Source: Candidatus Babeliales bacterium
GTDB lineage: Bacteria > Babelota > Babeliae > Babelales > JANWKD01
DNA length: 64,000 nt
Reading direction: 5' to 3'
Assembly: GCA_963722075.1 (NCBI GenBank)
Contig: CAVRJM010000001.1
Coordinates: forward strand, 1,184,001 to 1,248,000
This document shows positions 1-64,000 of this stretch, one piece after another (positions within the stretch are counted from its first letter, which is position 1; the number at the start of each line of letters is the position of its first letter). The translations under genes were made by a program, and so were the position numbers. The notes beneath the pieces are model-generated. The model did no database searches. It saw nothing but the letters and a program-made list of their open reading frames with translations, and was not told the origin of the DNA.

Positions 1-919
1 AAGCACGTTCAAATGAAAGTGTTGGCCAGGTAAGTAAGAAATAAATTGAAGAAATACCTATAAAAAAGAATTGCTTTAGCAAAAACCAACACGGAATAAA
101 TTGTAGTAAAAATCGCCATATCATAATAAAGAGCACTAGATGTAATCCTGATCGTGCTAGAAAATGAGAAAGCCCCCAATACTTAAAATACTCCCGTTGC
201 TTTTCGGTATAGAAATTATGATGTTTAAACCCGAGAAAAAGCAGTGCAAATAAAGAAAAAATGGGTGATTTTATTTTTGTTTGTAGCCGTTCATAGAGCG
301 CATATTTTTTAGTATGTAGCCATCTATAAAAGCAATAAAAAGGTCGCGTAACAATAGAAATAGCATTTTTTTCATTTAAAAATGAGCTGGCAATAATTTC
401 ATCGCGCATTAGGTAGAATTTTATGGATTCTTCTTGGGGTATTTTTATTTTTAGTTTTGGAACATAAATAACATCTCCTATGGCGACATTATTAAGCTGA
501 CGGGCATAAAGTGCTATCTTTTTATCGATGGTGATTTGTTGAGTAGCTGATTGTAGGGTATTATTGCTGAGTAAAATACGCCATTTATTATAGGCGTTTG
601 GGGATGGTCCTATATCGTATACAGTGCCATAGATATCGTATTCAGTATCTTTTAACTTTTTATATACATGCTGGTAAGAATATAGCTGTAGGTAATAAAG
701 CAGGGCCCCTACCAATAATGACAGTAAAATATAAAGGAGGTAAAAATTTTTATTCTTAAAAAATGAATAAAAGCCAATTATAAAAGAGGCTATTAAACAA
801 AAGAATATAAAAAAATAAAAAATAGACTGAATCCAGATACCTACAATTAGTAAGAAGGTAATAAAAATTAGAGGATGTATGTGATTCAGTAAAAAAAATT
901 TATTTATAAAAGCATGCAT
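1..919 (-). CDS. comEC: ComEC/Rec2-family competence membrane protein, runs off the left edge
   Basis: Manual minus-strand translation from ATG at 919 (MHAFINKFFLLNHIHPLIFIT...) contains YFKYWGLSHFLARSGLHLVLF, the ComEC H-x-x-A-x-S-G-L-H motif; not in the ORF track because it is truncated. Confidence 0.8.
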   Translation of the reverse strand, partial: MHAFINKFFLLNHIHPLIFITFLLIVGIWIQSIFYFFIFFCLIASFIIGFYSFFKNKNFYLLYILLSLLVGALLYYLQLYSYQHVYKKLKDTEYDIYGTVYDIGPSPNAYNKWRILLSNNTLQSATQQITIDKKIALYARQLNNVAIGDVIYVPKLKIKIPQEESIKFYLMRDEIIASSFLNEKNAISIVTRPFYCFYRWLHTKKYALYERLQTKIKSPIFSLFALLFLGFKHHNFYTEKQREYFKYWGLSHFLARSGLHLVLFIMIWRFLLQFIPCWFLLKQFFFIGISSIYFLLTWPTLSFERA

Positions 920-991
920 AAGTGACTAGCAATAAGTTAATTATAATAGAAAAGTTTATAAAAAAAATAATCTTATTGCTAGTCAATCAAT

Positions 992-2374
992 TTATAAATA
1001 ACGTTCCCATTCCCAATCGGTTACACTATTTTGATATGCTTCTAATTCTTGTTTTTTATATGATAAAAAGTTGTTGAAAAGTATTGGACCAAATAGCTCC
1101 TGCATTAATGAACTATGTTCAAATGCGTATATCGCTTGCTCAAATGTTTGAGGAAGATGAATAATATTTTTTCTTGTTAATTCATCTTCAGAAATTGCAT
1201 ATAAATTTTCTTCAATGAGTGAGGGCAATGAGTACCCATTTTTAATTCCTTCCATCCCCGCACATAATAAAGCTGCCAATGCCATATAGGGATTAGCTAA
1301 TCCATCGGGAGAGCGAATTTCGGCTCGCACGGCTTCCGGTTGCTCAGCTTGGGGTAACCTTATAAGAGCGCTTCTATTTTTTGCACCAACGCAAATAAAT
1401 TTTGGTGCTTCATGACCGCCAAGCCTTTTATAGGAGTTTATAGAAGAATTGAGTACCAGGGTAAGTTCCGGAACATGTTTGATGATCCCGGCAAGAAACT
1501 GTTGCCCTATGATGCTTAATTTATGTGGATTTTGTTCATCATAAAATGCATTTAAGTTGTTATTAATATCATAAAGGCTCATGTTGATATGCATGCCATT
1601 TCCAGGTTTATGGGCAAAAGGTTTGGGCATAAAACTGATTTTTTTATGGTAATTTTTTCCCAGTATTTGTAAAGTATCTTTTGTTGTTAAAATGGCATCG
1701 GCGATTACTAAAGCATTATCTCTTTTTAAACTGACTTCGAATTGCCCGTTACCAACTTCATGATGGATTTTTTCTATATTTAAATCCATTTCATTAAGTA
1801 CCTGCATGATAGTAACCAGTGCGTTTGATGTAGAAATACTTCTGGTTGCATCAGTATAACTAAGCATATCAACAGGGGTATATTTATCATCTTGAGCGTC
1901 TAGAATATAAAATTCAATTTCTGGTCCCACATGAAAATCAAACCCCAGATCATGCAGCTTATTAAGCTCTTTTTGCAAAATGGCTCGAGGATCTGCAAAG
2001 TAGGGAGTATCTTTATCTTGGTGTATAGTACACATAATACGCATCATGCTCATATGATCATACATCCATGGTATTTTTCTTGCTGGCGTTGATAAATCGG
2101 GCATTAACAACATATCACTATTAGTAATACGGCTGCAGCCAAGAATTGAAGACCCATCAAAATGGATACCATTGGTTATATAGTGTTCAAGTTGGCTATG
2201 ACTGCTCAAGGGAATAATAATGGATTTAGGGGAAGCTGCTAAAAAATCATAAAAACAGAATTCGATGTTGCGAATGTAATGGCTTTTGCATAATTCAGGC
2301 AAGGAATCCTGTGAAATAACAGTATTGATGATGAGCAAAGATATAATGAAATTAACTACTTTTTTATTGAACAT
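992..2374 (-). CDS. glnA: Glutamine synthetase type I with an N-terminal signal-peptide-like extension
   Basis: Motifs FDGSSI, GPEIEFY, HHEVGNGQFEV, FMPKP, GNGMH, NSYKRL, NRSALIR, EIRSPD..ANPY. Confidence 0.92.
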   Translation of the reverse strand: MFNKKVVNFIISLLIINTVISQDSLPELCKSHYIRNIEFCFYDFLAASPKSIIIPLSSHSQLEHYITNGIHFDGSSILGCSRITNSDMLLMPDLSTPARKIPWMYDHMSMMRIMCTIHQDKDTPYFADPRAILQKELNKLHDLGFDFHVGPEIEFYILDAQDDKYTPVDMLSYTDATRSISTSNALVTIMQVLNEMDLNIEKIHHEVGNGQFEVSLKRDNALVIADAILTTKDTLQILGKNYHKKISFMPKPFAHKPGNGMHINMSLYDINNNLNAFYDEQNPHKLSIIGQQFLAGIIKHVPELTLVLNSSINSYKRLGGHEAPKFICVGAKNRSALIRLPQAEQPEAVRAEIRSPDGLANPYMALAALLCAGMEGIKNGYSLPSLIEENLYAISEDELTRKNIIHLPQTFEQAIYAFEHSSLMQELFGPILFNNFLSYKKQELEAYQNSVTDWEWERYL

Positions 2375-2480
2375 AAAGCTCCCTTTTTTATATATTCATT
2401 ACGAACTTTATTGTATACTCTATTTAGACTATTTGTTATATTAGCCCTTTTAAGATTTTTTTCTACTATTTATCATTTTT

Positions 2481-2936
2481 ATGATTGTTATAAAAAACAC
2501 CCAACGTGCTGTTAAATTAGATATTCGCCACATCAAAAACACCGTACAAAAAATATTGTCTATTATTGGTTATGACGATTTTGATATTGGCATATGGTTT
2601 ACTACTAATAAAACGATCCAAAAATATAACGCAACTTACCGCGCTAAAAATAAGCCGACCGATATTCTTTCTTTTTCATATCATCCGGATTTAGCCGCAG
2701 GCCAAAAAATAAAAGTTAACGCTGCTGAAGATAAAAATCTGGGGGACCTTATACTTTCTCCTGAATATATTCAAAAAACAGCTACTGAAATGCAACAACT
2801 ATTCCAGGAGCGCTTAGAAGTCTTATTGGTGCATGGCATTTGTCATTTACTTGGTTATGATCATGAGCGCGATGAAGATTTTAAGAAAATGCAACGCAAA
2901 GAACAAATGATTTTGAAGAAGTTGAAAAATTATTAG
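2481..2936 (+). CDS. ybeY: rRNA maturation endoribonuclease YbeY
   Basis: KPTDILSF, LGDLIL and HGICHLLGYDH (H3xH5xH) motifs. Confidence 0.95.
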   Translation: MIVIKNTQRAVKLDIRHIKNTVQKILSIIGYDDFDIGIWFTTNKTIQKYNATYRAKNKPTDILSFSYHPDLAAGQKIKVNAAEDKNLGDLILSPEYIQKTATEMQQLFQERLEVLLVHGICHLLGYDHERDEDFKKMQRKEQMILKKLKNY

Positions 2937-3154
2937 CTGAATAAATCGGCTAAAATTAAGGGTTTTTTACCCAGTGACTACTACTCTAAGAGATGAACTT
3001 TTGAAGCAACGAACTCATCCGATTAAAATTATTTTACAGGGAAAAGTAAATTATTGCTTGTCAATTAAATTCAAATTGAATTTTTAATTGACAAGACTGC
3101 TTATTTAACTATACTTAATAATTATTATAAATAATCATATGAGGGGATAATAAA

Positions 3155-3733
3155 ATGCGTCTTATATTAAAAAAACTGGCTCTCACGGGATCTGCTTTAT
3201 TTTTAAGTACAGCATTAAATGGTATGGAGATTGCAAGTGATGTAATACAGAGTTGCGTTACTTCACATATCTGTATAAAAACTGGCCAATTAATTCATGA
3301 ATTAGGTCATGTAGCTGTTGCGAAGATGCTATATGGTAATATCGATTGGAGATTTACTCAATTCTCCTTAAGTCCATTTAAAGGCATGAGGGTTTTTATA
3401 GATGCACAACCGGGAGGAATAAAGGATGCTCTGGTTACTTTGGAAGGTCCGCTATCGGCTTTATTAACAGGATATTTGCTATTGAAATGCAATAATGTTT
3501 TTTATGAACACCAATATAAAAAAAGGAGCTTCAAAAAGGCGGTTAAAAAAGGTTTTAAAAAGCCGTTGTTCAATAAAAATCAAAATCCAGGGATTCAAGC
3601 AGGCGCTTTTTGCTCAATGCTGTCTTGTGCAACAGATTTACTGTCGATAAATTTTAATACAACTAAATTTTTTCACATTGATAAAACCATGGACGGTTAT
3701 GGCGTACTTAAAGCTCTAGATTTGGTGAAATGA
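3155..3733 (+). CDS. Signal-peptide M50-like zinc metallopeptidase
   Basis: IHELGH (HExxH), downstream GP and C-terminal DG motifs; hydrophobic N-terminus. Confidence 0.6.
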   Translation: MRLILKKLALTGSALFLSTALNGMEIASDVIQSCVTSHICIKTGQLIHELGHVAVAKMLYGNIDWRFTQFSLSPFKGMRVFIDAQPGGIKDALVTLEGPLSALLTGYLLLKCNNVFYEHQYKKRSFKKAVKKGFKKPLFNKNQNPGIQAGAFCSMLSCATDLLSINFNTTKFFHIDKTMDGYGVLKALDLVK

Positions 3734-4570
3734 TTATTTATAACATGTATAAGAACTATTTATTTGTGTAATAGTAAATGGGCTTGGAACATTGTTTATA
3801 GTAAATCGATACAATGCTCCATCAATAATTGTTGTCGGTGCAATAATAAAAAAATCAGCGAGCGTAAGCCAGCAAAATGTAAAAAATAAGAATGGCGATA
3901 ATGTTTTCGTTATAATTATTAAAATAATTAAAATTATAAATGGGAAGAAATTCGTCTCTTTAACTATATGATGACCAAATGTTGCGGTTAATCGTTGATA
4001 TGCTTTTACAAAAGCTTCTTGAGAGTTGGTTTTTTCCCTTATTATTATTAATGGCGTTAGTGTTACCAAAGGCTCCCATGTGATTAATAGTTTTGTTTTG
4101 ATATAATCGTGAGTAAATGAACCCACAATTTCTTCTGCCTCTATAATTCGTCGTAACGATCTAAAAAAATAACCACCATAATATGATTTATTAGTTCGAT
4201 ACATAAATCGAAATACCCATGATAGCCATTCAAAATAGAGTATATTTTTTAAAGAAGAAACAACCTCTTTAATAGATCTTAAAATGTTTTGTTGGTTTTC
4301 AATAATTGAAAGTTCGTATTCGGTTTGGATAAGAAAAATTAATCGTAATAAAATAAAAATGATGGAGGCGAAGATAAGAAGAAAAAAAAGTAGAAAAACA
4401 GCTAAAAAATAGTTGTTTATTATATATGGTCGACCATAATAAAAAACCGCAAAACTCAATAATAAAAAAGCAAAAGCTATAAGGCTTCGTATTAAGCTAA
4501 AAATAAGAAGATATGGATGTTTTAAAATCCACCAATAAGCTGACAAATAAATGTTCATATTATCCAGCAC
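3734..4570 (-). CDS. Hypothetical multi-pass membrane protein
   Basis: 278-aa ORF with several hydrophobic segments; overlaps the mlaD stop, so probably the last gene of the operon. Confidence 0.65.
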   Translation of the reverse strand: MLDNMNIYLSAYWWILKHPYLLIFSLIRSLIAFAFLLLSFAVFYYGRPYIINNYFLAVFLLFFLLIFASIIFILLRLIFLIQTEYELSIIENQQNILRSIKEVVSSLKNILYFEWLSWVFRFMYRTNKSYYGGYFFRSLRRIIEAEEIVGSFTHDYIKTKLLITWEPLVTLTPLIIIREKTNSQEAFVKAYQRLTATFGHHIVKETNFFPFIILIILIIITKTLSPFLFFTFCWLTLADFFIIAPTTIIDGALYRFTINNVPSPFTITQINSSYTCYK

Positions 4571-6245
4571 TGGAGCCTAAGAAGCCAATTTTAGAAGCAA
4601 TGAATTTCAAGTCGTCATCACTGAAGCGTAATCCCATACCAAAGAATCCGTTAGCGTTGTTGCGGCTTACAAAGTCATCAGCGCCAAAGGCCATATAAAT
4701 ATTACGCATTACAAAGACGCGGTTAATCCATTTAACATGTGGATTTTGATCGTTGATACGATCTCGACCACGAAGATCAAAGATTTCAGCAGACATTACC
4801 CAACGGAATTTATCAGTACCAAAAGGAATTTCTATATCAAAGCCCATACCCACGGTGCTTTCAAAAAGCCCAAATCGAACGGCAACGTTTCTGAAAATCT
4901 TACCAATTTGAGCACCGTATTTAAATTTATCAAAGGTACGTTCGATGGTTTCAATTCTACCAATCAGTTCTGGTAAAAATATTCTATTGGTTTCTCTGGT
5001 GTTTGGCGGCGTATCTTTAAAAGTAAAATCAAAAATATCACTTGCTAGAATCTGCCTATTTTGTTCGTCATACCAGTTTTTTATGAGTTCATGACGGCTT
5101 AAAGATCCTTTTTGTGAGCCAACTAATTGGAAAATATAAAAATGATCATCGGTTGGATGAATGCGAACATCTAGGTACCCTTTAGTATCTTGATACCGGT
5201 ATGTTTCAGCAGGACGGTACATATATTCACCATGGGAATCAATTACAATGCTTAAATTGTCGATTTTAGCAAAATAATTTTTCAAGCCACCAACAGCTTG
5301 TTTAAGATCAAAGTATGCCTCATCTTCATTAACCAATTTGCCAATGAGGCCTTTGCCTTCATCGATTTTTTCGGCAATAGAAGTAATATTTTTAAATCCA
5401 TTCTTAGCTTCAATTGCTGCGCTTTCTAAAGCGTTAGTGGTATGCTCAAGTTGATAGGTAATGGTATGGAAGTCTCGATCAAAGACTTCTGAAACTTTTT
5501 CAATACTATTTTTAAATGCTGGTAAGAAATCGGTCTCAAGCTTATTTGAAAGTCTGCTCAAATCCTGTCCTAGATGTGGGACGGTATCTTTCATATCACT
5601 GGCAATATCACGAATATCAGAAAGAATAGTATTGATGGTATCTTCGTTATGAGAAAGTGTGCGGTCAAGCATTTCGGTGAAATCCGCAATTCGTTCAGCG
5701 GCGCGATTTAAATGTTCCATTGTTAATCGAAGTTCATCACGGCCTCGATCACCGCCGATCACCTCACGCAGTGAAGAGGTCACATCATCAACATTGGTAG
5801 CAATTGATTGCACTTTATATAAAATTTCATCAACTGAAGCAGGTGCTCTTCCCGGTTTACCAAGTGCTTGCCCAGCGTGCAAATGTGGTAAATAAGGATC
5901 CCCTGGAATGACTTCTAGATACTTAGTTCCTAAAAGGCCTTCTTGACGTACAATAGCATGCGCATCACTGTGCAGAATATATTTTTTTAAGATCATAATA
6001 TTGGCTTTTGCCTGATACTCATGATCTTCTACAAGCTCTATAGATTCTACCCAGCCAATTTTTACTCCTGCTATTTTAACCTCAGCTTTTTTTTCTAATC
6101 CTGAAATATCGTTAAAATAGACAATTTGGTGCTTATAGTTGTGTCGGTCAAGCCTGAAGACTCCTAGCTGCATAGTCATATAAAAAAAGAGCGCTAGCGC
6201 GCCAATTACTACCAGACCAACATGAGTTTCTGTTTTAATCTGCAA
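4560..6245 (-). CDS. mlaD: Long MCE/MlaD-family protein (TM anchor, MCE domain, helical stalk, beta-rich C-terminus)
   Basis: N-terminal TM, then F.DISGL....VKIAGVKIG.V and EGLLGTKYLEVIPG MCE motifs; long amphipathic helices; alternating beta strands ending GMGLRF. Confidence 0.85.
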   Translation of the reverse strand: MQIKTETHVGLVVIGALALFFYMTMQLGVFRLDRHNYKHQIVYFNDISGLEKKAEVKIAGVKIGWVESIELVEDHEYQAKANIMILKKYILHSDAHAIVRQEGLLGTKYLEVIPGDPYLPHLHAGQALGKPGRAPASVDEILYKVQSIATNVDDVTSSLREVIGGDRGRDELRLTMEHLNRAAERIADFTEMLDRTLSHNEDTINTILSDIRDIASDMKDTVPHLGQDLSRLSNKLETDFLPAFKNSIEKVSEVFDRDFHTITYQLEHTTNALESAAIEAKNGFKNITSIAEKIDEGKGLIGKLVNEDEAYFDLKQAVGGLKNYFAKIDNLSIVIDSHGEYMYRPAETYRYQDTKGYLDVRIHPTDDHFYIFQLVGSQKGSLSRHELIKNWYDEQNRQILASDIFDFTFKDTPPNTRETNRIFLPELIGRIETIERTFDKFKYGAQIGKIFRNVAVRFGLFESTVGMGFDIEIPFGTDKFRWVMSAEIFDLRGRDRINDQNPHVKWINRVFVMRNIYMAFGADDFVSRNNANGFFGMGLRFSDDDLKFIASKIGFLGSSAG

Positions 6246-6263
6246 AGTACATCCTTTTTCAGA

Positions 6264-7298
6264 TCAAAGCCAATATAATTTTTTTATCATAAAAGTAACT
6301 GGATCTTGTGCTTCTACAATTGCAAAAACCTTTTGAGTTATATTTCCTACTGTTCCATACGAAAGCACACTAAATGTTTTTGCATGAAATTTGTTCGCTA
6401 ACAGCATAGCAAGATCAGTCGGTATCGCTTTAAATTCTTTAGCATATAATTTTTCTAAACTTTGTTCCCATATAGTTTTAATATCTCCTGAAACCGATTT
6501 TATATTTTTTAATACTTCTTCTGGTATAGTGGCTGCCCTTTTTAACCCATATAAGGTGCTTATCGAATATGATAATAACCATGGGTTCATTGTTGTTTCA
6601 TGTGACCAGATAGTAAAAATATCTGTTAAATACACCGGCTGCTGCTCCTTTTTTGTTGGTACAGAAGGTTCATAAAAAACTTTGTCTTTAAAAACCGATT
6701 GAAACTCTTCTATAGCAAGTAATTCAGTAATATCTTGTAACTTATACTGCCTTTGTTTTAAAAACTTTTCAAATGGTTCAAATAAATTTTTATCATTTAA
6801 AAATTTTTTAGCTGAAGCAAACAGGGCACTTAATGCCTTTTTGCTATCTTGTGTTGCAGCCCCTTCATTTAAAAATTTTTTTGCTGAAAAATCAAATAAT
6901 TGATTAATGTCAATTTTACCATCTTCGCTCATAATACAAAATTTTACAATTCCTTCCATGCCATCAATATCGCCCTTAAGCGAAAACTCCTGCCAAAGAT
7001 TAATGAATGGTAGGTTTTTTTTTAAAAATAATAACGCAGGGTCTTCAGTTTTTTTTTGTTCTGCCCCTTTTTCTTCTTTTTCTGGTGATGGCGGCAATGA
7101 TAATTGATCAATGGCAAGTTGTATGCCTCCCTTAGCAAGCATTTTTGCTTTTTCTCGATCAACCATAGCGCGATCAAAATAGAAATGTACTCGTGCGCGA
7201 TTAAAAAGCTGCGTTACCATAACTACCATGATGCTCAAAATGATAAGGGTTAGTACTAAAACAAATCCCGGTGTGCTTTGCGATACTTTTTTCTTCAT
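6264..7298 (-). CDS. gspK: Type II secretion minor pseudopilin GspK-like
   Basis: PG|FVLVLTL prepilin without Glu5, SEDGKIDIN motif, position after gspJ. Confidence 0.8.
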   Translation of the reverse strand: MKKKVSQSTPGFVLVLTLIILSIMVVMVTQLFNRARVHFYFDRAMVDREKAKMLAKGGIQLAIDQLSLPPSPEKEEKGAEQKKTEDPALLFLKKNLPFINLWQEFSLKGDIDGMEGIVKFCIMSEDGKIDINQLFDFSAKKFLNEGAATQDSKKALSALFASAKKFLNDKNLFEPFEKFLKQRQYKLQDITELLAIEEFQSVFKDKVFYEPSVPTKKEQQPVYLTDIFTIWSHETTMNPWLLSYSISTLYGLKRAATIPEEVLKNIKSVSGDIKTIWEQSLEKLYAKEFKAIPTDLAMLLANKFHAKTFSVLSYGTVGNITQKVFAIVEAQDPVTFMIKKLYWL

Positions 7299-7305
7299 AT
7301 AATCC

Positions 7306-8286
7306 TCAGGTTTTAGCTGCTGACGGCGTCGGTGTTGCTTGTGCTGCTGGTGTTGATGGCGTAGGGGCAGGTGTAGGCGCGGGCGCAGGAGTGGCTTTTT
7401 GCGCTTGAGCGGGTTGCATAAGTGCTAAAAATGTTGGAATTTCATAATTAAAAGTGAAGCTCTTTTCTTGTTGCTGTTGATTATTCCATAATTCTAGCGA
7501 TACGGTTACAAATTGTGGCGTTTTTGGTTGCTCTTTTGGCGCTTTTTGTGATTCAACATCCCAGCTATAAACGGTTTTGAATTCTGGCTTAGGCTTTTCT
7601 TCTTTGGATTCTTTTTTTTCTGGTGTTGCTATTGTGGGTGGTGTTGGTGCTTTTGCTGGTTGCTGCGCTTGCTCTTTTTGTACCGGAAAAGAATATTCTA
7701 TTTTCATGTTTTTAATATTGGTAGCCAGTTCATAAGCGCGAATGGGCTTTGCTGATTTTAAATCAAATGCTTTTAGCTCTAACTCATTTGATTCTTGCCG
7801 GAGCAAGGTATATGATTTTTGTTCCTTTCCTTGTTGCGGTACTTGTTGTGGTATTAGACGATAAACAACGCGTACAAAGCGCGGTTTTGCTTTGGCATTT
7901 TTTGCTTTTTCATAAATTTTTACCGGATTATTTGTTAAAAAAGTGAGCATTTCTAAACTTCCTTCAGCGTTATTAGTGCTATAGAAGATATGCTCAATGG
8001 GCTTAGGAGGAGGTGCTTGGGCGGCTTCTTTTGCGGCCGGTTGAGTAGTTGTTTTTGCTGGTGTTGCTGTTTTAGTTAGATCTGGTTGGATGGGAATTAA
8101 AGCACCATCCAGATCTTTTTCAAACTGATTTGAAATTATCGCTGCTCTAAAATCGGTTTGAATAAAATTATCCGCGATATCGACGATGCGATGTGTTATA
8201 AAAAAACTATTATATAAAACCGTTGCAATAATGCCCGAAAGAAGGATTCCTATAGAAAGTTCAATTAAGGTAAAACCTGGTTTCAT
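7306..8286 (-). CDS. gspJ: Type II secretion minor pseudopilin GspJ-like with Pro/Ala/Thr-rich inserts
   Basis: KPG|FTLIEL class III signal; position in operon. Confidence 0.75.
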   Translation of the reverse strand: MKPGFTLIELSIGILLSGIIATVLYNSFFITHRIVDIADNFIQTDFRAAIISNQFEKDLDGALIPIQPDLTKTATPAKTTTQPAAKEAAQAPPPKPIEHIFYSTNNAEGSLEMLTFLTNNPVKIYEKAKNAKAKPRFVRVVYRLIPQQVPQQGKEQKSYTLLRQESNELELKAFDLKSAKPIRAYELATNIKNMKIEYSFPVQKEQAQQPAKAPTPPTIATPEKKESKEEKPKPEFKTVYSWDVESQKAPKEQPKTPQFVTVSLELWNNQQQQEKSFTFNYEIPTFLALMQPAQAQKATPAPAPTPAPTPSTPAAQATPTPSAAKT

Positions 8287-8708
8287 TTCTTTTTTTGTTC
8301 CTCTTTTTGCGGAGCTTTATAAAGAAATGTTATCATTTTTTCTTGCAATTTAATAATGCCGTGTTGCCATTGGGCTTGTGCTTTTTCAATGATCGTATTG
8401 GAAAATTTTTTGAGCGACGAATGTTCATTAATCGGGCCCGTTGAAAAAGTAACCTCAGCAGCTTCAGTGGTAGCTTTTTTGGTAGGCTCTTCTTGTTGCT
8501 TTGCGCGCTGCAAGGAAGCGATTATAAAATTATTCCTCAGGGACAATACATGAGTTAGTTTTGAAGAGCTCGTAACAATTGAACCAAATGAGGTATTTTG
8601 TAAATTTAAAATTGCCGTCATAAGCATACCGAGCATAATTATGGCAATCATAACTTCAATAAGACTGAAGCCAGAGGCGGTTATATTATGGTTTTTGAAA
8701 TGTATCAT
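8283..8708 (-). CDS. gspI: Minor pseudopilin GspI-like
   Basis: SG|FSLIEVMIAI class III signal; position in operon. Confidence 0.7.
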   Translation of the reverse strand: MIHFKNHNITASGFSLIEVMIAIIMLGMLMTAILNLQNTSFGSIVTSSSKLTHVLSLRNNFIIASLQRAKQQEEPTKKATTEAAEVTFSTGPINEHSSLKKFSNTIIEKAQAQWQHGIIKLQEKMITFLYKAPQKEEQKKK

Positions 8709-9228
8709 ATTCTTTTAATTGAACCGTAAAAGGATTAAGCACTAGCCCTATATGTACCTGAGGAGTCCCACTGGTATCAATCATATTCATTACTACTTCT
8801 TGGCTCATTCCTTCGGGTACAATAAAGAACCAGAAGGTAAGTACTTCTCGATCGGGTCTATATTCATTGACTCCATCAAGAAAGAAGTCTTTTATTTCAA
8901 TAGATGGTGGTATTTCATAATAGGTTTTTCTAAATGTTTGTGGCACCGATTTAAAACCGGTGGTTACTACGGCTGGATCTTCAATTTCTAATTTTATTAT
9001 TCTTTTTTTTGTATCAAAGAAAACCCGGTGAACTTTTTGAGTAATTAACGAATTTTGCCAGCCAAGCGCGAGTAAATTATTCAATTCTGATAAAAATGCC
9101 TTACGTTGATACCCCGGAAGTCGTTGCTGCAAATTTGGAATAACAATGGTTGCCATTAGACCAATGATCATAATGACAACCATTAATTCAATTAAGGTAA
9201 ATCCTTGTTTTTTACATTTTCCAAACAT
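8686..9228 (-). CDS. gspH: Minor pseudopilin GspH-like
   Basis: KQG|FTLIELMVVI class III signal; position in operon. Confidence 0.75.
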   Translation of the reverse strand: MFGKCKKQGFTLIELMVVIMIIGLMATIVIPNLQQRLPGYQRKAFLSELNNLLALGWQNSLITQKVHRVFFDTKKRIIKLEIEDPAVVTTGFKSVPQTFRKTYYEIPPSIEIKDFFLDGVNEYRPDREVLTFWFFIVPEGMSQEVVMNMIDTSGTPQVHIGLVLNPFTVQLKEYDTFQKP

Positions 9229-9619
9229 CTAAACGGTCCTCAGCCGGTGCTGCTTCGCCTTCTGGGCCATAGGAGTAGAGTTCATAGGGATGGTCTGCTC
9301 CTGGGGTTGGTTTATATTGAAAATCATTGCCCCATGGATCTTTTGGAACTTCAGCTTTTTTTAAGTAAGGCGGTTTTGCATTAATTAAATCTTCAAGTGT
9401 TTTAGGATAGGAGCCTTTTTCTCCGTGATAAGCATCAATAGCATTTTCTAAGGCGCGTATGCTTGCTTTTGCTGCATTTTCTCGACCAGATATCACCCAG
9501 CGATAAGCATTAGGCACCACAACTGCTGCTAAGATCCCGATGATCATAATAACGACCATTATTTCTATTAACGAGAACCCCTCTTTGATTGTTCTATATG
9601 AGAACTGTTTGGTATTCAT
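9212..9619 (-). CDS. gspG: Major pseudopilin GspG
   Basis: KEG|FSLIEIMVV plus PKDPWGNDFQY and LYSYGPEG GspG motifs. Confidence 0.92.
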   Translation of the reverse strand: MNTKQFSYRTIKEGFSLIEIMVVIMIIGILAAVVVPNAYRWVISGRENAAKASIRALENAIDAYHGEKGSYPKTLEDLINAKPPYLKKAEVPKDPWGNDFQYKPTPGADHPYELYSYGPEGEAAPAEDRLDVWKM

Positions 9620-9636
9620 AACATTCCTTTCGTTTA

Positions 9637-10848
9637 TTATCCCATTTGAGTCATTTTCATCATTGGTTGAACGACTGACATAACTACAAAGCCAACCACC
9701 ACCGCCATTATTAACAGCATTATTGGCTCAAGTTTAGAAGCAAGGCTATCAGAAAACTCCGAAAGATCTGCTTCATAATTTTTTGCTACGGTTAATAACA
9801 TTAAGTCAAGCTGGCCACTCTCTTCTCCTGTTTTTAAAAGGTAGATTGCAATAGGAGGAAAAATTCCCGTTTGGCGTAAATATTCAGCAATCTTACCTTG
9901 TTTGATAATATTTTCACGCGCTTTATTAAGGGCATCTTTTAATATTCGATTATCAATAATTTTTACCACAATATCTAAAGCTTCAGAAAGATTAACGCCA
10001 CTTTCCATGAGCATACCCAGCGTGCGACTAAATTGAACAACGGCACCCATGCGGGTAAAAAATTTTATTATAGGAATTTTTAATTTAATATTATCAATGG
10101 TTTTAGCCCCTTGGGGGGTTTTACTCCAATAACGATACGCAATAACTAATATTATTATAAAAATGGCAATATATAAATAATATGTCCGTAAAAAATCTGA
10201 AGTAGCCATTAAACTACGTGTCGATAATGGCAGCTCAGCTCCTTGGGAGGCCAGCGTTTCAGTTAATGTTGGTATGACAAAGGTTAATAAGCCAACAATT
10301 ACAATAACAACAACAATTAATTGGATAATGGGATAGGTAAGCGCTCCCTTTACTTTCTTTTGTAATTCGGCACGCCGTTCCATATATTCAACTAAACGGT
10401 CTAAAATGACTTCAAGTTTACCGCTTGCTTCCCCGGCACGTACCAATTGAACGTAAATAGTGTCAAAGACTTTAGGGTATTTACTTAAGCCATCAGCAAA
10501 TGATTTACCCTCTTTAATACCATCTTTAATGGAAATAACTATTGATTTTAATCTCCCTTCAAATTGTTCAATCAACAATTCCAATGCCTGCAGTAATGGA
10601 ATGCCTGATTTAAGAAGCACTGATAGCTGTTTGGTAAATAAGATCTTATCTTTAAGTGAGACCTTTTTTTGCAATAATCTTTTATACCAGGGTTGTGCGC
10701 CTAATTGATCTTTGGCAATTTGAACTGAAATAGGGTACATCCCTTGCTTAGCTAATTGCTGCAAGACTGCTTCTTGGGAGGGGGCATCCAATGTACCTTT
10801 AGTTTTTTTGCCATCCTTGCCATATGCTTGGTAAGAATATAAAGCCAT
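9637..10848 (-). CDS. gspF: Type II secretion / type IV pilus inner-membrane platform protein GspF/PilC
   Basis: Two GspF domains (LVRAGEASGKL, TGEESGQLD), ALTYP, LEPIM. Confidence 0.93.
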   Translation of the reverse strand: MALYSYQAYGKDGKKTKGTLDAPSQEAVLQQLAKQGMYPISVQIAKDQLGAQPWYKRLLQKKVSLKDKILFTKQLSVLLKSGIPLLQALELLIEQFEGRLKSIVISIKDGIKEGKSFADGLSKYPKVFDTIYVQLVRAGEASGKLEVILDRLVEYMERRAELQKKVKGALTYPIIQLIVVVIVIVGLLTFVIPTLTETLASQGAELPLSTRSLMATSDFLRTYYLYIAIFIIILVIAYRYWSKTPQGAKTIDNIKLKIPIIKFFTRMGAVVQFSRTLGMLMESGVNLSEALDIVVKIIDNRILKDALNKARENIIKQGKIAEYLRQTGIFPPIAIYLLKTGEESGQLDLMLLTVAKNYEADLSEFSDSLASKLEPIMLLIMAVVVGFVVMSVVQPMMKMTQMG

Positions 10849-10942
10849 GCACTATCTTTCTTTATTTGTATAAAAAATAATTTTCATGATAAGATACATT
10901 TCTATACAATCCTTTCTTTTATTTTACTTATAAGGAGTTACT

Positions 10943-11908
10943 ATGAAAAGTACAACATTTTTGTTTTTCATCGTTTTACTTCTTGGTTTTTCATTAAATA
11001 CGATGCAGGGATATATTGCCCAAGAAGATGATAAAGATTTTCTATATGCTTGTTGTATGCCGCTAGATTTTAATCAACCCCGTATTATCCATGGATTTTT
11101 AAAGCGCATTTTAAGTGATAAACGATATGCATATGAATATTTTCCTTATAATATTAATTCTCATCTTATGCAATTTTTAGATCATGGTAAAGCTGTTAAA
11201 CATAATGCAACGTATACAGAATCATCATTGCGCTTATTTTATAATTGTATGAAGCGTGCACCATTCGTATGTAATAAAGCTTTTTCAGAGCTTCTTGATA
11301 AGGCTCCTCAATTATTAAATAATATTTCCAAAAATAATAATACCTATTCATTTTTTGATACCATTGAACAAAAAATGATGGGCGTATTTGTGCCAACTTT
11401 TTTACATCAGTTCCCCTTATTTAAAGCTAATCCTGAAGAATTTTTTAAAAGTCTTTCGCATGAATTGCGTATGATGATTGAAAGTACTTTCAACGCGCAA
11501 GATCATATTGCTCATGAACAAATGAAACAAATGTTTGTTCGTTTTGTAGAATTAGGGCTCTTAAAATTAATGTGGGATCCTTATAATTACGATGAATTAT
11601 GGAGTTCGGTAAAGCATATTTCTTTACAGCTTGAACAAGTTGCACAAATGGGATTAATCACCATTGATGAGCTTGATGATTGTTATAAATCATTACTAGA
11701 AAGTTTTTATCGCTTTGTTGATTTAAATGGGGCAGAGTTTCCTATGGCATTGATAGAAACTATTAAGGAAGATTTAGCATCACAAAAATTACTGCTATTT
11801 GAATTAGAAGAGCAAGAAGCGTCGCTTGAAAGCAAACGAGAACGCATGATCGGTGTATTAATTGATTTGGAAGCGCAGATTGAAGCACGTAAACGTGGAA
11901 TAATTTAA
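10943..11908 (+). CDS. Hypothetical secreted helical protein
   Basis: 321-aa ORF with AAGGAG RBS and signal peptide ending LNT|MQ. Confidence 0.7.
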   Translation: MKSTTFLFFIVLLLGFSLNTMQGYIAQEDDKDFLYACCMPLDFNQPRIIHGFLKRILSDKRYAYEYFPYNINSHLMQFLDHGKAVKHNATYTESSLRLFYNCMKRAPFVCNKAFSELLDKAPQLLNNISKNNNTYSFFDTIEQKMMGVFVPTFLHQFPLFKANPEEFFKSLSHELRMMIESTFNAQDHIAHEQMKQMFVRFVELGLLKLMWDPYNYDELWSSVKHISLQLEQVAQMGLITIDELDDCYKSLLESFYRFVDLNGAEFPMALIETIKEDLASQKLLLFELEEQEASLESKRERMIGVLIDLEAQIEARKRGII

Positions 11909-11930
11909 TACAATAAAATTAAAGGACAAT

Positions 11931-12338
11931 ATGATAAAAAAATTATTATGTGCCAGTTTGTTAATGGGCGTAATGGTTAATGCCGAATCAGAAGCACCAA
12001 AAAAGGATAAATATGAAGAATGGTGTGATAATTTACGTTTAAATGAAGAGCAGTTAAAATTACTGAAAATTGCCATTAAAAAGAAATTGCATCACAAGCT
12101 ACCGGGCTCGTCTATTGATTTGTCAAAAAACGAAGATGATCTTTTAGCTCTCGCCTGGAGGCAAATATATCATTTAGGCATGGTAGATTGGCTTTATTAC
12201 GGCGCCGCTAATCATCAACTGAGAGACGAAGAAATAATAAGTAAAAATCTATTAAATATACATGACCAGGTGTATAAAAAATGTAATGTTTGTGTCAAAA
12301 AGAAATTAGCAGCGCTCAAAGAACAAAAAACTCAATAG
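11931..12338 (+). CDS. Hypothetical secreted protein
   Basis: Signal peptide ending VNA; AAGGA RBS. Confidence 0.6.
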   Translation: MIKKLLCASLLMGVMVNAESEAPKKDKYEEWCDNLRLNEEQLKLLKIAIKKKLHHKLPGSSIDLSKNEDDLLALAWRQIYHLGMVDWLYYGAANHQLRDEEIISKNLLNIHDQVYKKCNVCVKKKLAALKEQKTQ

Positions 12339-12354
12339 AAAAAAAGGGGAGTAG

Positions 12355-12771
12355 ATGAAAGTAATTAATTTCTTAGCGGCTATTTTTGTCATTTTTTCTC
12401 TCAGCGCCGATCCCATTATTAATTATGCACAAATTGATCAATGGTGTGCGCAGGCAAAAAAATTGGAAAGCGAAGAAAAGAAATTATTGACTTCCTATTT
12501 TCAATTGGTACAGAACCTAGCGCAATCATGTATTAAGAACCATCATTGGCTCCATACCGATGAAGGCAAAAAGGTACAGCAAGAAATTGATGAAGCGGTT
12601 CAGCAACTTCTTGAAAACAAAAACCTTAAACCTGTTTTTGATAATTTTACGGTATTAATCCATGAAGAAACCAATCAAAAGCAGCAGGATACTGATTGTC
12701 AAAATCCCCACACGTTTTATTACACAATTTTAGAAATGGTGGTTGAGGGATGCCTAGTATGTATTCAATGA
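12355..12771 (+). CDS. Hypothetical secreted protein
   Basis: Signal peptide ending LSA; GGGGAG RBS. Confidence 0.6.
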   Translation: MKVINFLAAIFVIFSLSADPIINYAQIDQWCAQAKKLESEEKKLLTSYFQLVQNLAQSCIKNHHWLHTDEGKKVQQEIDEAVQQLLENKNLKPVFDNFTVLIHEETNQKQQDTDCQNPHTFYYTILEMVVEGCLVCIQ

Positions 12772-13736
12772 TGCAATTGCACATATCTACTATACGATAA
12801 ATAACCGCGTGCCAATTCAGAAGAAAGGGCAAATCGTTCTTTAGGATCAGAAATGAATACTCCTTCGGTCTCTACTTCTGAAGACTCCTCTGGGGCTTGT
12901 AAAGTTCTTACGTAAGGCAATACCTTGGTAACTAATTCTAACTCGGTGATTTCTTTTTGTTGATGTCGGCGAATTAACGGTTCTTCATCATCTTGATTGT
13001 GCAATTTATTGATTAACCAATGTATGCCGCGCATACACCAAGGAAGTTCTAAATAACGCGCTTTTTTAACTGATTCAAAGAGATCCGACGAAATAGCAAT
13101 AGTTCTTTGAGTAGCTCTTTTTCGGATATCGTTTTTTACCAATATAGCTGGATTTAATGAATGTCCCTTTTGTTTTCCAGCTATTTGCATAATATCTTTT
13201 TGCGTGGTGAATAATGCTGCCAATGCTAATAAACCGCCAGCAATTAACCCCTCTTTACCATTCTTGTTATATAAAGCAGCGAGTGATTCACCCATTCCCA
13301 CCCCCAAAAGACCGCCTACCAATAGTTTTCTCAATGTACATAATTCATTAGTGTCTTTAGTTTTTTTGCAAAAGAGTGAAGCCCCAAGTGCACCGATAGA
13401 TGTTCGATAGCCAATTGCATAAGAAGCGTCACCATCGACGTAAGACATTTTAGAATTACATACTAATTGAGCGCCAGTACCAATAAGTGCGGATGATAAT
13501 ACAGTGTTAGAAATTCCTTCATCAAGAAGAAAACATAATCCAATATAAGCCGATAAAACCCCCATTCCTACCCGTATCCCTTTTATATACAAAGGCTCTG
13601 GCTGTGAAAGATCTTTTAATTTTATTGTATTAAATATTGTACTCATGACATCAAGCATAGTTCCTTCCATTGCTTGTAATGAGCAAGAACTATTTATCAA
13701 TAGACTTAAAACCAGTATATACCATTTTTTTATCAT
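12765..13736 (-). CDS. Hypothetical secreted/membrane protein with Gly-rich hydrophobic helices
   Basis: Signal ending LQA|ME; several Gly-rich hydrophobic segments. Confidence 0.65.
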   Translation of the reverse strand: MIKKWYILVLSLLINSSCSLQAMEGTMLDVMSTIFNTIKLKDLSQPEPLYIKGIRVGMGVLSAYIGLCFLLDEGISNTVLSSALIGTGAQLVCNSKMSYVDGDASYAIGYRTSIGALGASLFCKKTKDTNELCTLRKLLVGGLLGVGMGESLAALYNKNGKEGLIAGGLLALAALFTTQKDIMQIAGKQKGHSLNPAILVKNDIRKRATQRTIAISSDLFESVKKARYLELPWCMRGIHWLINKLHNQDDEEPLIRRHQQKEITELELVTKVLPYVRTLQAPEESSEVETEGVFISDPKERFALSSELARGYLSYSRYVQLHH

Positions 13737-13813
13737 ACATTTTCCCTATAAAAAATACGTAATAGTAGTATTATAAAAATTTAGAAGGGGAAAAACAATT
13801 TTTAGGAACTTTT

Positions 13814-14290
13814 ATGAATCTCCAAATATCAGCATACTTTTTTCTTAGTATTGTATCTATTAATTCCCTTACTTTTTCAATGAATAATCAGCAGGCGCAT
13901 GAAAAAAAGGTTATTGAAAATATAATAGCTTATAGCATGCAAGAAATATCTTCATTTGAAGAACTACAAAGATTTGTTGGATCTATTGTAGTGATTGATG
14001 CAATTCGCCCAAAGCCAATTCCTAAAAAATATACTATTTTGGACATTGATACGAGCCATTGGTGTGGACATATTGAGCCGACTCCTTATAACGACAATAA
14101 GGGCGATCTTTGTTTTAACTTAGCGCGCTTAATAAAAAATGGTAATTTTGCTAAAAGTTATTTAATTACCCAAAAAAAGTTAAAAAAAGGATTGCTGATA
14201 CGAATGACAACGTTAAAAGAACAAATCGCTATACAAGAAGCAGTCGACAATGATGAAGCGCATTTTGAATATTATAGAGTGATTGATTGA
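13814..14290 (+). CDS. Hypothetical secreted protein
   Basis: Signal ending TFS|MN; AGGA RBS. Confidence 0.6.
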   Translation: MNLQISAYFFLSIVSINSLTFSMNNQQAHEKKVIENIIAYSMQEISSFEELQRFVGSIVVIDAIRPKPIPKKYTILDIDTSHWCGHIEPTPYNDNKGDLCFNLARLIKNGNFAKSYLITQKKLKKGLLIRMTTLKEQIAIQEAVDNDEAHFEYYRVID

Positions 14291-14380
14291 AATAAGGTAA
14301 TAAGCGCTGAATTTCACTTGTATTAATATTCAGGATACACTAAAAATAGTACTATTTTTTTACCAAGTGAGATTATTAAA

Positions 14381-16981
14381 ATGAGTTCGTTAGAGATTCG
14401 TAAGCTTTTTTTCGATTTTTTTTATAGTAATGGTCATACCAAAGTTCCTAGTTCTTCCCTAATTCCCGTGCAAGATCCAACAATTTTATTTACTAATGCC
14501 GGCATGAATCAATTTAAAGATGTTTTTCTGGGTAAAGAGACACGCAGTTATGGGCGCGCAGTAAGTATTCAAAAATGTATGCGAGCAGGTGGTAAGCATA
14601 ATGATCTTGATAATGTAGGTTTTACTAAGCGCCATTTAACCTTTTTTGAAATGATGGGAAATTTCTCTTTTGGCGATTATTTTAAAAAAGAAGCTATTCA
14701 ATTTGCCTGGGATTTCTTAACCAAAGTTATTAAATTTAATGAAAAGCAACTTTACGCTTCTGTTTATAAAAAAGATGATGAAGCGTATGCCATTTGGCAT
14801 GAATTGATCGGGTTGCCTCAAGAACGCATTGTGCGCCTTGGTGAAGCTGATAATTTTTGGCAAATGGGTGATACCGGTCCGTGTGGACCATGTTCTGAAA
14901 TTTATGTTGATCGTGGTCTAGAACTTGGTTGCGGTGATCAAACATGCGCACCCGGATGCCACTGTGATCGATTTCTTGAAGTATGGAATTTAGTTTTCAT
15001 GCAGTTTGATCGACAACCGGATGGCTCTGACGTTCCGTTAAAACGAGTCGGCGTTGATACGGGTATGGGCTTGGAGCGGTTATGCGCAATAATCCAACAA
15101 AAAGATTCAGTTTTTCAAACCGATTTATTTACGCCAATTATTAATCATATTGAAGAATTGAGCGGCTTGGTATATGAAAAACAAGCTGATACGATAAAAG
15201 CAGCCTTTCATGTGCTGGCTGATCATATTCGCGCAGCTACCTTTTTAATTGCTGATGGTTGTGCTCCTTCCAATGAAGGTCGCGGCTATGTTTTGCGAAA
15301 AATAATTCGACGCGCAGCGCTTTTTTCTAATAAAATTACCGAATCAGTGATTTTCCCCCAGTTGGCAAATACCGTTGTTGAGCAAATGGCCGATATTTAT
15401 CCGGAATTAATTACGGCACGTTCAATTGTGATGGCGGTATTGCAATCAGAAATAGAAAAATTTGCTACTAATTTAGTACATGGCCAGCATATTTTGGCTA
15501 GCTTCATGAAAGAAGAAACAAAATCAAAAAAAATAGCAGGGCAACAGGTATTTAAATTATATGACACCTATGGATTTCCGGCAGAATTAACGGAATTGAT
15601 TGCTCAAGAGCATGGCTTTACGGTTGATAAAAAAGCATTCGAGGATCTTATGGAAAAACAACGTGAGCAATCGGGTAAAAAAACGCACTATGGATCAGCA
15701 ATAAAAATTCCTGATACCCTTAAAACAACATTTAGGGGATATGAACAATTCGAAACTACCTCTACCATTGTTGCATTGATTAGTAATAATGAGCTGGTGA
15801 AACAAGTCAAAAAAGGTCAAGAATGTATTATCATACCTAAAGAAACGCCCTTTTATGTGGAATGCGGTGGACAGGTTAGCGATCAAGCGGTGGTTGAAAT
15901 TGATCAACATGTTGTTCCAGTAACACAATTACAAAAAATTGACGGCGCAATAGGATTTACGATTATTACTCCAGCGGATCTTGTGGTGGGTGATTCTATT
16001 AAACAAGTGGTTAATAAACAAGCACGTTTGAACACCATGAAGAATCATACTGCTACGCATTTACTGCAGGCGGCACTTATAGAAGTGCTTGGCAAACAAG
16101 TTAAACAAGCAGGCTCTTTAGTGGTTCCTGATTACCTTCGCTTTGATTTTACCTATCATGAGAATTTAACGGCAGATCAAATTAAAAAAGTAGAAGATAT
16201 AGTAAATGCCAAAATACAAGAAAATATTCCCGTAAAAATTACTCATACCACTTATAAAGATGCCGTCAATAAAGGTGTTATTGCCTTTTTTGGTGATAAA
16301 TACAATCCGGAAGACGTGCGCGTGGTTGAAGTGCCCGGTTTTTCAGCAGAATTATGTGGTGGTACCCATGTACGAGCAACGGGAGATATTGGTTGTTTTA
16401 AAATTATCGAAGTTACTGCATTATCAGCAGGCCAGCGTCGTTTAGTTGCCCTTACGGGTCCTAAAGCAATAGAGCTGTATCAAGAATGTTTCGCAATTAC
16501 TAAAACGTTGTCGCAAGAATTTAAAGTACAACAAGGCGACATTCTTACTGCGGTTGAAAAACAGCGTGAACAATATAAAGAATTATTGCATACCTATAAA
16601 AAAATAAAACAGCACATGATGATGGCTCAGCTACCGCAATTATTACAGCAAATAGAGCTTATTAATGATATTCCATTTTTAGGGGTGCAGTGCAATGATT
16701 GCAGTAATACTGAATTAAAAGAACTGGTTCATAAGTTGCAACTACAAAAACCAGCACTGTATATAGCAGTAAGCGCTGATGAGCATGGTTCAGCTTCTTT
16801 TTACCTAGAAGGAGCAAAGCATTACGAAAATAAAATCGATGTTGCTTCATTGCGGCAATGGCTTGAAAAGCAAGGATTAAAATCGGGGGGCAAAGGGCTC
16901 ACACTGCAAGGTGGGGGCGCTTTAAAAAAATCTGCTGCCTCTTTTTTTGATGAATTAAAACAATACTTAAGAAAATTATAG
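14381..16981 (+). CDS. alaS: Alanine--tRNA ligase
   Basis: FTNAGMNQFK, HLTFFEMMGNFSFGDYFK, GPCGPCSE, NHTATHLL, ELCGGTH. Confidence 0.99.
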   Translation: MSSLEIRKLFFDFFYSNGHTKVPSSSLIPVQDPTILFTNAGMNQFKDVFLGKETRSYGRAVSIQKCMRAGGKHNDLDNVGFTKRHLTFFEMMGNFSFGDYFKKEAIQFAWDFLTKVIKFNEKQLYASVYKKDDEAYAIWHELIGLPQERIVRLGEADNFWQMGDTGPCGPCSEIYVDRGLELGCGDQTCAPGCHCDRFLEVWNLVFMQFDRQPDGSDVPLKRVGVDTGMGLERLCAIIQQKDSVFQTDLFTPIINHIEELSGLVYEKQADTIKAAFHVLADHIRAATFLIADGCAPSNEGRGYVLRKIIRRAALFSNKITESVIFPQLANTVVEQMADIYPELITARSIVMAVLQSEIEKFATNLVHGQHILASFMKEETKSKKIAGQQVFKLYDTYGFPAELTELIAQEHGFTVDKKAFEDLMEKQREQSGKKTHYGSAIKIPDTLKTTFRGYEQFETTSTIVALISNNELVKQVKKGQECIIIPKETPFYVECGGQVSDQAVVEIDQHVVPVTQLQKIDGAIGFTIITPADLVVGDSIKQVVNKQARLNTMKNHTATHLLQAALIEVLGKQVKQAGSLVVPDYLRFDFTYHENLTADQIKKVEDIVNAKIQENIPVKITHTTYKDAVNKGVIAFFGDKYNPEDVRVVEVPGFSAELCGGTHVRATGDIGCFKIIEVTALSAGQRRLVALTGPKAIELYQECFAITKTLSQEFKVQQGDILTAVEKQREQYKELLHTYKKIKQHMMMAQLPQLLQQIELINDIPFLGVQCNDCSNTELKELVHKLQLQKPALYIAVSADEHGSASFYLEGAKHYENKIDVASLRQWLEKQGLKSGGKGLTLQGGGALKKSAASFFDELKQYLRKL

Positions 16982-17119
16982 ATTTAAATAGACAAGTAAA
17001 AGAAAAAGACAAAGTTTTGCAAAATTCTAGAAAGAAGCGTTGAAATAGGTTTATTGAGTTTTTTAAAAGCGTTATTAAAATTTTAACTCAAAGCTTAATG
17101 TGATTGTATTTAGAAAGCC

Positions 17120-17335
17120 GTCGTTGCGAGCTTGTCGAAGCAATCCAGGTTAAAATAAATGATTTACATTTATCCAAGTGAATGAGCAGGAAATCAAGTT
17201 CAGTATTAATAGTTAATAATTTCTTTTTTATAAAATAATAAATTATTGTTAGCATCATTGGTTTAATAAATAATGATATTCAATTGCCGAAAAGCTATGA
17301 TAAAGCCTGGATTGCTTCGACAAGCTCGCAACGAC
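17120..17335. repeat. MITE/REP-like element: perfect 30-bp terminal inverted repeats around a 156-bp AT-rich spacer
   Basis: GTCGTTGCGAGCTTGTCGAAGCAATCCAGG at 17120-17149 and its exact reverse complement at 17306-17335. Confidence 0.85.
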
Positions 17336-17417
17336 ATACATTTGCATATTTGCTCCAGTTGAGCAAAATTTTGTAATATCTATGAATGCTAATATCTAAA
17401 AAAATTGAAAAAAGATT

Positions 17418-19036
17418 TTGATTATGCAAAAAAAACCAATAGGTCATATTCTTTCCGGTTCGCTTGCTGATGGATTTACCATGCGCATAAAAGGGGGAAC
17501 TGCGCTTGAAGAAATAAAAACAGGTAAATTTGTTTCTATTGTAAGTAATCAGTACACTTTTTTTTCATTGATTACCGATTTGAATTTGGCAGTTACCGAT
17601 CCTGAAATTTTATTATTCCCGCCTTCTGCACAAGAAACGTTATTACTTGAGCTGCTTAAAACAAAAGATATTTATGCAACAGCGCATTTAAAGCCTATGC
17701 TTATGGTAAATAATCGACAAGAAATTATGCCCGTTAAAACCATTCCGGGCCATTTTTGCCCCGTCTATGAAGCCACAAATGAAGATGTTGCTTTAATTTT
17801 TGGTGATGAAGCGGGATGCTAGTAAGCGTTATTTTTCTATTGGCAATCCAGTGGATATGAAAACGCCCGTATGCTTAGATTTAGAACGATTAACCGAACG
17901 CAGTAATGGTATATTTGGTAAAACGGGTACGGGTAAAACCTTTTTAACACGTTTGGTACTTGCCGGTCTTATTAAACAAGAAAAAGCGGTTACCTTAATT
18001 TTTGATATGCATAGTGAATATGGGTTACAGGCTCGAACTGAAAATAAATCAGCATCATTTGTGAAAGGACTTAAAACACTTTTTCCTACCAAAGTAGTTA
18101 TTTTTTCATTAGATCCAGCATCTACACGGCGCCGTGGTGCGGCTGCTGATATAGAATTAATAATTCCTTATCATGCAATTGGCATCGAAGACATTCTTTC
18201 ATTGCAAGAAGAATTAAATTTACATGCAACGGCGGTTGAAGCAGCTTATTTAATTGCGGCACGTTATAAGCAAGAATGGCTTCAAGACATTACTTACGCA
18301 AGGAGAGCGCCTTAAAGAATTTGCTCAAGAATTAGGAGCGCATCCTGAATCAATTGCCGCATTATATAGAAAATTAAAACGCATTGAGCAATTACCCTTT
18401 TTTAAGCCAACTGATTACAGCGCTCGTGCCGAATCTGCTATTGATCAAATGATGGAATATATTGATCGAGGTATCAATATTATTGTTGAATTTGGCAATT
18501 TCACCTCTACTTTTTGTTATTTATTAGTTGCTAATATTATCACCAGGCGCATTCATCATGAATTTGTTAATAAAACAGAGCAATTTTTAGGCTCTGGACG
18601 TATGCAACAGGAACCTAAAAAATTAATGATCTGTATTGAAGAAGCGCATAAATTTTTAAATCCTTCAGCAGCGCGGCAAACTATTTTTGGTACTATTGCA
18701 CGCGAAATGCGTAAATATTATGTTTCTTTATTAGTAGTGGATCAACGCCCATCGGGAATTGATCCAGAAATTATTTCTCAAATTGGTACTAAAATTGTTG
18801 CCCAGTTAAATGATGAAAAAGATATTCAAGCAGTGCTAACGGGGGTAACCAATTCTTGTCAATTGCGTACCATTATTGCTTCGCTCGATAGCAAAAAACA
18901 AATCTTACTTCTAGGGCATGCAATTGCTATGCCAGTGGTAGTGCAAACACGCGAATATAATGAAGATTTTTATAAAGCGGTGAGCGATCAAATAACATAC
19001 AAAAATATCGATGAAGTTATTAACGAACTTTTTTAA
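17418..19036 (+). pseudogene. herA: HerA/DUF87-family helicase-like ATPase split by two +1 frameshifts (pseudogene or sequencing errors)
   Basis: Three overlapping ORFs give an N-terminal barrel region, Walker A GKTGTGKT with FDMHSEYG, then Walker B IEEAH with REMRKY and DQRPS; frame switches near 17810 and 18283. Confidence 0.75.
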
Positions 19037-19116
19037 ATAATTTTCTATTCAATTGAAAATAAAATAAAAAAAGTTAATCTTGTATGAGACGATTCAGAAT
19101 TTTATTGAGAGATTAC

Positions 19117-19791
19117 ATGTCTATATATAAGAATGTGCTTATTATTTTTTCTTTTGTTTTCATGAGTTGCTGTGCAATGAATGATGAGCAAAGGAGTTAT
19201 TCAACATTAATGATAGATTCTCCATTTGCTGATAGTGCAAATGTCCATGGCTATAATCAATATGCGTCTACTGAATTTCAGCGATATTGTTTTGAGAAAT
19301 TGATTCCTAAAGATGTTGTTGCTGATGTCTTACTTGAGTTATTTGAGAAAAAATTATTGATAATGTCCGATGAAGAGGCCGTGCATGGTGAAGAATCCCC
19401 TGCTGATTTCGATCAGCATATAAAACTATCTTCTCTTGAGCTACTTTCCTATAAACCGATATATGAAAAAGAAATTACAGCACTGCAAAAGGAACTGGAC
19501 GAAAAAAGACTTCCGCTTTCATTTGTTGTACCAACGGCAGGATTGTTAGCAATATCATTTGGGTCAATGGTGCAGTTTTCAATGCTCAAAGAGCCGTTGC
19601 TTAATTTCGATGAGGTTTCTGGTGTGGTCTGGGCGTCAATGATGCTTGCGGAGGGATTATATTTTGGATTTTATACCTCAAAAGATCGAAAAGAAGTAAA
19701 AATGCTTCGCCAGATCCACCGATTACAGAAAATCTTAAATTATATAAAGAAATTTGAAAACAAACCAAATCGAATACAGGTAGATTTATAA
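19117..19791 (+). CDS. Hypothetical secreted protein with coiled coil and two-TM hairpin
   Basis: Likely start MSIYKN; signal ending CCA|MN; two hydrophobic helices near the C-terminus. Confidence 0.6.
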   Translation: MSIYKNVLIIFSFVFMSCCAMNDEQRSYSTLMIDSPFADSANVHGYNQYASTEFQRYCFEKLIPKDVVADVLLELFEKKLLIMSDEEAVHGEESPADFDQHIKLSSLELLSYKPIYEKEITALQKELDEKRLPLSFVVPTAGLLAISFGSMVQFSMLKEPLLNFDEVSGVVWASMMLAEGLYFGFYTSKDRKEVKMLRQIHRLQKILNYIKKFENKPNRIQVDL

Positions 19792-19794
19792 ATT

Positions 19795-20391
19795 ATGAAT
19801 ATCTTAAACCGAATGTTAATTCTATTTTTTCTTGTCGCGCCTTCAAAAAGTTATTCAATGGAAGTAGGTAAAGTTTTTACTGATTTTCTTGCCAAGAATA
19901 ACGTTCTTGAAACTGCTGATAAATATGGTGCCGGAATTTTTGCATTAACGGCAGGCTCGGTTATAGGATATTCAATTTTATTTAATATTATTTCAGACCG
20001 TATAAGCCCTTATAAACAACGAGCAGGAAAAGATGCTAAACCAAATTCCTGGTTTGCAATAAAGCAAGGAATAAAAGAAGGATATAAGATGGGTTTAGGA
20101 ATAGGAGCTATGGTTACTCTCACAAGCAAAATTGGGCCATGGCCTACATTTAATAATAATGAGTTAATAAAGCCGTTGGCTTCAGGATTGGCTTTTATAG
20201 GGTTATTTTCTTTTTATGATAGTTACAAAAAACTTAAACTTTACGAGAAGTTTGAGAATGAATGGACAAAGAATAAGTTATTCGTGCGTGATGCAAAACT
20301 AACTTCTCAACATTTTGCATATCTAGCGCCGCTATGGTTATTAGGTTATATAGCACATCATCGCTTGCAAAAAAATTTGGTACTAATATGA
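19795..20391 (+). CDS. Hypothetical membrane protein, paralog 1 of a tandem trio
   Basis: Signal ending SYS|ME; motif SKIGPWPTFNNNELIKP shared with neighbours. Confidence 0.65.
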   Translation: MNILNRMLILFFLVAPSKSYSMEVGKVFTDFLAKNNVLETADKYGAGIFALTAGSVIGYSILFNIISDRISPYKQRAGKDAKPNSWFAIKQGIKEGYKMGLGIGAMVTLTSKIGPWPTFNNNELIKPLASGLAFIGLFSFYDSYKKLKLYEKFENEWTKNKLFVRDAKLTSQHFAYLAPLWLLGYIAHHRLQKNLVLI

Positions 20392-20987
20392 ATATAAAAA
20401 AATTATTATTTATTTTTCTGTTAATTCCGACTGCCTCAAATTATTCCATGGAATTGACTAAGCCAATTCTCAATTCGATGGCAAATTCAGAAACGGCAAA
20501 AATGTTTGCATTAACTGCCGGAGTTTCTGTTGCACTTAGTTGTGCAGAGGTTCCATTGCGATTTGGTTATTATGAAGAAGATCAGAGAAAAGAATTGGTT
20601 TCCCAGTTAAAGTCAGGGAAATTTATAGCAAAAAAAATCCTGGCCGATGGGATCTTGTGTGGAGGCCTTATAACCTTATGCGCACGGCTTGGTTCTAAGT
20701 GGCCACAATATACTAATGAGGAGTTCATAAAGCAGGGCAAGATTCTTATGGCATTGGTAACAATACCATCATTTTTGATATGCGGGATAAGCTATGCATG
20801 TAATCCATTCGGCAATGCATTAGATCCTATAAAAAGAAGATGGGAACATCGATGGCGGCAATCATTAAATAAAGAGAGGCGGGCTTTTAGCACAGGGTTA
20901 ACCCATCTTATTTACTTTGTTTGTTATAATTTGGGAGCAGTTGGGTTTCCGTTATATATACTTTTTAATCGTTATAGAGCACGTTAA
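20388..20987 (+). CDS. Hypothetical membrane protein, paralog 2 of a tandem trio
   Basis: ATGA overlap with previous stop; signal ending NYS|ME; motif ARLGSKWPQYTNEEFIK. Confidence 0.65.
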   Translation: MNIKKLLFIFLLIPTASNYSMELTKPILNSMANSETAKMFALTAGVSVALSCAEVPLRFGYYEEDQRKELVSQLKSGKFIAKKILADGILCGGLITLCARLGSKWPQYTNEEFIKQGKILMALVTIPSFLICGISYACNPFGNALDPIKRRWEHRWRQSLNKERRAFSTGLTHLIYFVCYNLGAVGFPLYILFNRYRAR

Positions 20988-20995
20988 AGGGTTTT

Positions 20996-21547
20996 ATGAA
21001 TATAAAAAATATTATGATCATTTTGTTGTTTGGAATATCATTGCAGCAAGTCAAGGCGATGGATAAAGAAAATTTGAAAGAAATGGCTGTTATAATAGGA
21101 GGGGCTGCTATTGTATGTGGTACTTTTAAACATATTAAAGATCACTATTGTCCTTATTTTAAATATAAAACATCAAAAAAATTTGGTACAAATAGGCAAG
21201 CGATTATGAGTGAGCTACATCCATTTTTGCATGGTAGTTTATACGGAATTGCTTTGGCTTGCACTGCTCGATTAGGAAATTTTGGACCTAAATTAACAGC
21301 TCTTGAGTTGGCAAAACCGGTTATTGCTTCAATGGTTGGCGGCATGGCATTATCGGGTTTGTTAGGAGTCGCATATAAATATTATTCAGGATCTCAAAAA
21401 AAACAATCAAAAATTATCAGAACTACGTCTCAATGGGTAGATATTGTTTTGCCTAGTATTGCGGTTTTCTGTGTTGATGCATATCGAGTAAAAAATCTAG
21501 TATGGGCTGATTTTTTGAATAGCTACAATCGCTATAAAATGAGTTAA
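20996..21547 (+). CDS. Hypothetical membrane protein, paralog 3 of a tandem trio
   Basis: Signal ending VKA|MD; motif ARLGNFGPKLTALELAKP. Confidence 0.65.
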   Translation: MNIKNIMIILLFGISLQQVKAMDKENLKEMAVIIGGAAIVCGTFKHIKDHYCPYFKYKTSKKFGTNRQAIMSELHPFLHGSLYGIALACTARLGNFGPKLTALELAKPVIASMVGGMALSGLLGVAYKYYSGSQKKQSKIIRTTSQWVDIVLPSIAVFCVDAYRVKNLVWADFLNSYNRYKMS

Positions 21548-21572
21548 AATTAACTAAATTGTTTAAAATGGT

Positions 21573-21605
21573 AAAGGCCGATAATGAAAAAATCGGCCTT
21601 TTTTT
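21573..21605 (+). terminator. Rho-independent terminator
   Basis: AAAGGCCGAT-loop-ATCGGCCTTT followed by a T run. Confidence 0.8.
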
Positions 21606-21705
21606 ATCCAAAAAATACAATTATTGAAAATTATTAAAAAAATTTACTATGCTCTTTATTAATTAAATGTCTGTTAATTAATATTTGTAAAAAAGGGGGG
21701 AGTGT

Positions 21706-22656
21706 ATGAAATTATATGAAATAATTTTGTTGTTAATAACAATCATTCATATGAATTGCATGTTTGGAATGAATCAAGGAGAAGATTCTTGGATGTATGG
21801 TAGTGGTTCTCACTTAGCATCTTCTTCTTTACCCGCTACTCCACGTACACCACGCTCTCAAGAAGAACTTACTGCTGTTTCTCAACATTTTGGTAGCTTG
21901 AGTGAATCAGCATATATTCCAGTTCAATTTAGATCTGTGGCAATGATAACAGAAACGCCTTTTAATAGCCCATCAAATCGAAACTCACCTAGTGCCGATT
22001 TTGAAAGCGGTTCTAGTGAAAGCAGTAGCGACAATAGTGATAGCGATAATGAAGATGAAGCAAAAAATAAACCAAAAAATAAAGCACTTACGCAAAAAGC
22101 AGCATTAAGCTTAAATTGCATACTAAATAATAAAAACGAGCTATCTCAATTTGGAATTCTATATACAAATCCTCTTTTACAAGGGCGAGCGTTTGTTCAA
22201 TTTTTAAAGCAAAAAAAACTTATAGTCAAAGAAAACGATACTAATGAAAATAATGTTTCATTAGATACCGTTGTGCGGCTCAAAGAAGCGGTGCAACAAT
22301 ATAAAAATCATTTAGAAATAATGATACAAGAAAAAAATATAGAAAAAGCATCTATTAATAAAAGTTTATATTGGGGCTTTGCGTCATTGGCAACTCTTCC
22401 ATTTATAGGGATTTCTTCTTATTTAATAAGCATATCCGATTTATTATATAAGGATTGCGCGAAATATTATGCATTAGGATTAGGGGCACTTACGTTGAGT
22501 TACGGCGTATATAAAGTAACTAGTGGAATATCTAAAAGTAAGTGCATCAATGAATGCTTAAAGGAATATAAAGTTGAACATGATATTGCCTTTGATTTAG
22601 TTAATCGAACTATACCGTATGCAGAAGGTCAATCAAATACAGGTCAATTACAATAA
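21706..22656 (+). CDS. Hypothetical secreted Ser/Asp-rich protein with two-TM hairpin
   Basis: Signal ending MFG|MN; low-complexity Ser/Asp region; two TM helices. Confidence 0.7.
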   Translation: MKLYEIILLLITIIHMNCMFGMNQGEDSWMYGSGSHLASSSLPATPRTPRSQEELTAVSQHFGSLSESAYIPVQFRSVAMITETPFNSPSNRNSPSADFESGSSESSSDNSDSDNEDEAKNKPKNKALTQKAALSLNCILNNKNELSQFGILYTNPLLQGRAFVQFLKQKKLIVKENDTNENNVSLDTVVRLKEAVQQYKNHLEIMIQEKNIEKASINKSLYWGFASLATLPFIGISSYLISISDLLYKDCAKYYALGLGALTLSYGVYKVTSGISKSKCINECLKEYKVEHDIAFDLVNRTIPYAEGQSNTGQLQ

Positions 22657-24069
22657 CTTTGCTAGTATTTCTTGTTCATTAAAATAAAATTTCTGATTAC
22701 CAATAATTTGATAATGATCAGGGCCTTTACCAAGAAGAGCAATAATTGAATGTGCTGTTGAGCATCGATATGCTTTTTGTATTGCTTGTTCTCGATCAAG
22801 TTCAATTACTATATTAGGTTTTAAATGAGCAGGAATTGTGTGGATCATTTCTTGTATAATAACTACCGGATCTTCTGAGCGTGGATTATCTGAAGTTAAA
22901 ATGACTATATCTGCGTAGGTTGCTGCTAATAACCCCATATCAGGACGTTTTTGCTTATCGCGATCGCCGCCTGCGCCACATACCACAATTAAATGCGGGG
23001 TAAGAGTACGCAACGTAGAAAGTACCGATTGATATGATGAAGGATTATGCGCATAATCAATAAAGCAGATTGCTTTATTAGGGAGCATGTATTTTTCTAG
23101 CCGGCCAGGAACATAATTAAACGTCATTAACGCGGTGATACCTCGTGGTGCATTAATTCCTAATAAAAGACATACAGCAAAAGCAAAAACAATATTATAG
23201 GCATTAAATTCACCAATAAGTGGTGAGGAAATAATATATGTCTCTTTATTATAATTAAGATGAATTTGTAAGCCATTAGGTAAATTAGAACCTATTGAAA
23301 AACTAAAATGCGCCGTATCAGATTTACTGATAGTAAAAAGCGAAGCAGCTAACGGTATGTTTTTCTTTATCCATTCATTATCATGATTAATAATAACGAA
23401 ACCATTTTCTTTTGTTTGCTTTAAAAGCATGGATTTAGCATGAAAATAATCATCAAGACATGGATAAAATTCTGCATGTTCTTGATCAAAATTAGTAAAT
23501 AAGAATGCTTCAAATTCAATCCCGTATACGCGATCCAGCGTATATGCTTGTGCCGCTACTTCCATTACCACATAATCGATATTGTTCTTAACGCATTCAT
23601 TAAAAAAAACGTGTAAATAATCGGGATGTTGGGTGGTTAATTGAGTCGGCAATATATGTCGGTTGATTTTATTGTATACGGTACTTAATAATGCAGTTTT
23701 ATAACCAGCGGCTGCTAGCATATGTTCAATTAAAAAACTGGTTGTTGTTTTACCTTTGGTACCGGTAATGGCAATAATTTTCAATTTTTTAGCGGGGTGA
23801 TCTAAAGCGTCAGCACTTAATTCAGCCAATGCACGCCGTGCATTGGCAACACGAACCACTACAGCCTTTTTTTGCGCTAATTCTTTTTGTATATGCGCTG
23901 GAATTATTCGTTGTTCTTCAATAACAATGGTGGCGGCGCCGCGCTCTAATGCAGTGGCAATAAAATCCATGCCATCCATTTTAGCACCCTTAATCACCAC
24001 AAAAGTGCTCTTAGGACCAACAAAATCGGTGTGGCAGGTAACCGGAAATATACGAGGAAAATTATTCAT
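22648..24069 (-). CDS. murE: UDP-N-acetylmuramoyl-L-alanyl-D-glutamate--2,6-diaminopimelate ligase
   Basis: ITGTKGKTTT, PGRLE, DYAHNP, GAGGDRD and the mDAP-type DNPR motif. Confidence 0.93.
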   Translation of the reverse strand: MNNFPRIFPVTCHTDFVGPKSTFVVIKGAKMDGMDFIATALERGAATIVIEEQRIIPAHIQKELAQKKAVVVRVANARRALAELSADALDHPAKKLKIIAITGTKGKTTTSFLIEHMLAAAGYKTALLSTVYNKINRHILPTQLTTQHPDYLHVFFNECVKNNIDYVVMEVAAQAYTLDRVYGIEFEAFLFTNFDQEHAEFYPCLDDYFHAKSMLLKQTKENGFVIINHDNEWIKKNIPLAASLFTISKSDTAHFSFSIGSNLPNGLQIHLNYNKETYIISSPLIGEFNAYNIVFAFAVCLLLGINAPRGITALMTFNYVPGRLEKYMLPNKAICFIDYAHNPSSYQSVLSTLRTLTPHLIVVCGAGGDRDKQKRPDMGLLAATYADIVILTSDNPRSEDPVVIIQEMIHTIPAHLKPNIVIELDREQAIQKAYRCSTAHSIIALLGKGPDHYQIIGNQKFYFNEQEILAKLL

Positions 24070-25402
24070 GGTGATGAGCTACATGTTCCTTCAAACCACG
24101 TTTAATTACTGGAAGTAAAAATAATATACCAAACATATTGATGGTTAACAGTGCTGTATTAATTAAATCGGTCATATTCCAAATAAGATCAACTTTTGCC
24201 AATGCACCTAGGAAGGTAGCAGTACAAAATAAAATATTGCAGAGATTAATGAATTTGCCATGGGTTAAAAAAAGCCAACAGCTGCGTGCTATATAGGCAT
24301 AAGAAACAAGCACACCAAGTCCAAAACTAACGGAGAGAAAGGTGACGATCCAACCTCCTATGGTGCCAAATACCGTTTCATATGCAGAAATAGTCAAATC
24401 TAAGCTTGTTTGGCCATTATCCCATACTTGAGATGCGATGAGCATAAGCCCGATTGAAAAACAGACCAAGTTTGAACTAATAAACGTACTGAGCATCGAC
24501 ATAATACCATCATCGACCGGATCTTTACTACTTGAGCCACCAAAAATAACGGCTGCGGTACCTAAACCTGCTTCAGATGCGTTAAGCGTGCGATAAATGC
24601 CAAAACGAAATGCTTGCTGAACGCTATAACCAAGTGCGCCACCCAAAGCAGCATAGGGCGTAAATGCAGATTTTATTATCAATAAGAGTGATGGGATGAT
24701 TGCTGCATAATGATAGCAAAGAATAATTACAGCAGAAACAAAAAAAACACCAACCTTAATGGGTACAATTTTATCCGACACCCAAATAATCCTCTTTGCG
24801 CCACCCAACATAACGTAGAGCATAAAAATTAAAAGAATGATCGCAATAGTAAGTGCATCGATACCAAAGATGCGCACACAACCTAAGCGAATCGTATTTG
24901 CTTGCATCGCATTTCCGGTGGTAAAAGCAAGAAATAAACAAAATAATGCATAAAGATAGGGGAGGAAAGAACCGCCAGGAATTTTACTTAAATATACCAT
25001 TGGTCCACCAACAACATTATTATTCCAATGCTGTACACCGAATGCAGTACTTAAATAAACTTCGCAATAGCGAATAGCCATACCCAATAATCCATATATA
25101 AACATCCAGAACGCAGCCCCGGGACCACCTGAATAGATAGCGGTTGCCATACCACCAATACTCCCGTTTCCTAAACTTGTGCTTAATGCATTTAAAAACG
25201 CTTGAAAGGGAGTCATATCAGCGGTGGTTGGTGCAGAGGTTCCACTTTTTTTAAAAAGAAGGAGTTTCCAGGCGGTACAAAAATAGCGGAATTGAATGAA
25301 ATTGAGTGTAATCATAATGATGATGGCTATGGTAATAAAAAAAATAATGGTTGGCCACCATAAATAATTATTTAATAATAAGACCCAATCATTCAGTTCC
25401 AT
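24062..25402 (-). CDS. Alanine/glycine:cation symporter (AGCS family)
   Basis: TPFQA, GNGSIGG.ATAI..GGPGAAFWM, GGPMVY, EAGLGTA; multiple TMs. Confidence 0.9.
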   Translation of the reverse strand: MELNDWVLLLNNYLWWPTIIFFITIAIIIMITLNFIQFRYFCTAWKLLLFKKSGTSAPTTADMTPFQAFLNALSTSLGNGSIGGMATAIYSGGPGAAFWMFIYGLLGMAIRYCEVYLSTAFGVQHWNNNVVGGPMVYLSKIPGGSFLPYLYALFCLFLAFTTGNAMQANTIRLGCVRIFGIDALTIAIILLIFMLYVMLGGAKRIIWVSDKIVPIKVGVFFVSAVIILCYHYAAIIPSLLLIIKSAFTPYAALGGALGYSVQQAFRFGIYRTLNASEAGLGTAAVIFGGSSSKDPVDDGIMSMLSTFISSNLVCFSIGLMLIASQVWDNGQTSLDLTISAYETVFGTIGGWIVTFLSVSFGLGVLVSYAYIARSCWLFLTHGKFINLCNILFCTATFLGALAKVDLIWNMTDLINTALLTINMFGILFLLPVIKRGLKEHVAHHHE

Positions 25403-25414
25403 ATGGCTTTTCCT

Positions 25415-26245
25415 TTATTTATAAATGCCTAATTTTTTTAATTTTTGTGCAACTGATTTATAGTGATAATTTTTGCAATGAATATACTCAATATTTGGAA
25501 TCCCAAGTTCTTTAAGCTTATTAATGAAAGATTCTTCAGTATCGATATAGACAATTCGTTGTTGCGGTTGCATTGCAATACCAAATTTTTTAAATGCTTC
25601 TCTATAGAAAGCAGGATCAGGCTTCATTACATGGGATTCACCCGAGGTGAACTTGCCACTTGCCAAATCAATAACAGATTTGATTGCCGGATTCTTTTCA
25701 AACTCATTAAAAGTTGCAGTGCTTTGGTTGGTTGCATAATAGATTTTATGACGGGGATTGCCATTATGATCGCGTGCAGCGTGAATGGCACGAATGATTT
25801 TAGCGGCATCATGATCACAATCACGTGCCTGGGCAAAACGAGAAGGGGTTAAAATATGAGCGGCTAATGATTGAAACAATTTAGTATTTATACCAAGAGC
25901 ATCCATTTTTCTTAATTCTTGTAAAACATGGTCTCTGATTTGTTCAGGCGGTTGGATATCGCATACCCAGTTTTTAATAATCTGTGGCATCACTAATTCC
26001 TCTTTATAGACATACGGGAAAGAAGGATCTTGAGGTAAAATAGTCTCAAATGCCTTAAAAAGATTTTCTACGATTTTAATGGGATTGTAAAATCCTATTA
26101 AATTTGAAGGGCCTACATCCCAAATGGTTCGGCTTCTTACTTCTCTAATAAAAAAATCACTATCAATAATAATATAATCTGCCTGTATCAGTGAAGAAGA
26201 CAATAAAAATGTCAGAGAAAAAATCTGTTTTACCGATAAATTCAT
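25415..26245 (-). CDS. Secreted HAD-superfamily-like protein
   Basis: Signal peptide; IIIDSD (DxD), ATN, KPDPAFY and VYID motifs (motif IV divergent). Confidence 0.55.
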   Translation of the reverse strand: MNLSVKQIFSLTFLLSSSLIQADYIIIDSDFFIREVRSRTIWDVGPSNLIGFYNPIKIVENLFKAFETILPQDPSFPYVYKEELVMPQIIKNWVCDIQPPEQIRDHVLQELRKMDALGINTKLFQSLAAHILTPSRFAQARDCDHDAAKIIRAIHAARDHNGNPRHKIYYATNQSTATFNEFEKNPAIKSVIDLASGKFTSGESHVMKPDPAFYREAFKKFGIAMQPQQRIVYIDTEESFINKLKELGIPNIEYIHCKNYHYKSVAQKLKKLGIYK

Positions 26246-26406
26246 CAAAAACCCTTTTTAAAATATACACCGATTCATATTAGTTTATATTATATATAAT
26301 TGAAAAATAAAGCTATTTATGTATTGTTTATTATGGGTAAAATAGAATGATACATCGTTATATAACTTCATCTCTAGCTGTTAAATAACAGATTCAAGGA
26401 AAAAGT

Positions 26407-26810
26407 GTGAAAATTCTTGCATTAGATATAGGGGATCAATGGGTTGGATCTGCTTTATCAGATTCAATAGGTCTTCTTGCAAAACCATATAAAACAATCC
26501 AGGCAGCAACATTGGAGCAATTTTTAGTGGATTCTTTTAAAGCTGAACCGATTGATACCGTAGTGATTGGGTATCCTATTACCATGCGTGCAACAAAAAG
26601 TATGCAAACGGAGGCTATTATCAAAAAAAAGAAGAGCTGGAAAAAAAGTTTCCCCAGATTAATTGGGTATTATGGGATGAGCGATTAAGTAGTAAACGTG
26701 CACAATCATTGAAAAAAGCAATTACTAAAGAAGAAAAAATTAAAGCCCATTCATATGCAGCCGCTTTTATTTTGGAATCATATTTAGAATACCAAAAAAA
26801 TTTAATTTAA
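26407..26810 (+). CDS. ruvX: Holliday-junction-resolvase-like RuvX/YqgF, frameshifted at A8 run 26623-26630
   Basis: [11 protein letters not shown] and VVIGYP in the first frame; WDERLSS...[13 protein letters not shown] in the -1 frame to TAA at 26810. Confidence 0.85.
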
Positions 26811-27008
26811 TTTTTTTAAAAAAATATTGATTATTATTTAGTTTTCGGGCAAAATAACTAGCTTATTGATTTTCATTGTTGACTTCTTTTTTATTCATTG
26901 TTTAGATTATAAAAAAGGAAGAAATAATCGTGGTGGGCTTAGTTAAAAATATTTTTTTGCCATAAGCACCTGTAGCCCAACAAATCTTGAACTATTCAGG
27001 AGAGATTA

Positions 27009-27188
27009 ATGAAGTGCAAAAAATGTTCTGGGCTTATGGTATTGCAATCATTTTTTGATCATTTTTTAAATTTTGAAGGCTGGAAATGCCTTAATTGTGG
27101 CAAGGTGATTGCAAAAAAAGAAAAAACAATAGAATATGATGCTTTTAGTATTTTTTATCAACAGCAAAAATGTAAAAACAAAAATTAA
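27009..27188 (+). CDS. Small zinc-ribbon protein (59 aa)
   Basis: AGGAGAG RBS; MKCKKCSGLM...GWKCLNCGK has two CxxC motifs; below the ORF-track cutoff. Confidence 0.7.
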   Translation: MKCKKCSGLMVLQSFFDHFLNFEGWKCLNCGKVIAKKEKTIEYDAFSIFYQQQKCKNKN

Positions 27189-27200
27189 TTAAATGACAAA

Positions 27201-27875
27201 ATGCCTTATTTTTTAACGCTACAAGCACATTATACTAATTTTGAAGTGGGGATATTCTCCGATAATACCCTGCTAAGCTATTATACTGATGATAAAAAAT
27301 ATGCAAGTCGTGATTTAGTTCCTATCATTCAATCTATTCTTACAAAAAATAAAATCAATGTTACGGATCTTGATGGTATTATCGTTAATAAGGGTCCAGC
27401 GCCCTTTACGAGTTTGCGGGTGATTATTACCACTGCTAATGGTCTTTCATTTGCAGATAATGTTCCCTTAATTGGTGTTAATGGGCTGGAAGCATTATTG
27501 CTAGAGCATAAAAACCTTGCATGGCCTATTACCGTGGCTTTATTAAATGCATTTAATAATGATGTTTATTATGGAATAGATGCTCACGATGCAATTGAAA
27601 TAGGTTGTGAAAATGGCGAGCATTTTTTATTAGCGCTTAAAGAGCGCTATAAAAATAGGTCTATTCGATTTATTGGTAATGGTGCCCAATTATTTATCCA
27701 GCAAATAAAAGCGACATTTGGTACACAAGCCTTTATACAAGAACCATTCGTTGATGCGCCTTCGCTTCAAATAATAACGCACAAAGGAATCGAGATGTTT
27801 GAACAAAAACAGTATATCCAATCTCCATTACTTCCACTTTATTTAAAAAATATCCGCTATACGCCCGCTATTTAA
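27201..27875 (+). CDS. tsaB: tRNA threonylcarbamoyladenosine biosynthesis protein TsaB
   Basis: GPAPFTSLRV...ANGL, LIGVN, C-terminal PLYLK. Confidence 0.88.
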   Translation: MPYFLTLQAHYTNFEVGIFSDNTLLSYYTDDKKYASRDLVPIIQSILTKNKINVTDLDGIIVNKGPAPFTSLRVIITTANGLSFADNVPLIGVNGLEALLLEHKNLAWPITVALLNAFNNDVYYGIDAHDAIEIGCENGEHFLLALKERYKNRSIRFIGNGAQLFIQQIKATFGTQAFIQEPFVDAPSLQIITHKGIEMFEQKQYIQSPLLPLYLKNIRYTPAI

Positions 27876-28206
27876 GTTCAATATCCCCATAGATATCAGA
27901 TGTTCCATACATATGTGAAAAACCAGCGATCTCTTTTTCACGTGCTGATAGCATGCTTTCATCTGTTTGATTAATTGGTTGCTGTGTTTGTTGTTCGGTA
28001 TCTGATGGTTGAGTAATAGGTCGTATTCTCATGGAGCCAGGCGTTGTCACTAATGCATGTGCCGGTGCATGTTGCGTTGATACTGATGGATGATCATATG
28101 TTTTAAGAATTCTTATATAAGAAGGGTTTGCTGTTCGATCGCCTAAAATAGTGGCATCTACTGAAAAAAATAATGATAAGAATATTAGAAAATAACTATA
28201 TTTCAT
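27868..28206 (-). CDS. Hypothetical secreted protein
   Basis: Signal ending VDA; AAGGGG RBS. Confidence 0.5.
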   Translation of the reverse strand: MKYSYFLIFLSLFFSVDATILGDRTANPSYIRILKTYDHPSVSTQHAPAHALVTTPGSMRIRPITQPSDTEQQTQQPINQTDESMLSAREKEIAGFSHMYGTSDIYGDIELK

Positions 28207-28323
28207 ACATAACCCCTTCTGTCTATAGTATGATTATATCAAATAGAATTAACGCATTTCAATTATTTTTTAATTGATTTCTGGGTGTATATTTTTGTAC
28301 ACTGTAAAAGAAGGAGTTAGATC

Positions 28324-28596
28324 ATGAAAAAAATAGAAAAAAATAAAAGAAAAGCTAAAAAAGAAGTTCATAAAGAGCAAAAAATTACCCAAGCGCAAAT
28401 GAAGGAAAAACTGGATAGTAAATGGGAAGAATTGATGCATTCTCCACAACAAAAAAAATTATCTGCAGGGGCAGAAGCTATTTTTGAAATAAAAAGAACA
28501 AGAAACCATTGGGGTAACAAGCAATTATGGGGCTATAAAGATAAAGGCCGGCACAAGCCAGGCCATGCAACACCTAAGGTAAAGAAAAAGAAATAA
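28324..28596 (+). CDS. Small Lys-rich hypothetical protein
   Basis: AAGGAG RBS; 90 aa, highly basic. Confidence 0.55.
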   Translation: MKKIEKNKRKAKKEVHKEQKITQAQMKEKLDSKWEELMHSPQQKKLSAGAEAIFEIKRTRNHWGNKQLWGYKDKGRHKPGHATPKVKKKK

Positions 28597-28597
28597 T

Positions 28598-29626
28598 ATG
28601 AATTATGTTCGTATGGGTTTCCTGCTGATTGCCATAATGGTATGTGCGGGTACGTTCGCTGCTGATGTCACGATCGGCTTTATGGGCGATGTAATGGTTG
28701 GTCGTGCAGTAAATCAGTTATTGGTACAATCGAAAAATTATAATAAGATATGGGGCAATTTATTGCCCCTATTGAAATCTACAGATTTCAATATTGCAAA
28801 TCTTGAAACAACATTTTCAAAGAATGGGATAAAAGTACCTAAAGCATTTAATTTTCAATCTGATCCAGCCAATGTAGAGACATTGCTTGCTGCAAATATA
28901 AAAATAGTAAATACCGCTAATAACCACATTCTTGATTATGGGGTAAAAGGATTAAAGGAAACGATAAAAACGCTTGATAATGCTTATATAAAACATGTTG
29001 GTGTTGGACTTACTTTAAAGCAATCACAATATCCCGTTTACTTAAGTAAAAAAGGGTTAAATATTGCAGTTCTTGGCTTTACCGATAATGAACCCGGTTG
29101 GGCTGCACAAGCTCATAAAGCTGGTATTAATTATATTTCAATTGACCCAAAAAAAATTGAAACTATTAAATCTCTTCTAGAAAGCACCAAGAAAAAAGTT
29201 GATTTTCTTATCGTTTCTTTACATTGGGGCGGCAATTGGGAAGAGCGGCCCTCCAGGGATTTTCAAAAATTTGCGCATCTGCTTTTAGATAATGGTGTAG
29301 ATCTTGTTCATGGGCATAGTGCACATATTTTTCAGGGTATAGAAATTTATAAAAATAAGCTCATTATGTATAGTACTGGCGATTTTATAGATGATTATGC
29401 AGTAGATCTTATAGCAAAAAATAATCAGTCATTCTTTTTCTTGGTAACTATTGACGCTAAAGGCCTTAAAGAGCTTCGGTTGATCCCAACTACTATTACT
29501 AATATGCAGGTAAATGAAGCATCAACCGCTGATGGAAGAGCCAGTTTGCGGGCAATTAAGGATCTTTCTGAGGAATTAGGAACGTTTATCCCTGCCAATG
29601 GGATTTGGCATCGAATGGAAGAATAA
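28598..29626 (+). CDS. CapA/PGA_cap-family metallophosphoesterase with signal peptide
   Basis: GDVMVGR, NLET, ANNHILDYG, LHWG, GHSAH, YSTGDF. Confidence 0.88.
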   Translation: MNYVRMGFLLIAIMVCAGTFAADVTIGFMGDVMVGRAVNQLLVQSKNYNKIWGNLLPLLKSTDFNIANLETTFSKNGIKVPKAFNFQSDPANVETLLAANIKIVNTANNHILDYGVKGLKETIKTLDNAYIKHVGVGLTLKQSQYPVYLSKKGLNIAVLGFTDNEPGWAAQAHKAGINYISIDPKKIETIKSLLESTKKKVDFLIVSLHWGGNWEERPSRDFQKFAHLLLDNGVDLVHGHSAHIFQGIEIYKNKLIMYSTGDFIDDYAVDLIAKNNQSFFFLVTIDAKGLKELRLIPTTITNMQVNEASTADGRASLRAIKDLSEELGTFIPANGIWHRMEE

Positions 29627-29715
29627 ATAATTGACAATTAATAATAAATATAATCATTATAGTAATAAGTAGTGATTTTCAACCGTTTTTATTAATTTAT
29701 TTAAGGAGTGGCCAT

Positions 29716-29865
29716 ATGGCTTCTTACTATTCAGTCCCTTTGACAAGTATTACCAGTCTATCTGGTGGTAATACTGTATTTATTCTTTTTATTTCACTTT
29801 CAGTAATAATCATTTCTATCGTACTATTCAGTTCAGTAATCAATTCTTGGTGGCCTTGCGCCTAA
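29716..29865 (+). CDS. Small single-TM protein (49 aa)
   Basis: TAAGGAG RBS; MASYYSVPLTSITSLSGGNTVFILFISLSVIIISIVLFSSVINSWWPCA. Confidence 0.5.
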   Translation: MASYYSVPLTSITSLSGGNTVFILFISLSVIIISIVLFSSVINSWWPCA

Positions 29866-30000
29866 AATTTACCATTTATAACTAATTGCCTTTAAGCAAT
29901 TTTTGCATTAATATATTCATGGATATATTTGTACGTTGCATTATTTAGGCTATGTAAAAAAATGATACAGGTCTTAAAGAAGTTGCTTTTTCAATAACTC

Positions 30001-30438
30001 TTATTTTTTCAGTGCAAGCCAAGTGAAAAGAGCAATTAAGCTAGCGCCGCCGACTCCCAACCCGGTAGCAATTTGCACTTTTTTATTTTTATAAAATGGC
30101 AGTATCTGTCCGCTGTTGCCAGGAGCAACATTATTCGTGTGTGATGTAGGATTTTTTAAATATTCTTGAGACTCGATTGATGGTGCTTCTTGATCTGCTG
30201 GTGGCGTTAACAGTTGTTGCAAGGTAGAATGATCAGCTGAATTGCTCATGGGAAATTGTGGCTGATTAATTTTTGGCGAAGGAAGTACCTCAGGTGCTGG
30301 TATATTAGTATCTACTTTGTGCCATTCAAGTGAGTCTGTTAATTTCTCGAGTTCTTTTTGTTTATCTTGCTCCATTGCAAACATAGACAATGGTAAAAAT
30401 AGAGCAAAACCGGTTAAAAATTTAGTAAGCATGTTCAT
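30001..30438 (-). CDS. Secreted tail-anchored protein with LIR-like motif
   Basis: AAGGAG RBS before MNMLTK; signal ending MFA|ME; DSLEWHKV; C-terminal TM followed by KK. Confidence 0.7.
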   Translation of the reverse strand: MNMLTKFLTGFALFLPLSMFAMEQDKQKELEKLTDSLEWHKVDTNIPAPEVLPSPKINQPQFPMSNSADHSTLQQLLTPPADQEAPSIESQEYLKNPTSHTNNVAPGNSGQILPFYKNKKVQIATGLGVGGASLIALFTWLALKK

Positions 30439-30602
30439 AATTAATAACTCCTTTATCAAATAATTATGATATTTTTTTCCAAGTATATGCACACAAAGCA
30501 ATAAAAGGCAAGACAAGATATTATTGCTGGCTTGGATAGAGAAATGTTATACTGATTAAAAAGGGCTATTTATTGCTATTTTTATTATAAAATGGAGAGG
30601 TT

Positions 30603-31271
30603 ATGAAGTCTATTAAAATTATGTTTTTTCTTAGTTCGGTTTTTCTAATAATATCATTGCAATCTAATGGTTTAAAAACTCCCGATGATTTCTTGTTTTT
30701 TGCCATTAAACAGTTTGGGCCAAGTTGGGATTCTTCTCCGGCTGTTAGAGAGCAATTAGAAAAAGGTGCCAACCCTAATGCTCAAAAGAAGGGCAAAACG
30801 GCGATTATGCAGGTAATTGAAGAAAAGTATGCCGGGAAAAACCGTATTAAACCATTGCTATTATTATTAGAACGTACAAATAATGTTGACTTTGTTGCTG
30901 ATAATGGGATGACTGCGCTTACCTTTGCGGCATCATTAGGTGACGATGATATGGTTAATGTATTATTAGAAAATGGTGCTAATCGTTATAAGAAAGATGC
31001 CTACGGCATGGATTATCTCGATTATATTGTGGAAAATGAGATCTATGAAAATAAACCAAATGAGCTAAAAGCAATTAGAATAGAACGAGAAAAAAATCTT
31101 TTAAATAAAGAATTATCAGAGTTTGAGGTTATTCGTTTGCGCCATGAAATTGAAGAAGAAGAATATGAGCGGCGCGAACAAAAAGAATGGGAAAAAGTTA
31201 GAGAGCTTGATAAAATTATACGAAAAGAATTAAGAGAACTTGAAGAAGGGTGGGAGTTGGTAGAGGAATAA
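30603..31271 (+). CDS. Secreted ankyrin-repeat protein with acidic LIR-like C-tail
   Basis: GANPN, GKTAIM, GMTALTFAA, LLENGAN ankyrin motifs; signal peptide. Confidence 0.85.
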   Translation: MKSIKIMFFLSSVFLIISLQSNGLKTPDDFLFFAIKQFGPSWDSSPAVREQLEKGANPNAQKKGKTAIMQVIEEKYAGKNRIKPLLLLLERTNNVDFVADNGMTALTFAASLGDDDMVNVLLENGANRYKKDAYGMDYLDYIVENEIYENKPNELKAIRIEREKNLLNKELSEFEVIRLRHEIEEEEYERREQKEWEKVRELDKIIRKELRELEEGWELVEE

Positions 31272-32629
31272 TGTATAAAAAAAGCTTATTTATCTTTCGT
31301 CGAGATTTGCGCTTAGAAGATAATATTGGCTTAAATGAAGCATTACGAAATTCAGCCCATGTTATTCCTTGTTTCATTTTTGATCTACGCCAATTATCAC
31401 CGGATAATGAATTCCGTTCATTACGTGCTATTACCTTTATGATAGAATCTTTGCTTGATTTACAAAAACAACTTAAACACGTCAATGGAAAGCTTTATTT
31501 TTTTTCGGGTATTGCTGAAGAAGTAGTAAAGAAAATAATAAAACAAGAGTCAATAGAAGCGGTATATTTTAATCGTGATTATACGCCATTCAGTATAAAG
31601 CGTGACGAAGCAATAAAAAAAGCGTGTATTCAAAATAATGTTGATTTTTTTATATGTGACGATGCGCTTTTAAATCCACCTGAATCAATAAAAACGCAAA
31701 AAAATGAACCGTTTTCAAAATTTACTCCGTATTATAAAAAAGCACTACTGTATTCCGTTGATAAACCTGCTTTTTTAGCAGGTGCTCATTTCTATCACAA
31801 ACCCATAAACGATACGCTTTCAGGTAATATAGACCCATTAATAGAAATTAAAAATGAGGTCATTAAGGGCGGCTCTAAAGAAGCAGCAAAGATTTTACGA
31901 TCATTAAAGAAATTTAAAAATTATGCGCATGAACATGATTTTCCTTCAATTGCTACCACCCATCTTTCAGCGCATAATAAATTTGGCACCGTTTCAATTA
32001 GGACTGTTTATCATGCAATAAAAAAGCAACTAGGAGCAGGGCATCCGCTGCTACGTCAATTATATTGGCGCGACTTTTTTACCTATGTTGCCTATCATTC
32101 TCCCTTTGTTTTTGGTGAGTCATTTTATAAAAAATATGAAAAGTTGTGGTGGAGTGATAATAAAAAATTATTTACATTGTGGTGCGAAGGCAAAACAGGA
32201 TTCCCTATTGTTGATGCAGGAATGAGAGAATTAAATCAAACAGGGTTTATGCATAATAGGGTGCGATTGCTAGTTGCATCATTCTTAGTAAAGGATTTGC
32301 ATATAAACTGGCTCTGGGGAGAACGCTATTTTGCCCAACATTTAATTGATTATGATCCAGCCGTAAATAATGGTAATTGGCAATGGTGTGCTTCTACTGG
32401 GTGTGATGCGCAGCCCTATTTTAGAATATTTAATCCCTGGTTACAGCAAAAAAAATTTGATGCTGAATGTGTATATATTAAAAAATGGATACCTGAACTC
32501 AAAGATGTAGAGAACGCTACTATTCATACCTGGTATGCGCAAAAGCAATCGATCAACAATTATCCATTACCAATTGTAGATCATGCTTATGAGAGCAAAA
32601 TAGCTAAAAAACTCTTTAAAAACCTCTAA
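31271..32629 (+). CDS. phrB: Deoxyribodipyrimidine photolyase (class I CPD)
   Basis: FRRDLRLEDN, LYWRDF, GKTGFPIVDAGMREL, GFMHNRVR, DYDPAVNNGNWQW, FRIFNP; TAATG overlap start. Confidence 0.95.
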   Translation: MYKKSLFIFRRDLRLEDNIGLNEALRNSAHVIPCFIFDLRQLSPDNEFRSLRAITFMIESLLDLQKQLKHVNGKLYFFSGIAEEVVKKIIKQESIEAVYFNRDYTPFSIKRDEAIKKACIQNNVDFFICDDALLNPPESIKTQKNEPFSKFTPYYKKALLYSVDKPAFLAGAHFYHKPINDTLSGNIDPLIEIKNEVIKGGSKEAAKILRSLKKFKNYAHEHDFPSIATTHLSAHNKFGTVSIRTVYHAIKKQLGAGHPLLRQLYWRDFFTYVAYHSPFVFGESFYKKYEKLWWSDNKKLFTLWCEGKTGFPIVDAGMRELNQTGFMHNRVRLLVASFLVKDLHINWLWGERYFAQHLIDYDPAVNNGNWQWCASTGCDAQPYFRIFNPWLQQKKFDAECVYIKKWIPELKDVENATIHTWYAQKQSINNYPLPIVDHAYESKIAKKLFKNL

Positions 32630-32693
32630 TATTGCAATTTGAAACTATAAAATAGTATAATTATAGTAGCTATTTATCTGAAAAGGAGTTATT

Positions 32694-33311
32694 ATGAATA
32701 AAAAATCACCTATTATAACCTTTCTTTTATCAACTGTTTTATTTTCTTTAGAAGCAAATCATAATATTGAAAAATATATTCCAAAGATTGCTGAGCAAAT
32801 TAACGCTCTAGAGTTTTATCACCCAAAAGTTCAAGGATGGACGCCTTTTGAGCAGATAAGTTTATTTTTACACCAAGCAGGTTTTAAACAAGAAAAACCA
32901 AACCCAAATATTCAAATTGATGGAAAAACTCTTTTGATGTATTTCATGGAAAAAGTAACAGGAAATCGTATCGAAGCGCTTAAACGTTTATTAAAAGTTT
33001 TAAATAATTATATGATGGATATAAATGTAATTGCTGATAATGGGATGACAGCACTTACATTTGCTGCCTCAAGAAATGATAATGAAATGGTAGAAGGATT
33101 AATCACGTATGGCAAAGCTGATGTTAATCAGCCTGATGCATTTGGCAAAACATATAGGGATTATTTAATAGAAAATGAAATAAAAAGAAAAGAAAAAGTG
33201 GAAGAGGAATTGCGAAGGGAATTTGAGTTTATTCGTACCAAAGAAGAATTGGAAGAAGAGCGGGAAAAAGAATTAGAAAAAGAACTTGAAGAATGGGAAA
33301 TAATTGGTTAA
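32694..33311 (+). CDS. Secreted ankyrin-repeat protein with acidic LIR-like C-tail (paralog of 30603)
   Basis: ADNGMTALTFAAS shared with the 30603 ORF; signal peptide. Confidence 0.85.
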   Translation: MNKKSPIITFLLSTVLFSLEANHNIEKYIPKIAEQINALEFYHPKVQGWTPFEQISLFLHQAGFKQEKPNPNIQIDGKTLLMYFMEKVTGNRIEALKRLLKVLNNYMMDINVIADNGMTALTFAASRNDNEMVEGLITYGKADVNQPDAFGKTYRDYLIENEIKRKEKVEEELRREFEFIRTKEELEEEREKELEKELEEWEIIG

Positions 33312-33336
33312 CCAATTACTATAAATGGAGTGTTGT

Positions 33337-33894
33337 ATGAAAATTAATAAATTATTTTTATTGGTATCGATGAGTTTTATTGCAAATTTATTTTGTTCAT
33401 ATTCTTTACGCCAAGATATTCCAAACAAAGCATTATTTGATGCTATTGAAAATGCGAATGTTAACGCGGTGAGAGTATTGTTAGCAGAAAAAAGAATTAA
33501 TCCAAATATACCATATCAAGGGAAATCTGCGCTTATTAAAGCAATTACGTTATCAGATCCTAATGCAAAAGCAATTGTGGAATTGCTCCTAAAGCATGAT
33601 GCTAATCCCGATTACATTGATGATTCGGGAATGACTCCTTTAGTAGCTGCTAAATATGTTAATAAGCCGGATATTGTTTTGCTGCTATTGCAATATGGGG
33701 CTCGGGTAACCACTGATAAAACATTACGTGAAGAGAAAAAGCCTAAAATTACCTGTCCGTATGAAAAAGGCCTTAAGAAATTAGAAAAAGAATTTTATAT
33801 GGTGCCTGAAGAGCCTAAAAAAGAAGAAGAGGAATGGACGGTAATCGAAAGCCCTAAATCTGCATGGGAGACATTAAAGCGCTGGCTCTATTAA
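33337..33894 (+). CDS. Secreted ankyrin-repeat protein with acidic LIR-like C-tail
   Basis: LFDAIEN, GKSALIKA, LLLKHDANPD, GMTPLVAA, LLLQYGA; signal peptide. Confidence 0.85.
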   Translation: MKINKLFLLVSMSFIANLFCSYSLRQDIPNKALFDAIENANVNAVRVLLAEKRINPNIPYQGKSALIKAITLSDPNAKAIVELLLKHDANPDYIDDSGMTPLVAAKYVNKPDIVLLLLQYGARVTTDKTLREEKKPKITCPYEKGLKKLEKEFYMVPEEPKKEEEEWTVIESPKSAWETLKRWLY

Positions 33895-33897
33895 AAA

Positions 33898-33926
33898 TTG
33901 ACAAATAAGATAAAAAATTATATGAT
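33898..33926 (+). promoter_or_regulatory. Sigma70-type promoter of tmRNA
   Basis: TTGACA-N17-TATGAT, 29 nt upstream of the tmRNA 5' end. Confidence 0.7.
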
Positions 33927-33955
33927 TATTGTTACTAAGAATCTTTGAAATATTT

Positions 33956-34380
33956 GGGGGCGTACTGGCTTCGACGTGGTATCGATAGGTTAAAGAGCAT
34001 GCCAAGTTTTGACTGAAAACTTGTAAAAGAATTGGTCGAAATATAAATGCAAACACTGTTAAAAGTGATGTTCCTGCAGCTTTATTTGGTTCAATCCAAA
34101 ATTCAGTATTTGGTGCTCAAGCAGCAGCTTGTGCTTAATTACTGAATAGTTCAGGACACTTGTTAGCATAACGTGCTTATCAGCGGTGCTAACACGTATT
34201 ACAAGAGATAAGACTTTCTCGCGTAGATTACATAATTTTGTAGCGAGAAAAAACACTAAATTATCCTTACTTTCTATCTGTGTTTTCGAGGTGAAGTAAC
34301 GGTATATTCGAAAACTGAGCATGGAGTACTTTAAGCTTGACATATTGCGGACATGGGTTCGATTCCCATCGCCTCCACCA
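33956..34380 (+). ncRNA. ssrA: Transfer-messenger RNA
   Basis: 5' GGGGGCG...TTCGAC; 3' T-arm GGGTTCGATTCCC and CGCCTCCACCA; tag ORF 34049-34138 ending AAACA. Confidence 0.95.
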
Positions 34381-34427
34381 GTCTTCGCCCTTCGGGCTAC
34401 GCCTGGCACGGCCAGTTTCTTTAGCGG

Positions 34428-35534
34428 CTAATAATTATGATCCAATACATCAATATATGGCTTAAACTTAAATAAACGGCCTCTTTTTTGTTGCGTTTCT
34501 TCTACTAAGATCCCATTTGCCATAAAATCAGTAATAATTTTATGAGCCGTATTATACGAAGTATTGAGCTGCTTACTGAGTTCTTGAATATTAATAATCG
34601 GTATCCTAAAAAAAATTGATAATGCTTTTAACCGTGTACGCATGGTTGCGGTTGACTGTTTTTCTTGCGTAATTTGATCCCGCAGTGAGTGTTCTAATGA
34701 AGCGATATCTTTTGCGCGTCGGTGAGCATCAATGCTTGTTTCTTTGATAGCGGTTAAATAAAAAAGCACCCATCCTTCAAAATCGCCTTTGGTACGTACT
34801 TGATCAAGTCGTTGATAATACTCAAGTTGATTCTTTTTAAAATAATAAGAAAGATACAAAATGGGTTCATCAAGTAATTTGTTATCAATGAGCATAAGTG
34901 CGATTAATAATCTACCAATACGGCCATTGCCATCTAAAAAAGGGTGTATGGTTTCAAATTGAACATGGGCAAGACCTGCTTTAATAAGCGGCATAGGTTC
35001 TTCGCTGTTAATATACTTTTCTAAATCGGTCATTAAATCTGGAATTAATTGTGGTGGTGGTGGAATTAGAGCGCCCACGCGTACTGGTTGTTTTCGATAA
35101 TGACCTGGATTGGCTTTTTCGCCTTCTCCTTTCTCCATCAATGTTTTATGCGCAGCAAGAATTACGCGCGAAGAAATAGGCAATCCCTCTTTTTTGACCA
35201 TATCAACTGCTTTATAAATAGCGGTACAGTAGTTCATCACTAGTTGTGTATCCTTACCTGCCTTGCCGCCGCTTAATGGTTGAGTAAAAACATCTAAAAG
35301 CGTAGTGTGAATTCCTTCAATTGAAGAGGATAAAAGCGCTTCTTTAATGACATATGATTTGATAAATCGCTTTGGATCGGGTAAACTATTAGTCATCTCG
35401 TTTAGTTTGCCCAATTGAAGCATCGCTTCTCCGTATGCATCTATGATTTTTTCATTTAGTAATAATGGCGGTTCGTGGGGCGGTAATGAATCAGGTATAA
35501 AATAGCTATCTTCGTAATGGCCCGTTATACGCAT
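34428..35534 (-). CDS. Fic-domain protein (AMPylase family) with C-terminal HTH-like region
   Basis: HPFLDGNGRIGR Fic motif; SSSIEG inhibitory motif. Confidence 0.92.
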   Translation of the reverse strand: MRITGHYEDSYFIPDSLPPHEPPLLLNEKIIDAYGEAMLQLGKLNEMTNSLPDPKRFIKSYVIKEALLSSSIEGIHTTLLDVFTQPLSGGKAGKDTQLVMNYCTAIYKAVDMVKKEGLPISSRVILAAHKTLMEKGEGEKANPGHYRKQPVRVGALIPPPPQLIPDLMTDLEKYINSEEPMPLIKAGLAHVQFETIHPFLDGNGRIGRLLIALMLIDNKLLDEPILYLSYYFKKNQLEYYQRLDQVRTKGDFEGWVLFYLTAIKETSIDAHRRAKDIASLEHSLRDQITQEKQSTATMRTRLKALSIFFRIPIINIQELSKQLNTSYNTAHKIITDFMANGILVEETQQKRGRLFKFKPYIDVLDHNY

Positions 35535-35687
35535 TTTTATCCCTTTTTACGGCATTTTGTTTCAATAAATAGTTCTTAATTGAAATAATCATTCAAATTG
35601 CTCTCTTTTATTTAATAAAATAATTATACAATGAAATAAAGAATACAAGAAGGTTGATTTTATGCGACCAGAATTTCGGATAAATAA

Positions 35688-35862
35688 TTGACTTTTAGAA
35701 TTGTATAATTTACAATTAGAATATAAAAATATATTGAAATTAGGGGGCGTACAGCTTCGACGCGCTCATGAAAACGGGAAGGGGATGCCGAGTTTCGACT
35801 GATTTCATTTTCAATATCACGAGCTTGTAAAAAGAAAAACTCTTGATTCAAACAAGCTGTTT
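35688..35862 (+). ncRNA. Diverged copy of the tmRNA promoter and 5' domain, without a 3' tRNA-like end
   Basis: TTGACT-N17-TACAAT, then GGGGGCGTACAGCTTCGACG...ATGCCGAGTTTCGACTGA...CTTGTAAAAAGAA, colinear with ssrA 33956-34060. Confidence 0.6.
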
Positions 35863-35901
35863 TAGGTATACTTAAATTAGGTATGATAAAGGGAGGGTAC
35901 C

Positions 35902-36288
35902 ATGAGATCACATTTTAATTTTACTTTTCTTTTTTTGCTTTTCATAAATTTCTTTTTTAATAGCTACTCATTTGATATTGGTGCTGATGATGAAGGGTTT
36001 GAAGATATTTTTAGTGAAGATATGGGTGGCAGAGTAAATTTTTCTGAGGATATTATTAATCCTGAAGTTGGTCCAGACCAAAAAAAGGAAGAAGCGCCAC
36101 GTCCTATTGAATATCCTGAAGTTCGTTATAAAGTTATTAATCCGGAACAGGAAATTAGTGAGCCAGCAGTTGATACGTCTATAAAAATTCCTTTAGAAGA
36201 TGTTCCTGTAGAAGATATTTCTTTAGAAAATGATGAAAGTGATGGAATTGTAACAATTCCTGAGCTTGAAATTATTGAAGATCAATAA
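35902..36288 (+). CDS. Secreted highly acidic, likely disordered protein with LIR-like motif
   Basis: GGGAGG RBS; signal peptide; DDEGFEDI. Confidence 0.65.
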   Translation: MRSHFNFTFLFLLFINFFFNSYSFDIGADDEGFEDIFSEDMGGRVNFSEDIINPEVGPDQKKEEAPRPIEYPEVRYKVINPEQEISEPAVDTSIKIPLEDVPVEDISLENDESDGIVTIPELEIIEDQ

Positions 36289-36307
36289 TTGCATAGAGAT
36301 AAAAATG

Positions 36308-36347
36308 AAAAGGGCCGATATCAGTAATGATATCGGCCCTTTTTTTT
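36308..36347 (+). terminator. Rho-independent terminator
   Basis: AAAAGGGCCGATATC-loop-GATATCGGCCCTTTT with a T run. Confidence 0.85.
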
Positions 36348-36354
36348 ATAATGA

Positions 36355-37480
36355 CAGGACTTACGCATAAGTAGCACCAATATAACGATCTAATCGAGTG
36401 AACATACGATTTAGAGAAGAAGGATTTTTATTCTTAAAGGCTGTGATAGCGGCTTCTGGATTCTTATAAGAATCCAATTGAGCGATTGAATAAGCTAAGA
36501 AGACAGCGCAGATATGATCAAATTGCGTAACTATTTTTCTGGAAAAGCATTCTTGAAGGCCTAAGCTTTGCTTAGAAGTTCTGATTAATTTTTCTATTCC
36601 CCAACGATTTTTATAATTAGTAGCATGTTGCTTTGGAGTGGCTTTATACGTTGCAGCCTGGTAAACAATAGTTTCATTACCATGCTTATCAATGCGCCTT
36701 ACGGCAGTAATGTAAAGGGAAAGACCATGCCAAACAATGGTTATAGTGCGAGCCATCTGCCGGCCCTTTGGGCGTATTTCTTTAATTTCATGCAACTTTC
36801 TTTTTTTCCCTTTATATTCAACTACACGGTTACTATGCATACGCACTTCGGTTGCAATATTATTTTCTATAGCCCATTTTAAATATTCCACCGAAGCAAA
36901 TGCACCATCCAAAACTGCAATAATTCTTGCATTGGGAAAAAGTTTTTGAGCTTCGATGATAAATAGTTGTACCGTGATTATTAATGCTTGCTTGGGATTC
37001 TGATAAAACTCTTTTCCAAATGTAAAAACAGTATTGATTGGCACAGTAAATTTACCATCGGAAATGGCACTAATAAGCAATTTATATGCGTTAATGGATC
37101 TACCAATTTTTGTGTCAAAAAACCAACACGTACCATCCATCATTTGGGAGTAAATTTTCTTAATAGTTGTTTCATCTATGATTACTAATAGCTCTTTTTT
37201 ATGAGCAAAAATTTGTTGGGCAATTCTTTTTGATTGTTCAAGGCTTTCACGTCCTGATCGCAACATGCGATTAACAGTGTCACCACTTTTTTTGATGAGC
37301 TTACCCATATTTTCAAAACTTCTTTTTCCAATATTGGTAAGGATTGTAAGTAATGGATAAGTTGCTATATTATTAACAATGATCATTTAGGTTCTCCTTC
37401 GATTTAGTTGTTTTAGGAGAGCCTATTATTTTTTTAAAATACGTCTAGATCATATCTTTAAGTTATTTGCGCAAGTCCTG
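36355..37480 (-). mobile_element. Insertion sequence (IS4/IS701-like), 1126 bp
   Basis: TIRs CAGGACTTACGCA and CAGGACTTGCGCA; 6-bp TSD TAATGA at 36349-36354 and 37481-37486. Confidence 0.9.
36361..37386 (-). CDS. DDE transposase
   Basis: IIDETT, VLDGAF, YKNRWGIEKLIRTSK (YREK-like). Confidence 0.9.
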   Translation of the reverse strand: MIIVNNIATYPLLTILTNIGKRSFENMGKLIKKSGDTVNRMLRSGRESLEQSKRIAQQIFAHKKELLVIIDETTIKKIYSQMMDGTCWFFDTKIGRSINAYKLLISAISDGKFTVPINTVFTFGKEFYQNPKQALIITVQLFIIEAQKLFPNARIIAVLDGAFASVEYLKWAIENNIATEVRMHSNRVVEYKGKKRKLHEIKEIRPKGRQMARTITIVWHGLSLYITAVRRIDKHGNETIVYQAATYKATPKQHATNYKNRWGIEKLIRTSKQSLGLQECFSRKIVTQFDHICAVFLAYSIAQLDSYKNPEAAITAFKNKNPSSLNRMFTRLDRYIGATYA

Positions 37481-37551
37481 TAATGAAGCTGCTAGCGCGG
37501 ATAAAAAACAGGCGAGAGATATAATTATTTCAATTAATTTGACTCATTTTA

Positions 37552-38784
37552 CTTAAGTTTGGACAACTTCATTGTTAATAACTCCTAAAGGCATCAAACG
37601 CAATATACTTAGCCGAAATATTGTCGCGCAGGTAAAATTGAACTTGGCATATTGCTTTCCTAAGCTTGTGACGAGTATATGAATAAATCATATTAAGCAG
37701 AACATGCAATCCACTGAATTTGAGCCGCTCGCGCTTAGAAAGCACCTGATTACGTACTATTTCTCCAATCAAAATCAATAAGTTGTAAGCTATTAAGCCG
37801 ATTAGAAGCAATTTATGAAGATTATTCACCGTTTTGTTCATAAGTTTTGTAAAGCCCAATTTATCTTTTATGTCTTTGAAACTTTCTTCAATTTTCATAC
37901 GTTTTTTATAGTATTTTAAACCTTCGCATGGTTCACAATTTGTAATTACATATAAAGCTTCATGCATATTGGATTGCCATTCAGCAGCTATATTTACTTT
38001 GACATTTCCCTTATAATAAACTTCTTTCCAATTCTTCTTTGAACCTCGTGTAATAGAAATATCGATTTTACGGTACTTTTTATCAGTTATATTCACTGTA
38101 TGCCTTCCAGAATTAACTTTTAAGCGTATTGCATAATGAATTTGACGTGTGGTAAAGAATTTAATCATCTCTTCATTAGATAATTCTCGATCAGCAATAA
38201 TTATCTTATTGCAAAGCAAGTCAAATAATGGCTGTAAGGCATTTTGTAGAAACTTCCATTTGCCAATATTAGTCTGATCGATTGTTGAAGAGGATATTAT
38301 ATCTGCGAATATCACTTTTGATCGTCCTTTGAATGGTACACTTAATGCCAAAATATTGTACCCATGCGTTTTTCCATCTTTTAAATAACCAACATAATTA
38401 GTTTTATTAGCGCCTTTTCGAACCATCTCAGTAAAATCCAATAATATCATTTTGCTTGTTGAATCAATAAATGTTAAAAGAGCTTCTGACAGCTGCGATA
38501 CATCTAGCTTATTAAGCATCCTCGTAATCTTTTTATAATTCGTTTCATAATTGCCGGGCAACGCTGCAGAAATACTGGAAATTCTAAGTCTTCTTGTTTG
38601 CTGAAAGCTCCAAATCATTGATCCGATCAATTCTGCGAATTCTATTTTGAATATTTTTAGTGAATTAATCATTTTTATGATACAATTTTTAGCAATCATG
38701 ATTTCTCCTGATTTTGGCGTTTTTTCTTGTTTTTTAAAAAATACACCAGATCAGGAGTTTCTTCTATTTATGTCCGAACTTCAG
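37552..38784 (-). mobile_element. Insertion sequence (IS4 family), 1233 bp
   Basis: TIRs CTTAAGTTTGGACA and CTGAAGTTCGGACA; 6-bp TSD ATTTTA at 37546-37551 and 38785-38790. Confidence 0.88.
37575..38699 (-). CDS. IS4-family DDE transposase
   Basis: LLDFTE, IADRE, YKKRMKIEESFKDIK (YREK). Confidence 0.9.
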   Translation of the reverse strand: MIAKNCIIKMINSLKIFKIEFAELIGSMIWSFQQTRRLRISSISAALPGNYETNYKKITRMLNKLDVSQLSEALLTFIDSTSKMILLDFTEMVRKGANKTNYVGYLKDGKTHGYNILALSVPFKGRSKVIFADIISSSTIDQTNIGKWKFLQNALQPLFDLLCNKIIIADRELSNEEMIKFFTTRQIHYAIRLKVNSGRHTVNITDKKYRKIDISITRGSKKNWKEVYYKGNVKVNIAAEWQSNMHEALYVITNCEPCEGLKYYKKRMKIEESFKDIKDKLGFTKLMNKTVNNLHKLLLIGLIAYNLLILIGEIVRNQVLSKRERLKFSGLHVLLNMIYSYTRHKLRKAICQVQFYLRDNISAKYIAFDAFRSY

Positions 38785-38793
38785 ATTTTAATA

Positions 38794-38886
38794 TTGACAT
38801 TTAAAATAAATTAATTTTAACCTATCTTAATTCCATTAAAATACAAAAAAGAGAGTATACTTTTTAAAAAAAGGAAAGAGGGTTAA
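38794..38886 (+). promoter_or_regulatory. Promoter/leader duplicated in front of both CC-repeat genes
   Basis: TTGACATTTAAAATAAATTAATTTTAA...GAGGGTTAAATG, near-identical at 42357-42444. Confidence 0.6.
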
Positions 38887-41800
38887 ATGAAGAATAGAAG
38901 GCTTAAAGTCTTTATTGCCAGAATGGTGATGGTAGGTTTGCTTGTGCAACATGCTGTGCCGTTGATGGCTGCCTATGAACAAGATTCAGTAAGCGAACAA
39001 CCAGCTGAAAACTTACCGATTAAGAATAAAAGAGTAAAATCAGAAGACTCTATAGATCCTCATGCGCTCATACCAACTGCCGATACGAGTGAACAAATAG
39101 TAGTTATTGATGATGAGCAGTTAGAACATTTTATTGCATCTATAGTAAAAACCGTTGCTAGAAATGGAACACAGGAAACATTGTCAGAAGAAATGATGAT
39201 TTTTTGTGAACAATTACTAACCGGTAAAAAAGAATTTTCAGTTGGATTCTTGTGCAAAGTTGTTCCTCAATTATTAACGCTCGCAAATAAAAGCATGGAA
39301 GAAGAACGTGCCATGCGACCGAACGTTGGGTTTCAAGATGGGTCAATAGTTGGTCCATTACTTTCTTGCAACTTTGACCAAGTTCTTGCCTTGCTTCATC
39401 AAATTTTTAATTTTTTAATGCAATGTTGTGCTACCATAGAATTTGATTTAAATGGTGTGTTTACCTTATTAAATACTGATTTTAATGGAACCTTTACCTT
39501 TCTTAATGAAATAGAAAATACCTTAACTACGTGCTGTGCTACCATAGAAAATGATTTAAATGGCGTATTTACCTTATTGAATACAGATTTTAATGGAACT
39601 TTTACTTTTCTTAATGAAATAGAGAACACCATAACTACATGCTGTGCAATTGTAGAAAATGACTTGAATGGGGTATTTACGTTATTGAATACAGATTTTA
39701 ATGGAACCTTTACCTTTCTTGATGAAATAGAAAATACCTTAACTACGTGTTGTGCAATTGTAGAAAATGATTTGAATGGAGTATTTACGGCACTTGCAGC
39801 TTTAACAGTAACGGTTACGGTTGATTTTACGGATGTATTCACCACGCTTGATGATATTAATAATACACTAACTACCTGTTGCGCAATCGTAGAAAATGAT
39901 TTAAATGGCGTATTTACCGTACTCAATACTGATTTTAATGGGGTTTTTACCGCATTAGCTGATTTATCAGTAACGGTCACGGTTGATTTTACGGATGTAT
40001 TTACCACACTTGATGAAATTAATAATACATTAACTACTTGCTGTGCGATCGTAGAAAATGATTTAAATGGTGTCTTTACCGCCCTCAATGATATAAGTAC
40101 ATCGTTTACTGTTGATATTACAAATATATTTACCACACTTGAGGATATTAATAATACATTAACTACGTGTTGCGCGATTGTAGAGAATGATTTGAATGGC
40201 GTATTTACGGTATTAAATACCGACTTTAATGGTACCTTTACTATGTTAACAGATATATTTAATACCCTGACTACTGGTTGTGCATCAATTACACCTTGTA
40301 ATCCTGTCTTTATTACTCAGGCAGATGTGGGAACGACTGGTTATACCATTACACAATCTGGAGTGTACTTTCTAAAAGAAAATATTGTATTTAGTCCAGC
40401 AACAATATCTGATGCCATTACTATAGAAGCTGATGATGTGCAATTAAATTTACAATGTTTTATTTTATCACAAGGTAATGCGCAACCATCTGTGACTGGT
40501 ATTGTTGTTGTGCCTGGGGTTAATAGCACTACTATCGAAAATGGTACCATCTCGGGATTTACTAATAATGGTATTAGTGTTGATCTGAGTGTATCGGATT
40601 TTACTCTCTTAAATACTGTTATACGTCGAAATGGCTCTGGTCTATTTTTAGATGGAGTAGTAGGATCCCCTGTTTCAAATTTTATTGTTAGAAATGTGGA
40701 ATTTAATTCCAATCTTATTGGGTTGGTTATGACAAATGCTAATAATGGGATTATCCAAGGTTCAATTTTGTCACGTAACAAAACTGGTATAATGATGACT
40801 GATTGCTCTGGCAATGTTATTTCACAATGTGATATTAATCAAACGGTACAAACTGATCAGGAAAGCGCGTATGGTATAATTGCTCAAGGGGGATCTAATA
40901 ATCGATTTGAAAGATGTATAATCGATGGCACTTCAACAATGGCAACCACATCAGCATTTGAGGCAACTGGTTTGTATATTGGGAGTGATGAGCAAGGCGA
41001 TCTTATTGTGTGGAATCAAATAAGCAATTCAACGACATCTTCAAATGCTTTTGCCTATGGTATCCATATGGATTACACCTTTATTGGGACTAGTACAGAA
41101 GGCATGCCGAGCATTGTAAGTACTAATACTATTATGAAGCTTGCTTGGTCACCAAGCGATAAATACTTAGGAGTCAATTTTGGCTTTTCGGAAAAGATAT
41201 ACGAATTTGACCTTGCTAATGATCAATTTGTACAAGTAGCAAGCGTTACAACACCAAGTGCTACTTCTGGATTAAGCTGGTCACCTGATGGATCATTTAT
41301 AGCTTTTAGCGATCAATCGGGTGCGATAAATATCTATTCATTTGCCGGTACTACACTTAATTTTGTAACAAGTTTTGATGTTTCACCCAACATCCCACAA
41401 GCTGTCGCATGGTCACCTGATGGGCGATTTATAGCGGTAGGGACATCGGCAGGATCTTCTGGTGAAGAGATTATATTGGAATTTAATGGATCCTCATTAA
41501 GTCAAGTAGCAAGTTTTAGTTCGACCTTTGCACCATTATCAATAGCATGGGCTCCTGAGGGAGATTTTCTTGCAGTTGGAACGACCGAAAATGTGATAGT
41601 GCTTAAATTTGTATCGGGTATTACTTTAACGCAGGTCGCTATTGCTACTCCTTTTGCACCAGTACCTGCAGTTGATTGGGCAGTCGATGGAAGATCGATT
41701 GTTACTGCTCAAAATACAGGAACGCAAAAAGTGGTTGTATATTCATTTTCAGGAACATCGCTTACTATCCAAGCCACGGTTAATAATTCTATAATCATTA

Positions 41801-42282
41801 ATGATGTAAAATGGAGCCCTGACGGCAACTATGTAGTTATGGTTAGTGATACAGGGGGAGTAAATGATACGCATATATTTAAATATACTGGAGTGTCCTT
41901 AGTAGATGTAGCTGATATAAATCATGGTGCTAACATAAATAGTGCTTCATGGTCACATGGCGGTGCCTACATAGCCATTGGGGGACAACCACCATCTAAT
42001 GAAGCAGAACAAACGCTCAATCCATTTTTATTCCCCGTAAATATTATTCGTAATAATGAAATTTATAATATTCATGGACCAGCGCTTGCAGCAGGAATTC
42101 CAGGATATTCTACTGGCAGAGCGTTAAGTGCTTCATCTAATACCAGTTTAATTATACAAAATACTGCATTTAATAATGATGTTAATTATGTTTTTGTTAC
42201 TAATACATATCAACAATTTTTAGCAAATACACAAAGTATGTTCCCTAACTTATTATCCAACATGTTCTTTCCACCGCTATAA
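38887..42282 (+). CDS. Secreted Cys-Cys-repeat stalk / beta-helix / 7-bladed beta-propeller protein (paralog A)
   Basis: Signal peptide; 7 xCC repeats; parallel beta-helix repeats; seven W-S-P-D-G-like blades. Confidence 0.85.
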   Translation: MKNRRLKVFIARMVMVGLLVQHAVPLMAAYEQDSVSEQPAENLPIKNKRVKSEDSIDPHALIPTADTSEQIVVIDDEQLEHFIASIVKTVARNGTQETLSEEMMIFCEQLLTGKKEFSVGFLCKVVPQLLTLANKSMEEERAMRPNVGFQDGSIVGPLLSCNFDQVLALLHQIFNFLMQCCATIEFDLNGVFTLLNTDFNGTFTFLNEIENTLTTCCATIENDLNGVFTLLNTDFNGTFTFLNEIENTITTCCAIVENDLNGVFTLLNTDFNGTFTFLDEIENTLTTCCAIVENDLNGVFTALAALTVTVTVDFTDVFTTLDDINNTLTTCCAIVENDLNGVFTVLNTDFNGVFTALADLSVTVTVDFTDVFTTLDEINNTLTTCCAIVENDLNGVFTALNDISTSFTVDITNIFTTLEDINNTLTTCCAIVENDLNGVFTVLNTDFNGTFTMLTDIFNTLTTGCASITPCNPVFITQADVGTTGYTITQSGVYFLKENIVFSPATISDAITIEADDVQLNLQCFILSQGNAQPSVTGIVVVPGVNSTTIENGTISGFTNNGISVDLSVSDFTLLNTVIRRNGSGLFLDGVVGSPVSNFIVRNVEFNSNLIGLVMTNANNGIIQGSILSRNKTGIMMTDCSGNVISQCDINQTVQTDQESAYGIIAQGGSNNRFERCIIDGTSTMATTSAFEATGLYIGSDEQGDLIVWNQISNSTTSSNAFAYGIHMDYTFIGTSTEGMPSIVSTNTIMKLAWSPSDKYLGVNFGFSEKIYEFDLANDQFVQVASVTTPSATSGLSWSPDGSFIAFSDQSGAINIYSFAGTTLNFVTSFDVSPNIPQAVAWSPDGRFIAVGTSAGSSGEEIILEFNGSSLSQVASFSSTFAPLSIAWAPEGDFLAVGTTENVIVLKFVSGITLTQVAIATPFAPVPAVDWAVDGRSIVTAQNTGTQKVVVYSFSGTSLTIQATVNNSIIINDVKWSPDGNYVVMVSDTGGVNDTHIFKYTGVSLVDVADINHGANINSASWSHGGAYIAIGGQPPSNEAEQTLNPFLFPVNIIRNNEIYNIHGPALAAGIPGYSTGRALSASSNTSLIIQNTAFNNDVNYVFVTNTYQQFLANTQSMFPNLLSNMFFPPL
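39421..40290 (+). repeat. Intragenic tandem repeats, 108-bp (36-aa) base unit TCCAIVENDLNGVFTLLNTDFNGTFTFLNEIENTLT
   Basis: Seven units, some with VTVTVDF-type inserts. Confidence 0.9.
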
Positions 42283-42299
42283 TATATGAGGTAGTTAGC

Positions 42300-42334
42300 A
42301 AGGGTCTCATCTATTAATGCATGAGACCCTTTTT
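42300..42334 (+). terminator. Rho-independent terminator
   Basis: AAGGGTCTCAT-loop-ATGAGACCCTT with a T run. Confidence 0.85.
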
Positions 42335-42444
42335 ATTTTTATAAAAATTTAATGTATTGACATTTAAAATAAATTAATTTTAATCTATCTTAATCCAACA
42401 CAAAAAAGAGAGTATATTTTTTAAAAAAAAGGAGAGAGGGTTAA

Positions 42445-45400
42445 ATGAAGAATAGAAAGCTTAAAATCTTTATTGCCAGAATGGTAATGGTAGGTTTGCT
42501 TGTGCAACATGCTGTGCCGTTGATGGCTGCCTATGAACAAGATTCAGTAAGCGAACAACCAGCTGAAATAACCTTATCAGTTCAAGGTAAAAGAGTAAAA
42601 TCAGAAGATTCTATAAATTCTAATGTACTCATACCAACTGCCGAGACGAGTGAACAAATAGTAGTTATTGATGATGAGCAGTTAGAACATTTTATTGCAT
42701 CTATAGTAAAAACCGTTGCTAGAAATGGAACACAGGAAACATTGTCAGAAGAAATGATGATTTTTTGTGAACAATTACTAACCGGTAAAAAAGAATTTTC
42801 AGTTGGATTCTTGTGCAAAGTTGTTCCTCAATTATTAACGCTCGCAAATAAAAGCATGGAAGAAGAGCGTGCCATGCGACCGAACGTTGGGTTTCAAGAT
42901 GGGTCAATAGTAGGCCCATTACTTTCTTGCAACTTTGACCAAGTTCTTGCCTTGCTTCATCAAATTTTTAATTTTTTAATGCAATGTTGTGCTACCATAG
43001 AATTTGATTTAAATGGTGTGTTTACCTTATTAAATACTGATTTTAATGGAACTTTTACTTTTCTTAATGAAATAGAAAATACCTTAACTACATGCTGTGC
43101 AATTGTAGAAAATGACTTGAATGGGGTATTTACGTTATTGAATACAGATTTTAACGGAACCTTTACCTTTCTTGATGAAATAGAAAATACCTTAACTACG
43201 TGTTGTGCAATTGTAGAAAATGATTTGAATGGAGTATTTACGGCACTTGCAGCTTTAACAGTAACGGTTACGGTTGATTTTACGGATGTATTCACCACGC
43301 TTGATGATATTAATAATACACTAACTACCTGTTGCGCAATCGTAGAAAATGATTTAAATGGCGTATTTACCGTACTCAATACTGATTTTAATGGGGTTTT
43401 TACCGCATTAGCTGATTTATCAGTAACGGTCACGGTTGATTTTACGGATGTATTTACCACACTTGATGAAATTAATAATACATTAACTACTTGTTGCGCG
43501 ATTGTAGAGAATGATTTAAATGGTGTCTTTACCGCCCTCAAGGATATAGGTATAACGTTTACTGTTGATATAACAAATATATTTACCACACTTGAAGATA
43601 TTAATAATACGTTAACTACGTGTTGTGCCAATATTGAATTCGATTTTAATGGCATATTTACCACAGTTACCGATATAATTGCATCAGTATCGACTGATTT
43701 TACGCTAGCCCTTACAACGCTAATAGAAATTAATAATACCTTAACGGAATGCTGCGCAAATATTACCAATGAATTTAATGGTACCTTTACCGTGCTCAAT
43801 GATATTGAAAATACCCTTACAACATGCTGTGCAACCGTAGAAACTGATTTGAACGGGGTATTTACGTTATTGAATACAGATTTTAACGGGACCTTTACCT
43901 TTCTTAATGAAATAGAGAATACCTTAACTACGTGCTGTGCAATTGTAGAAACTGATTTGAATGGGGTATTTACGCTATTAAATACCGATTTCAATGGTAC
44001 CTTTACGGTACTTGCAAGTTTAATGCCTGCCTGCCCTAACACAGTAATTACACAATCGGCGGTAAATGCGAGTGGTGGCACCTATACCATTTCTAATCCT
44101 GGTAATTATTCTTTATCTTCAGATATTACCTCAACAGCAGCAACCATTATTGTTATTGATGCTGATCAAGTAACGTTAGATCTGTGTGGACGTTCAATTA
44201 TTGGGGCCGGCGTAGATAGTGGTGATCAAATTGGAATTACCGTAGAAGCGGGCCTTTCAGATATTGCAATCACGAATGGTGATATAACTAATATGAGTAT
44301 GGACGGTATTTTTGTAAATAGCGGCGTTTCCGATTTAAGCATAAGCAATATTGCGGTAAATAATACCGGAAGATCAGGTATTAATCTTGAAGGAAACAGT
44401 GAATCATTAATTACCGAAGTAGTTATTAATAACTGCACAATTTCTTTAACGGCAACGGGGGCTACAGGAATTGCAGGGCTAGTTTTAAATAATTGTGATA
44501 CGGTAGCGGTGCAAGGTGGAAATTTTGATCGTAATGGATCACTAACTAATGTTGCAGGAATATTAGTTAATGCATGTAATGATTGTGTAATCGATGCAGC
44601 CACTATGAATCTTAATACCAGTACCGGGTTATTATTAGTAGATTCTCAAAATTCAGTAGTCAATAATGTGGTAATATCAAGAAACACGGGAGCAGGTATC
44701 GATCTTTCAGGAAGCTCATTTAATACATTTAATAATTGCGCTATAACGCGTACTGTTGCAACTGCTAATAACAGTGCTTATGGTATTAGAGCATTAGGCG
44801 GTGGTAGCAATAGATTTGAAAATTGTATAATTGATGGTACCTCGACTGCCGCAACAAGTTCAGATTTTGAAGCAACAGGTATCTTGATTGGTAGTGACGA
44901 ACAAGCGGATATTATTATAAATAATCAGGTCTCTAATTCTACAGCTTCATCATCAGGATTACCATTTGGCATTCATATGGATTATACCTTTACTGCATTA
45001 AGTAATTCAAGCCTTCCATCAATTACTATTGGCACTACTATTGATAAAGTAGCATGGTCTCCTAATGATAAATATTTGGCAGTAAGTTTTGGAACTTTGT
45101 CTACAACCATTGCAGTTTATGCATTTGATAGAGATATCTTAGATTTAGTACAAGTCGCTACAGTTGCTCTTACTAACGCATGTCAAGATTTAGCGTGGTC
45201 CCCTGATGGCACTTATTTAGCAACGGTTGAGCCAAATGGTGTTAATGGTTTATTGCGAGTGTTCTTATTTAATGGTGTAAGTCTAAATCAAATAGCAACA
45301 GCAGCAGTAGGAACCGATGGTGGGGTTCCTGAATCGGTAAGTTGGAATGCTAATGGTAGATTTATAGCGGTTGTTGGAAATGCGACTTCATTAACGCGTG

Positions 45401-46230
45401 TAAATGCAGACCCTACCGTTTATGTTTTTGAGTTTACTGGTTCTTTACTTAATCAAGTTGCAACTACTGGTGTAGCAGGTACCGTAAATGCTGTTGCATG
45501 GGGCCCGCAAAATAATTATCTTGCGGTGGGTGCAATAGGGCTTTTAGATGTATTTAAATTTACTGGTGGAACCACCTTAACGCTTGCTGCATCATTGTCC
45601 CTTGGTACTGATTCAGCCAATTCTGTTGATTGGGCGGTTGATGGTCGAACCTTGGTAATAAGTAATACTACTGGAATCTCAGTTGTTGAATTTACTGGAG
45701 TTGCGTTAACGCCAATAACAAGCGTATCAACTGGTGTTCAAGTGAATGATGCCCACTGGAGTTCTGATGGGCAATATGTGGTTATTGGGCAAAATGAAAT
45801 AGCGGGAGGCGATGTAAAAGCGTATCTATATAATGGTACTTCTTTAACGCTTGAAAGTTCATATACGCATGGAGCTAATGTCAGTTCAGTTGCTTGGTCT
45901 CGTGGTGGTGAATTTATTGCTATCGGTGGAAATGTATCTGGTGGTAAAACGGAAGAAACACTTTTTGGGTTAGTGTTTCCTGCTAATACCATTATAAGAA
46001 ATAATGAAGTTTCAGGAGTGAGCGGGCCAGCGCTTGCAAGTGGAACTCCTGGGTTTTCAACGGGTCGCGGGATTAGTGCATCTTCAAATTCGAATTTAAT
46101 TATACAAAATACGGCATTTAATAATGATGTTAATTACGTATTTGTGACGAATACCTTTTCCCAATTTATTGCAAATACAGCAAGTCAATTCCCAAGTAAT
46201 TTAGCTAATTTATCATTCCCTCCATTGTAA
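42445..46230 (+). CDS. Secreted Cys-Cys-repeat stalk / beta-helix / 7-bladed beta-propeller protein (paralog B)
   Basis: Same architecture as paralog A; 9 xCC repeats; shared C-terminus IIQNTAFNNDVNYVFVTN...FPPL. Confidence 0.85.
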   Translation: MKNRKLKIFIARMVMVGLLVQHAVPLMAAYEQDSVSEQPAEITLSVQGKRVKSEDSINSNVLIPTAETSEQIVVIDDEQLEHFIASIVKTVARNGTQETLSEEMMIFCEQLLTGKKEFSVGFLCKVVPQLLTLANKSMEEERAMRPNVGFQDGSIVGPLLSCNFDQVLALLHQIFNFLMQCCATIEFDLNGVFTLLNTDFNGTFTFLNEIENTLTTCCAIVENDLNGVFTLLNTDFNGTFTFLDEIENTLTTCCAIVENDLNGVFTALAALTVTVTVDFTDVFTTLDDINNTLTTCCAIVENDLNGVFTVLNTDFNGVFTALADLSVTVTVDFTDVFTTLDEINNTLTTCCAIVENDLNGVFTALKDIGITFTVDITNIFTTLEDINNTLTTCCANIEFDFNGIFTTVTDIIASVSTDFTLALTTLIEINNTLTECCANITNEFNGTFTVLNDIENTLTTCCATVETDLNGVFTLLNTDFNGTFTFLNEIENTLTTCCAIVETDLNGVFTLLNTDFNGTFTVLASLMPACPNTVITQSAVNASGGTYTISNPGNYSLSSDITSTAATIIVIDADQVTLDLCGRSIIGAGVDSGDQIGITVEAGLSDIAITNGDITNMSMDGIFVNSGVSDLSISNIAVNNTGRSGINLEGNSESLITEVVINNCTISLTATGATGIAGLVLNNCDTVAVQGGNFDRNGSLTNVAGILVNACNDCVIDAATMNLNTSTGLLLVDSQNSVVNNVVISRNTGAGIDLSGSSFNTFNNCAITRTVATANNSAYGIRALGGGSNRFENCIIDGTSTAATSSDFEATGILIGSDEQADIIINNQVSNSTASSSGLPFGIHMDYTFTALSNSSLPSITIGTTIDKVAWSPNDKYLAVSFGTLSTTIAVYAFDRDILDLVQVATVALTNACQDLAWSPDGTYLATVEPNGVNGLLRVFLFNGVSLNQIATAAVGTDGGVPESVSWNANGRFIAVVGNATSLTRVNADPTVYVFEFTGSLLNQVATTGVAGTVNAVAWGPQNNYLAVGAIGLLDVFKFTGGTTLTLAASLSLGTDSANSVDWAVDGRTLVISNTTGISVVEFTGVALTPITSVSTGVQVNDAHWSSDGQYVVIGQNEIAGGDVKAYLYNGTSLTLESSYTHGANVSSVAWSRGGEFIAIGGNVSGGKTEETLFGLVFPANTIIRNNEVSGVSGPALASGTPGFSTGRGISASSNSNLIIQNTAFNNDVNYVFVTNTFSQFIANTASQFPSNLANLSFPPL
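42982..44010 (+). repeat. Intragenic CC tandem repeats (9 units)
   Basis: Same unit family as 39421-40290. Confidence 0.9.
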
Positions 46231-46247
46231 TATAATAAGCTAAAATC

Positions 46248-46278
46248 AAAGCCGAGTAGTTTTCTACTCGGCTTTTTT
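46248..46278 (+). terminator. Rho-independent terminator
   Basis: AAAGCCGAGTAG-TTTT-CTACTCGGCTTT with a T run. Confidence 0.85.
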
Positions 46279-46279
46279 A

Positions 46280-46413
46280 TTGCCCATACCGCTTTCTATT
46301 TGTAATGCACCAACATTGATGAAAGAATTAGGGTATGGAGCGGGGACCAAAAGTATACCAGTAAGGATTTATTACTTGAAAAATTAAAAGGTAAAAAGTA
46401 TCTTAACCTATAA
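46280..46413 (+). pseudogene. rarA: C-terminal remnant of replication-associated recombination protein RarA/MgsA
   Basis: LPIPLSICNAPTLMKELGYGAG, then after a frameshift QKYTSKDLLLEKLKGKKYL*, resembling the RarA NAPTKLMKELGYG...LPEKLKGKKY C-terminus. Confidence 0.7.
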
Positions 46414-46520
46414 AATCTTGTTTTTATCCTTAAATAATTGCTATTATTAAATTAAATAATAAGTACGCGAATTCGATGAAAGAGTATGATGAAATAACTG
46501 ATGATCAGACAAAAACCACT

Positions 46521-46615
46521 GTCATTCTGAGATCTTGCTTTGCAAGATCGTAAGAATCCAGTTATAAAGATTTTTCATTTTATTCACTGGATCCTTACGC
46601 TGCGCTCAGGATGAC
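46521..46615. repeat. REP/RPE-like palindromic element
   Basis: GTCATTCTGAG...GAATCCAG / CTGGATCC...CTCAGGATGAC inverted arms. Confidence 0.75.
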
Positions 46616-46694
46616 ATATGTAAAGTAGCATTGTTATTAGTTAAATAATTAATATTAAATTGTCGAAACTCACCTTATAAAAAAAGGAGAAAAA

Positions 46695-47099
46695 ATGGTT
46701 AATATAAGAAATTTTTTACTTTTAATAATGATAACTTTTATTGGTTTAATAAGCGCTGTTGCTAAATATAAGGTTCCGGTAATAACGGAAAAAGAAGTAA
46801 TGGCTATTTTAGCACCGATTGAAGTACCAGTGGAAACAGCTCAGAAAGTTAAATGTTATTGTTCATTTAAATGTGGGCCACGAGATGTTAAGCCTGATGA
46901 TACGCCATTTTATGATGAAGAAGTTGGTGTCTGTTTTTGCAAAAAACGTGACCAAGAAGCCTATGCGCAACCAGTTCATGAATGTCATAAAAAAAAGAAT
47001 GTTGATTTTCCTAATTCATGTGGTAGAAAGCAGTTCTTTAGAACGCCTAAAAATATTCCGGCTACTACTTCTTCAACTACTGTTCCGGCAAATAAGTAA
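46695..47099 (+). CDS. Small secreted Cys-rich protein
   Basis: AAGGAG RBS; signal peptide; 7 Cys including CYCSFKCGPR and CFC. Confidence 0.7.
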   Translation: MVNIRNFLLLIMITFIGLISAVAKYKVPVITEKEVMAILAPIEVPVETAQKVKCYCSFKCGPRDVKPDDTPFYDEEVGVCFCKKRDQEAYAQPVHECHKKKNVDFPNSCGRKQFFRTPKNIPATTSSTTVPANK

Positions 47100-47112
47100 T
47101 AATTATCAAAAT

Positions 47113-47204
47113 GTCATCCCGAGCGAACGCGTGGGGATCCAGGTTCCATTAAAAATGTTTTGATTTATTTATTCACTGGATCCTTACACTCCGTTCAGGA
47201 TGAC
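47113..47204. repeat. REP/RPE-like palindromic element
   Basis: GTCATCCCGAGCG...GGATCCAG / CTGGATCC...CAGGATGAC. Confidence 0.75.
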
Positions 47205-47435
47205 ATTCATAGGTTTCATTAGATTATAATTATTCTTATTAATTAATGAGCTAAAAAAGATTAATTATTCTATTTCTTAGTCAAAACTTATCTTGATCGA
47301 ATGTACGTCTAATTAGTTAAGAATCAAATATTTATTAATTCTTAAACACTTTTCAATGAAGTCTTGATTTTTTAAATTCCCATTTCTTAAGGTGGGCATA
47401 GAAAAATTTAAGATATCAATTGTTAAGGTGTTTAT

Positions 47436-50400
47436 ATGCAATTTTTTTTATTAATTCTATTAACATTTTTTGTTTCGCTTTACAGTGAAGGTTCCCTTAA
47501 AGAATTATCGTCCCAGAACAGCTTCATAGAGATTGGCGTAGTGCGTGCACCACGACCATCAACTACTGAGGGCGGATTTATTGGTTTAGCAGGCCTCTTT
47601 ACAACAACTCCTTCTATTACTGAAATAGAAAATATTGTATTTAATAGCGGATTCATCCAGGGCCCGATAGCTTCTACTATAGATGCGGTACCTCGTTTTG
47701 CTAATACAACCGGAAACCTTTTAAAAAATTCATTAGTGTTGGTGGATGATGCAGGTAATATTACGATTAATGGCATCACTAAAAATGGTAATACGGTATC
47801 ATGGCCTTCTATTGTAGGAGCTGCAGGAACTTTTTTAGGAAGTGATGGTGTTGGGAATTTAATTTATTCAACACCTGTTGGTAGTGGCAACGTATCAACA
47901 GCACTTCCTTTCACCACTAATGATGCTATTACTACCGTAGATATATTAAGCGGTTCACATGATATCAAGCAAACAAGCGTTACCATTGATAGTAGTGATA
48001 ATATTAATGGCATTAATTCTCTCAATGCTAATGTAGTCAATGCTCCCGCCTTAAATGGAAATGCAACATCTGCAACAACTGCAGGAAGTTTTACTGGTGT
48101 ACTTGCTGGTGACGTAACAGGGCCGCAAAGTGCGACGGTGGTAAATTTTGTCGGAGGCCAATCGGCAGCAAATGTAGCAGCGGCAACCGTGCTTGCCAAT
48201 GCGGCAACAAGTAGTGACGTGCCAAATACATTGGTGTTACGTGATGGATCTGGCAACTTTGAAACTAATATGATTACTATTGATGGTACGGTAACCAATC
48301 CAACTGATGTGGCCACCAAACAATATGTGGATGATGCGGTATTAACTGGTTTTGTTATTAAGGCGCCTGCTGTTGCATATGGTGCATCTAATATTACATT
48401 GTCTGGTCTTCAAACTATTGATGGGGTGGCACTTAATTCTAATGATCGCGTGTTGTTGAATGCTCAAACAAATCCGGTACAAAATGGCTTATGGTTAGCT
48501 CAAGTGGGTGCATGGACGCGGCCTGCTGATTTTGCTTCAGGGACTCAAGCGGAACGATCATATGTACTTATTACTTTAGGCACTGTTTTTGAAGGATCAA
48601 GTTGGGTTTGTGCTACACCAAATGCGATTATTGATACCGATCCTATAACATTTATTGAATTTTCGTTACCCAATCAGACGACGGGGGCAAACGTTGGTGT
48701 GGGTCAAGGACAGATATTTCAAAGTAAAACCGGAAATACACTCAACTTTAGAACAATTCTTGCTGGTCCACATATAGTGGTGACTAATGATCCCAATGAT
48801 GTCATGATTTCTACGGATGCTACGAATGCAGATACGCCCAATACAATAGTGCTCCGTGATGGCTCAGGCAATTTTTCTGCCAGTACTATTACGGCGGCCT
48901 TAACCGGTGCTGCATCATTAAACGTACTTAAAGCCGGTGATACGATGACGGGCAACCTCAATTTAGCGTTGCAATCACAGCTTCGTTTGCAAGATTCAAC
49001 GGGTAGCGGCAGTTATGTTGGCTTGGATGCACCTGCTGTTGTTCCAGTAAGTTATACCGTAAATTTACCAGCAAGCGCGCCGACAACGGGCCAAGTGTTA
49101 CAAGCAACCTCACCAACGGCATTACAATGGGCGACTGTTGGTGGTTCGACTATTAGTGAGGCATATTATGTGGAGCTTAGTGGTAGTGATGCAAATAACG
49201 GTTCTTTCTCAGCCCCATTTAGAACGGTAGCGCATGCCGTAAATGTGGCAAATGGCGTTGCGAGCCTAGCTAATCCGATAGTTATTCATGTAGGAGCGGG
49301 TATATTTGTAGAAAATAACAGCGGTGGCCCAATAACTATTAGTGCAGATGGCATTAGCATTGTAGGAAGCTCCAATTCTGGTACCACGATTGTGCCAACT
49401 TCATTAACCAATGATCTATTTAATATAGCCGCGGCAAATGTTGAATTTGATAATTTTACCATTTCAATATCTAATTCTACCTCAACCGGAAATGCAATTA
49501 CATTATCAACGAGCAGCGCTGGGTTAGCAACTTTTAATACCATAACTATTATTGGTGCATTTAATAATGGTTTTAATTTAAGTACCAGTGTGGGATCATC
49601 GTCAGTAGCCTTTAATAACATTTTAACAGGCGGATGCACTACCGCGATCTCATTAAATAATATGCAATGCGTAATCAAAAATTCACTTTTTCAAGGATCA
49701 TTAACAACAACGCCAGCTAATACCGGTTTTTCAATTACGGGAACCAATTCAATCATTTATGTACTTGGGAGTTTATTACGCTTATGTAATACCGCATTAT
49801 CAATTACGGGGGGTGCTAATATTCATGTTATTGGAACTACTATAGAATCTAGTATTAATGGCATAGTGGCAAACGGTGGCAGTATTGTAGAAATGGTGGG
49901 CGATAACTTTTCGTTTAATAGTCCTAGCTCTATAAATGTATTTGCATCGGGTGCTAACACGAACGTAACGGTTGATGGTTGCCAATTTGCCTGCGCTGAT
50001 ATGGCGGGAAATTCACAAGGCACTGCGGTGCAAGCAACTAATCAAGGGACCATATTGCTTGTTGGATCAAGTATTGAATATGCAGTATTAGGGATACAAT
50101 GTGGCGCGGTGAGTGATACCAGTGCTACTTCTATCCGCGCAAATGCTACAACGCTTATAGGATGTACTACCGATATACAACAATTAGGAAGTTCTACTTT
50201 TAGATTTGTAGGCGGGGTATTTGATGTTAATAAAATAAGCATAGCTAATGCAACAAATGTTACCTTTGCTGCTTTTGATCGCACCAACAATGAAACATTA
50301 GCATTAGGTAGTAATGCTGACACTAATCAAACATTATTTGAGGTATTAAATGCACAACCGACGTTGCCTTATCTTCAATATATGTCAAATTATTATGGTG

Positions 50401-53400
50401 CAAAAGGACCGGTATATGTAAATCCAAATGCTGATCCTACCTTAAACGGTGTTCAGGCGCAAAGTAATAACGCTTCTTATTTTGTGGTGACGGGTGACAA
50501 TACCAAACAAACAGGAATTAATTTATTTTCTGATACCGCAAATTTTGGCAATTCAGATAATATACGTGGTTGGGGAATCACCAAAGTAGGATCCTCTGCG
50601 GCATTAACATTTGTTTATACTAATAATGATTCTTCAGGCCAAGCATTACGTGGCTCAAATACGGTAATGCAACTTAACGGATTTGATAATCAAGTGGAAT
50701 TCCCCCTTGCAACTAATGCACCGCTGCCAACTAATACGGTGGCAAAACTTGTGTGGGCAGGTGATACCGATTTATATCGCTCTGCCGCTAATACTTTACA
50801 GACAGATGGTAATTTAGTTGTTGGTAGCTTAACACCAGCGGGAGTGGTCCATAATAATAATACCGGTTTACTATCTACTTCACTCATAGTAAATGCCGAT
50901 ATAAGTAACAGCGCAGGAATTACTGATAATAAATTAGCAACCATTAGTACACCAGGAAAAGTAGCAAACTCAGCAACCACCGCAACGAGTGCGAATGTTC
51001 CAAATACCATTGTATTGCGTGACGGTTCAGGAAATTTTGCAGCAGGCACTATTACGGCATCATTAATTGGTGCTGCGTCACTGAACGTGCTGAAGACCGG
51101 TGACACCATGACTGGCAACTTATTAATGGCAAACCAATCACAACTGCAATTCCAGGATAGCACGAGTGGTAATTATGTAGCGATAGATGCACCAACAACC
51201 GTAGCTGCTACTTATACCGTTAGTTTACCCGCAACGGCACCACTGAGCGGTCAAGTATTGCAAGCAACATCGCCAACTACCCTCACCTGGGCATCGGTAG
51301 GTGGTTCCCCTGCGGTTGCTAAAACATATTATGTTGCTTTAAATGGTAATGATAGCAATGACGGATCATTTGATGCGCCATTTAGAACCGTTGCGCATGC
51401 AGTGAGCGTAGCAAATGGGGTTGCAAGTAGCGCAAATCCTATTGAAATTAGTATTATTGGAGCAGGAATATTTATTGAAAATAATTCAGGAGGTCCAATT
51501 ACCGTAACTGCTGAAGGTATAAATATTATTGGTAGTTCAAATCAAGCAACTATTATAATGCCCACAACGGCGGCAAATGACCTTTTTAGTATAGTAGTTC
51601 CCTCAGCAAAATTTGAGGCTTTTCAAGTAGCGTTATCGGGAGTTGGGTCGACCGGGAATGCGGTTACGTATAATGCAGGTCCTATCGGTGTTGTTACTAT
51701 CGATAGAGTTGCGGTAAACGGGTCTTTTAATAATGCTTTTGCAATAAACGCAACTTCTGGTACTCCAACAATAATATTAAATAATATTTTATGTGGCGGC
51801 TGTGTTAATGCCATTTCGATTACTAATGCGCAATGCGTTATTAAAAATTCTATTTTTCAAGGATCATTGACAGCAAGCCCAGCAAATAATGGTATAAGCA
51901 TTACCGGAACGAATGCTATTGTATTTTGTCTGAGTAACGTATTTAAATTATTTGCTAATGCTATAAGTGTAACGGGTGGTGCAAGTGTTCGCATCTTGGG
52001 ATCTAATTTTGAATCTACTACTAATGGATTAGCTGCATTAGGAGATAGTAACTTAACGATTGTTGGTTGCAACTTCATACTTAATAATCCAAGCTCAATA
52101 AATATTGCAGCTGCAGGGGCAAATACTGCTATTACGGTAGATGGATGTCAATTTCAATGCAATGATGCAACGGGCAATCCACAAGGGACGGCACTTAAAG
52201 TAACAACAGGTGCATCAATACTTGCCGTTGGATCTTCTATTACAAATGCTGTAGTAGGTATTCAATGTGGTACAGCGGGAGACGCCAATACCACCGTAAT
52301 GCGTGCGAATGCTACTACTTTAATTGGCTGTACTACTGATATTGTACAAACAAGTAGTTCAGCATTATTTTTTATTGGTGGGGTATTTGACTCAAATAAG
52401 TTATCTTTTGCAAATCCAGCAAATGTTAGTTTTAGCGCATTTGATAGAACAAATAATGATGCATTGACGCTCGGCAATGATGCTGATACTAATCAAATGT
52501 TAATACAAGTTTTAAACGGTGAGTCACTATTTCCAAATTGGGCATATCGATCGAATTATTACGGTACTAAAGGAGTTGTTTACGAAAATCAAAATAGTGA
52601 CGCAACCTTTAATGGCGTGCAAGCGCAAAGTAATAATGCATCATATTTTGTAGTTACGGGAAATAATGCCGCTCAAGCGAGCATAAATCTTTTATCCGAT
52701 ACAGCAAATTTTGGTAACCCTAACTCCGAGAATGTTCGTGGCTGGAGCATTGTTAAAACAGGTACATCTGCCGACTTAGCATTTACCTATACTAATAACG
52801 ATTCATCAGACCAAGCATTGCGCGGTTCTAATACCGTGATGCAACTTAATGGTTTTGATAATCAAGTAGAATTTCCTATTGCAACTAATGCACCGCTGCC
52901 AACTAATGCGGTAGCAAAATTAGTATGGGCTGGAGACACCGATTTATACCGTTCAACTACAGCAACGTTAGCAACTGATGGTAATTTAATTGTTGGCGCA
53001 TTAACGCCTGCTGGTGTAGTGCATAATAGCAATACAGGATTACTTTCTACCTCGCTAATTGTAAATGCTGATATCAGCCCAGCCGCTGGGATTACTGATG
53101 ATAAACTGGCAACCATTAGCACACCAGGAAAAGTTGCCAATTCTGCTACCACCGCAACGAGTGCTGATACGCCAAATACCATTGTACTGCGCGATGGTTC
53201 AGGAAATTTTGCAGCCGGCGCTATTACGGCATCATTAATCGGTGCTGCATCATTGAATGTGCTCAAGACTGGCGACACGATGACCGGTAATTTATTAATG
53301 GCAAACCAATCGCAAATACAATTCCAGGATAGTACCAGCGGTAATTATGTTGCAATAGATGCACCAACAACGGTAGCTGCAACATATACCGTAAGCTTGC

Positions 53401-56400
53401 CTGCAAATGCGCCAACAACAGGCCAAGTATTGCAAGCAACATCACCAACAACACTCACCTGGGCATCGGTAGGCGGCTCACCAGCAATAGCAGAAACCTA
53501 TTATGTTTCCCTTGCTGGTAGCGATAGTAATGATGGGTCTTTCTCGGCGCCATTTAGAACGGTAACTCATGCGGTGAACGTAGCTAATGGCGTAGCTAGT
53601 CTTGCTAATCCTATTGTTATTAATGTGGGTGCCGGTAATTTTGTTGAAAATAATACCGGTGGGCCAATTATTATTTCTGCTGATGGCATTAGTATTGTGG
53701 GGGCTACGCTTGTAGCTACTACCATTATACCAGCAAGTAGTACTGTCGATTTATTTCATATAACAACAGGCAATGTTGAATTTCAAAATATATCATTGAC
53801 GACACCGTTTCCTGGCTCTACAGCAAGTGCCGTTGTTATTACTATTTCGTCGGGGACGCCCCAATTTAATACTATAACAGTGGGGCAATTCCAAATGGGA
53901 TTTGACTTAAGCAGCTCAGTAATAACAAACATTCCTACTGTGGTATTTGAAAATATGCAATGTGCCGGTAATGGTACGAATATTATAGCTAATAATATCA
54001 ATGCGGTGATTAAAAATTCTGTATTCCAAGGGCCATTATTCTTTGGGAGTGCAGCAAATAACGGCATTATATTAACAGGTGCAAACACACAAGCATTAAT
54101 TTTAAGTTGCGCATTAAAATCATTTGACAATGCGCTACAAATTACCAACGCTGCACAAGCACGAATTCTCAGTGTTGATATTGAAAGCTCTACCACAGGC
54201 ATTTTGTGCAATGGTGTATCAGATGCTTCAATTATTGGTTGTAATTTCTTTATCAATAATGCAAATTCGATCAACGTAAGTGTCTCAGGAGCAGGTACCA
54301 ATATTACAGTAGAAGGTTCTCACTTTGAAGGATCTCTTGCGGGTGATACGCCATTGGGTACTGCACTTCAAGTAATTAATGGAGCAGTACTTTCAGTTGA
54401 TTCTTGTGCTATCGAAAATGTTGCGGTAGGAATTCAATGTGGTAATCCGGGTGATACGGTTACCACATTCTTAGAAGCAAGCGGTGTCGTTCTATCTGGC
54501 TGTACGGTAGATATTCAGCAAAATGGTGCTTCAAAACTTAATTTTTTTAGCGGCGTAGTTGATATCGATAAAACATTTATAAACGACCCAACCAATGTGA
54601 GTATTGCTGCATTTAATGATCAATCAGAATTAGTAATAGGGTCAGGAGCTAATACTGAACACCTGCTTTATGAGGTGCTTAATGGTCAAGTGCCAAGACC
54701 AAGTCTTACCTATGAGCCGGATTATTATGGAAAAATGGGTACGGTATTTGTAAATAGTAATACGGGACAAACATTTAATGCAACGCAAGCACAAAGTGAT
54801 AATGCTGCCTATTTTGTAATTACCGGCGATAACACTAAAGAAGCAGGACTTAATTTATTTTCAGATACTGCAAATTTTGGTGATCCAGATAATGTACGCG
54901 GGTGGGGAATCATAAAAACAGGGACATCTGCCGATTTAGCATTTACCTATACTAATAATGATTCGTCAGGACAAGCATTACGCGGTTCTAATACCGTGAT
55001 GCAGCTCAATGGCTTTGATAATCAAGTAGAATTTCCTATTGCAACGAATGCACCATTGCCAACTAATACGGTAGCAAAATTGATATGGGCTGGAGACACC
55101 GATTTATATCGCTCAACTACAGCAACGTTAGCAACGGATAGTAATTTTGTGGTTGCGCAGAACGTAACCATTTCAAGTTTAACACCGGCTGGCGTAGTGC
55201 ATAATGATAATACTGGTTTGCTTTCGACATCATTAATTGTAGACGCCGATATTAGCGCAAGTGCAAATATTGCTGATACAAAATTGGCAACGATTAGCAC
55301 GCCCGGTAAAGTAGCAAATTCCGCTACTACAGCAACCAGTTCAGATGTGCCAAATACTATTGTGCTTCGCGATGGGTTAGGAAATTTTGAAACCAACATG
55401 ATTACCATTGATGGAACTGTTAGTAATCCAACTGATGTTGCAACAAAGCAATATGTGGATAATGCAGTAACAACCGGATTTGTGGTAAAGACAGCTGCTT
55501 TAGTGACCAGCACCGTTGATGTTGCCATTAGTGGGTTACAAACAGTTGATGGTGTGATGCTGACCACCAGCGATCGAGTATTATTAGTTGGGCAAACAGA
55601 TGGCGTAGAAAACGGATTATGGCTCGCTGAAGTAGGAAATTGGATGCGCCCAACTGATTTTTCTAGTGGTACTTCGGCTGGTAATTCATATGTACTTACC
55701 CTTTCAGGTACCGTAAATGGCGGGTCCAGTTGGATTTGTATTACGCCAACATCAATTATAGATACTAATACGATAGAATTTACTCAATTTGCATTAGCAA
55801 GCCAAACTACCGGCGCCAATGTGGGAGCAGGTACGGGGCAAGTGTTTCAAAGTAAAACCGGAAATGTGTTGAATTTCAGAACACTTCTTGCCGGAACTCA
55901 TATGGTAATAACAACTGACCCAAATGATGTAGCAATCGCAACTGATGCAACAAGCGCGAATACACCAAATACGCTTGTGGCGCGTGATGCCTCGGGAAAT
56001 TTTGCTGCCGCGACTATTACGGCAAATTTATCGGGTAATGCTTCAACCGCAACATCCGCCACCAATTTTACCGGGGCGCTTGCTGGTGATGTTACTGGAA
56101 CACAAGGAGCAACGGTGGTAAATTTTGTGGGTGGGCAAAGTGCAGCCAATGTTTCTTCAGCAACGGTAGCAGCAAATGCAGCAACCAATTCTAATACACC
56201 AAATACGATCGTATTGCGCGATGGATCTGGTAATTTCTCAGCAGGCACGATTACGGCAAATCTCACCGGAAATGTTACCGGGAACTTAACTGGTAATGCC
56301 ACAACTGCAACTAATGCAACGACGGCGGTAAATTTCAGCGGTTCGCTAAATGGAGATGTAACCGGAACGCAAGGCGCAACGGTAGTGAGCAACGTTGGTG

Positions 56401-58652
56401 GGCAAAGTGCTGCAAATGTAGCGGCAGCTACGGTGCTTGCAAGTGCATCCACAAGTGCAGATACGCCAAGTACTATTGTGCGCAGAGATGCATCAGGAAA
56501 TTTCTCAGCTGGTACAATCACCGCAAATTTAAATGGTAATGCAACCACCGCAACTACGGCAACTACTGCAACAACTGCCGGATCGGCAATAAATTTTACG
56601 GGATCACTCAGTGGCGATGTAACGGGTACACAGGGAGCAACGGTGGTGAGTTTTGTTGGTGGGCAAAGCGCAGCAAGCGTAGCAGCAGCAACGACATTAG
56701 TTGGAACGGCAACGAGTAATAATATTCCAAGCACCTTAGTATTGCGTGATACATCAGGGAATTTTAGTGCCGGCACGATTACAGCGAATTTATCAGGGAA
56801 TGCAACCACCGCAACAACTGCAACCAATTTTACCGGATCGTTATCGGGTGATGTAACGGGCACGCAAAGTGCTACGGTGGTAAGTACCGTTGGTGGGCAA
56901 AGTGCAGCAAATGTTGCTTCAGCAACGGTGGCAGCAAATGCAGCAACCAATTCTAATACAGCAAACACCATTGTAAAACGTGATGCGTCAGGAAACTTTA
57001 GTGCTGACACAATAACGGCAAATTTAACAGGTAACGTGACGGGTAATTTAAGTGGTAATGCCACCACGGCAACAACAGCCGGATCGGCAACAAACTTTAC
57101 CGGATCACTTGAAGGAGATGTAACCGGAACCCAAGGTGCTACGGTAGTAAGTTCAGTTGGTGGGCAAACAGCAGCAAACGTGGCAGCAGCCACCGTGCTT
57201 GCCAATGCTGCAACCAACGCTGATACGCCAAGCACTATTGTACGCCGTGATGCATCAGGTAATTTTAGTGCAGGTACAATTACTGCAAGTCTAAATGGTA
57301 ATGCTACCACAGCAACCACAGCAACTAGTGCGACAACGGCAACTACCGCAACAAATTTCACTGGATCACTGAGCGGCGATGTAACGGGAACACAAGGTGC
57401 AACGGTGGTTAGTTTTGTGGGTGGGCAAAGCGCAGCAAGCGTAGCAGCAGCAACGTCACTGGTAAATACTGCTACCAGCAATAATGTAGCAAATACCATT
57501 GTAAAACGTGATGCATCAGGAAACTTTAGTGCTGGCACCATTACAGCAAATTTAACCGGTAATGCAACCACTGCGACAACAGCAACCAATTTTAGCGGAT
57601 CGCTATCAGGTGATGTAACGGGCACGCAAGGTGTAACGGTGGTAAGTACTGTTGGTGGGCAAAGTGCCGCCAATGTAGCATCAGCAACGGTGGCAGCAAA
57701 CGCAGCAACGAATGCAGATACCGCAAGCACCATTGTAAAACGAGATGCATCAGGCAATTTTAGCGCTGGCACGATCACCGCAAATCTTACTGGTAACGTT
57801 ACGGGGAATTTGAGCGGTAATGCAACCACGGCAACAACAGCCGGATCGGCAACAAACTTTACCGGCTCACTTTCAGGAGATGTAACCGGTACGCAAAGTG
57901 CAACGGTGGTCAGTTCAGTTGGCGGACAAAGTGCGGCAAATGTAGCAGCAGCTACCGTACTTGCCAATGCAGCAACAAGTGCTAATACGCCAAGTGCTAT
58001 TGTGCGTCGTGATGCTTCGGGGAACTTCTCTGCGGGTGTTATTACGGCATCGCTTACGGGTGGTGTACTGACGGGGAATTTAACCTTGCCAGCAGGAACG
58101 GCAGCAGTGCCATCATTACAATTTTCAGGAAGTACTAATACCGGTATATCAGCACCGGCAGCAAATACGCTATCACTTGATACCAATGGCACCCAGCGGT
58201 TGAGTATTGATTCCACCGGAAGTGTTACGTACCATTCCAATTATAAAATGTATGCTTATTTATCATCAAATCAAACTGTTAATGATACTACCGCAACGAT
58301 TATTTTTAATACCGAATTATTTGATACCAATTCTAATTATAATAATACTACTGGTGTATATACGGTACCAGTGACGGGAGTTTACCTAGTTGGCGTTACG
58401 GTGAATACCCAATCTTCTCATTCATCAGGTGCAACCCAAACGGTGAATATTGGACTAAACGGGACAACTCCAATAACAGGAGCTTCTGTTTCACAAATTT
58501 CAAACTCAAGTGCTCAAAAATTGCCGATGACTTTATGCATATTGCTTTCATTAACGGCTGGCAATACTATTCAAGTTCAATATACTACAAATCAGGACGA
58601 TACGATTCAGTCGGGTGATACGCATTTGGCGATTCATTTTATGTCATTCTAA
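47436..58652 (+). CDS. Giant (3738 aa) secreted fibre/adhesin with tail-fibre-like repeats, three beta-helix modules and a C-terminal C1q-like domain
   Basis: Signal peptide; DVATKQYVD and LSGLQTIDGV...DRVLL...NGLW motifs twice; YYV...G.D.N.GS...PFRT plus beta-helix three times; RDxSGNF shaft repeats; IIFNTELFDTNSNYNNTTGVYTVPVTGVY C1q-like motif. Confidence 0.85.
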   Translation: MQFFLLILLTFFVSLYSEGSLKELSSQNSFIEIGVVRAPRPSTTEGGFIGLAGLFTTTPSITEIENIVFNSGFIQGPIASTIDAVPRFANTTGNLLKNSLVLVDDAGNITINGITKNGNTVSWPSIVGAAGTFLGSDGVGNLIYSTPVGSGNVSTALPFTTNDAITTVDILSGSHDIKQTSVTIDSSDNINGINSLNANVVNAPALNGNATSATTAGSFTGVLAGDVTGPQSATVVNFVGGQSAANVAAATVLANAATSSDVPNTLVLRDGSGNFETNMITIDGTVTNPTDVATKQYVDDAVLTGFVIKAPAVAYGASNITLSGLQTIDGVALNSNDRVLLNAQTNPVQNGLWLAQVGAWTRPADFASGTQAERSYVLITLGTVFEGSSWVCATPNAIIDTDPITFIEFSLPNQTTGANVGVGQGQIFQSKTGNTLNFRTILAGPHIVVTNDPNDVMISTDATNADTPNTIVLRDGSGNFSASTITAALTGAASLNVLKAGDTMTGNLNLALQSQLRLQDSTGSGSYVGLDAPAVVPVSYTVNLPASAPTTGQVLQATSPTALQWATVGGSTISEAYYVELSGSDANNGSFSAPFRTVAHAVNVANGVASLANPIVIHVGAGIFVENNSGGPITISADGISIVGSSNSGTTIVPTSLTNDLFNIAAANVEFDNFTISISNSTSTGNAITLSTSSAGLATFNTITIIGAFNNGFNLSTSVGSSSVAFNNILTGGCTTAISLNNMQCVIKNSLFQGSLTTTPANTGFSITGTNSIIYVLGSLLRLCNTALSITGGANIHVIGTTIESSINGIVANGGSIVEMVGDNFSFNSPSSINVFASGANTNVTVDGCQFACADMAGNSQGTAVQATNQGTILLVGSSIEYAVLGIQCGAVSDTSATSIRANATTLIGCTTDIQQLGSSTFRFVGGVFDVNKISIANATNVTFAAFDRTNNETLALGSNADTNQTLFEVLNAQPTLPYLQYMSNYYGAKGPVYVNPNADPTLNGVQAQSNNASYFVVTGDNTKQTGINLFSDTANFGNSDNIRGWGITKVGSSAALTFVYTNNDSSGQALRGSNTVMQLNGFDNQVEFPLATNAPLPTNTVAKLVWAGDTDLYRSAANTLQTDGNLVVGSLTPAGVVHNNNTGLLSTSLIVNADISNSAGITDNKLATISTPGKVANSATTATSANVPNTIVLRDGSGNFAAGTITASLIGAASLNVLKTGDTMTGNLLMANQSQLQFQDSTSGNYVAIDAPTTVAATYTVSLPATAPLSGQVLQATSPTTLTWASVGGSPAVAKTYYVALNGNDSNDGSFDAPFRTVAHAVSVANGVASSANPIEISIIGAGIFIENNSGGPITVTAEGINIIGSSNQATIIMPTTAANDLFSIVVPSAKFEAFQVALSGVGSTGNAVTYNAGPIGVVTIDRVAVNGSFNNAFAINATSGTPTIILNNILCGGCVNAISITNAQCVIKNSIFQGSLTASPANNGISITGTNAIVFCLSNVFKLFANAISVTGGASVRILGSNFESTTNGLAALGDSNLTIVGCNFILNNPSSINIAAAGANTAITVDGCQFQCNDATGNPQGTALKVTTGASILAVGSSITNAVVGIQCGTAGDANTTVMRANATTLIGCTTDIVQTSSSALFFIGGVFDSNKLSFANPANVSFSAFDRTNNDALTLGNDADTNQMLIQVLNGESLFPNWAYRSNYYGTKGVVYENQNSDATFNGVQAQSNNASYFVVTGNNAAQASINLLSDTANFGNPNSENVRGWSIVKTGTSADLAFTYTNNDSSDQALRGSNTVMQLNGFDNQVEFPIATNAPLPTNAVAKLVWAGDTDLYRSTTATLATDGNLIVGALTPAGVVHNSNTGLLSTSLIVNADISPAAGITDDKLATISTPGKVANSATTATSADTPNTIVLRDGSGNFAAGAITASLIGAASLNVLKTGDTMTGNLLMANQSQIQFQDSTSGNYVAIDAPTTVAATYTVSLPANAPTTGQVLQATSPTTLTWASVGGSPAIAETYYVSLAGSDSNDGSFSAPFRTVTHAVNVANGVASLANPIVINVGAGNFVENNTGGPIIISADGISIVGATLVATTIIPASSTVDLFHITTGNVEFQNISLTTPFPGSTASAVVITISSGTPQFNTITVGQFQMGFDLSSSVITNIPTVVFENMQCAGNGTNIIANNINAVIKNSVFQGPLFFGSAANNGIILTGANTQALILSCALKSFDNALQITNAAQARILSVDIESSTTGILCNGVSDASIIGCNFFINNANSINVSVSGAGTNITVEGSHFEGSLAGDTPLGTALQVINGAVLSVDSCAIENVAVGIQCGNPGDTVTTFLEASGVVLSGCTVDIQQNGASKLNFFSGVVDIDKTFINDPTNVSIAAFNDQSELVIGSGANTEHLLYEVLNGQVPRPSLTYEPDYYGKMGTVFVNSNTGQTFNATQAQSDNAAYFVITGDNTKEAGLNLFSDTANFGDPDNVRGWGIIKTGTSADLAFTYTNNDSSGQALRGSNTVMQLNGFDNQVEFPIATNAPLPTNTVAKLIWAGDTDLYRSTTATLATDSNFVVAQNVTISSLTPAGVVHNDNTGLLSTSLIVDADISASANIADTKLATISTPGKVANSATTATSSDVPNTIVLRDGLGNFETNMITIDGTVSNPTDVATKQYVDNAVTTGFVVKTAALVTSTVDVAISGLQTVDGVMLTTSDRVLLVGQTDGVENGLWLAEVGNWMRPTDFSSGTSAGNSYVLTLSGTVNGGSSWICITPTSIIDTNTIEFTQFALASQTTGANVGAGTGQVFQSKTGNVLNFRTLLAGTHMVITTDPNDVAIATDATSANTPNTLVARDASGNFAAATITANLSGNASTATSATNFTGALAGDVTGTQGATVVNFVGGQSAANVSSATVAANAATNSNTPNTIVLRDGSGNFSAGTITANLTGNVTGNLTGNATTATNATTAVNFSGSLNGDVTGTQGATVVSNVGGQSAANVAAATVLASASTSADTPSTIVRRDASGNFSAGTITANLNGNATTATTATTATTAGSAINFTGSLSGDVTGTQGATVVSFVGGQSAASVAAATTLVGTATSNNIPSTLVLRDTSGNFSAGTITANLSGNATTATTATNFTGSLSGDVTGTQSATVVSTVGGQSAANVASATVAANAATNSNTANTIVKRDASGNFSADTITANLTGNVTGNLSGNATTATTAGSATNFTGSLEGDVTGTQGATVVSSVGGQTAANVAAATVLANAATNADTPSTIVRRDASGNFSAGTITASLNGNATTATTATSATTATTATNFTGSLSGDVTGTQGATVVSFVGGQSAASVAAATSLVNTATSNNVANTIVKRDASGNFSAGTITANLTGNATTATTATNFSGSLSGDVTGTQGVTVVSTVGGQSAANVASATVAANAATNADTASTIVKRDASGNFSAGTITANLTGNVTGNLSGNATTATTAGSATNFTGSLSGDVTGTQSATVVSSVGGQSAANVAAATVLANAATSANTPSAIVRRDASGNFSAGVITASLTGGVLTGNLTLPAGTAAVPSLQFSGSTNTGISAPAANTLSLDTNGTQRLSIDSTGSVTYHSNYKMYAYLSSNQTVNDTTATIIFNTELFDTNSNYNNTTGVYTVPVTGVYLVGVTVNTQSSHSSGATQTVNIGLNGTTPITGASVSQISNSSAQKLPMTLCILLSLTAGNTIQVQYTTNQDDTIQSGDTHLAIHFMSF
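55980..58050 (+). repeat. About eight tandem ~75-90-aa shaft repeats (RDASGNFSAGTITANL...GDVTGTQGATVV...VGGQSAANVA)
   Basis: Nine RDxSGNF occurrences in this interval. Confidence 0.85.
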
Positions 58653-58706
58653 TTAAAAATCAAGAGAAAAGTTTCTATATCATTTCCCTTGATTTTAAGA
58701 TAGATA

Positions 58707-59150
58707 TTACTTTTTGCGCGGTTTAATTTTCTTGCTAAAATACTCTTGACTAAATTCTTCACTGGTTTGGTATCCGTCTACTTCTCCTTCACCATCTTGA
58801 TAGCGAATAGAATTGTTCTTCTTGCAGCATTGAGAAAATGTTTTTGCCATCTCACAACTGCGAAATATACAACATGATACTATCCCTACCGAAAGACCGA
58901 AGACGCTTCCCGTGAATAAAACCAGGGGATCTATATCCGTATATTTATAAAATACTAACGCTTCTAGCGTTACTGCTGCGGTAAGAGAAGTTCCTGCGCC
59001 GAATATTTTCCATAGCCACGCCACTTGAGCAGACCGTTGACTATTAGAGGCAGTTGAATCAACCGTATAATCTTCATCTATATATGGTTCCATTCCATAG
59101 TTAAGAGTGCTATAAAAAAATAAACAAACAAGAAAAAAGTTTTTTTTCAT
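58707..59150 (-). CDS. Hypothetical secreted protein with two-TM hairpin
   Basis: Likely start MKKNFF after AAGGGG; signal ending NYG|ME; bilobed hydrophobic segment. Confidence 0.6.
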   Translation of the reverse strand: MKKNFFLVCLFFYSTLNYGMEPYIDEDYTVDSTASNSQRSAQVAWLWKIFGAGTSLTAAVTLEALVFYKYTDIDPLVLFTGSVFGLSVGIVSCCIFRSCEMAKTFSQCCKKNNSIRYQDGEGEVDGYQTSEEFSQEYFSKKIKPRKK

Positions 59151-59262
59151 TATGATCCCCTTTTTATTTGCCCTAAAATCTCTATTAGTATATTTCTTCT
59201 GATGAGATAAAATCAGCAATTTAAAAAGAAGAGGTATATTTTTCGTTTGTAGCTTTATTTTA

Positions 59263-59988
59263 TTATTTTAAAATTGTTTGTTTGATTTCAAAAATTTTCT
59301 TAAAAAGTTCAAGGTCTTCTTGATGAGTAAATACAAAATATACTTTTTTAATGAAATGGTGCTTTCGTTGTGTTTCATTGATAATCGTCTTTATAGCAAT
59401 TTCAGCGGCTTCTTGTTTGGGGAATCCATAAATGCCACTTGAAATAAAGGGGAAGGCTATAGATTCATTCTCTTTATATTCCCCGGCAGATCGAAAGGCT
59501 TCTTGGTAACAATTAATTAAAATCTGCTGTGCCTGTTTTTTATCTGAATAAGCCGAATAAATAGGCCCCACCGCATGTACAATGAACTTAATGCCGTAAT
59601 TAGCTTCTAAATTAAAACTCGGTGTTATAACGGCTTCTCCTGGCTCTATGCCTTTAGGAAAATGAGTTTTAATATATTCTTCTAGGGCGTGTGTTTTGCC
59701 TTGTGCAGCTTCAAAAATGGCGCCACAAACGCCGCCACCAGGTAATAGGTATTTATTGGCTGCATTTACAATAGCATCAATTGGCAACGTAGTAATATCT
59801 TTTTTGATCAATACAAAAGTAACCTTATTGATAATGAATTCATACTGATTAGCTGGTTGCGCTGTTGAGGCAACGGATTGGTGTTGAATAAGATATTCAG
59901 GATCTTTATGATGAAGTGCAAAATCAGGAAGAATGGCATGAGCGGTTTTAAATAAATGCAAAAAGAAAATAAATGTTAAAGATTTCAT
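59263..59988 (-). CDS. Macro-domain (MacroD-type ADP-ribose hydrolase) protein with signal peptide
   Basis: DAIVNAAN..L.PGGGVCGAI, HAVGP, AFPFISSGIYGFP. Confidence 0.88.
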   Translation of the reverse strand: MKSLTFIFFLHLFKTAHAILPDFALHHKDPEYLIQHQSVASTAQPANQYEFIINKVTFVLIKKDITTLPIDAIVNAANKYLLPGGGVCGAIFEAAQGKTHALEEYIKTHFPKGIEPGEAVITPSFNLEANYGIKFIVHAVGPIYSAYSDKKQAQQILINCYQEAFRSAGEYKENESIAFPFISSGIYGFPKQEAAEIAIKTIINETQRKHHFIKKVYFVFTHQEDLELFKKIFEIKQTILK

Positions 59989-60112
59989 GATATCACCATT
60001 AAAAAAAACTAATTATTATTTCAGTATAGTTTCTATAAGAAGAAAAGAAAAATGGGTGTACTATTATGGATACAAAATAATTGTTTAAAAAAATAATAAA
60101 AAGGATTGAGAC

Positions 60113-61426
60113 TTGATTATTGATTATGCGAGCTCTTTAGTGCCAATAGCGGACTGCAAAAAACGGTTTGATACGTTATTGCCTGAAATTAATATCTGTA
60201 AAAAGATTATACAAGATCTTGATTATTCTTCTGGATATTCGTTTCTTAACTTGCCGCAACAAAACATAAAACCGATTATAGAAACAATTAATCAAAAAAA
60301 AGCATTAAAGCCGTCACTGCTCATTGTTATAGGTATTGGTGGGTCAAATTTGGGAACATTGGCGGTGCAGGAAGCATTATATGGAAAATTATATAATGAT
60401 AGTAATCCAGAAATAAAAATATATTATGCCGATACGGTTGATACAGAATATATGACCGCTTTACTAACGATAATGGAAAGCTACTTATCTCAACAAAAAG
60501 TAATCTTATTAAACGTGGTAACTAAATCAGGAACTACTACCGAGACGGTTGCCAATTTTGAGGTATTACTGGAGGTATTAATTAAATACTATCCAACTAA
60601 TTATCGTGATCATGTAGTAGTAACAACTGATAAAGATTCATTATTGTGGAATAAAACAATGGAAGAAGGATATACGCTTCTAGAGATACCACGCTTTGTT
60701 GGTGGTCGTTATTCAGTATTAAGCGTCGTTGGTTTATTTCCATTGGGGATGATCGGATGCGATATACAACAATTGCTCGCTGGGGCTCAATCGATGCTTG
60801 ATCGATGTACTTCTGCTACTTTTGAAGAAAATAAGGCGGCAACTACCGCAACTATTATGTATGAACAATATAAGCAATGCATTACAATACAAGACATGTT
60901 TTTATTTGTACTACAATTGGAAGGCTTGGGAAAATGGTATCGACAATTAATGGGTGAAAGTATCGGCAAAGAATTTGATAAGCATGATAATAAGGTTGAA
61001 ATCGGCATAACGCCTACGGTGTCAATTGGTTCAATTGATTTACATTCGGTGGGACAACTTTATTTAGGTGGTCCACATGATAAAAATAGTACTTTTGTTT
61101 CAGTCGAAAAGCACAAGAATAATCTTCTGGTACCAGCTGATGCTTCATTTGATACCTTGGTTCCGGGCATTAATAATAAATCTTTTGCTGAAATTATGGA
61201 TGCTATTTTGCAAGGCGTAAAAAAGGCATACCAAAAGCAACGAAGACCATTCATATCGATAACATTATCTGAATGCAATGAGTATTATATAGGTCAATTT
61301 TTACAATATAAAATGATAGAAATGGTGTATTTAGGTTACTTACTCAATATAAATCCTTTTGATCAACCAAACGTAGAATTATATAAAAAAGAAACGCGTA
61401 CCATTTTAAATAAAACAATTGTTTAA
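60113..61426 (+). CDS. pgi: Glucose-6-phosphate isomerase
   Basis: GIGGSNLG, TKSGTT.ET, VGGRYSV, QLMGESIGK, DLHSVGQ, PFDQPNVELYK. Confidence 0.93.
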   Translation: MIIDYASSLVPIADCKKRFDTLLPEINICKKIIQDLDYSSGYSFLNLPQQNIKPIIETINQKKALKPSLLIVIGIGGSNLGTLAVQEALYGKLYNDSNPEIKIYYADTVDTEYMTALLTIMESYLSQQKVILLNVVTKSGTTTETVANFEVLLEVLIKYYPTNYRDHVVVTTDKDSLLWNKTMEEGYTLLEIPRFVGGRYSVLSVVGLFPLGMIGCDIQQLLAGAQSMLDRCTSATFEENKAATTATIMYEQYKQCITIQDMFLFVLQLEGLGKWYRQLMGESIGKEFDKHDNKVEIGITPTVSIGSIDLHSVGQLYLGGPHDKNSTFVSVEKHKNNLLVPADASFDTLVPGINNKSFAEIMDAILQGVKKAYQKQRRPFISITLSECNEYYIGQFLQYKMIEMVYLGYLLNINPFDQPNVELYKKETRTILNKTIV

Positions 61427-61542
61427 GTGTTTAAATTATTGCATACCCTTTATCTAACGATATACTCTTTTAATATTAAACAGGGCAAATGCATTAATGT
61501 TAAATATTTAAGCTAAAAAAATTAAAAAGTTTAATTTTTAAT

Positions 61543-61621
61543 CTGGATCCCCACGCTGCGCTCGGGACGACGATAGTGGAAAACAAAAGACGTTGTTGCG
61601 AGCTTGTCGAAGCAATCCAGC
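61543..61621. repeat. Two back-to-back half REP/RPE-like arms
   Basis: CTGGATCCCCACGCTGCGCTCGGGACGAC (right arm, 47113 type), then GTTGTTGCGAGCTTGTCGAAGCAATCCAG (left arm, 17120 type). Confidence 0.7.
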
Positions 61622-61708
61622 ATTCTATTTAAACCTTTTGAATTCGATACTTTAAATGCGTTTACACCCTGGTACTAATCATTAATTATTTGCAAAAATG
61701 AGTTTTGT

Positions 61709-63127
61709 ATGGGTAATACGGGAATAACTAATAACGATGGTTTATTTATACTATTTGGTGCTACGGGTGATTTATCAAAACGACGAATTCTTCCAGCATT
61801 GTATGCATTAAGTTTTCAACATAAAATAGGAAACATTTCTATAATCGGGGTAGGGTTAGAAGACCGCTCTTCTTTAGAAGTAATAAATGCAAGTAAGCAG
61901 TATATTGAACATCTGGATTCGGCACATTGGGCAGCTTTTGAATCTAGATTTTTTTACTATCAAATGGATATAACAAAATCAACTGAATTTCAACAATTTA
62001 AACAATTTATTGAGCATCATGAAAAAGAGCATTCTTTTTTGGGTAATCGGTTGATATATTTAGCAGTTCATCCCAAATTTTTTGCGCCCATAACGCAACA
62101 ACTAGCGCAAATAAATCTTATCCAAAAAATGGCAAACTTGTCTGATACACCTTGGTGCCGCGTTGCATATGAAAAACCGTTTGGCCTTGATAAAAAATCT
62201 GCTCATGAAATAAATGAAACCATCGCGCATTATTTGCAAGAATTTCAGATATTTCGAGTTGATCATTATCTAGCCAAGGATATTATTGGCACTTTAGCTT
62301 TGCTACGCTTTACCAATTGCATTTTTGAGCCATTGTGGAATCATGAGCATATTGATTGGATTGAAATTGCATTAAGTGAGACAGTTGCAATGGGTGGTAG
62401 AGGTACTTTTTATGACGCCTGTGGTGCGCTTAAAGATGTAGTGCAAAATCATATGTTGCAAATTGTTGCCTTACTTGCGATGGAAGCTCCTGAATTCTTG
62501 AGTGGTGATTACATTCGTGAACAAAAATCACTCATTTTAAAAAAAATTGAGCCTGTGGATGGTTTTCTGGCGCAATATGATGGATATAGAGTTGAAGATG
62601 GGGTAAGGCCCAATTCAACTACCGAAACCTTTGCAGCACTTAAATTATTAATTCATACACCGCGATGGAAAGATGTTCCGTTTTATTTAAGAACGGGCAA
62701 AGCATTAAACAAAAAAGAAACTATTATTACTATTCAATTTAAACCAGTTACCTGCTTATTAAGTACCAATTGCCCCAGCAATGCTGATTACCTTTCTATA
62801 AGAGTAATGCCTGAACCAGGATTTTCTATTATGTTAAATGTTAAAAAACCGGGTATGAAAATTGAAGTGATGCCAGTTGAAATGGATTTTTGTTATGAAT
62901 GTAAATTTGGCGAAATACCCGAAAATGTATATCAACTAGTACTACAAGAATTATTTATAGGCGAACAAGGGATATCGGTGCGCTTTGATGAAGTTGAGCG
63001 TGCTTGGGAGATCATTGATAAGGTAAAAAAATTATCATTACCATTGTATCATTATGAAAAAGGCACTCAAGGGCCACGAGAATTGTATGAATTTGCTCAA
63101 AAAAATAAAATGAAATGGCGATTATGA
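61709..63127 (+). CDS. zwf: Glucose-6-phosphate 1-dehydrogenase
   Basis: FGATGDL, EKPFG, RVDHYLAK, DVVQNHMLQ, PFYLRTGK. Confidence 0.96.
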   Translation: MGNTGITNNDGLFILFGATGDLSKRRILPALYALSFQHKIGNISIIGVGLEDRSSLEVINASKQYIEHLDSAHWAAFESRFFYYQMDITKSTEFQQFKQFIEHHEKEHSFLGNRLIYLAVHPKFFAPITQQLAQINLIQKMANLSDTPWCRVAYEKPFGLDKKSAHEINETIAHYLQEFQIFRVDHYLAKDIIGTLALLRFTNCIFEPLWNHEHIDWIEIALSETVAMGGRGTFYDACGALKDVVQNHMLQIVALLAMEAPEFLSGDYIREQKSLILKKIEPVDGFLAQYDGYRVEDGVRPNSTTETFAALKLLIHTPRWKDVPFYLRTGKALNKKETIITIQFKPVTCLLSTNCPSNADYLSIRVMPEPGFSIMLNVKKPGMKIEVMPVEMDFCYECKFGEIPENVYQLVLQELFIGEQGISVRFDEVERAWEIIDKVKKLSLPLYHYEKGTQGPRELYEFAQKNKMKWRL

Positions 63128-64000
63128 AAATTGGTATTATTGGGCTGGGTAAAATGGGCAATGTGCTGGTGTATCGCTTAAAAAAAGCACACTTTGAAGT
63201 GGTGGGATTTGACCCTCAATTAAAAGCCCGTACTGCTATTAATAAATATGGTGCAAGCACTGTTTCTTCGATCGAAATGATTTCTGCGCATGCGCGCATT
63301 ATATGGTTGATGGTGCCAGCTGGGGCCGCGGTTGATGCTGTTTTAAAAGAATTAGAGCCGCATTTAAAAAAGGGCGATATTATTATCGATGGTGGTAATA
63401 GTTACTTTAAAGATTCAATAAAACATGCGCAGCAATTAAAAAAAAGGGAATTCATTTTATTGATTGCGGCACTTCTGGTGGTCTTGCAGGTAAGAAAAAG
63501 GGTTTTTCCTTAATGATAGGAGGAGATGAAAAAATTTTTAATTATCTAGAGCCACTCTTTAAAGCATTAGCTGCTCCTAAGGGATATGGGTATATGGGCG
63601 ATTCAGGTGCAGGGCATTACGTTAAAATGGTACATAATGGTATTGAGTATGCATTATTACAAGCATACGCAGAAGGATTTCATTTATTAAAAAATGGTTC
63701 TTATAAGGATTTAGATTTAGAAAAAATAACCGGCGTATGGGACCATGGTTCCATTATTCGTTCGTGGATTTTGCATTTGGCTCATGATATTTTTAAAAAA
63801 GATCAGCAATTGAAAGATGTGGTAGGCATAATACAGGAGAGTGGTATGGGGCAGTGGACGGTGGATGAAGCGCATGAAAAAAAGATTCCCGTAAAGCTAA
63901 TCGAAGATGCTTTAACAATTCGTGCATGGTCACGTGAAACTGGTGGTGATTATGCTACTAAAGTGGTTGCCTTACTGCGGCATGCTTTTGGCGGACATGC
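63124..64000 (+). CDS. gnd: 6-phosphogluconate dehydrogenase (short decarboxylating type), frameshifted at A8 run 63438-63445, truncated by the window edge
   Basis: IGLGKMG, LMVPAG and IDGGNS, then in the -1 frame DCGTSGG, GAGHYVKMVHNGIEY and LRHAFGGH. Confidence 0.9.

Follow-up and report, generated by a model that had tools for sequence, protein, structure and literature searches.

In this Candidatus Babeliales bacterium, a member of the protist-infecting phylum Dependentiae, a large class of exported proteins is predicted to begin, once the signal peptide has been removed, with Met followed mostly by Asp, Glu, Asn or Gln. The motif, its position, a constraint that acts on residues, biases in domain content and in the +2 residue, and recurrence in two phyla are all evident in sequence. 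Our leading reading, which is still tentative, is that the mature Met-first N-terminus is tuned to survive host N-degron control.

The Met-first junction in the window

A signal-peptide-like leader of 19-23 residues, ending in a small residue and followed by Met-[D/E/N/Q], was found as predicted in 11/11 candidate ORFs of the window (the whole stretch of DNA analysed, 64,000 nucleotides), each at its expected start. These genes are given below with the neighbouring features referred to later; the hyphen in each junction marks the predicted cut before Met.

3155..3733, plus strand: exported protein, 192 aa, LNG-ME junction, Met codon 3224
6264..10848, minus strand: type II secretion gene cluster, likely export route (GspF-like 9637-10848, GspG 9212-9619)
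10943..11908, plus strand: Dependentiae core protein, 321 aa, LNT-MQ junction, Met codon 11003
12765..13736, minus strand: exported protein, 323 aa, LQA-ME junction, Met codon 13670
13814..14290, plus strand: protein, 158 aa, TFS-MN junction, Met codon 13880
19117..19791, plus strand: exported protein, 224 aa, CCA-MN junction, Met codon 19177
19795..20391, plus strand: exported protein, 198 aa, SYS-ME junction, Met codon 19858, paralogue of 20388
20388..20987, plus strand: exported protein, 199 aa, NYS-ME junction, Met codon 20448, paralogue of 19795
20996..21547, plus strand: exported protein, 183 aa, VKA-MD junction, Met codon 21059
21706..22656, plus strand: exported protein, 316 aa, MFG-MN junction, Met codon 21769
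30001..30438, minus strand: exported protein, 145 aa, MFA-ME junction, Met codon 30375
30603..33894, plus strand: three exported ankyrin proteins without Met (30603, 32694, 33325; sequence, Pfam)
58707..59150, minus strand: exported protein, 147 aa, NYG-ME junction, Met codon 59093

Met is absent from GlnA, CapA, the 25415 protein and the macrodomain protein, as had been claimed, but the HAD label given to the 25415 protein is not borne out by any Pfam match. Further exceptions in the window are the three ankyrin proteins and five small exported proteins of no known family. The 11 proteins had also been described as orphans, which is wrong for 10943, as a homologue is present in 41/41 genomes searched. 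This gene lies head-to-head with gspF and its Met is not conserved among the homologues; the structure model is all-helical, and a fold search returned zero matches at E<=0.001. Homologues of the 3155 protein were found in 2/61 genomes searched, and the protein database returned only 3155 itself, which is a candidate metallopeptidase by its HExxH motif. The 12765..13736 protein has no Pfam and no NCBIfam match, and orthologues of 19795 and of one WD40 protein were not found beyond the source genome.

The features of a Sec/signal peptidase I substrate were judged to be present: a basic n-region, then a hydrophobic core, and a small residue at both -3 and -1. With the published Gram-negative P10-P1 matrix, the site before Met ranks first in 3/11 window proteins and in the top three in 8/11, and a simple predictor was exact at this site in 5/8 of the window proteins that pass a strict filter, which 3155, 13814 and 21706 fail. 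The weakest of the 11 cases is 13814, with no Lys or Arg in its n-region and rank 7 under the Gram-negative matrix. Across the genome the core class comprises 188 genes of about 1492 ORFs, and the predicted site falls exactly before Met in 91/188 with the Gram-negative matrix and in 70/188 with the eukaryotic one. At unconstrained Met-[DEQN] sites the -1 residue is small in 191/220; the -3 residue is mainly Leu, Ile or Ser instead of Ala, and leaders are mostly 17-25 residues long.

Genome-wide frequency and distribution

A loose first filter passed 808 proteins, and a stricter filter was used instead. The motif occurs in 178 of 596 signal-peptide-like proteins, against a mean of 24.5 and a maximum of 45 in 1000 shuffles. 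A Met-blind predictor places Met at +1 in 142/596 proteins (1-31 at other offsets), compared with 0/307 in the published Gram-negative set. The published values are 0.00% for Gram-negative (n=307), 0.60% for Gram-positive (n=168) and 1.12% for eukaryotic signal peptides (n=1877; PMC2638155 supplement 2). With the published Gram-negative matrix the count is 111/596 (5-45 at other offsets), and where both predictors coincide it is 85/290. Only Met is over-represented at +1; Gln, for comparison, is found in 30/596 with the Met-blind predictor.

Other genomes were taken as the baseline, as a reversed-pattern control underestimates the background (22 matches against 4 control matches in E. coli). 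Among Dependentiae genome sequences the motif is common, but unevenly so. It is also present in Ca. Paracaedibacter (12/56 versus 2/139 in pooled controls) and in some further endosymbiotic alphaproteobacteria, and is at background level in E. coli, chlamydiae and Rickettsiales. An excess in Endozoicomonas G181 was dropped as a repeat-array artefact, and a plasmid search using a phosphotransferase-like protein gave nothing of use.

Domain content and the +2 residue

Ankyrin, WD40, C2H2 or J domains were detected in 28/171 scanned core-class proteins, whereas in the non-Met class eukaryote-like proteins number 15/295 (p=9e-5, which is overstated as related genes and related genomes are not independent). 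Envelope housekeeping proteins make up 0/171 of the core class and 22/295 of the non-Met class, with both the effector-like and the envelope classes being our own sorting of Pfam matches. No Pfam match was found for 135/171 core-class proteins.

In Met proteins the +2 residue is D/E/N/Q in 118/142, compared with 53/164 in the non-Met class, although part of this bias is general, since these residues already account for 45% in ordinary Gram-negative substrates. Glu is found in 64/142, against 21/378 at cytosolic starts, and Asn or Gln in 38/142. Met is followed by one of the small residues A, C, G, P, S, T or V in just 7/142, versus 37/164 in the non-Met class and 45% among published Gram-negative substrates (PMC2638155 supplement 2), and by a bulky hydrophobic residue in 6/142. 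There are 32 proteins with Met-Lys/His/Tyr/Arg starts, and ankyrin or WD40 repeats were found in 8/30 of those scanned. Met-x-x-Pro is present in 38/188 core-class proteins, and a second common N-terminal module was observed on 21 proteins.

That a eukaryote-like N-terminus would be exposed on mostly host-directed proteins is thus favoured by domain content and by the avoidance of +2 residues that permit Met excision, but not by the RING (2), UCH, SET, MavL-like and seven ankyrin proteins, which look host-directed and have no Met.

Possible survival in the host cytosol

The stability reading would involve Sec export of a large protein class, a cut by signal peptidase I between the small residue and Met, passage of the outer membrane, probably via the type II system, and arrival in the host cytosol, where Met-first ends would likely shield the proteins from host N-terminal degradation signals. 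With the predicted cut directly before Met, they would begin like a Met-retaining cytosolic protein. Host acetylation may come after, and is not required. Met aminopeptidases remove Met before small residues and can expose Cys, Pro, Gly or Ala degrons, and a Met-hydrophobic start can itself act as a degron (PMC8037982). Against the stability reading, the yeast Met aminopeptidase is able to strip Met before Asn or Gln (PMC8037982), the +2 residues of 38/142, and chlamydiae and Rickettsiales also live inside eukaryotic cells and show no Met excess. Moreover, Ala, Ser, Thr, Val and Gly at +1 are likewise classed as stabilising, and Met is therefore not uniquely explained.

It is possible, although we would not expect the whole to hold, that two unrelated lineages of protist endosymbionts have independently re-created a eukaryotic 'start' on Sec-exported effectors, in which Met-Glu/Asp/Gln/Asn is treated as self by the host cytosol, may be acetylated post-translationally, and may double as a type II-like cargo tag that delivers hundreds of effectors without an injection needle. 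That the junction reappears in Holosporales-type endosymbionts suggests either a common pressure imposed by eukaryotic protein quality control or a common route of export, and makes the action of Sec/type II cargo in the host cytosol testable. Dependentiae are nearly all uncultured and the bulk of their large exported proteome belongs to no known family. A three-residue junction that parts likely host-directed from envelope proteins is usable as an effector predictor (188 genes).

Alternative explanations

Met-[E/Q/N/D] could instead be a bacterial-side sorting tag for outer-membrane passage, acting through a periplasmic chaperone or a secretin/GspE/GspF machine, an option that we consider unlikely but deserving of weight. 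A type II system is encoded here: GspG scores above the TIGR01710 cut-off, GspF has TIGR02120 as its best match but stays under the cut-off, two GspD-like secretins best match type II models under the cut-off, and four further genes downstream in the cluster have, from their sequence alone, pilin-like leaders. The one outer-membrane export machine found in both lineages is a secretin together with GspE/PilB and GspF/PilC. Dependentiae do have a type II cluster, but VipB, FHIPEP and VirB4 have no match over the cut-off in 8/8 of their genomes, and on this basis type III, IV or VI secretion was rejected as a common route. Secretin was found in 5/5 motif-positive alphaproteobacteria tested, and the GspE/PilB ATPase is present in motif-positive alphaproteobacteria and missing in 7/7 Rickettsiales-titled and 3/3 Cardinium/Amoebophilaceae genomes. 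The lack of Met on envelope-resident proteins, the Met-x-x-Pro pattern and the second N-terminal module are also consistent with a tag. However, numerous effector-like exported proteins have no Met, genomes G165 and G167 own the ATPase without a clear motif, and a GspG match was obtained in just 1/12 motif-candidate alphaproteobacteria, whose machine may therefore be a pilus. The missing GspG was considered as a refutation of a type II tag, and this was undone by the secretin and GspE/PilB finds. The analogous Q-rule is reported to be no generic sorting signal (PMC5837995).

A purpose specific to host NatB, which would acetylate the proteins to yield Ac-Met-Glu/Asp/Asn/Gln ends required for stability or binding, appears improbable. 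The +2 preference does correspond to the NatB class, but the enzyme is reported to be ribosome-tethered and to act on nascent chains (PMC9692967), whereas these proteins would arrive finished, and the Met-Lys/His/Tyr/Arg starts lie outside its class.

A purely bacterial analogue of the Q-rule, in which the lineage's signal peptidase favours Met at +1, or in which Met undergoes modification or guards against periplasmic aminopeptidases, is quite improbable. The Bacteroidetes +1 rule is reported to stabilise exported proteins (PMC10653852), and two LepB genes are present here, along with four GNAT proteins that are exported or anchored, of which two are weakly RimI-like. Yet the expected main beneficiaries, periplasmic and envelope proteins, have no Met, approximately 57% of the signal-peptide proteins (341/596) are without it, and there is a single LepB match in the motif-rich genomes G014, G031-G034 and G037, so that a dedicated second signal peptidase is not needed.

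The option that Met is an internal start codon, raised in the original prediction, or an old gene's start left behind after grafting of a signal-peptide cassette, fits the restriction of the enrichment to Met and the lineage-specific nature of most carrier genes (127 singletons in 155 families), but is largely refuted, as a Shine-Dalgarno-like AGG precedes 108/176 true starts and only 5/176 internal ATGs, GTG/TTG neither replaces ATG nor is in excess at the Met position, the -1 and +2 codons match genome usage, Glu at +2 far exceeds its frequency at cytosolic starts, and paralogues keep the small residue and Met while their leaders have diverged. A nucleotide-level signal was rejected, the constraint falling on residues and not on codons, as was one mobile leader cassette (188 leaders form 184 DNA clusters).

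Comparison with known systems

The Met-first rule proposed here to favour survival in the host was not found in the literature searched. Cleavage bares a short conserved N-terminus on host-directed proteins in Plasmodium PEXEL and oomycete RxLR export, which belong to eukaryotic pathogens and involve an RxL motif as well as a second protease. The Met-first consensus differs in having neither.

For the Dependentiae, earlier studies describe a very large signal-peptide proteome, in which most ankyrin proteins have signal peptides, and type II as the sole secretion system of Babela (PMC4378268, PMC6561590); in the main texts as available, the word 'methionine' is absent and the +1 rule was not found. 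Eukaryotic retained-Met, NatB and N-degron N-termini (PMC9692967, PMC3104970, PMC8037982) are alike in having Met then Glu, Asp, Asn or Gln and in avoiding Met-small and Met-hydrophobic starts. In contrast to these, the ends described here would be uncovered by a bacterial peptidase following export, and not by initiation.

By analogy, the closest known counterpart is the Bacteroidetes Q-rule, which is likewise a lineage-typical +1 residue of signal peptidase I substrates for which stabilisation has been proposed (PMC5837995, PMC10653852). The Q-rule is described there as taking in most substrates including periplasmic ones, whereas envelope proteins are spared here. The rule reported here also differs in having Met instead of Gln, a tight +2 class, a reach of roughly one exported protein in three, and an occurrence in two unrelated lineages.

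The Met junction in the window and across the genome

The assembly containing the window (C1:1184001-1248000) has 1,466,044 bases, 35% GC and is 99% complete. As first noted, all 11 window genes encode a small residue|Met-[D/E/N/Q] junction behind a leader of 19-23 residues. AGG lies 5' of the first ATG in nine of the 11, and their products had no Pfam or NCBIfam match. Window features discussed here are:

992-2374: glutamine synthetase whose leader resembles a signal peptide, an unusual feature in an enzyme that depends on ATP
3155-3733: possible exported metallopeptidase, a candidate from its HExxH motif
10943-11908: uncharacterised predicted-exported protein
17418-19036: ATPase-like gene seemingly split over three overlapping ORFs (label read from sequence)
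36361-38699: two adjoining transposase-like ORFs (labels read from sequence)
38887-46230: two paralogous proteins of 1131 and 1261 aa that combine Cys-Cys heptad repeats with a beta-helix and a beta-propeller
47436-58652: 3738-aa repeat protein with C1q at its end

The paralogues and the C1q protein are likely surface proteins. Leaders are also found in this genome on MutS-like, NDK and methyltransferase proteins, which are normally cytosolic. The HExxH motif of 3155 recurs in four homologues in genome G001, three in tandem, and the Met is kept in three of the four. Gene 10943 is present in 41/41 Dependentiae genomes searched, often head-to-head with gspF; its junction Met occurs in 3/24 orthologues and is replaced by Ala in a homologue at 77% identity. 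Its structure model (pLDDT 86) is all-helical and gave no match in a fold search. It is probably not a typical Met-class member, and is a candidate type II accessory factor.

Across the genome 1492 ORFs were called, of which 596 were flagged signal-peptide-like (<=2 further hydrophobic segments) by a filter that includes false positives and missed three of the 11 window genes. A Met-blind cleavage predictor, which took account of -3, -1 and distance alone, gave Met at predicted +1 in 142/596, compared with 1-31 at other offsets and a background Met frequency of 1.8%. The published Gram-negative P10-P1 matrix gave 111/596, with 45 at the next-highest offset, and small-Met-[DEQN] was found in 178/596 (shuffle mean 24.5, maximum 45). 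Met at +1 is listed for 0.00% of 307 Gram-negative substrates in PMC2638155. The 188 core-class genes, those with the Met-[D/E/N/Q] junction, form 155 families, of which 127 are singletons, and their leaders fall into 184 DNA clusters. Met-first is a real but unexplained rule for the predicted mature N-termini among exported proteins, and is typical of the lineage.

Proteins that carry the Met

The Pfam scan covered 525/596 signal-peptide-like proteins; the residual class was excluded from class comparisons.

Pfam content of the scanned classes
Core class (171): ankyrin 10, WD40 8, C2H2 5, J-domain 5, AAA 2, six other single matches
Met-[K/H/R/Y] class (30): ankyrin 6, WD40 2, one TPR, one PEBP, one beta-helix
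Residual class (29), Met often within the leader: OmpH, thioredoxin, penicillin-binding protein, secretin, two ankyrin
Non-Met and lipoprotein classes (295): 22 envelope proteins (our own reading), many enzymes, 15 eukaryote-like

No Pfam match was found for 135/171 core proteins, and envelope housekeeping proteins numbered 0/171. The proposal that the Met class is host-directed fits this domain content but holds only in part, as 15 eukaryote-like proteins (ankyrin 7, RING 2, macrodomain 2, UCH, SET, MavL-like and one weak WD40) sit in the non-Met and lipoprotein classes. Because the Pfam content of the classes differs in this way, the Met marks a host-directed-looking subset, yet is not needed by all such proteins.

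Three effector-like non-Met proteins (RING, UCH and MavL-like; L050:3473-4432, L051:260-1651, L042:8657-10141) have a predicted Gln start, which could cyclise to give an alternative protected end. Twenty-one exported proteins of this genome (e.g. L042:8657-10141, L050:3473-4432, L020:5774-6844, L049:5748-12893) share a second module at the mature N-terminus, in which an amphipathic helix rich in Leu often precedes a Pro-rich linker. It is a candidate targeting module, with RING, MavL-like and endonuclease/phosphatase cargo; 15/21 carriers are non-Met, and none was found in a control segment further downstream.

Residue +2 and possible mechanisms

After the 142 Met-blind +1 Met residues, +2 was E64, Q21, N17, D16, K6, H5, S3, P2, L2, Y2, F2, V1 and C1. 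The acidic/amide bias is only partly special, since such residues make up 45% at +2 in the Gram-negative secretome set of PMC2638155. Small residues, also 45% there, occupy +2 in 7/142 after Met versus 37/164 in the genome's non-Met class. This depletion is the distinctive feature of the Met class. That methionine aminopeptidases are cytosolic enzymes is the chief argument for locating the selection in the host cytosol. According to PMC8037982, a small +2 allows Met removal by these enzymes, which can expose degrons, and a Met-hydrophobic N-terminus can itself act as a degron. A non-small +2 would keep the Met on an exported protein in the host cytosol and so avoid degron exposure. Such protection is, tentatively, the best mechanism for the Met rule, held at somewhat less than even confidence. 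Against it, trimming is possible in yeast for Met-Asn and Met-Gln (PMC8037982), and a Met-Glu receptor would yield the same +2 pattern.

The main rival, that the junction is an export or sorting tag read by the bacterium, we regard as less likely. The genome has a type II cluster and two secretins, and motif-positive alphaproteobacteria have a secretin (5/5) and a GspE/PilB and GspF/PilC pair, GspG mostly giving no match in them; some genomes with the GspE/PilB ATPase, however, lack the Met motif. VipB, FHIPEP and VirB4 were not found over the cut-off in eight Dependentiae genomes. Two signal peptidase I genes (L063, L064) are present here and one in many relatives. Four GNAT acetyltransferases with N-terminal leaders were also seen (L028:8896-14298, L042:6862-7428), two weakly RimI-like.

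An internal start site, the other option raised, is rejected, as AGG precedes 5/176 internal ATGs versus 108/176 true starts and there is no GTG/TTG excess for Val/Leu at the Met position. Codon choice at -1 and +2 matches genome usage, and Glu occupies +2 in 64/142 after predicted +1 Met versus 21/378 at cytosolic starts. Selection at the junction acts on the protein, not on a start codon.

Distribution in Dependentiae and other endosymbionts

The junction DNA pattern had a median of 19 matches/Mb (range 5-88) in 151 Dependentiae genomes, 72 having >20 and 29 having <=12. The baseline comprised 35 genomes of E. coli, chlamydiae, Rickettsiales, gammaproteobacteria and Cardinium/Amoebophilaceae, without genome G181 and unplaced or Holosporales-like genomes; its median was 6.9 and its maximum 20. 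Four same-family genomes had 48-124 matches. The rule is uneven across Dependentiae, because 40-kb samples read directly differ, with the motif in 3/14 proteins of genome G022, 0/12 of G057 and 0/3 of G007. Ser, not Met, stands at predicted +1 in 5/12 proteins of G057 (L280-L281). The first residue may differ from Met in other lineages.

Other intracellular bacteria were sampled via a nucleotide-transporter motif. In 400 kb of Ca. Paracaedibacter symbiosus (G208), 12/56 signal-peptide proteins had the motif, whereas shuffles averaged 2.0 and never exceeded 7. Genome G174 was weaker (10/92; shuffle mean 3.0, maximum 10). Among pattern matches judged by eye, in-frame leader|Met was seen in ~13/40 for G208 (five of one family), 21/36 for G224, 5/16 for G176 and 5/22 for G163, and in none for E. 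coli (0/22), G167 (0/15) and G204 (0/14). Direct controls gave 0/36 in E. coli, 1/13 in a Parachlamydiaceae genome, 0/48 in pooled chlamydial loci, 1/29 in rickettsial loci and 0/13 in gammaproteobacterial loci; transporter-flanking loci are weak controls because they are housekeeping-rich and gave 0/34 for the unplaced group too. The further alphaproteobacteria owe the label 'Holosporales-type' only to titles and to a type VI sheath gene, which is linked to Holosporales and was found in 11/12.

The domain scan of this second set covered 57/142 proteins. Eleven scanned Met proteins of G208 included LRR, Sel1 and one GH3, with eight lacking a match, and its non-Met set included BamB, FlgI, ZnuA, porin-like and binding proteins and one LRR. 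Carriers of leader|Met-Glu/Asp in G174 include PD-(D/E)XK transposase-like nucleases (L227:4326-5471, L230:4948-6096) and a Myb-domain protein (L230:14829-15437).

Comparison with known systems

No report of the Met rule was found in a full-text search whose coverage leaves out most subscription journals, and 'methionine' is absent from the main texts of PMC6561590, PMC4378268 and PMC4776705. In form the rule works like the Q-rule of Bacteroidetes, in which Gln is at +1 of most signal peptidase I substrates (PMC5837995, PMC10653852), although it is not a member of that rule.

Follow-up and report, generated by a model that had tools for sequence, protein, structure and literature searches.

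The locus described here raises the question of whether a bacterium can make a small exported protein that works in its host like a selective-autophagy receptor. The window, by which we mean the whole stretch of DNA analysed, comprises 64,000 nucleotides from a Candidatus Babeliales bacterium (assembly GCA_963722075.1, contig CAVRJM010000001.1, positions 1,184,001 to 1,248,000); the source assembly is 1.47 Mb long, has 35% GC and is 99% complete. A preliminary description of this DNA likened one of its proteins, P0001, to a eukaryotic mitophagy/ER-phagy receptor and proposed that it tethers ATG8 to an organelle or vacuole. The features of P0001 and its gene are as follows.

30001..30438, minus strand: open reading frame of P0001 (145 aa), with signal peptide, W-motif, disordered linker, C-terminal transmembrane segment (TM) and KK
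30448..30453, minus strand: ribosome-binding site AAGGAG, 9 nt before the ATG at 30438
30376..30438, minus strand: predicted Sec signal peptide, residues 1-21 (heuristic), with cleavage before Met-Glu
30313..30342, minus strand: LTDSLEWHKV, L33-V42, with the candidate LIR/AIM core W39-H-K-V42 at 30313-30324
30100..30312, minus strand: Pro/Ser/Asn/Gln-rich linker, predicted to be disordered
30004..30099, minus strand: tail-anchor-like segment, consisting of PFYKNKK, the Gly-rich TM V121-L143 and KK

P0001 is a coding gene. Codon usage in its frame scores 0.155, compared with a median of 0.122 in genes of the signal|M type (n=89), and the other five frames at 30001-30438 all have negative scores. 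A longer version starting from the TTG at 30516 is unlikely because AAGGAG lies 9 nt before the ATG and codon usage in the P0001 frame is gene-like. The only change in the gene among DNA contigs from sequencing runs is E23K, and a promoter scan (10 matches versus 5.9 ± 2.5) was uninformative. Translation of 30001-30438 on the minus strand gives MNMLTKFLTGFALFLPLSMFA|MEQ...LTDSLEWHKV...PFYKNKKVQIATGLGVGGASLIALFTWLALKK*, which bears out the architecture first claimed for it: a signal peptide followed by Met-Glu, DSLE-WHKV, a Pro/Gln/Ser-rich linker, a Gly-rich C-terminal TM and a final KK. Signal-peptide cleavage sites here and below were predicted with our own heuristic and not with SignalP. 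Linker residues 44-113 include 11 P, 8 S, 7 N and 7 Q among 70, and have pLDDT values of about 41-50 in an AlphaFold2 model that is weak as a whole (52.6); in this model W39 ends a low-confidence helix that leads into the disordered linker, and does not lie in an extended stretch. P0001 matches no Pfam family at E<=0.1 and no NCBIfam family, and the ESM Atlas holds no usable match for it.

The LIR core [W/F/Y]-x-x-[L/I/V] occurs as W39-H-K-V42 in P0001 and as W-E-I-V in P0003, its likely orthologue in a genome of the same genus (G001), with acidic, Ser or Thr residues before the Trp in both (D-S-L-E and S-T-D, respectively). Lys or Arg within the core usually inhibits binding, and cores with G, P, K or R should be filtered out, according to excerpts of PMC7615515. 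P0001 has a Lys at +2; P0003 and all nine W motifs of the ankyrin proteins described below are free of such residues. Comparable motifs are frequent in the source genome (G000): W-x-x-[LIV] lies within the first 40 mature residues in 59 of its 703 signal-peptide proteins, and [DE]W-x-x-[LIV] in 13, while shuffling the first 40 mature residues of P0001 produces [DE]W..[LIV] in 4% of cases. Genome-wide, counts of acidic W-x-x-[LIV] agree with shuffles in each protein class (63 versus 58.1 from shuffles in signal-peptide proteins without a TM); xLIR matches in signal-peptide proteins number 357 versus 250, with an excess that comes from the F/Y type (W-type 23 versus 24.9). Within the terminal 40 aa, literature-type LIR patterns gave 6 matches versus 3.6 expected (P 0.15) across G000, G001 and part of G003; a narrower terminal pattern (6 versus 1.0, P 0.0007) was discarded as a test because it had been defined after the examples were seen. 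LIR-like motifs are not enriched genome-wide in secreted-type proteins, and the WHKV motif of P0001 on its own is at no more than chance level. Scored with a matrix derived from the ankyrin tails, the P0001 site ranks 219 of 929 W..[LIV] sites and does not resemble those tails. The pattern T.S.[DE]W..[IVM] has 26 matches in five genomes (G000-G004); P0001 and P0003 are the only proteins in which it lies near the mature N-terminus.

P0003 was found by following the synteny of a neighbouring gene.

31274..32629, plus strand: DNA photolyase, the synteny anchor common to the window and G001

This 160-aa protein (G001:C1:806973-807473) is laid out as signal|MEEG...LTASTDWEIV...Pro/Gln linker...PWYQN-TM-KK and occupies the same place and orientation as P0001, divergent from the photolyase block and with a tmRNA-like segment beyond. 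The two proteins are reciprocal best global matches, with a score of 34 versus 22.5 (n=1093) and 16.5 (n=856) for the next best, in a comparison of proteins of 60-260 aa. The G001 side of it rests on 1713 called genes, covers about 1.59 of the genome's 1.62 Mb and misses genes at the edges of the stretches. Their global match reaches z 4.7 against 500 shuffles; in a noisy ranking by 15-shuffle z the pair falls outside the top 8 in one direction, the BLASTP E value of 0.35 is not significant, and identity is 25-32%. They share L-T-x-S-x-[DE]-W-x-x-V, with W and V in register, and the tail P[FW]Y.N...TM...KK. Residues 33-50 form the best-conserved 18-residue window (9/18 identical versus 10/63 in the linker, Fisher P 0.009), which was picked post hoc, and the best ungapped 10-mer lies outside the W block and is not significant, being equalled by 24 of 150 shuffles. 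In other signal-peptide orthologue pairs W-x-x-[LIV] is retained anyway at 9/45 sites where identity is below 30% and at 24/69 where it is 30-50%. Lack of conservation in orthologues had been named at the outset as grounds for dismissing the motif; the one likely orthologue keeps both W and V (STD-WEIV), which is weak evidence and would raise the odds of an LIR only modestly because background retention in comparable orthologue pairs is 20-35%. The GxxxG claimed for the TM exists in P0001 (G126-x-x-x-G130) and is missing from P0003.

A search of 5.8 billion sequences returned only P0002 (99%, E23K) and P0003 as homologues of P0001; in BLAST and HMM searches the near-identical copy was the sole homologue. 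Searched with a profile of the P0001/P0003 pair, neither the 261 phylum genomes nor the protein database yielded a third member, none of 94 candidates from a metagenome scan with the P0001 alignment was confirmed, and the 815 kb read of G003 (61% of 1,337 kb) and the 40 kb read of G004 contain no orthologue. Weak genome matches at E 0.002-0.07 (among them L002 and L003, which were read, and L021 and L022, which were checked for the motif) were not accepted as homologues. The DNA pattern P[FW]Y.N...KK-stop matches in 61 of the 261 genomes, with a similar number for the reversed control. ATG8 itself (PF02991) has no match over the cut-off in the 261 phylum genomes.

The C-terminal end of P0001 fits the screen used for mitochondrial tail-anchored Legionella effectors, which asks for a single C-terminal TM and a positive C-tail (PMC12313075, in excerpt): its TM V121-L143 lies within 30 residues of the C-terminus, with KNKK before and KK after. 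This does not point to mitophagy because the screen is also passed by a whole class, 45 proteins from two genomes with a signal peptide, one C-terminal uncharged segment and a basic tail; an anchor of this kind is not specific to mitophagy. Members make up 19 of 703 signal-peptide proteins versus 3 of 682 proteins without a signal in G000, and 26 of 693 versus 5 of 831 in G001. W-x-x-[LIV] occurs in the first 20 mature residues of only 5 of the 45, and P[FW]Y/WY (P[FW]Y[KQ]-type) and basic residues often precede the TM, including in several unrelated members. Their TMs are only marginally hydrophobic (median 2.8) and rich in Gly, with 2.9 per helix versus 1.4, in a comparison biased by differing selection thresholds. 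Two G001 proteins with a signal peptide and a C-terminal hydrophobic segment, one of which passes the class filter, carry a Pfam DnaJ domain (E 6e-18 and 5e-10). J-domains require ATP-dependent cytosolic Hsp70, which the periplasm does not have, so that proteins of this layout plausibly leave the bacterium and reach a cytosol outside it. The class itself could represent tail-anchored effectors or an undescribed sorting signal.

A mature N-terminus of the signal|ME type is a genome-wide habit. Signal peptides are predicted by the heuristic in 748 of 1487 called proteins; Met occurs at positions 16-28 in 334 of these 748, compared with 122 at control positions 36-48, and is most commonly followed by Glu (116 cases). 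The resulting N-termini are mostly Met-Glu, Met-Gln or Met-Asn, which we take to resemble substrates of NatB N-acetylation, and the Met bias after the cleavage site, noted in G000 and G001, may be an export signal. The window also holds part of the export machinery.

6264-10848, minus strand: type II secretion cluster, with GspF, GspG and three more N-methylation pseudopilins (Pfam) spanning 7306-10848; the last gene has no Pfam match
4560-6245: MlaD gene, adjoining the type II secretion cluster

The genome has two secretins, and the 99%-complete assembly yielded neither the T3SS export gate FHIPEP (PF00771) nor VirB10 (PF03743); Sec/type II secretion is the only route found for exporting a TM protein. 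Dependentiae are described in excerpts of PMC4378268 and PMC6561590 as having a T2SS only and many secreted ankyrins, and as sending many host-directed proteins through Sec/T2SS. The same excerpts place one isolate in a niche wrapped by a host mitochondrion and another in a single vacuole.

Three ankyrin genes beside P0001 carry acidic W motifs at the other end of the protein.

30603..31271, plus strand: signal peptide, ankyrin, predicted ~70-aa helix and C-terminal EEG-WELV-EE (motif 31251-31262); divergent from P0001
32694..33311, plus strand: signal peptide, ankyrin, charged helical region and C-terminal LEE-WEII-G (motif 33294-33305)
33325..33894, plus strand: signal peptide, ankyrin, EEEE-WTVI (motif 33835-33846) and terminal amphipathic-looking segment

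Their homologues also form trios in G003 and G004 (L015:1456-3119; L016:911-2605), and were detected at E<=1e-22 in only 3 of 261 genomes (G000, G003 and G004) among at most 12 scored candidates per genome; members are 20-40% identical. Close to the C-terminus, all nine carry W-x-x-[ILV] whose core is free of K, R, P, G and H. A strict acidic W-x-x-[ILV] rule is matched by eight of these nine related, and not independent, proteins versus 0.3 expected from shuffles of their own tails. Among control proteins it is matched by 1 of the 93 further ankyrin-like proteins of these genomes and by none of 29 unrelated ankyrins from metagenomes. The +1 position of the core varies (E, T, Y, V) and +3 is always I, L or V (9/9), a pattern that reads as the substitution pattern of an LIR. 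An upstream [DE]-F-x-x-[IV] lies within the last 50 residues in five of the nine. AlphaFold2 models the first neighbour as ankyrin repeats followed by a 70-residue helix that ends at the motif, so the motif may be helical. Judged from their sequences, the ankyrin-trio proteins appear to be better LIR candidates than P0001 and are the stronger result of this analysis.

Other secreted-type proteins carry W motifs. A G001 protein (G001:C1:266659-267270, minus strand; L036:6659-7270) consists of a signal peptide, DnaJ and a charged region that ends in EEWEII...EEWEVA...DDEEWEFI; two of these three acidic W motifs are W-x-x-I, and the protein looks like a chaperone-to-ATG8 adaptor. An orthologue pair (G000:C1:294617-295441, minus strand, and G001:C2:161569-162291, plus strand) has signal|ME, an acidic stretch and W-x-x-[IL] (DSERD-WFFI and ESIYSK-WILL), which makes it another candidate for an N-terminal LIR. 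It is conceivable, if doubtful, that this Babeliales family exports a whole ATG8-binding toolkit into its protist host through Sec/T2SS and not by an injection needle, with P0001, three ankyrin-helix-LIR adaptors and the tandem-LIR J-domain protein of the sister species as its parts. If true, bacteria would be imitating the selective-autophagy receptors of protists in both their membrane-bound and their soluble form.

For P0001 itself, our best reading is that of an exported, tail-inserted adaptor whose W-x-x-V would bind ATG8 of the protist host and tether or sequester it at the vacuole or mitochondrial surface, to which we give a probability of roughly one in three. A specifically mitophagy-inducing role seems improbable, and the label of mitophagy/ER-phagy receptor mimic expresses an analogy, not a result. 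Starting from the gene, anatomy and syntenic orthologue described above, the protein would be exported by Sec, with cleavage predicted heuristically before Met-Glu, and would then leave the bacterium by type II secretion or in outer-membrane vesicles, its marginally hydrophobic TM escaping stop-transfer. By analogy with known tail anchors, the tail would insert post-translationally into the bacterium-containing vacuole or the mitochondrial outer membrane, where the linker would keep the W-motif at a distance from the membrane, so that it could capture ATG8-coated membrane or sequester ATG8. The niche could thereby become wrapped in autophagic membrane or be shielded from xenophagy. This reading is favoured because the orthologue keeps the motif, J-domain proteins occur in the class, the ankyrin family has acidic W tails and a T2SS is present; it is weakened by the Lys in the core, the chance-level motif counts, the lack of an injection system among the genes found and the missing GxxxG of P0003.

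A Sec signal combined with a C-terminal TM normally yields an inner-membrane protein, and with a final KK this is the default topology. P0001 could accordingly stay in the bacterium as a single-pass protein of the inner membrane whose periplasmic part is disordered, with a W-x-x-V that is a chance match inherited by the orthologue, which is a serious alternative even if we consider it somewhat unlikely. The summed Hessa-scale value of its TM (1.44, on a position-independent scale) is at the level of the polytopic-helix median (1.39), no T3SS gate or VirB10 was found, motif counts are at shuffle level and background retention is 20-35%. A periplasm would, however, be an odd place for the J-domain proteins of the class; TMs of the class are rich in Gly and only marginally hydrophobic, in the biased comparison given above, mature N-termini favour Met-Glu, and Dependentiae are reported in excerpts to secrete many host-directed proteins by Sec/T2SS (PMC4378268, PMC6561590). 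If P0001 is exported and anchored in a host membrane, its W-x-x-V might still be non-functional or decayed, and the protein might serve at the niche membrane as a spacer, a tether or a coat. Such a role is rather unlikely in our estimate: the anchor evidently needs no motif, which only 5 of 45 class members have, and the WHKV core is disfavoured, but the W block is the best-conserved part of the protein (in the post hoc window, Fisher P 0.009), and apart from it only the anchor is conserved in P0001.

The Trp motif of an exported, tail-anchored P0001 might instead bind kinesin light chain or another adaptor with an aromatic pocket and so move the vacuole or organelle. W-acidic motifs have a Trp flanked by Asp/Glu, often with Leu or Met at -2 (PMC5450233, in excerpt), and L-E-W in P0001 and D-W-E in P0003 each fit this pattern in part; another secreted-type protein of the source genome has acidic W motifs without a hydrophobic residue at +3 (EEEG-WISA, EEEV-WATS). 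Neither P0001 (L-E-W-H) nor P0003 (T-D-W-E) matches the whole W-acidic pattern, however, both keep Val at +3, and the ankyrin family varies at +1 and holds I/L/V at +3 in all nine members, which leaves kinesin binding improbable. The protein with EEEG-WISA and EEEV-WATS (G000:C1:277509-278291, minus strand) also has an acidic tail and a stretch that reads as NUDIX-like. Least probable of all, and very unlikely, is that the PFY-TM-KK tail is a GlyGly-CTERM-like sorting signal that is cleaved for surface display via type II secretion. The tripartite layout of motif, TM and basic residues resembles that of GlyGly-CTERM (PMC6219818, in excerpt), a T2SS is present, and several unrelated members of the class carry a P[FW]Y[KQ]-type motif ahead of the TM; on the other side, neither a rhomboid (PF01694), as expected beside rhombosortase substrates, nor an exosortase (PF09721) was found in the 99%-complete genome, no NCBIfam CTERM model matches P0001, and its glycines lie within the TM and not before it.

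Several known systems resemble the adaptor that we favour for P0001. BNIP3 and BNIP3L (NIX) likewise have an N-terminal W-type LIR-like motif (SWVEL; PMC7615515, in excerpt), a disordered linker and a single C-terminal TM, and are described as tail-anchored in excerpts of PMC10055395 and PMC10883272. P0001 differs in having no sequence homology to them (no Pfam match), a bacterial Sec signal and a core of WHKV versus WVEL; P0003 similarly matches no Pfam family at E<=0.01. The TM of BNIP3 and NIX contains a GxxxG dimer motif, which is not kept in P0003. With this motif not conserved and no homology, P0001 is not a member of the BNIP3/NIX family. ATG8 is also bound by proteins that pathogens secrete, among them PexRD54 of Phytophthora, RavZ of Legionella and UIS3 of Plasmodium. 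P0001 lacks a folded domain, whereas PexRD54 and RavZ contain folded domains of the effector or protease type, and neither of these two is tail-anchored. The WEIV that serves PexRD54 as its functional AIM core is identical to the core of P0003 (PMC9907853, in excerpt), and UIS3 is a TM protein of the vacuole that sequesters LC3 (PMC8634866, in excerpt). Legionella LpPIP (Lpg1625) is a mitochondrial tail-anchored effector whose short motif recruits a host protein (PMC12313075, in excerpt); it is similar to P0001 in its small size (about 130 aa), basic-flanked C-terminal TM and short linear motif, but it is a T4SS substrate without a Sec signal and uses an RVxF motif for PP1, whereas VirB10 was not found here and P0001 has no RVxF. 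The ASFV protein pE199L, a viral mitophagy receptor with a mitochondrial C-terminal anchor and LIRs (PMC13285548, in excerpt), is a pathogen protein with a C-terminal hydrophobic anchor and an N-terminal W-x-x-I among its LIRs; it differs in having three LIRs and, being viral and made in the host cytosol, faces no export problem; homology to P0001 would not be expected.

Pathogen mimicry of LIRs is already known, but a bacterial tail-anchored form exported by Sec/T2SS would be new. Titles and abstract openings of the Dependentiae papers searched gave no link to ATG8 or LIRs, and at the same depth no precedent was found for a Sec/T2SS-exported bacterial tail-anchored LIR protein or for LIR-tailed Dependentiae ankyrins. 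If P0001 is a tail-anchored ATG8 adaptor exported without a T3SS or T4SS, it would represent a new route to the subversion of autophagy and would offer a direct test of how Dependentiae place membrane proteins in the host. Nine natural peptides that are cheap to try against protist ATG8 are available in the ankyrin tails.

Three further observations concern the sequence data. Genes in the window at 16981-19036, 26407-26688 and 63115-64025 appear split relative to G001, with two open reading frames corresponding to one G001 gene and a short RuvX-like open reading frame; frameshifts or assembly errors are possible causes. Ten copies of a repeated element in G002, picked up by a pattern search (L097, L101, L105, L108, L110, L112, L114 and L116-L118), read '...AVILTQSCDWDPVSGTPENDL...' and sometimes lie in frame within genes, and the element is possibly a mobile palindromic insert. 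In IMG/VR, 76 viral-collection contigs (L168-L243), many of them labelled GVMAG, contain the C-terminal motif of ATG8; many encode a full ATG8, which in some extends past the C-terminal Gly.

Follow-up and report, generated by a model that had tools for sequence, protein, structure and literature searches.

Predicted exported ankyrin proteins of the Babeliales with conserved LIR-like tail motifs as candidate ATG8-binding adaptors

The window, a 64,000-nucleotide stretch of the genome of a Candidatus Babeliales bacterium, carries three genes (30603..33894) whose products combine a predicted export signal, ankyrin repeats and an acidic tail with LIR-like motifs. All three fall in a single small family of ankyrin proteins from the Babeliales (Ca. 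Babelota/TM6), of which 24 members were found. With a probability of about 0.55, we read the family as ATG8-binding adaptors exported through the Sec and type II systems, with a layout resembling that of the effector PexRD54. The reading draws on sequence comparison, and its strong evidence is conservation across the family, not the statistics of single proteins.

Genes of the locus

All features described here lie on the forward strand. Gene 1 (30603..31271; type A) encodes a protein of 222 aa with a predicted signal peptide (approximately aa 1-21), ankyrin repeats and an acidic tail. Three motifs were located in this tail: motif 1, FEVI (F174; 31122..31133), which falls in a conserved column, a middle motif, WEKV (W196; 31188..31199), and the terminal motif 2, WELV (W217; 31251..31262). 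Gene 2 (32694..33311; type A; 205 aa) has a predicted signal peptide and diverged ankyrin repeats. Its motif 1, FEFI (F177; 33222..33233), has Glu at both -1 and +7, and is separated by an E/K/R-rich spacer of 19 aa from motif 2, WEII (W201; 33294..33305), which ends one residue from the C-terminus. Gene 3 (33337..33894; type B; 185 aa) also encodes a predicted signal peptide and ankyrin repeats, followed by a helix (aa 141-153), motif 1, FYMV-P (F153; 33793..33807), an acidic linker, and a terminal amphipathic helix (aa 176-185; 33862..33891; hydrophobic moment 0.69). A second motif, WTVI (W167; 33835..33846), is a good match to the consensus. An alternative in-frame ATG for this gene, at 33325, sits inside the Shine-Dalgarno-like GGAG upstream of 33337, which makes 33337 the better start.

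The original prediction had described three exported ankyrin proteins ending in tandem ATG8-binding motifs. The three ORFs, their predicted export signals and every motif quoted (F174/W196/W217, F177/W201 and F153/W167/W177) are indeed present, and the genes are real; its list nevertheless omitted a DNA photolyase gene (31271..32629) between genes 1 and 2, the ATG of which overlaps the stop of gene 1. This photolyase gene is absent from the corresponding clusters of genomes G003 and G004. Downstream, the cluster is bordered by a tmRNA gene (33956..34380), regarded as context outside the system. A promoter scan yielded hits at the level of shuffled sequence (23 versus 19.8 +/- 4.0). The neighbouring ORFs 30001-30516 and 35902-36288 also contain LIR-like words; a search of four family genomes found no homologue of either, and they are not counted as part of the system.

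The three window proteins score above the Pfam Ank_2 cut-off, and fold searches returned only generic ankyrin/DARPin folds. They gave no F-box match at E 0.1 and no protease domain, the whole proteins of 185-222 aa matching ankyrin families and folds only.

Distribution and phylogeny of the family

The 24 members share 26-92% pairwise identity and fall into two types, with 13 proteins of type A (including genes 1 and 2) and 11 of type B (including gene 3). Relatives from the same family are named Ca. Babeliales. The three-gene cluster is present in 3/261 genomes of the phylum, and type A and type B genes co-occur in all three genomes carrying them. It occupies differing loci between genomes, indicating that it has moved; in G003 and G004 it sits among housekeeping genes, flanked by rnpA-like and thioredoxin-reductase-like ORFs (named from their translations). 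The family was not found in G001, a genome of the same genus that is 93% complete. Even in the window genome, the family tail occurs in only three of 40 ankyrin proteins.

Wider searches did not extend this distribution. A profile search of a library of 1.84 billion representative sequences, swamped by long ankyrin proteins, added no member, scans of metagenome and viral contigs recovered generic ankyrin loci only, and an ESM Atlas search with the gene 2 tail gave no match at or above 0.9. HMMs built on the tails alone matched none of 79 loci lying outside the clusters, and gave a single weak extra type B match (E 0.17) in the window genome. Support for monophyly of types A and B was 70/63 when 12 further ankyrin proteins from the window genome were included, and 81/95 with five outgroups, values that neither establish nor reject it. 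In a tree of the ankyrin part alone, members lie more than one change per site apart, with the motifs still kept.

Conservation of the tail motifs

An acidic [W/F/Y]xx[L/I/V] core is found in the tail of all 24 members, and the core pattern itself in 8/8 of the window motifs. Counted over the last 60 aa, the acidic core occurs in 22/22 family proteins having protein ids, in 13/264 non-family proteins returned by the ankyrin searches, and in 1/37 other ankyrin proteins of the window genome. The iLIR xLIR expression is matched at least once by 20/24 members; four type B proteins fail it because of a Tyr at +1.

In MAFFT alignments, where the motifs themselves help to set the placement of gaps, motif 1 has E at -1 and F or W at position 0 in 24/24 members, L/I/V at +3 in 23/24, acid at +7 in 21/24 and Lys at -2 in 12/24. 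Motif 2 of type A, a terminal W-x-x-[I/V/L] located 10-46 residues beyond motif 1, retains both W and L/I/V at +3 in 13/13 proteins, with acid at -2 in 12/13 and at -3 in 11/13, and Pro at -1 in 4/13; such a free spacer length fits independent linear motifs. Site rates in type A are low at E173 and F174 (0.13 each) and W217 (0.20), and reduced at I177 (0.41) and V220 (0.38), against 2.04 at V176 and a tail mean of 1.07. The pattern of substitution is LIR-like: F and W are the sole alternatives at the aromatic position, +3 is confined to L, I and V, and the two middle positions change freely. In type B, motif 1 takes the form E-[F/W]-x-x-[L/V/I]-P in 11/11 proteins. The motif, once defined, was also present in all five type B proteins recovered later, three of them being within 70% identity of earlier members. 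On this evidence, the claim of conserved LIR-like motifs holds for motif 1 and for motif 2 of type A.

The individual window motifs do not fare equally. The LIR core consensus, its acidic flank and the +7 acid have been described (PMC7615515; PMC8727931), and two window cores coincide with reported LIR cores, WEII of gene 2 with that of NEDD4 and FEVI of gene 1 with that of RTN3 (PMC9907853). Judged by sequence, WEII of gene 2 is the best LIR candidate of the window. The predicted set of LIRs has to be trimmed elsewhere. WEKV of gene 1 is probably not a LIR, being missing in the closest homologue (P0002) and placed in a predicted helix with heptad periodicity. WETL of gene 3 (W177), the start of the terminal amphipathic helix, was rejected on the grounds that its acidic flank (-1 to -3) is not conserved. 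This helix is conserved in type B (hydrophobic moment 0.38-0.70), and WETL is therefore probably part of a predicted membrane anchor and not a LIR. As for WTVI of gene 3, a second acidic W motif is present in only 2/11 type B proteins, and the closest homologue of gene 3 (P0017, 69% identical) has none at this position. Consequently, the claim that the order of F-type and then W-type motif is kept stands for type A and fails for type B, in which 8/11 proteins already have W at motif 1 and P0017 lacks the second motif.

The +7 acid, known from FAM134B, SEC62, AnkG/B and FYCO1 (PMC8727931), is weak evidence here, because acids make up 24-30% of the tails, two of the three members lacking it are genes 1 and 3 of the window, and the hydrophobic residue at +8 or +11 that would complete a 'core + C-helix' arrangement is mostly missing (present in about 7/24 members).

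Alternatively, the motifs might bind another host receptor, most plausibly the Claw domain of Atg11/FIP200 through a FIR, or else some different reader of acidic aromatic peptides, in which case the proteins would still be exported adaptors with ATG8 not their main target. The FIR consensus, [DEST][DEST][FWYILV]xx[ILV], nearly coincides with that of LIRs and needs the -1 acid (PMC7615515), which motif 1 always has; SE-FEVI, EE-WEII and EE-WTVI of the window are FIR-compatible. Positions conserved outside the LIR core, namely the Pro at +4 in 11/11 type B proteins, a Leu or Ile at -3/-4, and P141-Y142, point in the same direction. However, a FIR permits I, L or V at the first core position, where the family has an aromatic residue in 39/39 instances (24 of motif 1, 13 of type A motif 2 and two of type B motif 2), and the full FIR flank at -2 and -1 is found in only 8/24 instances of motif 1 and 6/13 of motif 2. 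We regard a main receptor other than ATG8 as unlikely. The W-acidic motif read by kinesin light chain requires W-[D/E], which occurs in just 5/13 instances of motif 2.

Predicted structure

Structure models were obtained for genes 1 and 3 from alignments of only 13 and 6 rows, respectively. The gene 1 model shows a single helix of high pLDDT (aa 152-215), between the ankyrin repeats and the end of the acidic tail, that spans both F174 and W196, the latter at the start of its heptad-like part; the terminal WELV is coil of low pLDDT. In the gene 3 model, motif 1 begins at the end of helix 141-153, residues 153-170 have pLDDT below 50, and WTVI is in predicted coil. Canonical LIRs bind in extended form, and the helical placement of motif 1 in these models would count against the LIR reading.

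The long gene 1 helix raises the question of whether the tails are structural, with the motif 1 helix packing on the ankyrin domain or forming a coiled coil, and the motifs occupying the ankyrin groove of a sibling encoded in the cluster. Such self-assembly agrees with the joint occurrence of types A and B, and with heptad periodicity at aa 192-217 of gene 1 (P = 0.011) and in the tail of gene 2 (P = 0.016; both nominal, among 15 tests). Yet the spacer is free in length and contains prolines in compact members, the motifs of gene 2 are unchanged although its ankyrin part lies on a long branch, and neither model docks a motif on its own ankyrin domain, since the terminal W of gene 1 is in low-pLDDT coil and gene 3 is below 50 over residues 153-170. 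A structural or self-assembly role for the tails therefore seems improbable to us, to about the same degree as a main receptor other than ATG8.

Export and host context

Babelota are obligate intracellular bacteria of protists, every cultured representative infecting such hosts, and encode from tens to more than 100 secreted ankyrin proteins per genome. In each of the 24 family members, the N-terminus is basic and a hydrophobic 10-mer is present (KD 2.0-3.4; a heuristic, not SignalP), and neither a lipobox nor a twin-arginine motif occurs in any of them. The window genome encodes two secretins, in keeping with earlier reports of a type II system in the phylum. No ATG8 scored above the Pfam cut-off in the 261 phylum genomes, and F-box-like families and an ATG4-type peptidase (PF03416) were not found in the window genome by a search run without positive control.

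How far such export would carry the proteins depends on the intracellular niche. Babela stays in a vacuole, and Sec plus type II export may lead to the vacuole lumen only, if the present lineage does the same. A classical signal peptide reaches the periplasm only; moreover, it is not a special feature, because 79/126 ankyrin proteins of Babela and 78% of those of Chromulinavorax have one. The proteins might accordingly act together with a bacterial partner, be it in the periplasm, at the bacterial surface or in the lumen of the vacuole, the LIR match being coincidental, and both the terminal helix of type B, which could bind a bacterial membrane, and the housekeeping surroundings of the G003 and G004 clusters can be cited for this. 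Several observations nonetheless make it quite improbable: the family is patchy and has moved between loci, like accessory host-interaction genes, and Chromulinavorax reaches the host cytoplasm and sheds vesicles. We know of no bacterial receptor for acidic aromatic motifs of this kind.

Chance occurrence of the motifs

Single-protein evidence is modest. When the last 60 aa were shuffled with their composition preserved, at least two acidic cores arose with P = 0.060, 0.079 and 0.018 for genes 1, 2 and 3, respectively. Use of the iLIR xLIR expression, iLIR having been proposed as a check, gave three, two and one matches in the tails (P = 0.0004, 0.014 and 0.11). These values are not to be multiplied, since the three genes are paralogues. 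Enrichment in the tails of secreted proteins genome-wide, set beforehand as a further check, did not materialise among the 559 proteins predicted as secreted, which a crude signal-peptide rule picked from the 1414 proteins of our own ORF calling: xLIR matches in the last 60 aa numbered 38 versus 41.7 +/- 5.4 in shuffles, and W-type motifs in the last 30 aa, 3 versus 1.5 +/- 1.3. Coincidental matches, easily imagined for a pattern of four residues in tails rich in Glu and suggested by single-protein P values of only 0.02-0.08 and the absent enrichment, do explain WEKV of gene 1 and probably WETL of gene 3, but are a most improbable explanation of the family as a whole, in which the aromatic and +3 columns stay invariant over a tree length of 9.6 changes per site in type A and 5.4 in type B, amid fast neighbours.

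Comparison with known systems and proposed mechanism

A close parallel is PexRD54, an RXLR-WY effector of Phytophthora infestans (10.1101/2021.10.04.463104). It too is secreted, lacks enzymatic activity and is built of repeats, and the AIM at its C-terminus, FDWEIV, is almost identical to the terminal cores WEII and WELV. PexRD54 displaces the receptor JOKA2 in competition for ATG8, and it brings Rab8a to the sites of autophagosomes. No homology is claimed: PexRD54 comes from an oomycete with a plant host and has WY repeats and one AIM, whereas the window family is bacterial and joins ankyrin repeats to one or two motifs, with a predicted membrane helix added in type B. RavZ of Legionella pneumophila (PMC6941762, PMC8634866) is likewise a bacterial effector combining tandem LIRs with a membrane-targeting part. 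It differs in being a protease that strips ATG8 from membranes, while the window proteins consist of ankyrin folds with predicted signal peptides. Eukaryotic selective autophagy receptors such as p62, FAM134B, RTN3 and Atg40 similarly join a partner-binding or membrane module to an acidic LIR, which in FAM134B also has the +7 acid (PMC8727931); the window family lacks the UBA, PB1 and reticulon domains, and mostly the C-helix hydrophobic.

Within the phylum, the signal-peptide ankyrin proteins of Babela and Chromulinavorax share the general layout and a presumed host-interaction role. In the available text of the Babelota papers examined, no target is assigned to them and autophagy is not mentioned. 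The open-access literature searched (subscription papers and supplements lying outside it) contained no paper linking Babelota/Dependentiae or bacterial ankyrin effectors to LIR or ATG8.

On the main reading, the proteins probably enter the protist host and there probably bind ATG8 through their motifs. They would be exported by Sec, pass through the type II system and gain access to the host cytosol. The aromatic and +3 residues would dock in the HP1 and HP2 pockets of ATG8, and the acids at -1 to -3 and +7 would meet its basic surface. In type A, the two motifs, joined by a spacer of no fixed length, may together provide avidity for lipidated ATG8, and type B would pair a single motif with a membrane anchor. 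Either way, the motifs would link host membranes coated with ATG8 to a partner held by the ankyrin repeats, or to a membrane, so that autophagic membrane, lipid and nutrients might be drawn to the replicating bacterium or a host protein routed into autophagy. Under this ATG8-binding reading, such an adaptor or tether role can be proposed only tentatively, but we favour it over a pure decoy function, the blocking of host receptors, which we consider unlikely.

A bolder and rather doubtful extension is that the two kinds of exported ankyrin adaptors, one bivalent for ATG8 and the other membrane-anchored, are non-enzymatic bacterial selective-autophagy receptors. Their ankyrin faces, which this proposal describes as fast-changing, would pick host proteins or organelles for protist autophagosomes, thereby feeding the bacterium or removing defences. 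Ankyrin-F-box adaptors, including the poxvirus ANK-F-box proteins and Legionella AnkB, pair an ankyrin substrate module with a short module recruiting a host degradation machine. In the window family, which has no F-box, the recruiting module would be a linear ATG8 motif.

Significance

Should the selective-receptor proposal prove true, the family would be the autophagy counterpart of the ankyrin-F-box effectors, and would provide the first molecular host target for a Babelota ankyrin protein in the literature searched. Proteins that select cargo in this way would represent natural autophagy-targeting adaptors. More generally, if the tails bind ATG8, mimicry of its ligands, as in Legionella RavZ and oomycete PexRD54, would extend to another phylum and another scaffold. 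Binding would also argue indirectly for the arrival of Sec-exported Babelota proteins in the host cytosol, and would suggest that these bacteria meet protist autophagy as a resource or as a threat.

The ankyrin gene cluster and its neighbourhood

The window sequence and Pfam searches bore out the original prediction as to the presence of three forward-strand ORFs, designated genes 1 (30603-31271, 222 aa), 2 (32694-33311, 205 aa), and 3 (33337-33894, 185 aa), their ankyrin repeats, and all eight short tail motifs quoted: FEVI (F174), WEKV (W196), and WELV (W217) in gene 1, FEFI (F177) and WEII (W201) in gene 2, and FYMV (F153), WTVI (W167), and WETL (W177) in gene 3. Genes 1 and 2 are separated by a DNA photolyase gene (31271-32629, +), whose ATG overlaps the gene 1 stop and which is not found in the related clusters described below. 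Downstream of gene 3 are a tmRNA (from 33956), a Fic-domain gene (34428-35534, -), and, further on, two DDE transposase ORFs (36361-37386 and 37575-38699), and this region adjoining the cluster (33956-38699) looks like an insertion hot spot.

Several neighbouring products are also of note. The product of a divergent ORF (30001-30516, -) begins like a signal peptide, contains a W-x-x-V word, and has a hydrophobic stretch at its C-terminus. Another ORF (35902-36288, +) encodes a short, highly acidic product, again beginning like a signal peptide, in which an acidic F-x-x-I word occurs; neither had a Pfam match or a homologue in the four family genomes searched. A larger product of 1131 aa (38887-42282, +) combines an internal repeat bearing Cys-Cys, a beta-helix, and a C-terminal beta-propeller; similar Cys-bearing repeats may occur in opposite-strand ORFs near the cluster of genome G004 (locus L017, 13000-16200).

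The source genome (1.47 Mb, 35% GC) contains two secretins and 40 ankyrin ORFs, as counted from Ank_2 matches mapped onto called ORFs, with three matches on no called ORF. It belongs to Ca. Babelota (Dependentiae/TM6), all cultured members of which are described as living inside protists (PMC12172432). Published accounts of the phylum describe a type II system as the export route and report signal peptides on most of its ankyrin proteins (PMC4378268, PMC4776705, PMC6561590).

A family with two tail types

In all, 24 family members sharing 26% to 92% pairwise identity were collected, from three protein searches together with two regions of related genomes; generic ankyrin matches, low-scoring and without the tail, were excluded and reused as controls. 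Thirteen members, including genes 1 and 2, belong to type A and 11, including gene 3, to type B; clustering at 70% identity reduces these to 9 and 8 groups, respectively. The two types may form a single clade apart from the other ankyrin proteins of the genome, and the type A tail profile matched the gene 3 tail (E 1.7e-5). Two genomes of the same family as the source, G003 (one type A and two type B genes) and G004 (two type A genes and one type B), each carry a cluster in a row on a single strand, at a locus other than that of the window; an integrase-core (rve) insertion element lies immediately 3' of the G004 cluster (L017:6783-7778). Searches of G001, a 93% complete genome of the same genus, and of G002, 64% complete, recovered no member of either type. 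Full-length type B matches occurred in at least 3 of 261 phylum genomes, all in one family, with 12 candidates scored per genome. The type B tail profile also weakly matched (E 0.17) a 102-aa product of the source genome that lacks ankyrin repeats and begins like a signal peptide (L103:1309-1617; G000:C1:629808-630116).

Conserved tail motifs

Motif 1, common to both types, is located where a conserved helix ends, with Glu at -1 and Phe or Trp at 0 in 24/24 members, Leu, Ile, or Val at +3 in 23/24, Pro at +4 in 12/24 (including all 11 type B), and an acid at +7 in 21/24, these counts being drawn from related sequences rather than independent events. Its aromatic residue in type B is Phe in three proteins and Trp in eight. 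Motif 2, a terminal W-x-x-[I/V/L], occurs in all 13 type A proteins, 5-12 residues before the C-terminus and 10-46 residues past motif 1, and is preceded by an acid at -2 (12/13) and -3 (11/13); alignment gaps were placed in part by the motifs themselves. Type A site rates were 0.13-0.20 for E173, F174, and W217 and about 0.4 for the +3 residues, as compared with 2.04 for the motif 1 +2 position and 1.07 for the whole tail. The slowest type B sites were E152, P157, and L184; F153 (0.61) and V156 (0.72) were moderately slow, and not slower because residues swap within their own class.

An acid-flanked [W/F/Y]xx[L/I/V] core was present in the last 60 aa of 22/22 family proteins scored, as against 13/264 non-members retrieved alongside them and one of the 37 remaining ankyrin proteins of the source genome. 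All five type B proteins found once the motif had been defined carry motif 1.

Two of the words proposed as ATG8-binding (LIR) motifs, WEKV and WETL, were not retained, and a third, WTVI, is poorly conserved. WEKV of gene 1 opens a heptad-like helix and is missing in the closest homologue (P0002, 51% identical); WETL of gene 3 starts a terminal helix (aa 176-184, structure model), and its acidic flank is not conserved; WTVI is shared by just 2/11 type B proteins. The type B terminal helix (hydrophobic moment 0.38-0.70 across 11/11 proteins; Trp in 10/11 and Leu in 11/11) is likelier a membrane anchor, as judged from its amphipathicity. The family therefore comprises two designs, a bivalent type A and a type B with a single motif and a predicted anchor.

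Putative interaction with ATG8

The family motifs agree with the core, acidic flank, and +7 acid described for LIRs (PMC7615515, PMC8727931), and reported LIR cores include WEII in NEDD4 and FEVI in RTN3 (PMC9907853). Departures include Lys at -2 in 12/24 and a C-helix hydrophobic residue in only about 7/24 for motif 1, Pro at -1 in 4/13 for motif 2, and a +7 acid absent from genes 1 and 3 of the window. Judging from sequence, the tails are likely to bind ATG8. In a separate observation, a sequence motif of ATG8 itself was matched by thirteen viral-collection contigs (L050-L062), many labelled giant-virus bins, with a full-length ATG8-like ORF ending in F-G in 11/13.

Our main reading, to which we give a probability of roughly 55%, is that these proteins would leave the bacterium by Sec and then the type II system, enter the cytosol of the protist, and there engage ATG8, using motif 2 and probably also motif 1. 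On membranes coated with ATG8, the two motifs of type A would provide avidity; type B proteins would recruit ATG8 while seated on a membrane, and the ankyrin faces would contact a partner, host or bacterial-surface. The gene 2 ankyrin part forms a long branch with unchanged motifs, as would be expected if the recruiting element stayed constant and the partner varied.

A different reader of the motifs, such as the Atg11/FIP200 Claw through FIR-type binding, is improbable, though compatible with the sequences; FIRs allow Ile, Leu, or Val at the first core position (PMC7615515), yet this residue is aromatic in 39/39 instances here. A role of the tails in self-assembly or structure is about equally doubtful. 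AlphaFold models from shallow alignments placed motif 1 of gene 1 within a 64-residue helix, and its terminal motif, like gene 3 residues 154-175, in a low-confidence coil undocked on the ankyrin domain; fold searches returned only generic ankyrin and DARPin structures, uninformative on cargo. A periplasmic or luminal role seems less probable still. Access to the host cytosol is the weakest part of the proposed mechanism; Babela is reported to grow in a vacuole, whereas Chromulinavorax is reported to enter the cytoplasm and shed vesicles (among PMC4378268, PMC4776705, PMC6561590). Chance is a very remote explanation, even with tails that are only modestly unusual when taken singly (at least two acidic cores in 6%, 8%, and 2% of composition-preserving shuffles, and xLIR counts at P = 0.0004, 0.014, and 0.11, for genes 1, 2, and 3).

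The proposed genome-wide enrichment did not appear in a set of 559 soluble proteins of the source genome predicted to be secreted by a crude rule. Their final 30 aa held three W-type motifs (those of genes 1-3 themselves) versus 1.5 +/- 1.3 in shuffled sequences, and their final 60 aa held 38 xLIR matches versus 41.7 +/- 5.4. At least two xLIRs were found in 2/40 ankyrin proteins versus 0.11 +/- 0.34 expected. The motif signal is confined to the family and not general to the genome. Elsewhere, three neighbouring predicted secreted proteins (L104; G000:C1:602118-603724) each carry a mid-sequence acidic W-x-x-L word.

LIR-bearing effectors are already described, including RavZ (PMC6941762, PMC8634866) and PexRD54, whose AIM, FDWEIV, resembles the terminal cores of this family in position and sequence (10.1101/2021.10.04.463104), and Sec-delivered effectors acting on autophagy are reported in Liberibacter. 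Among the open-access papers searched, none turned up that dealt with LIR motifs of Babelota or of ankyrin effectors from bacteria. The family may, more tentatively, represent a set of bacterial selective-autophagy receptors, and the proposed binding to ATG8 is directly testable using three peptides.
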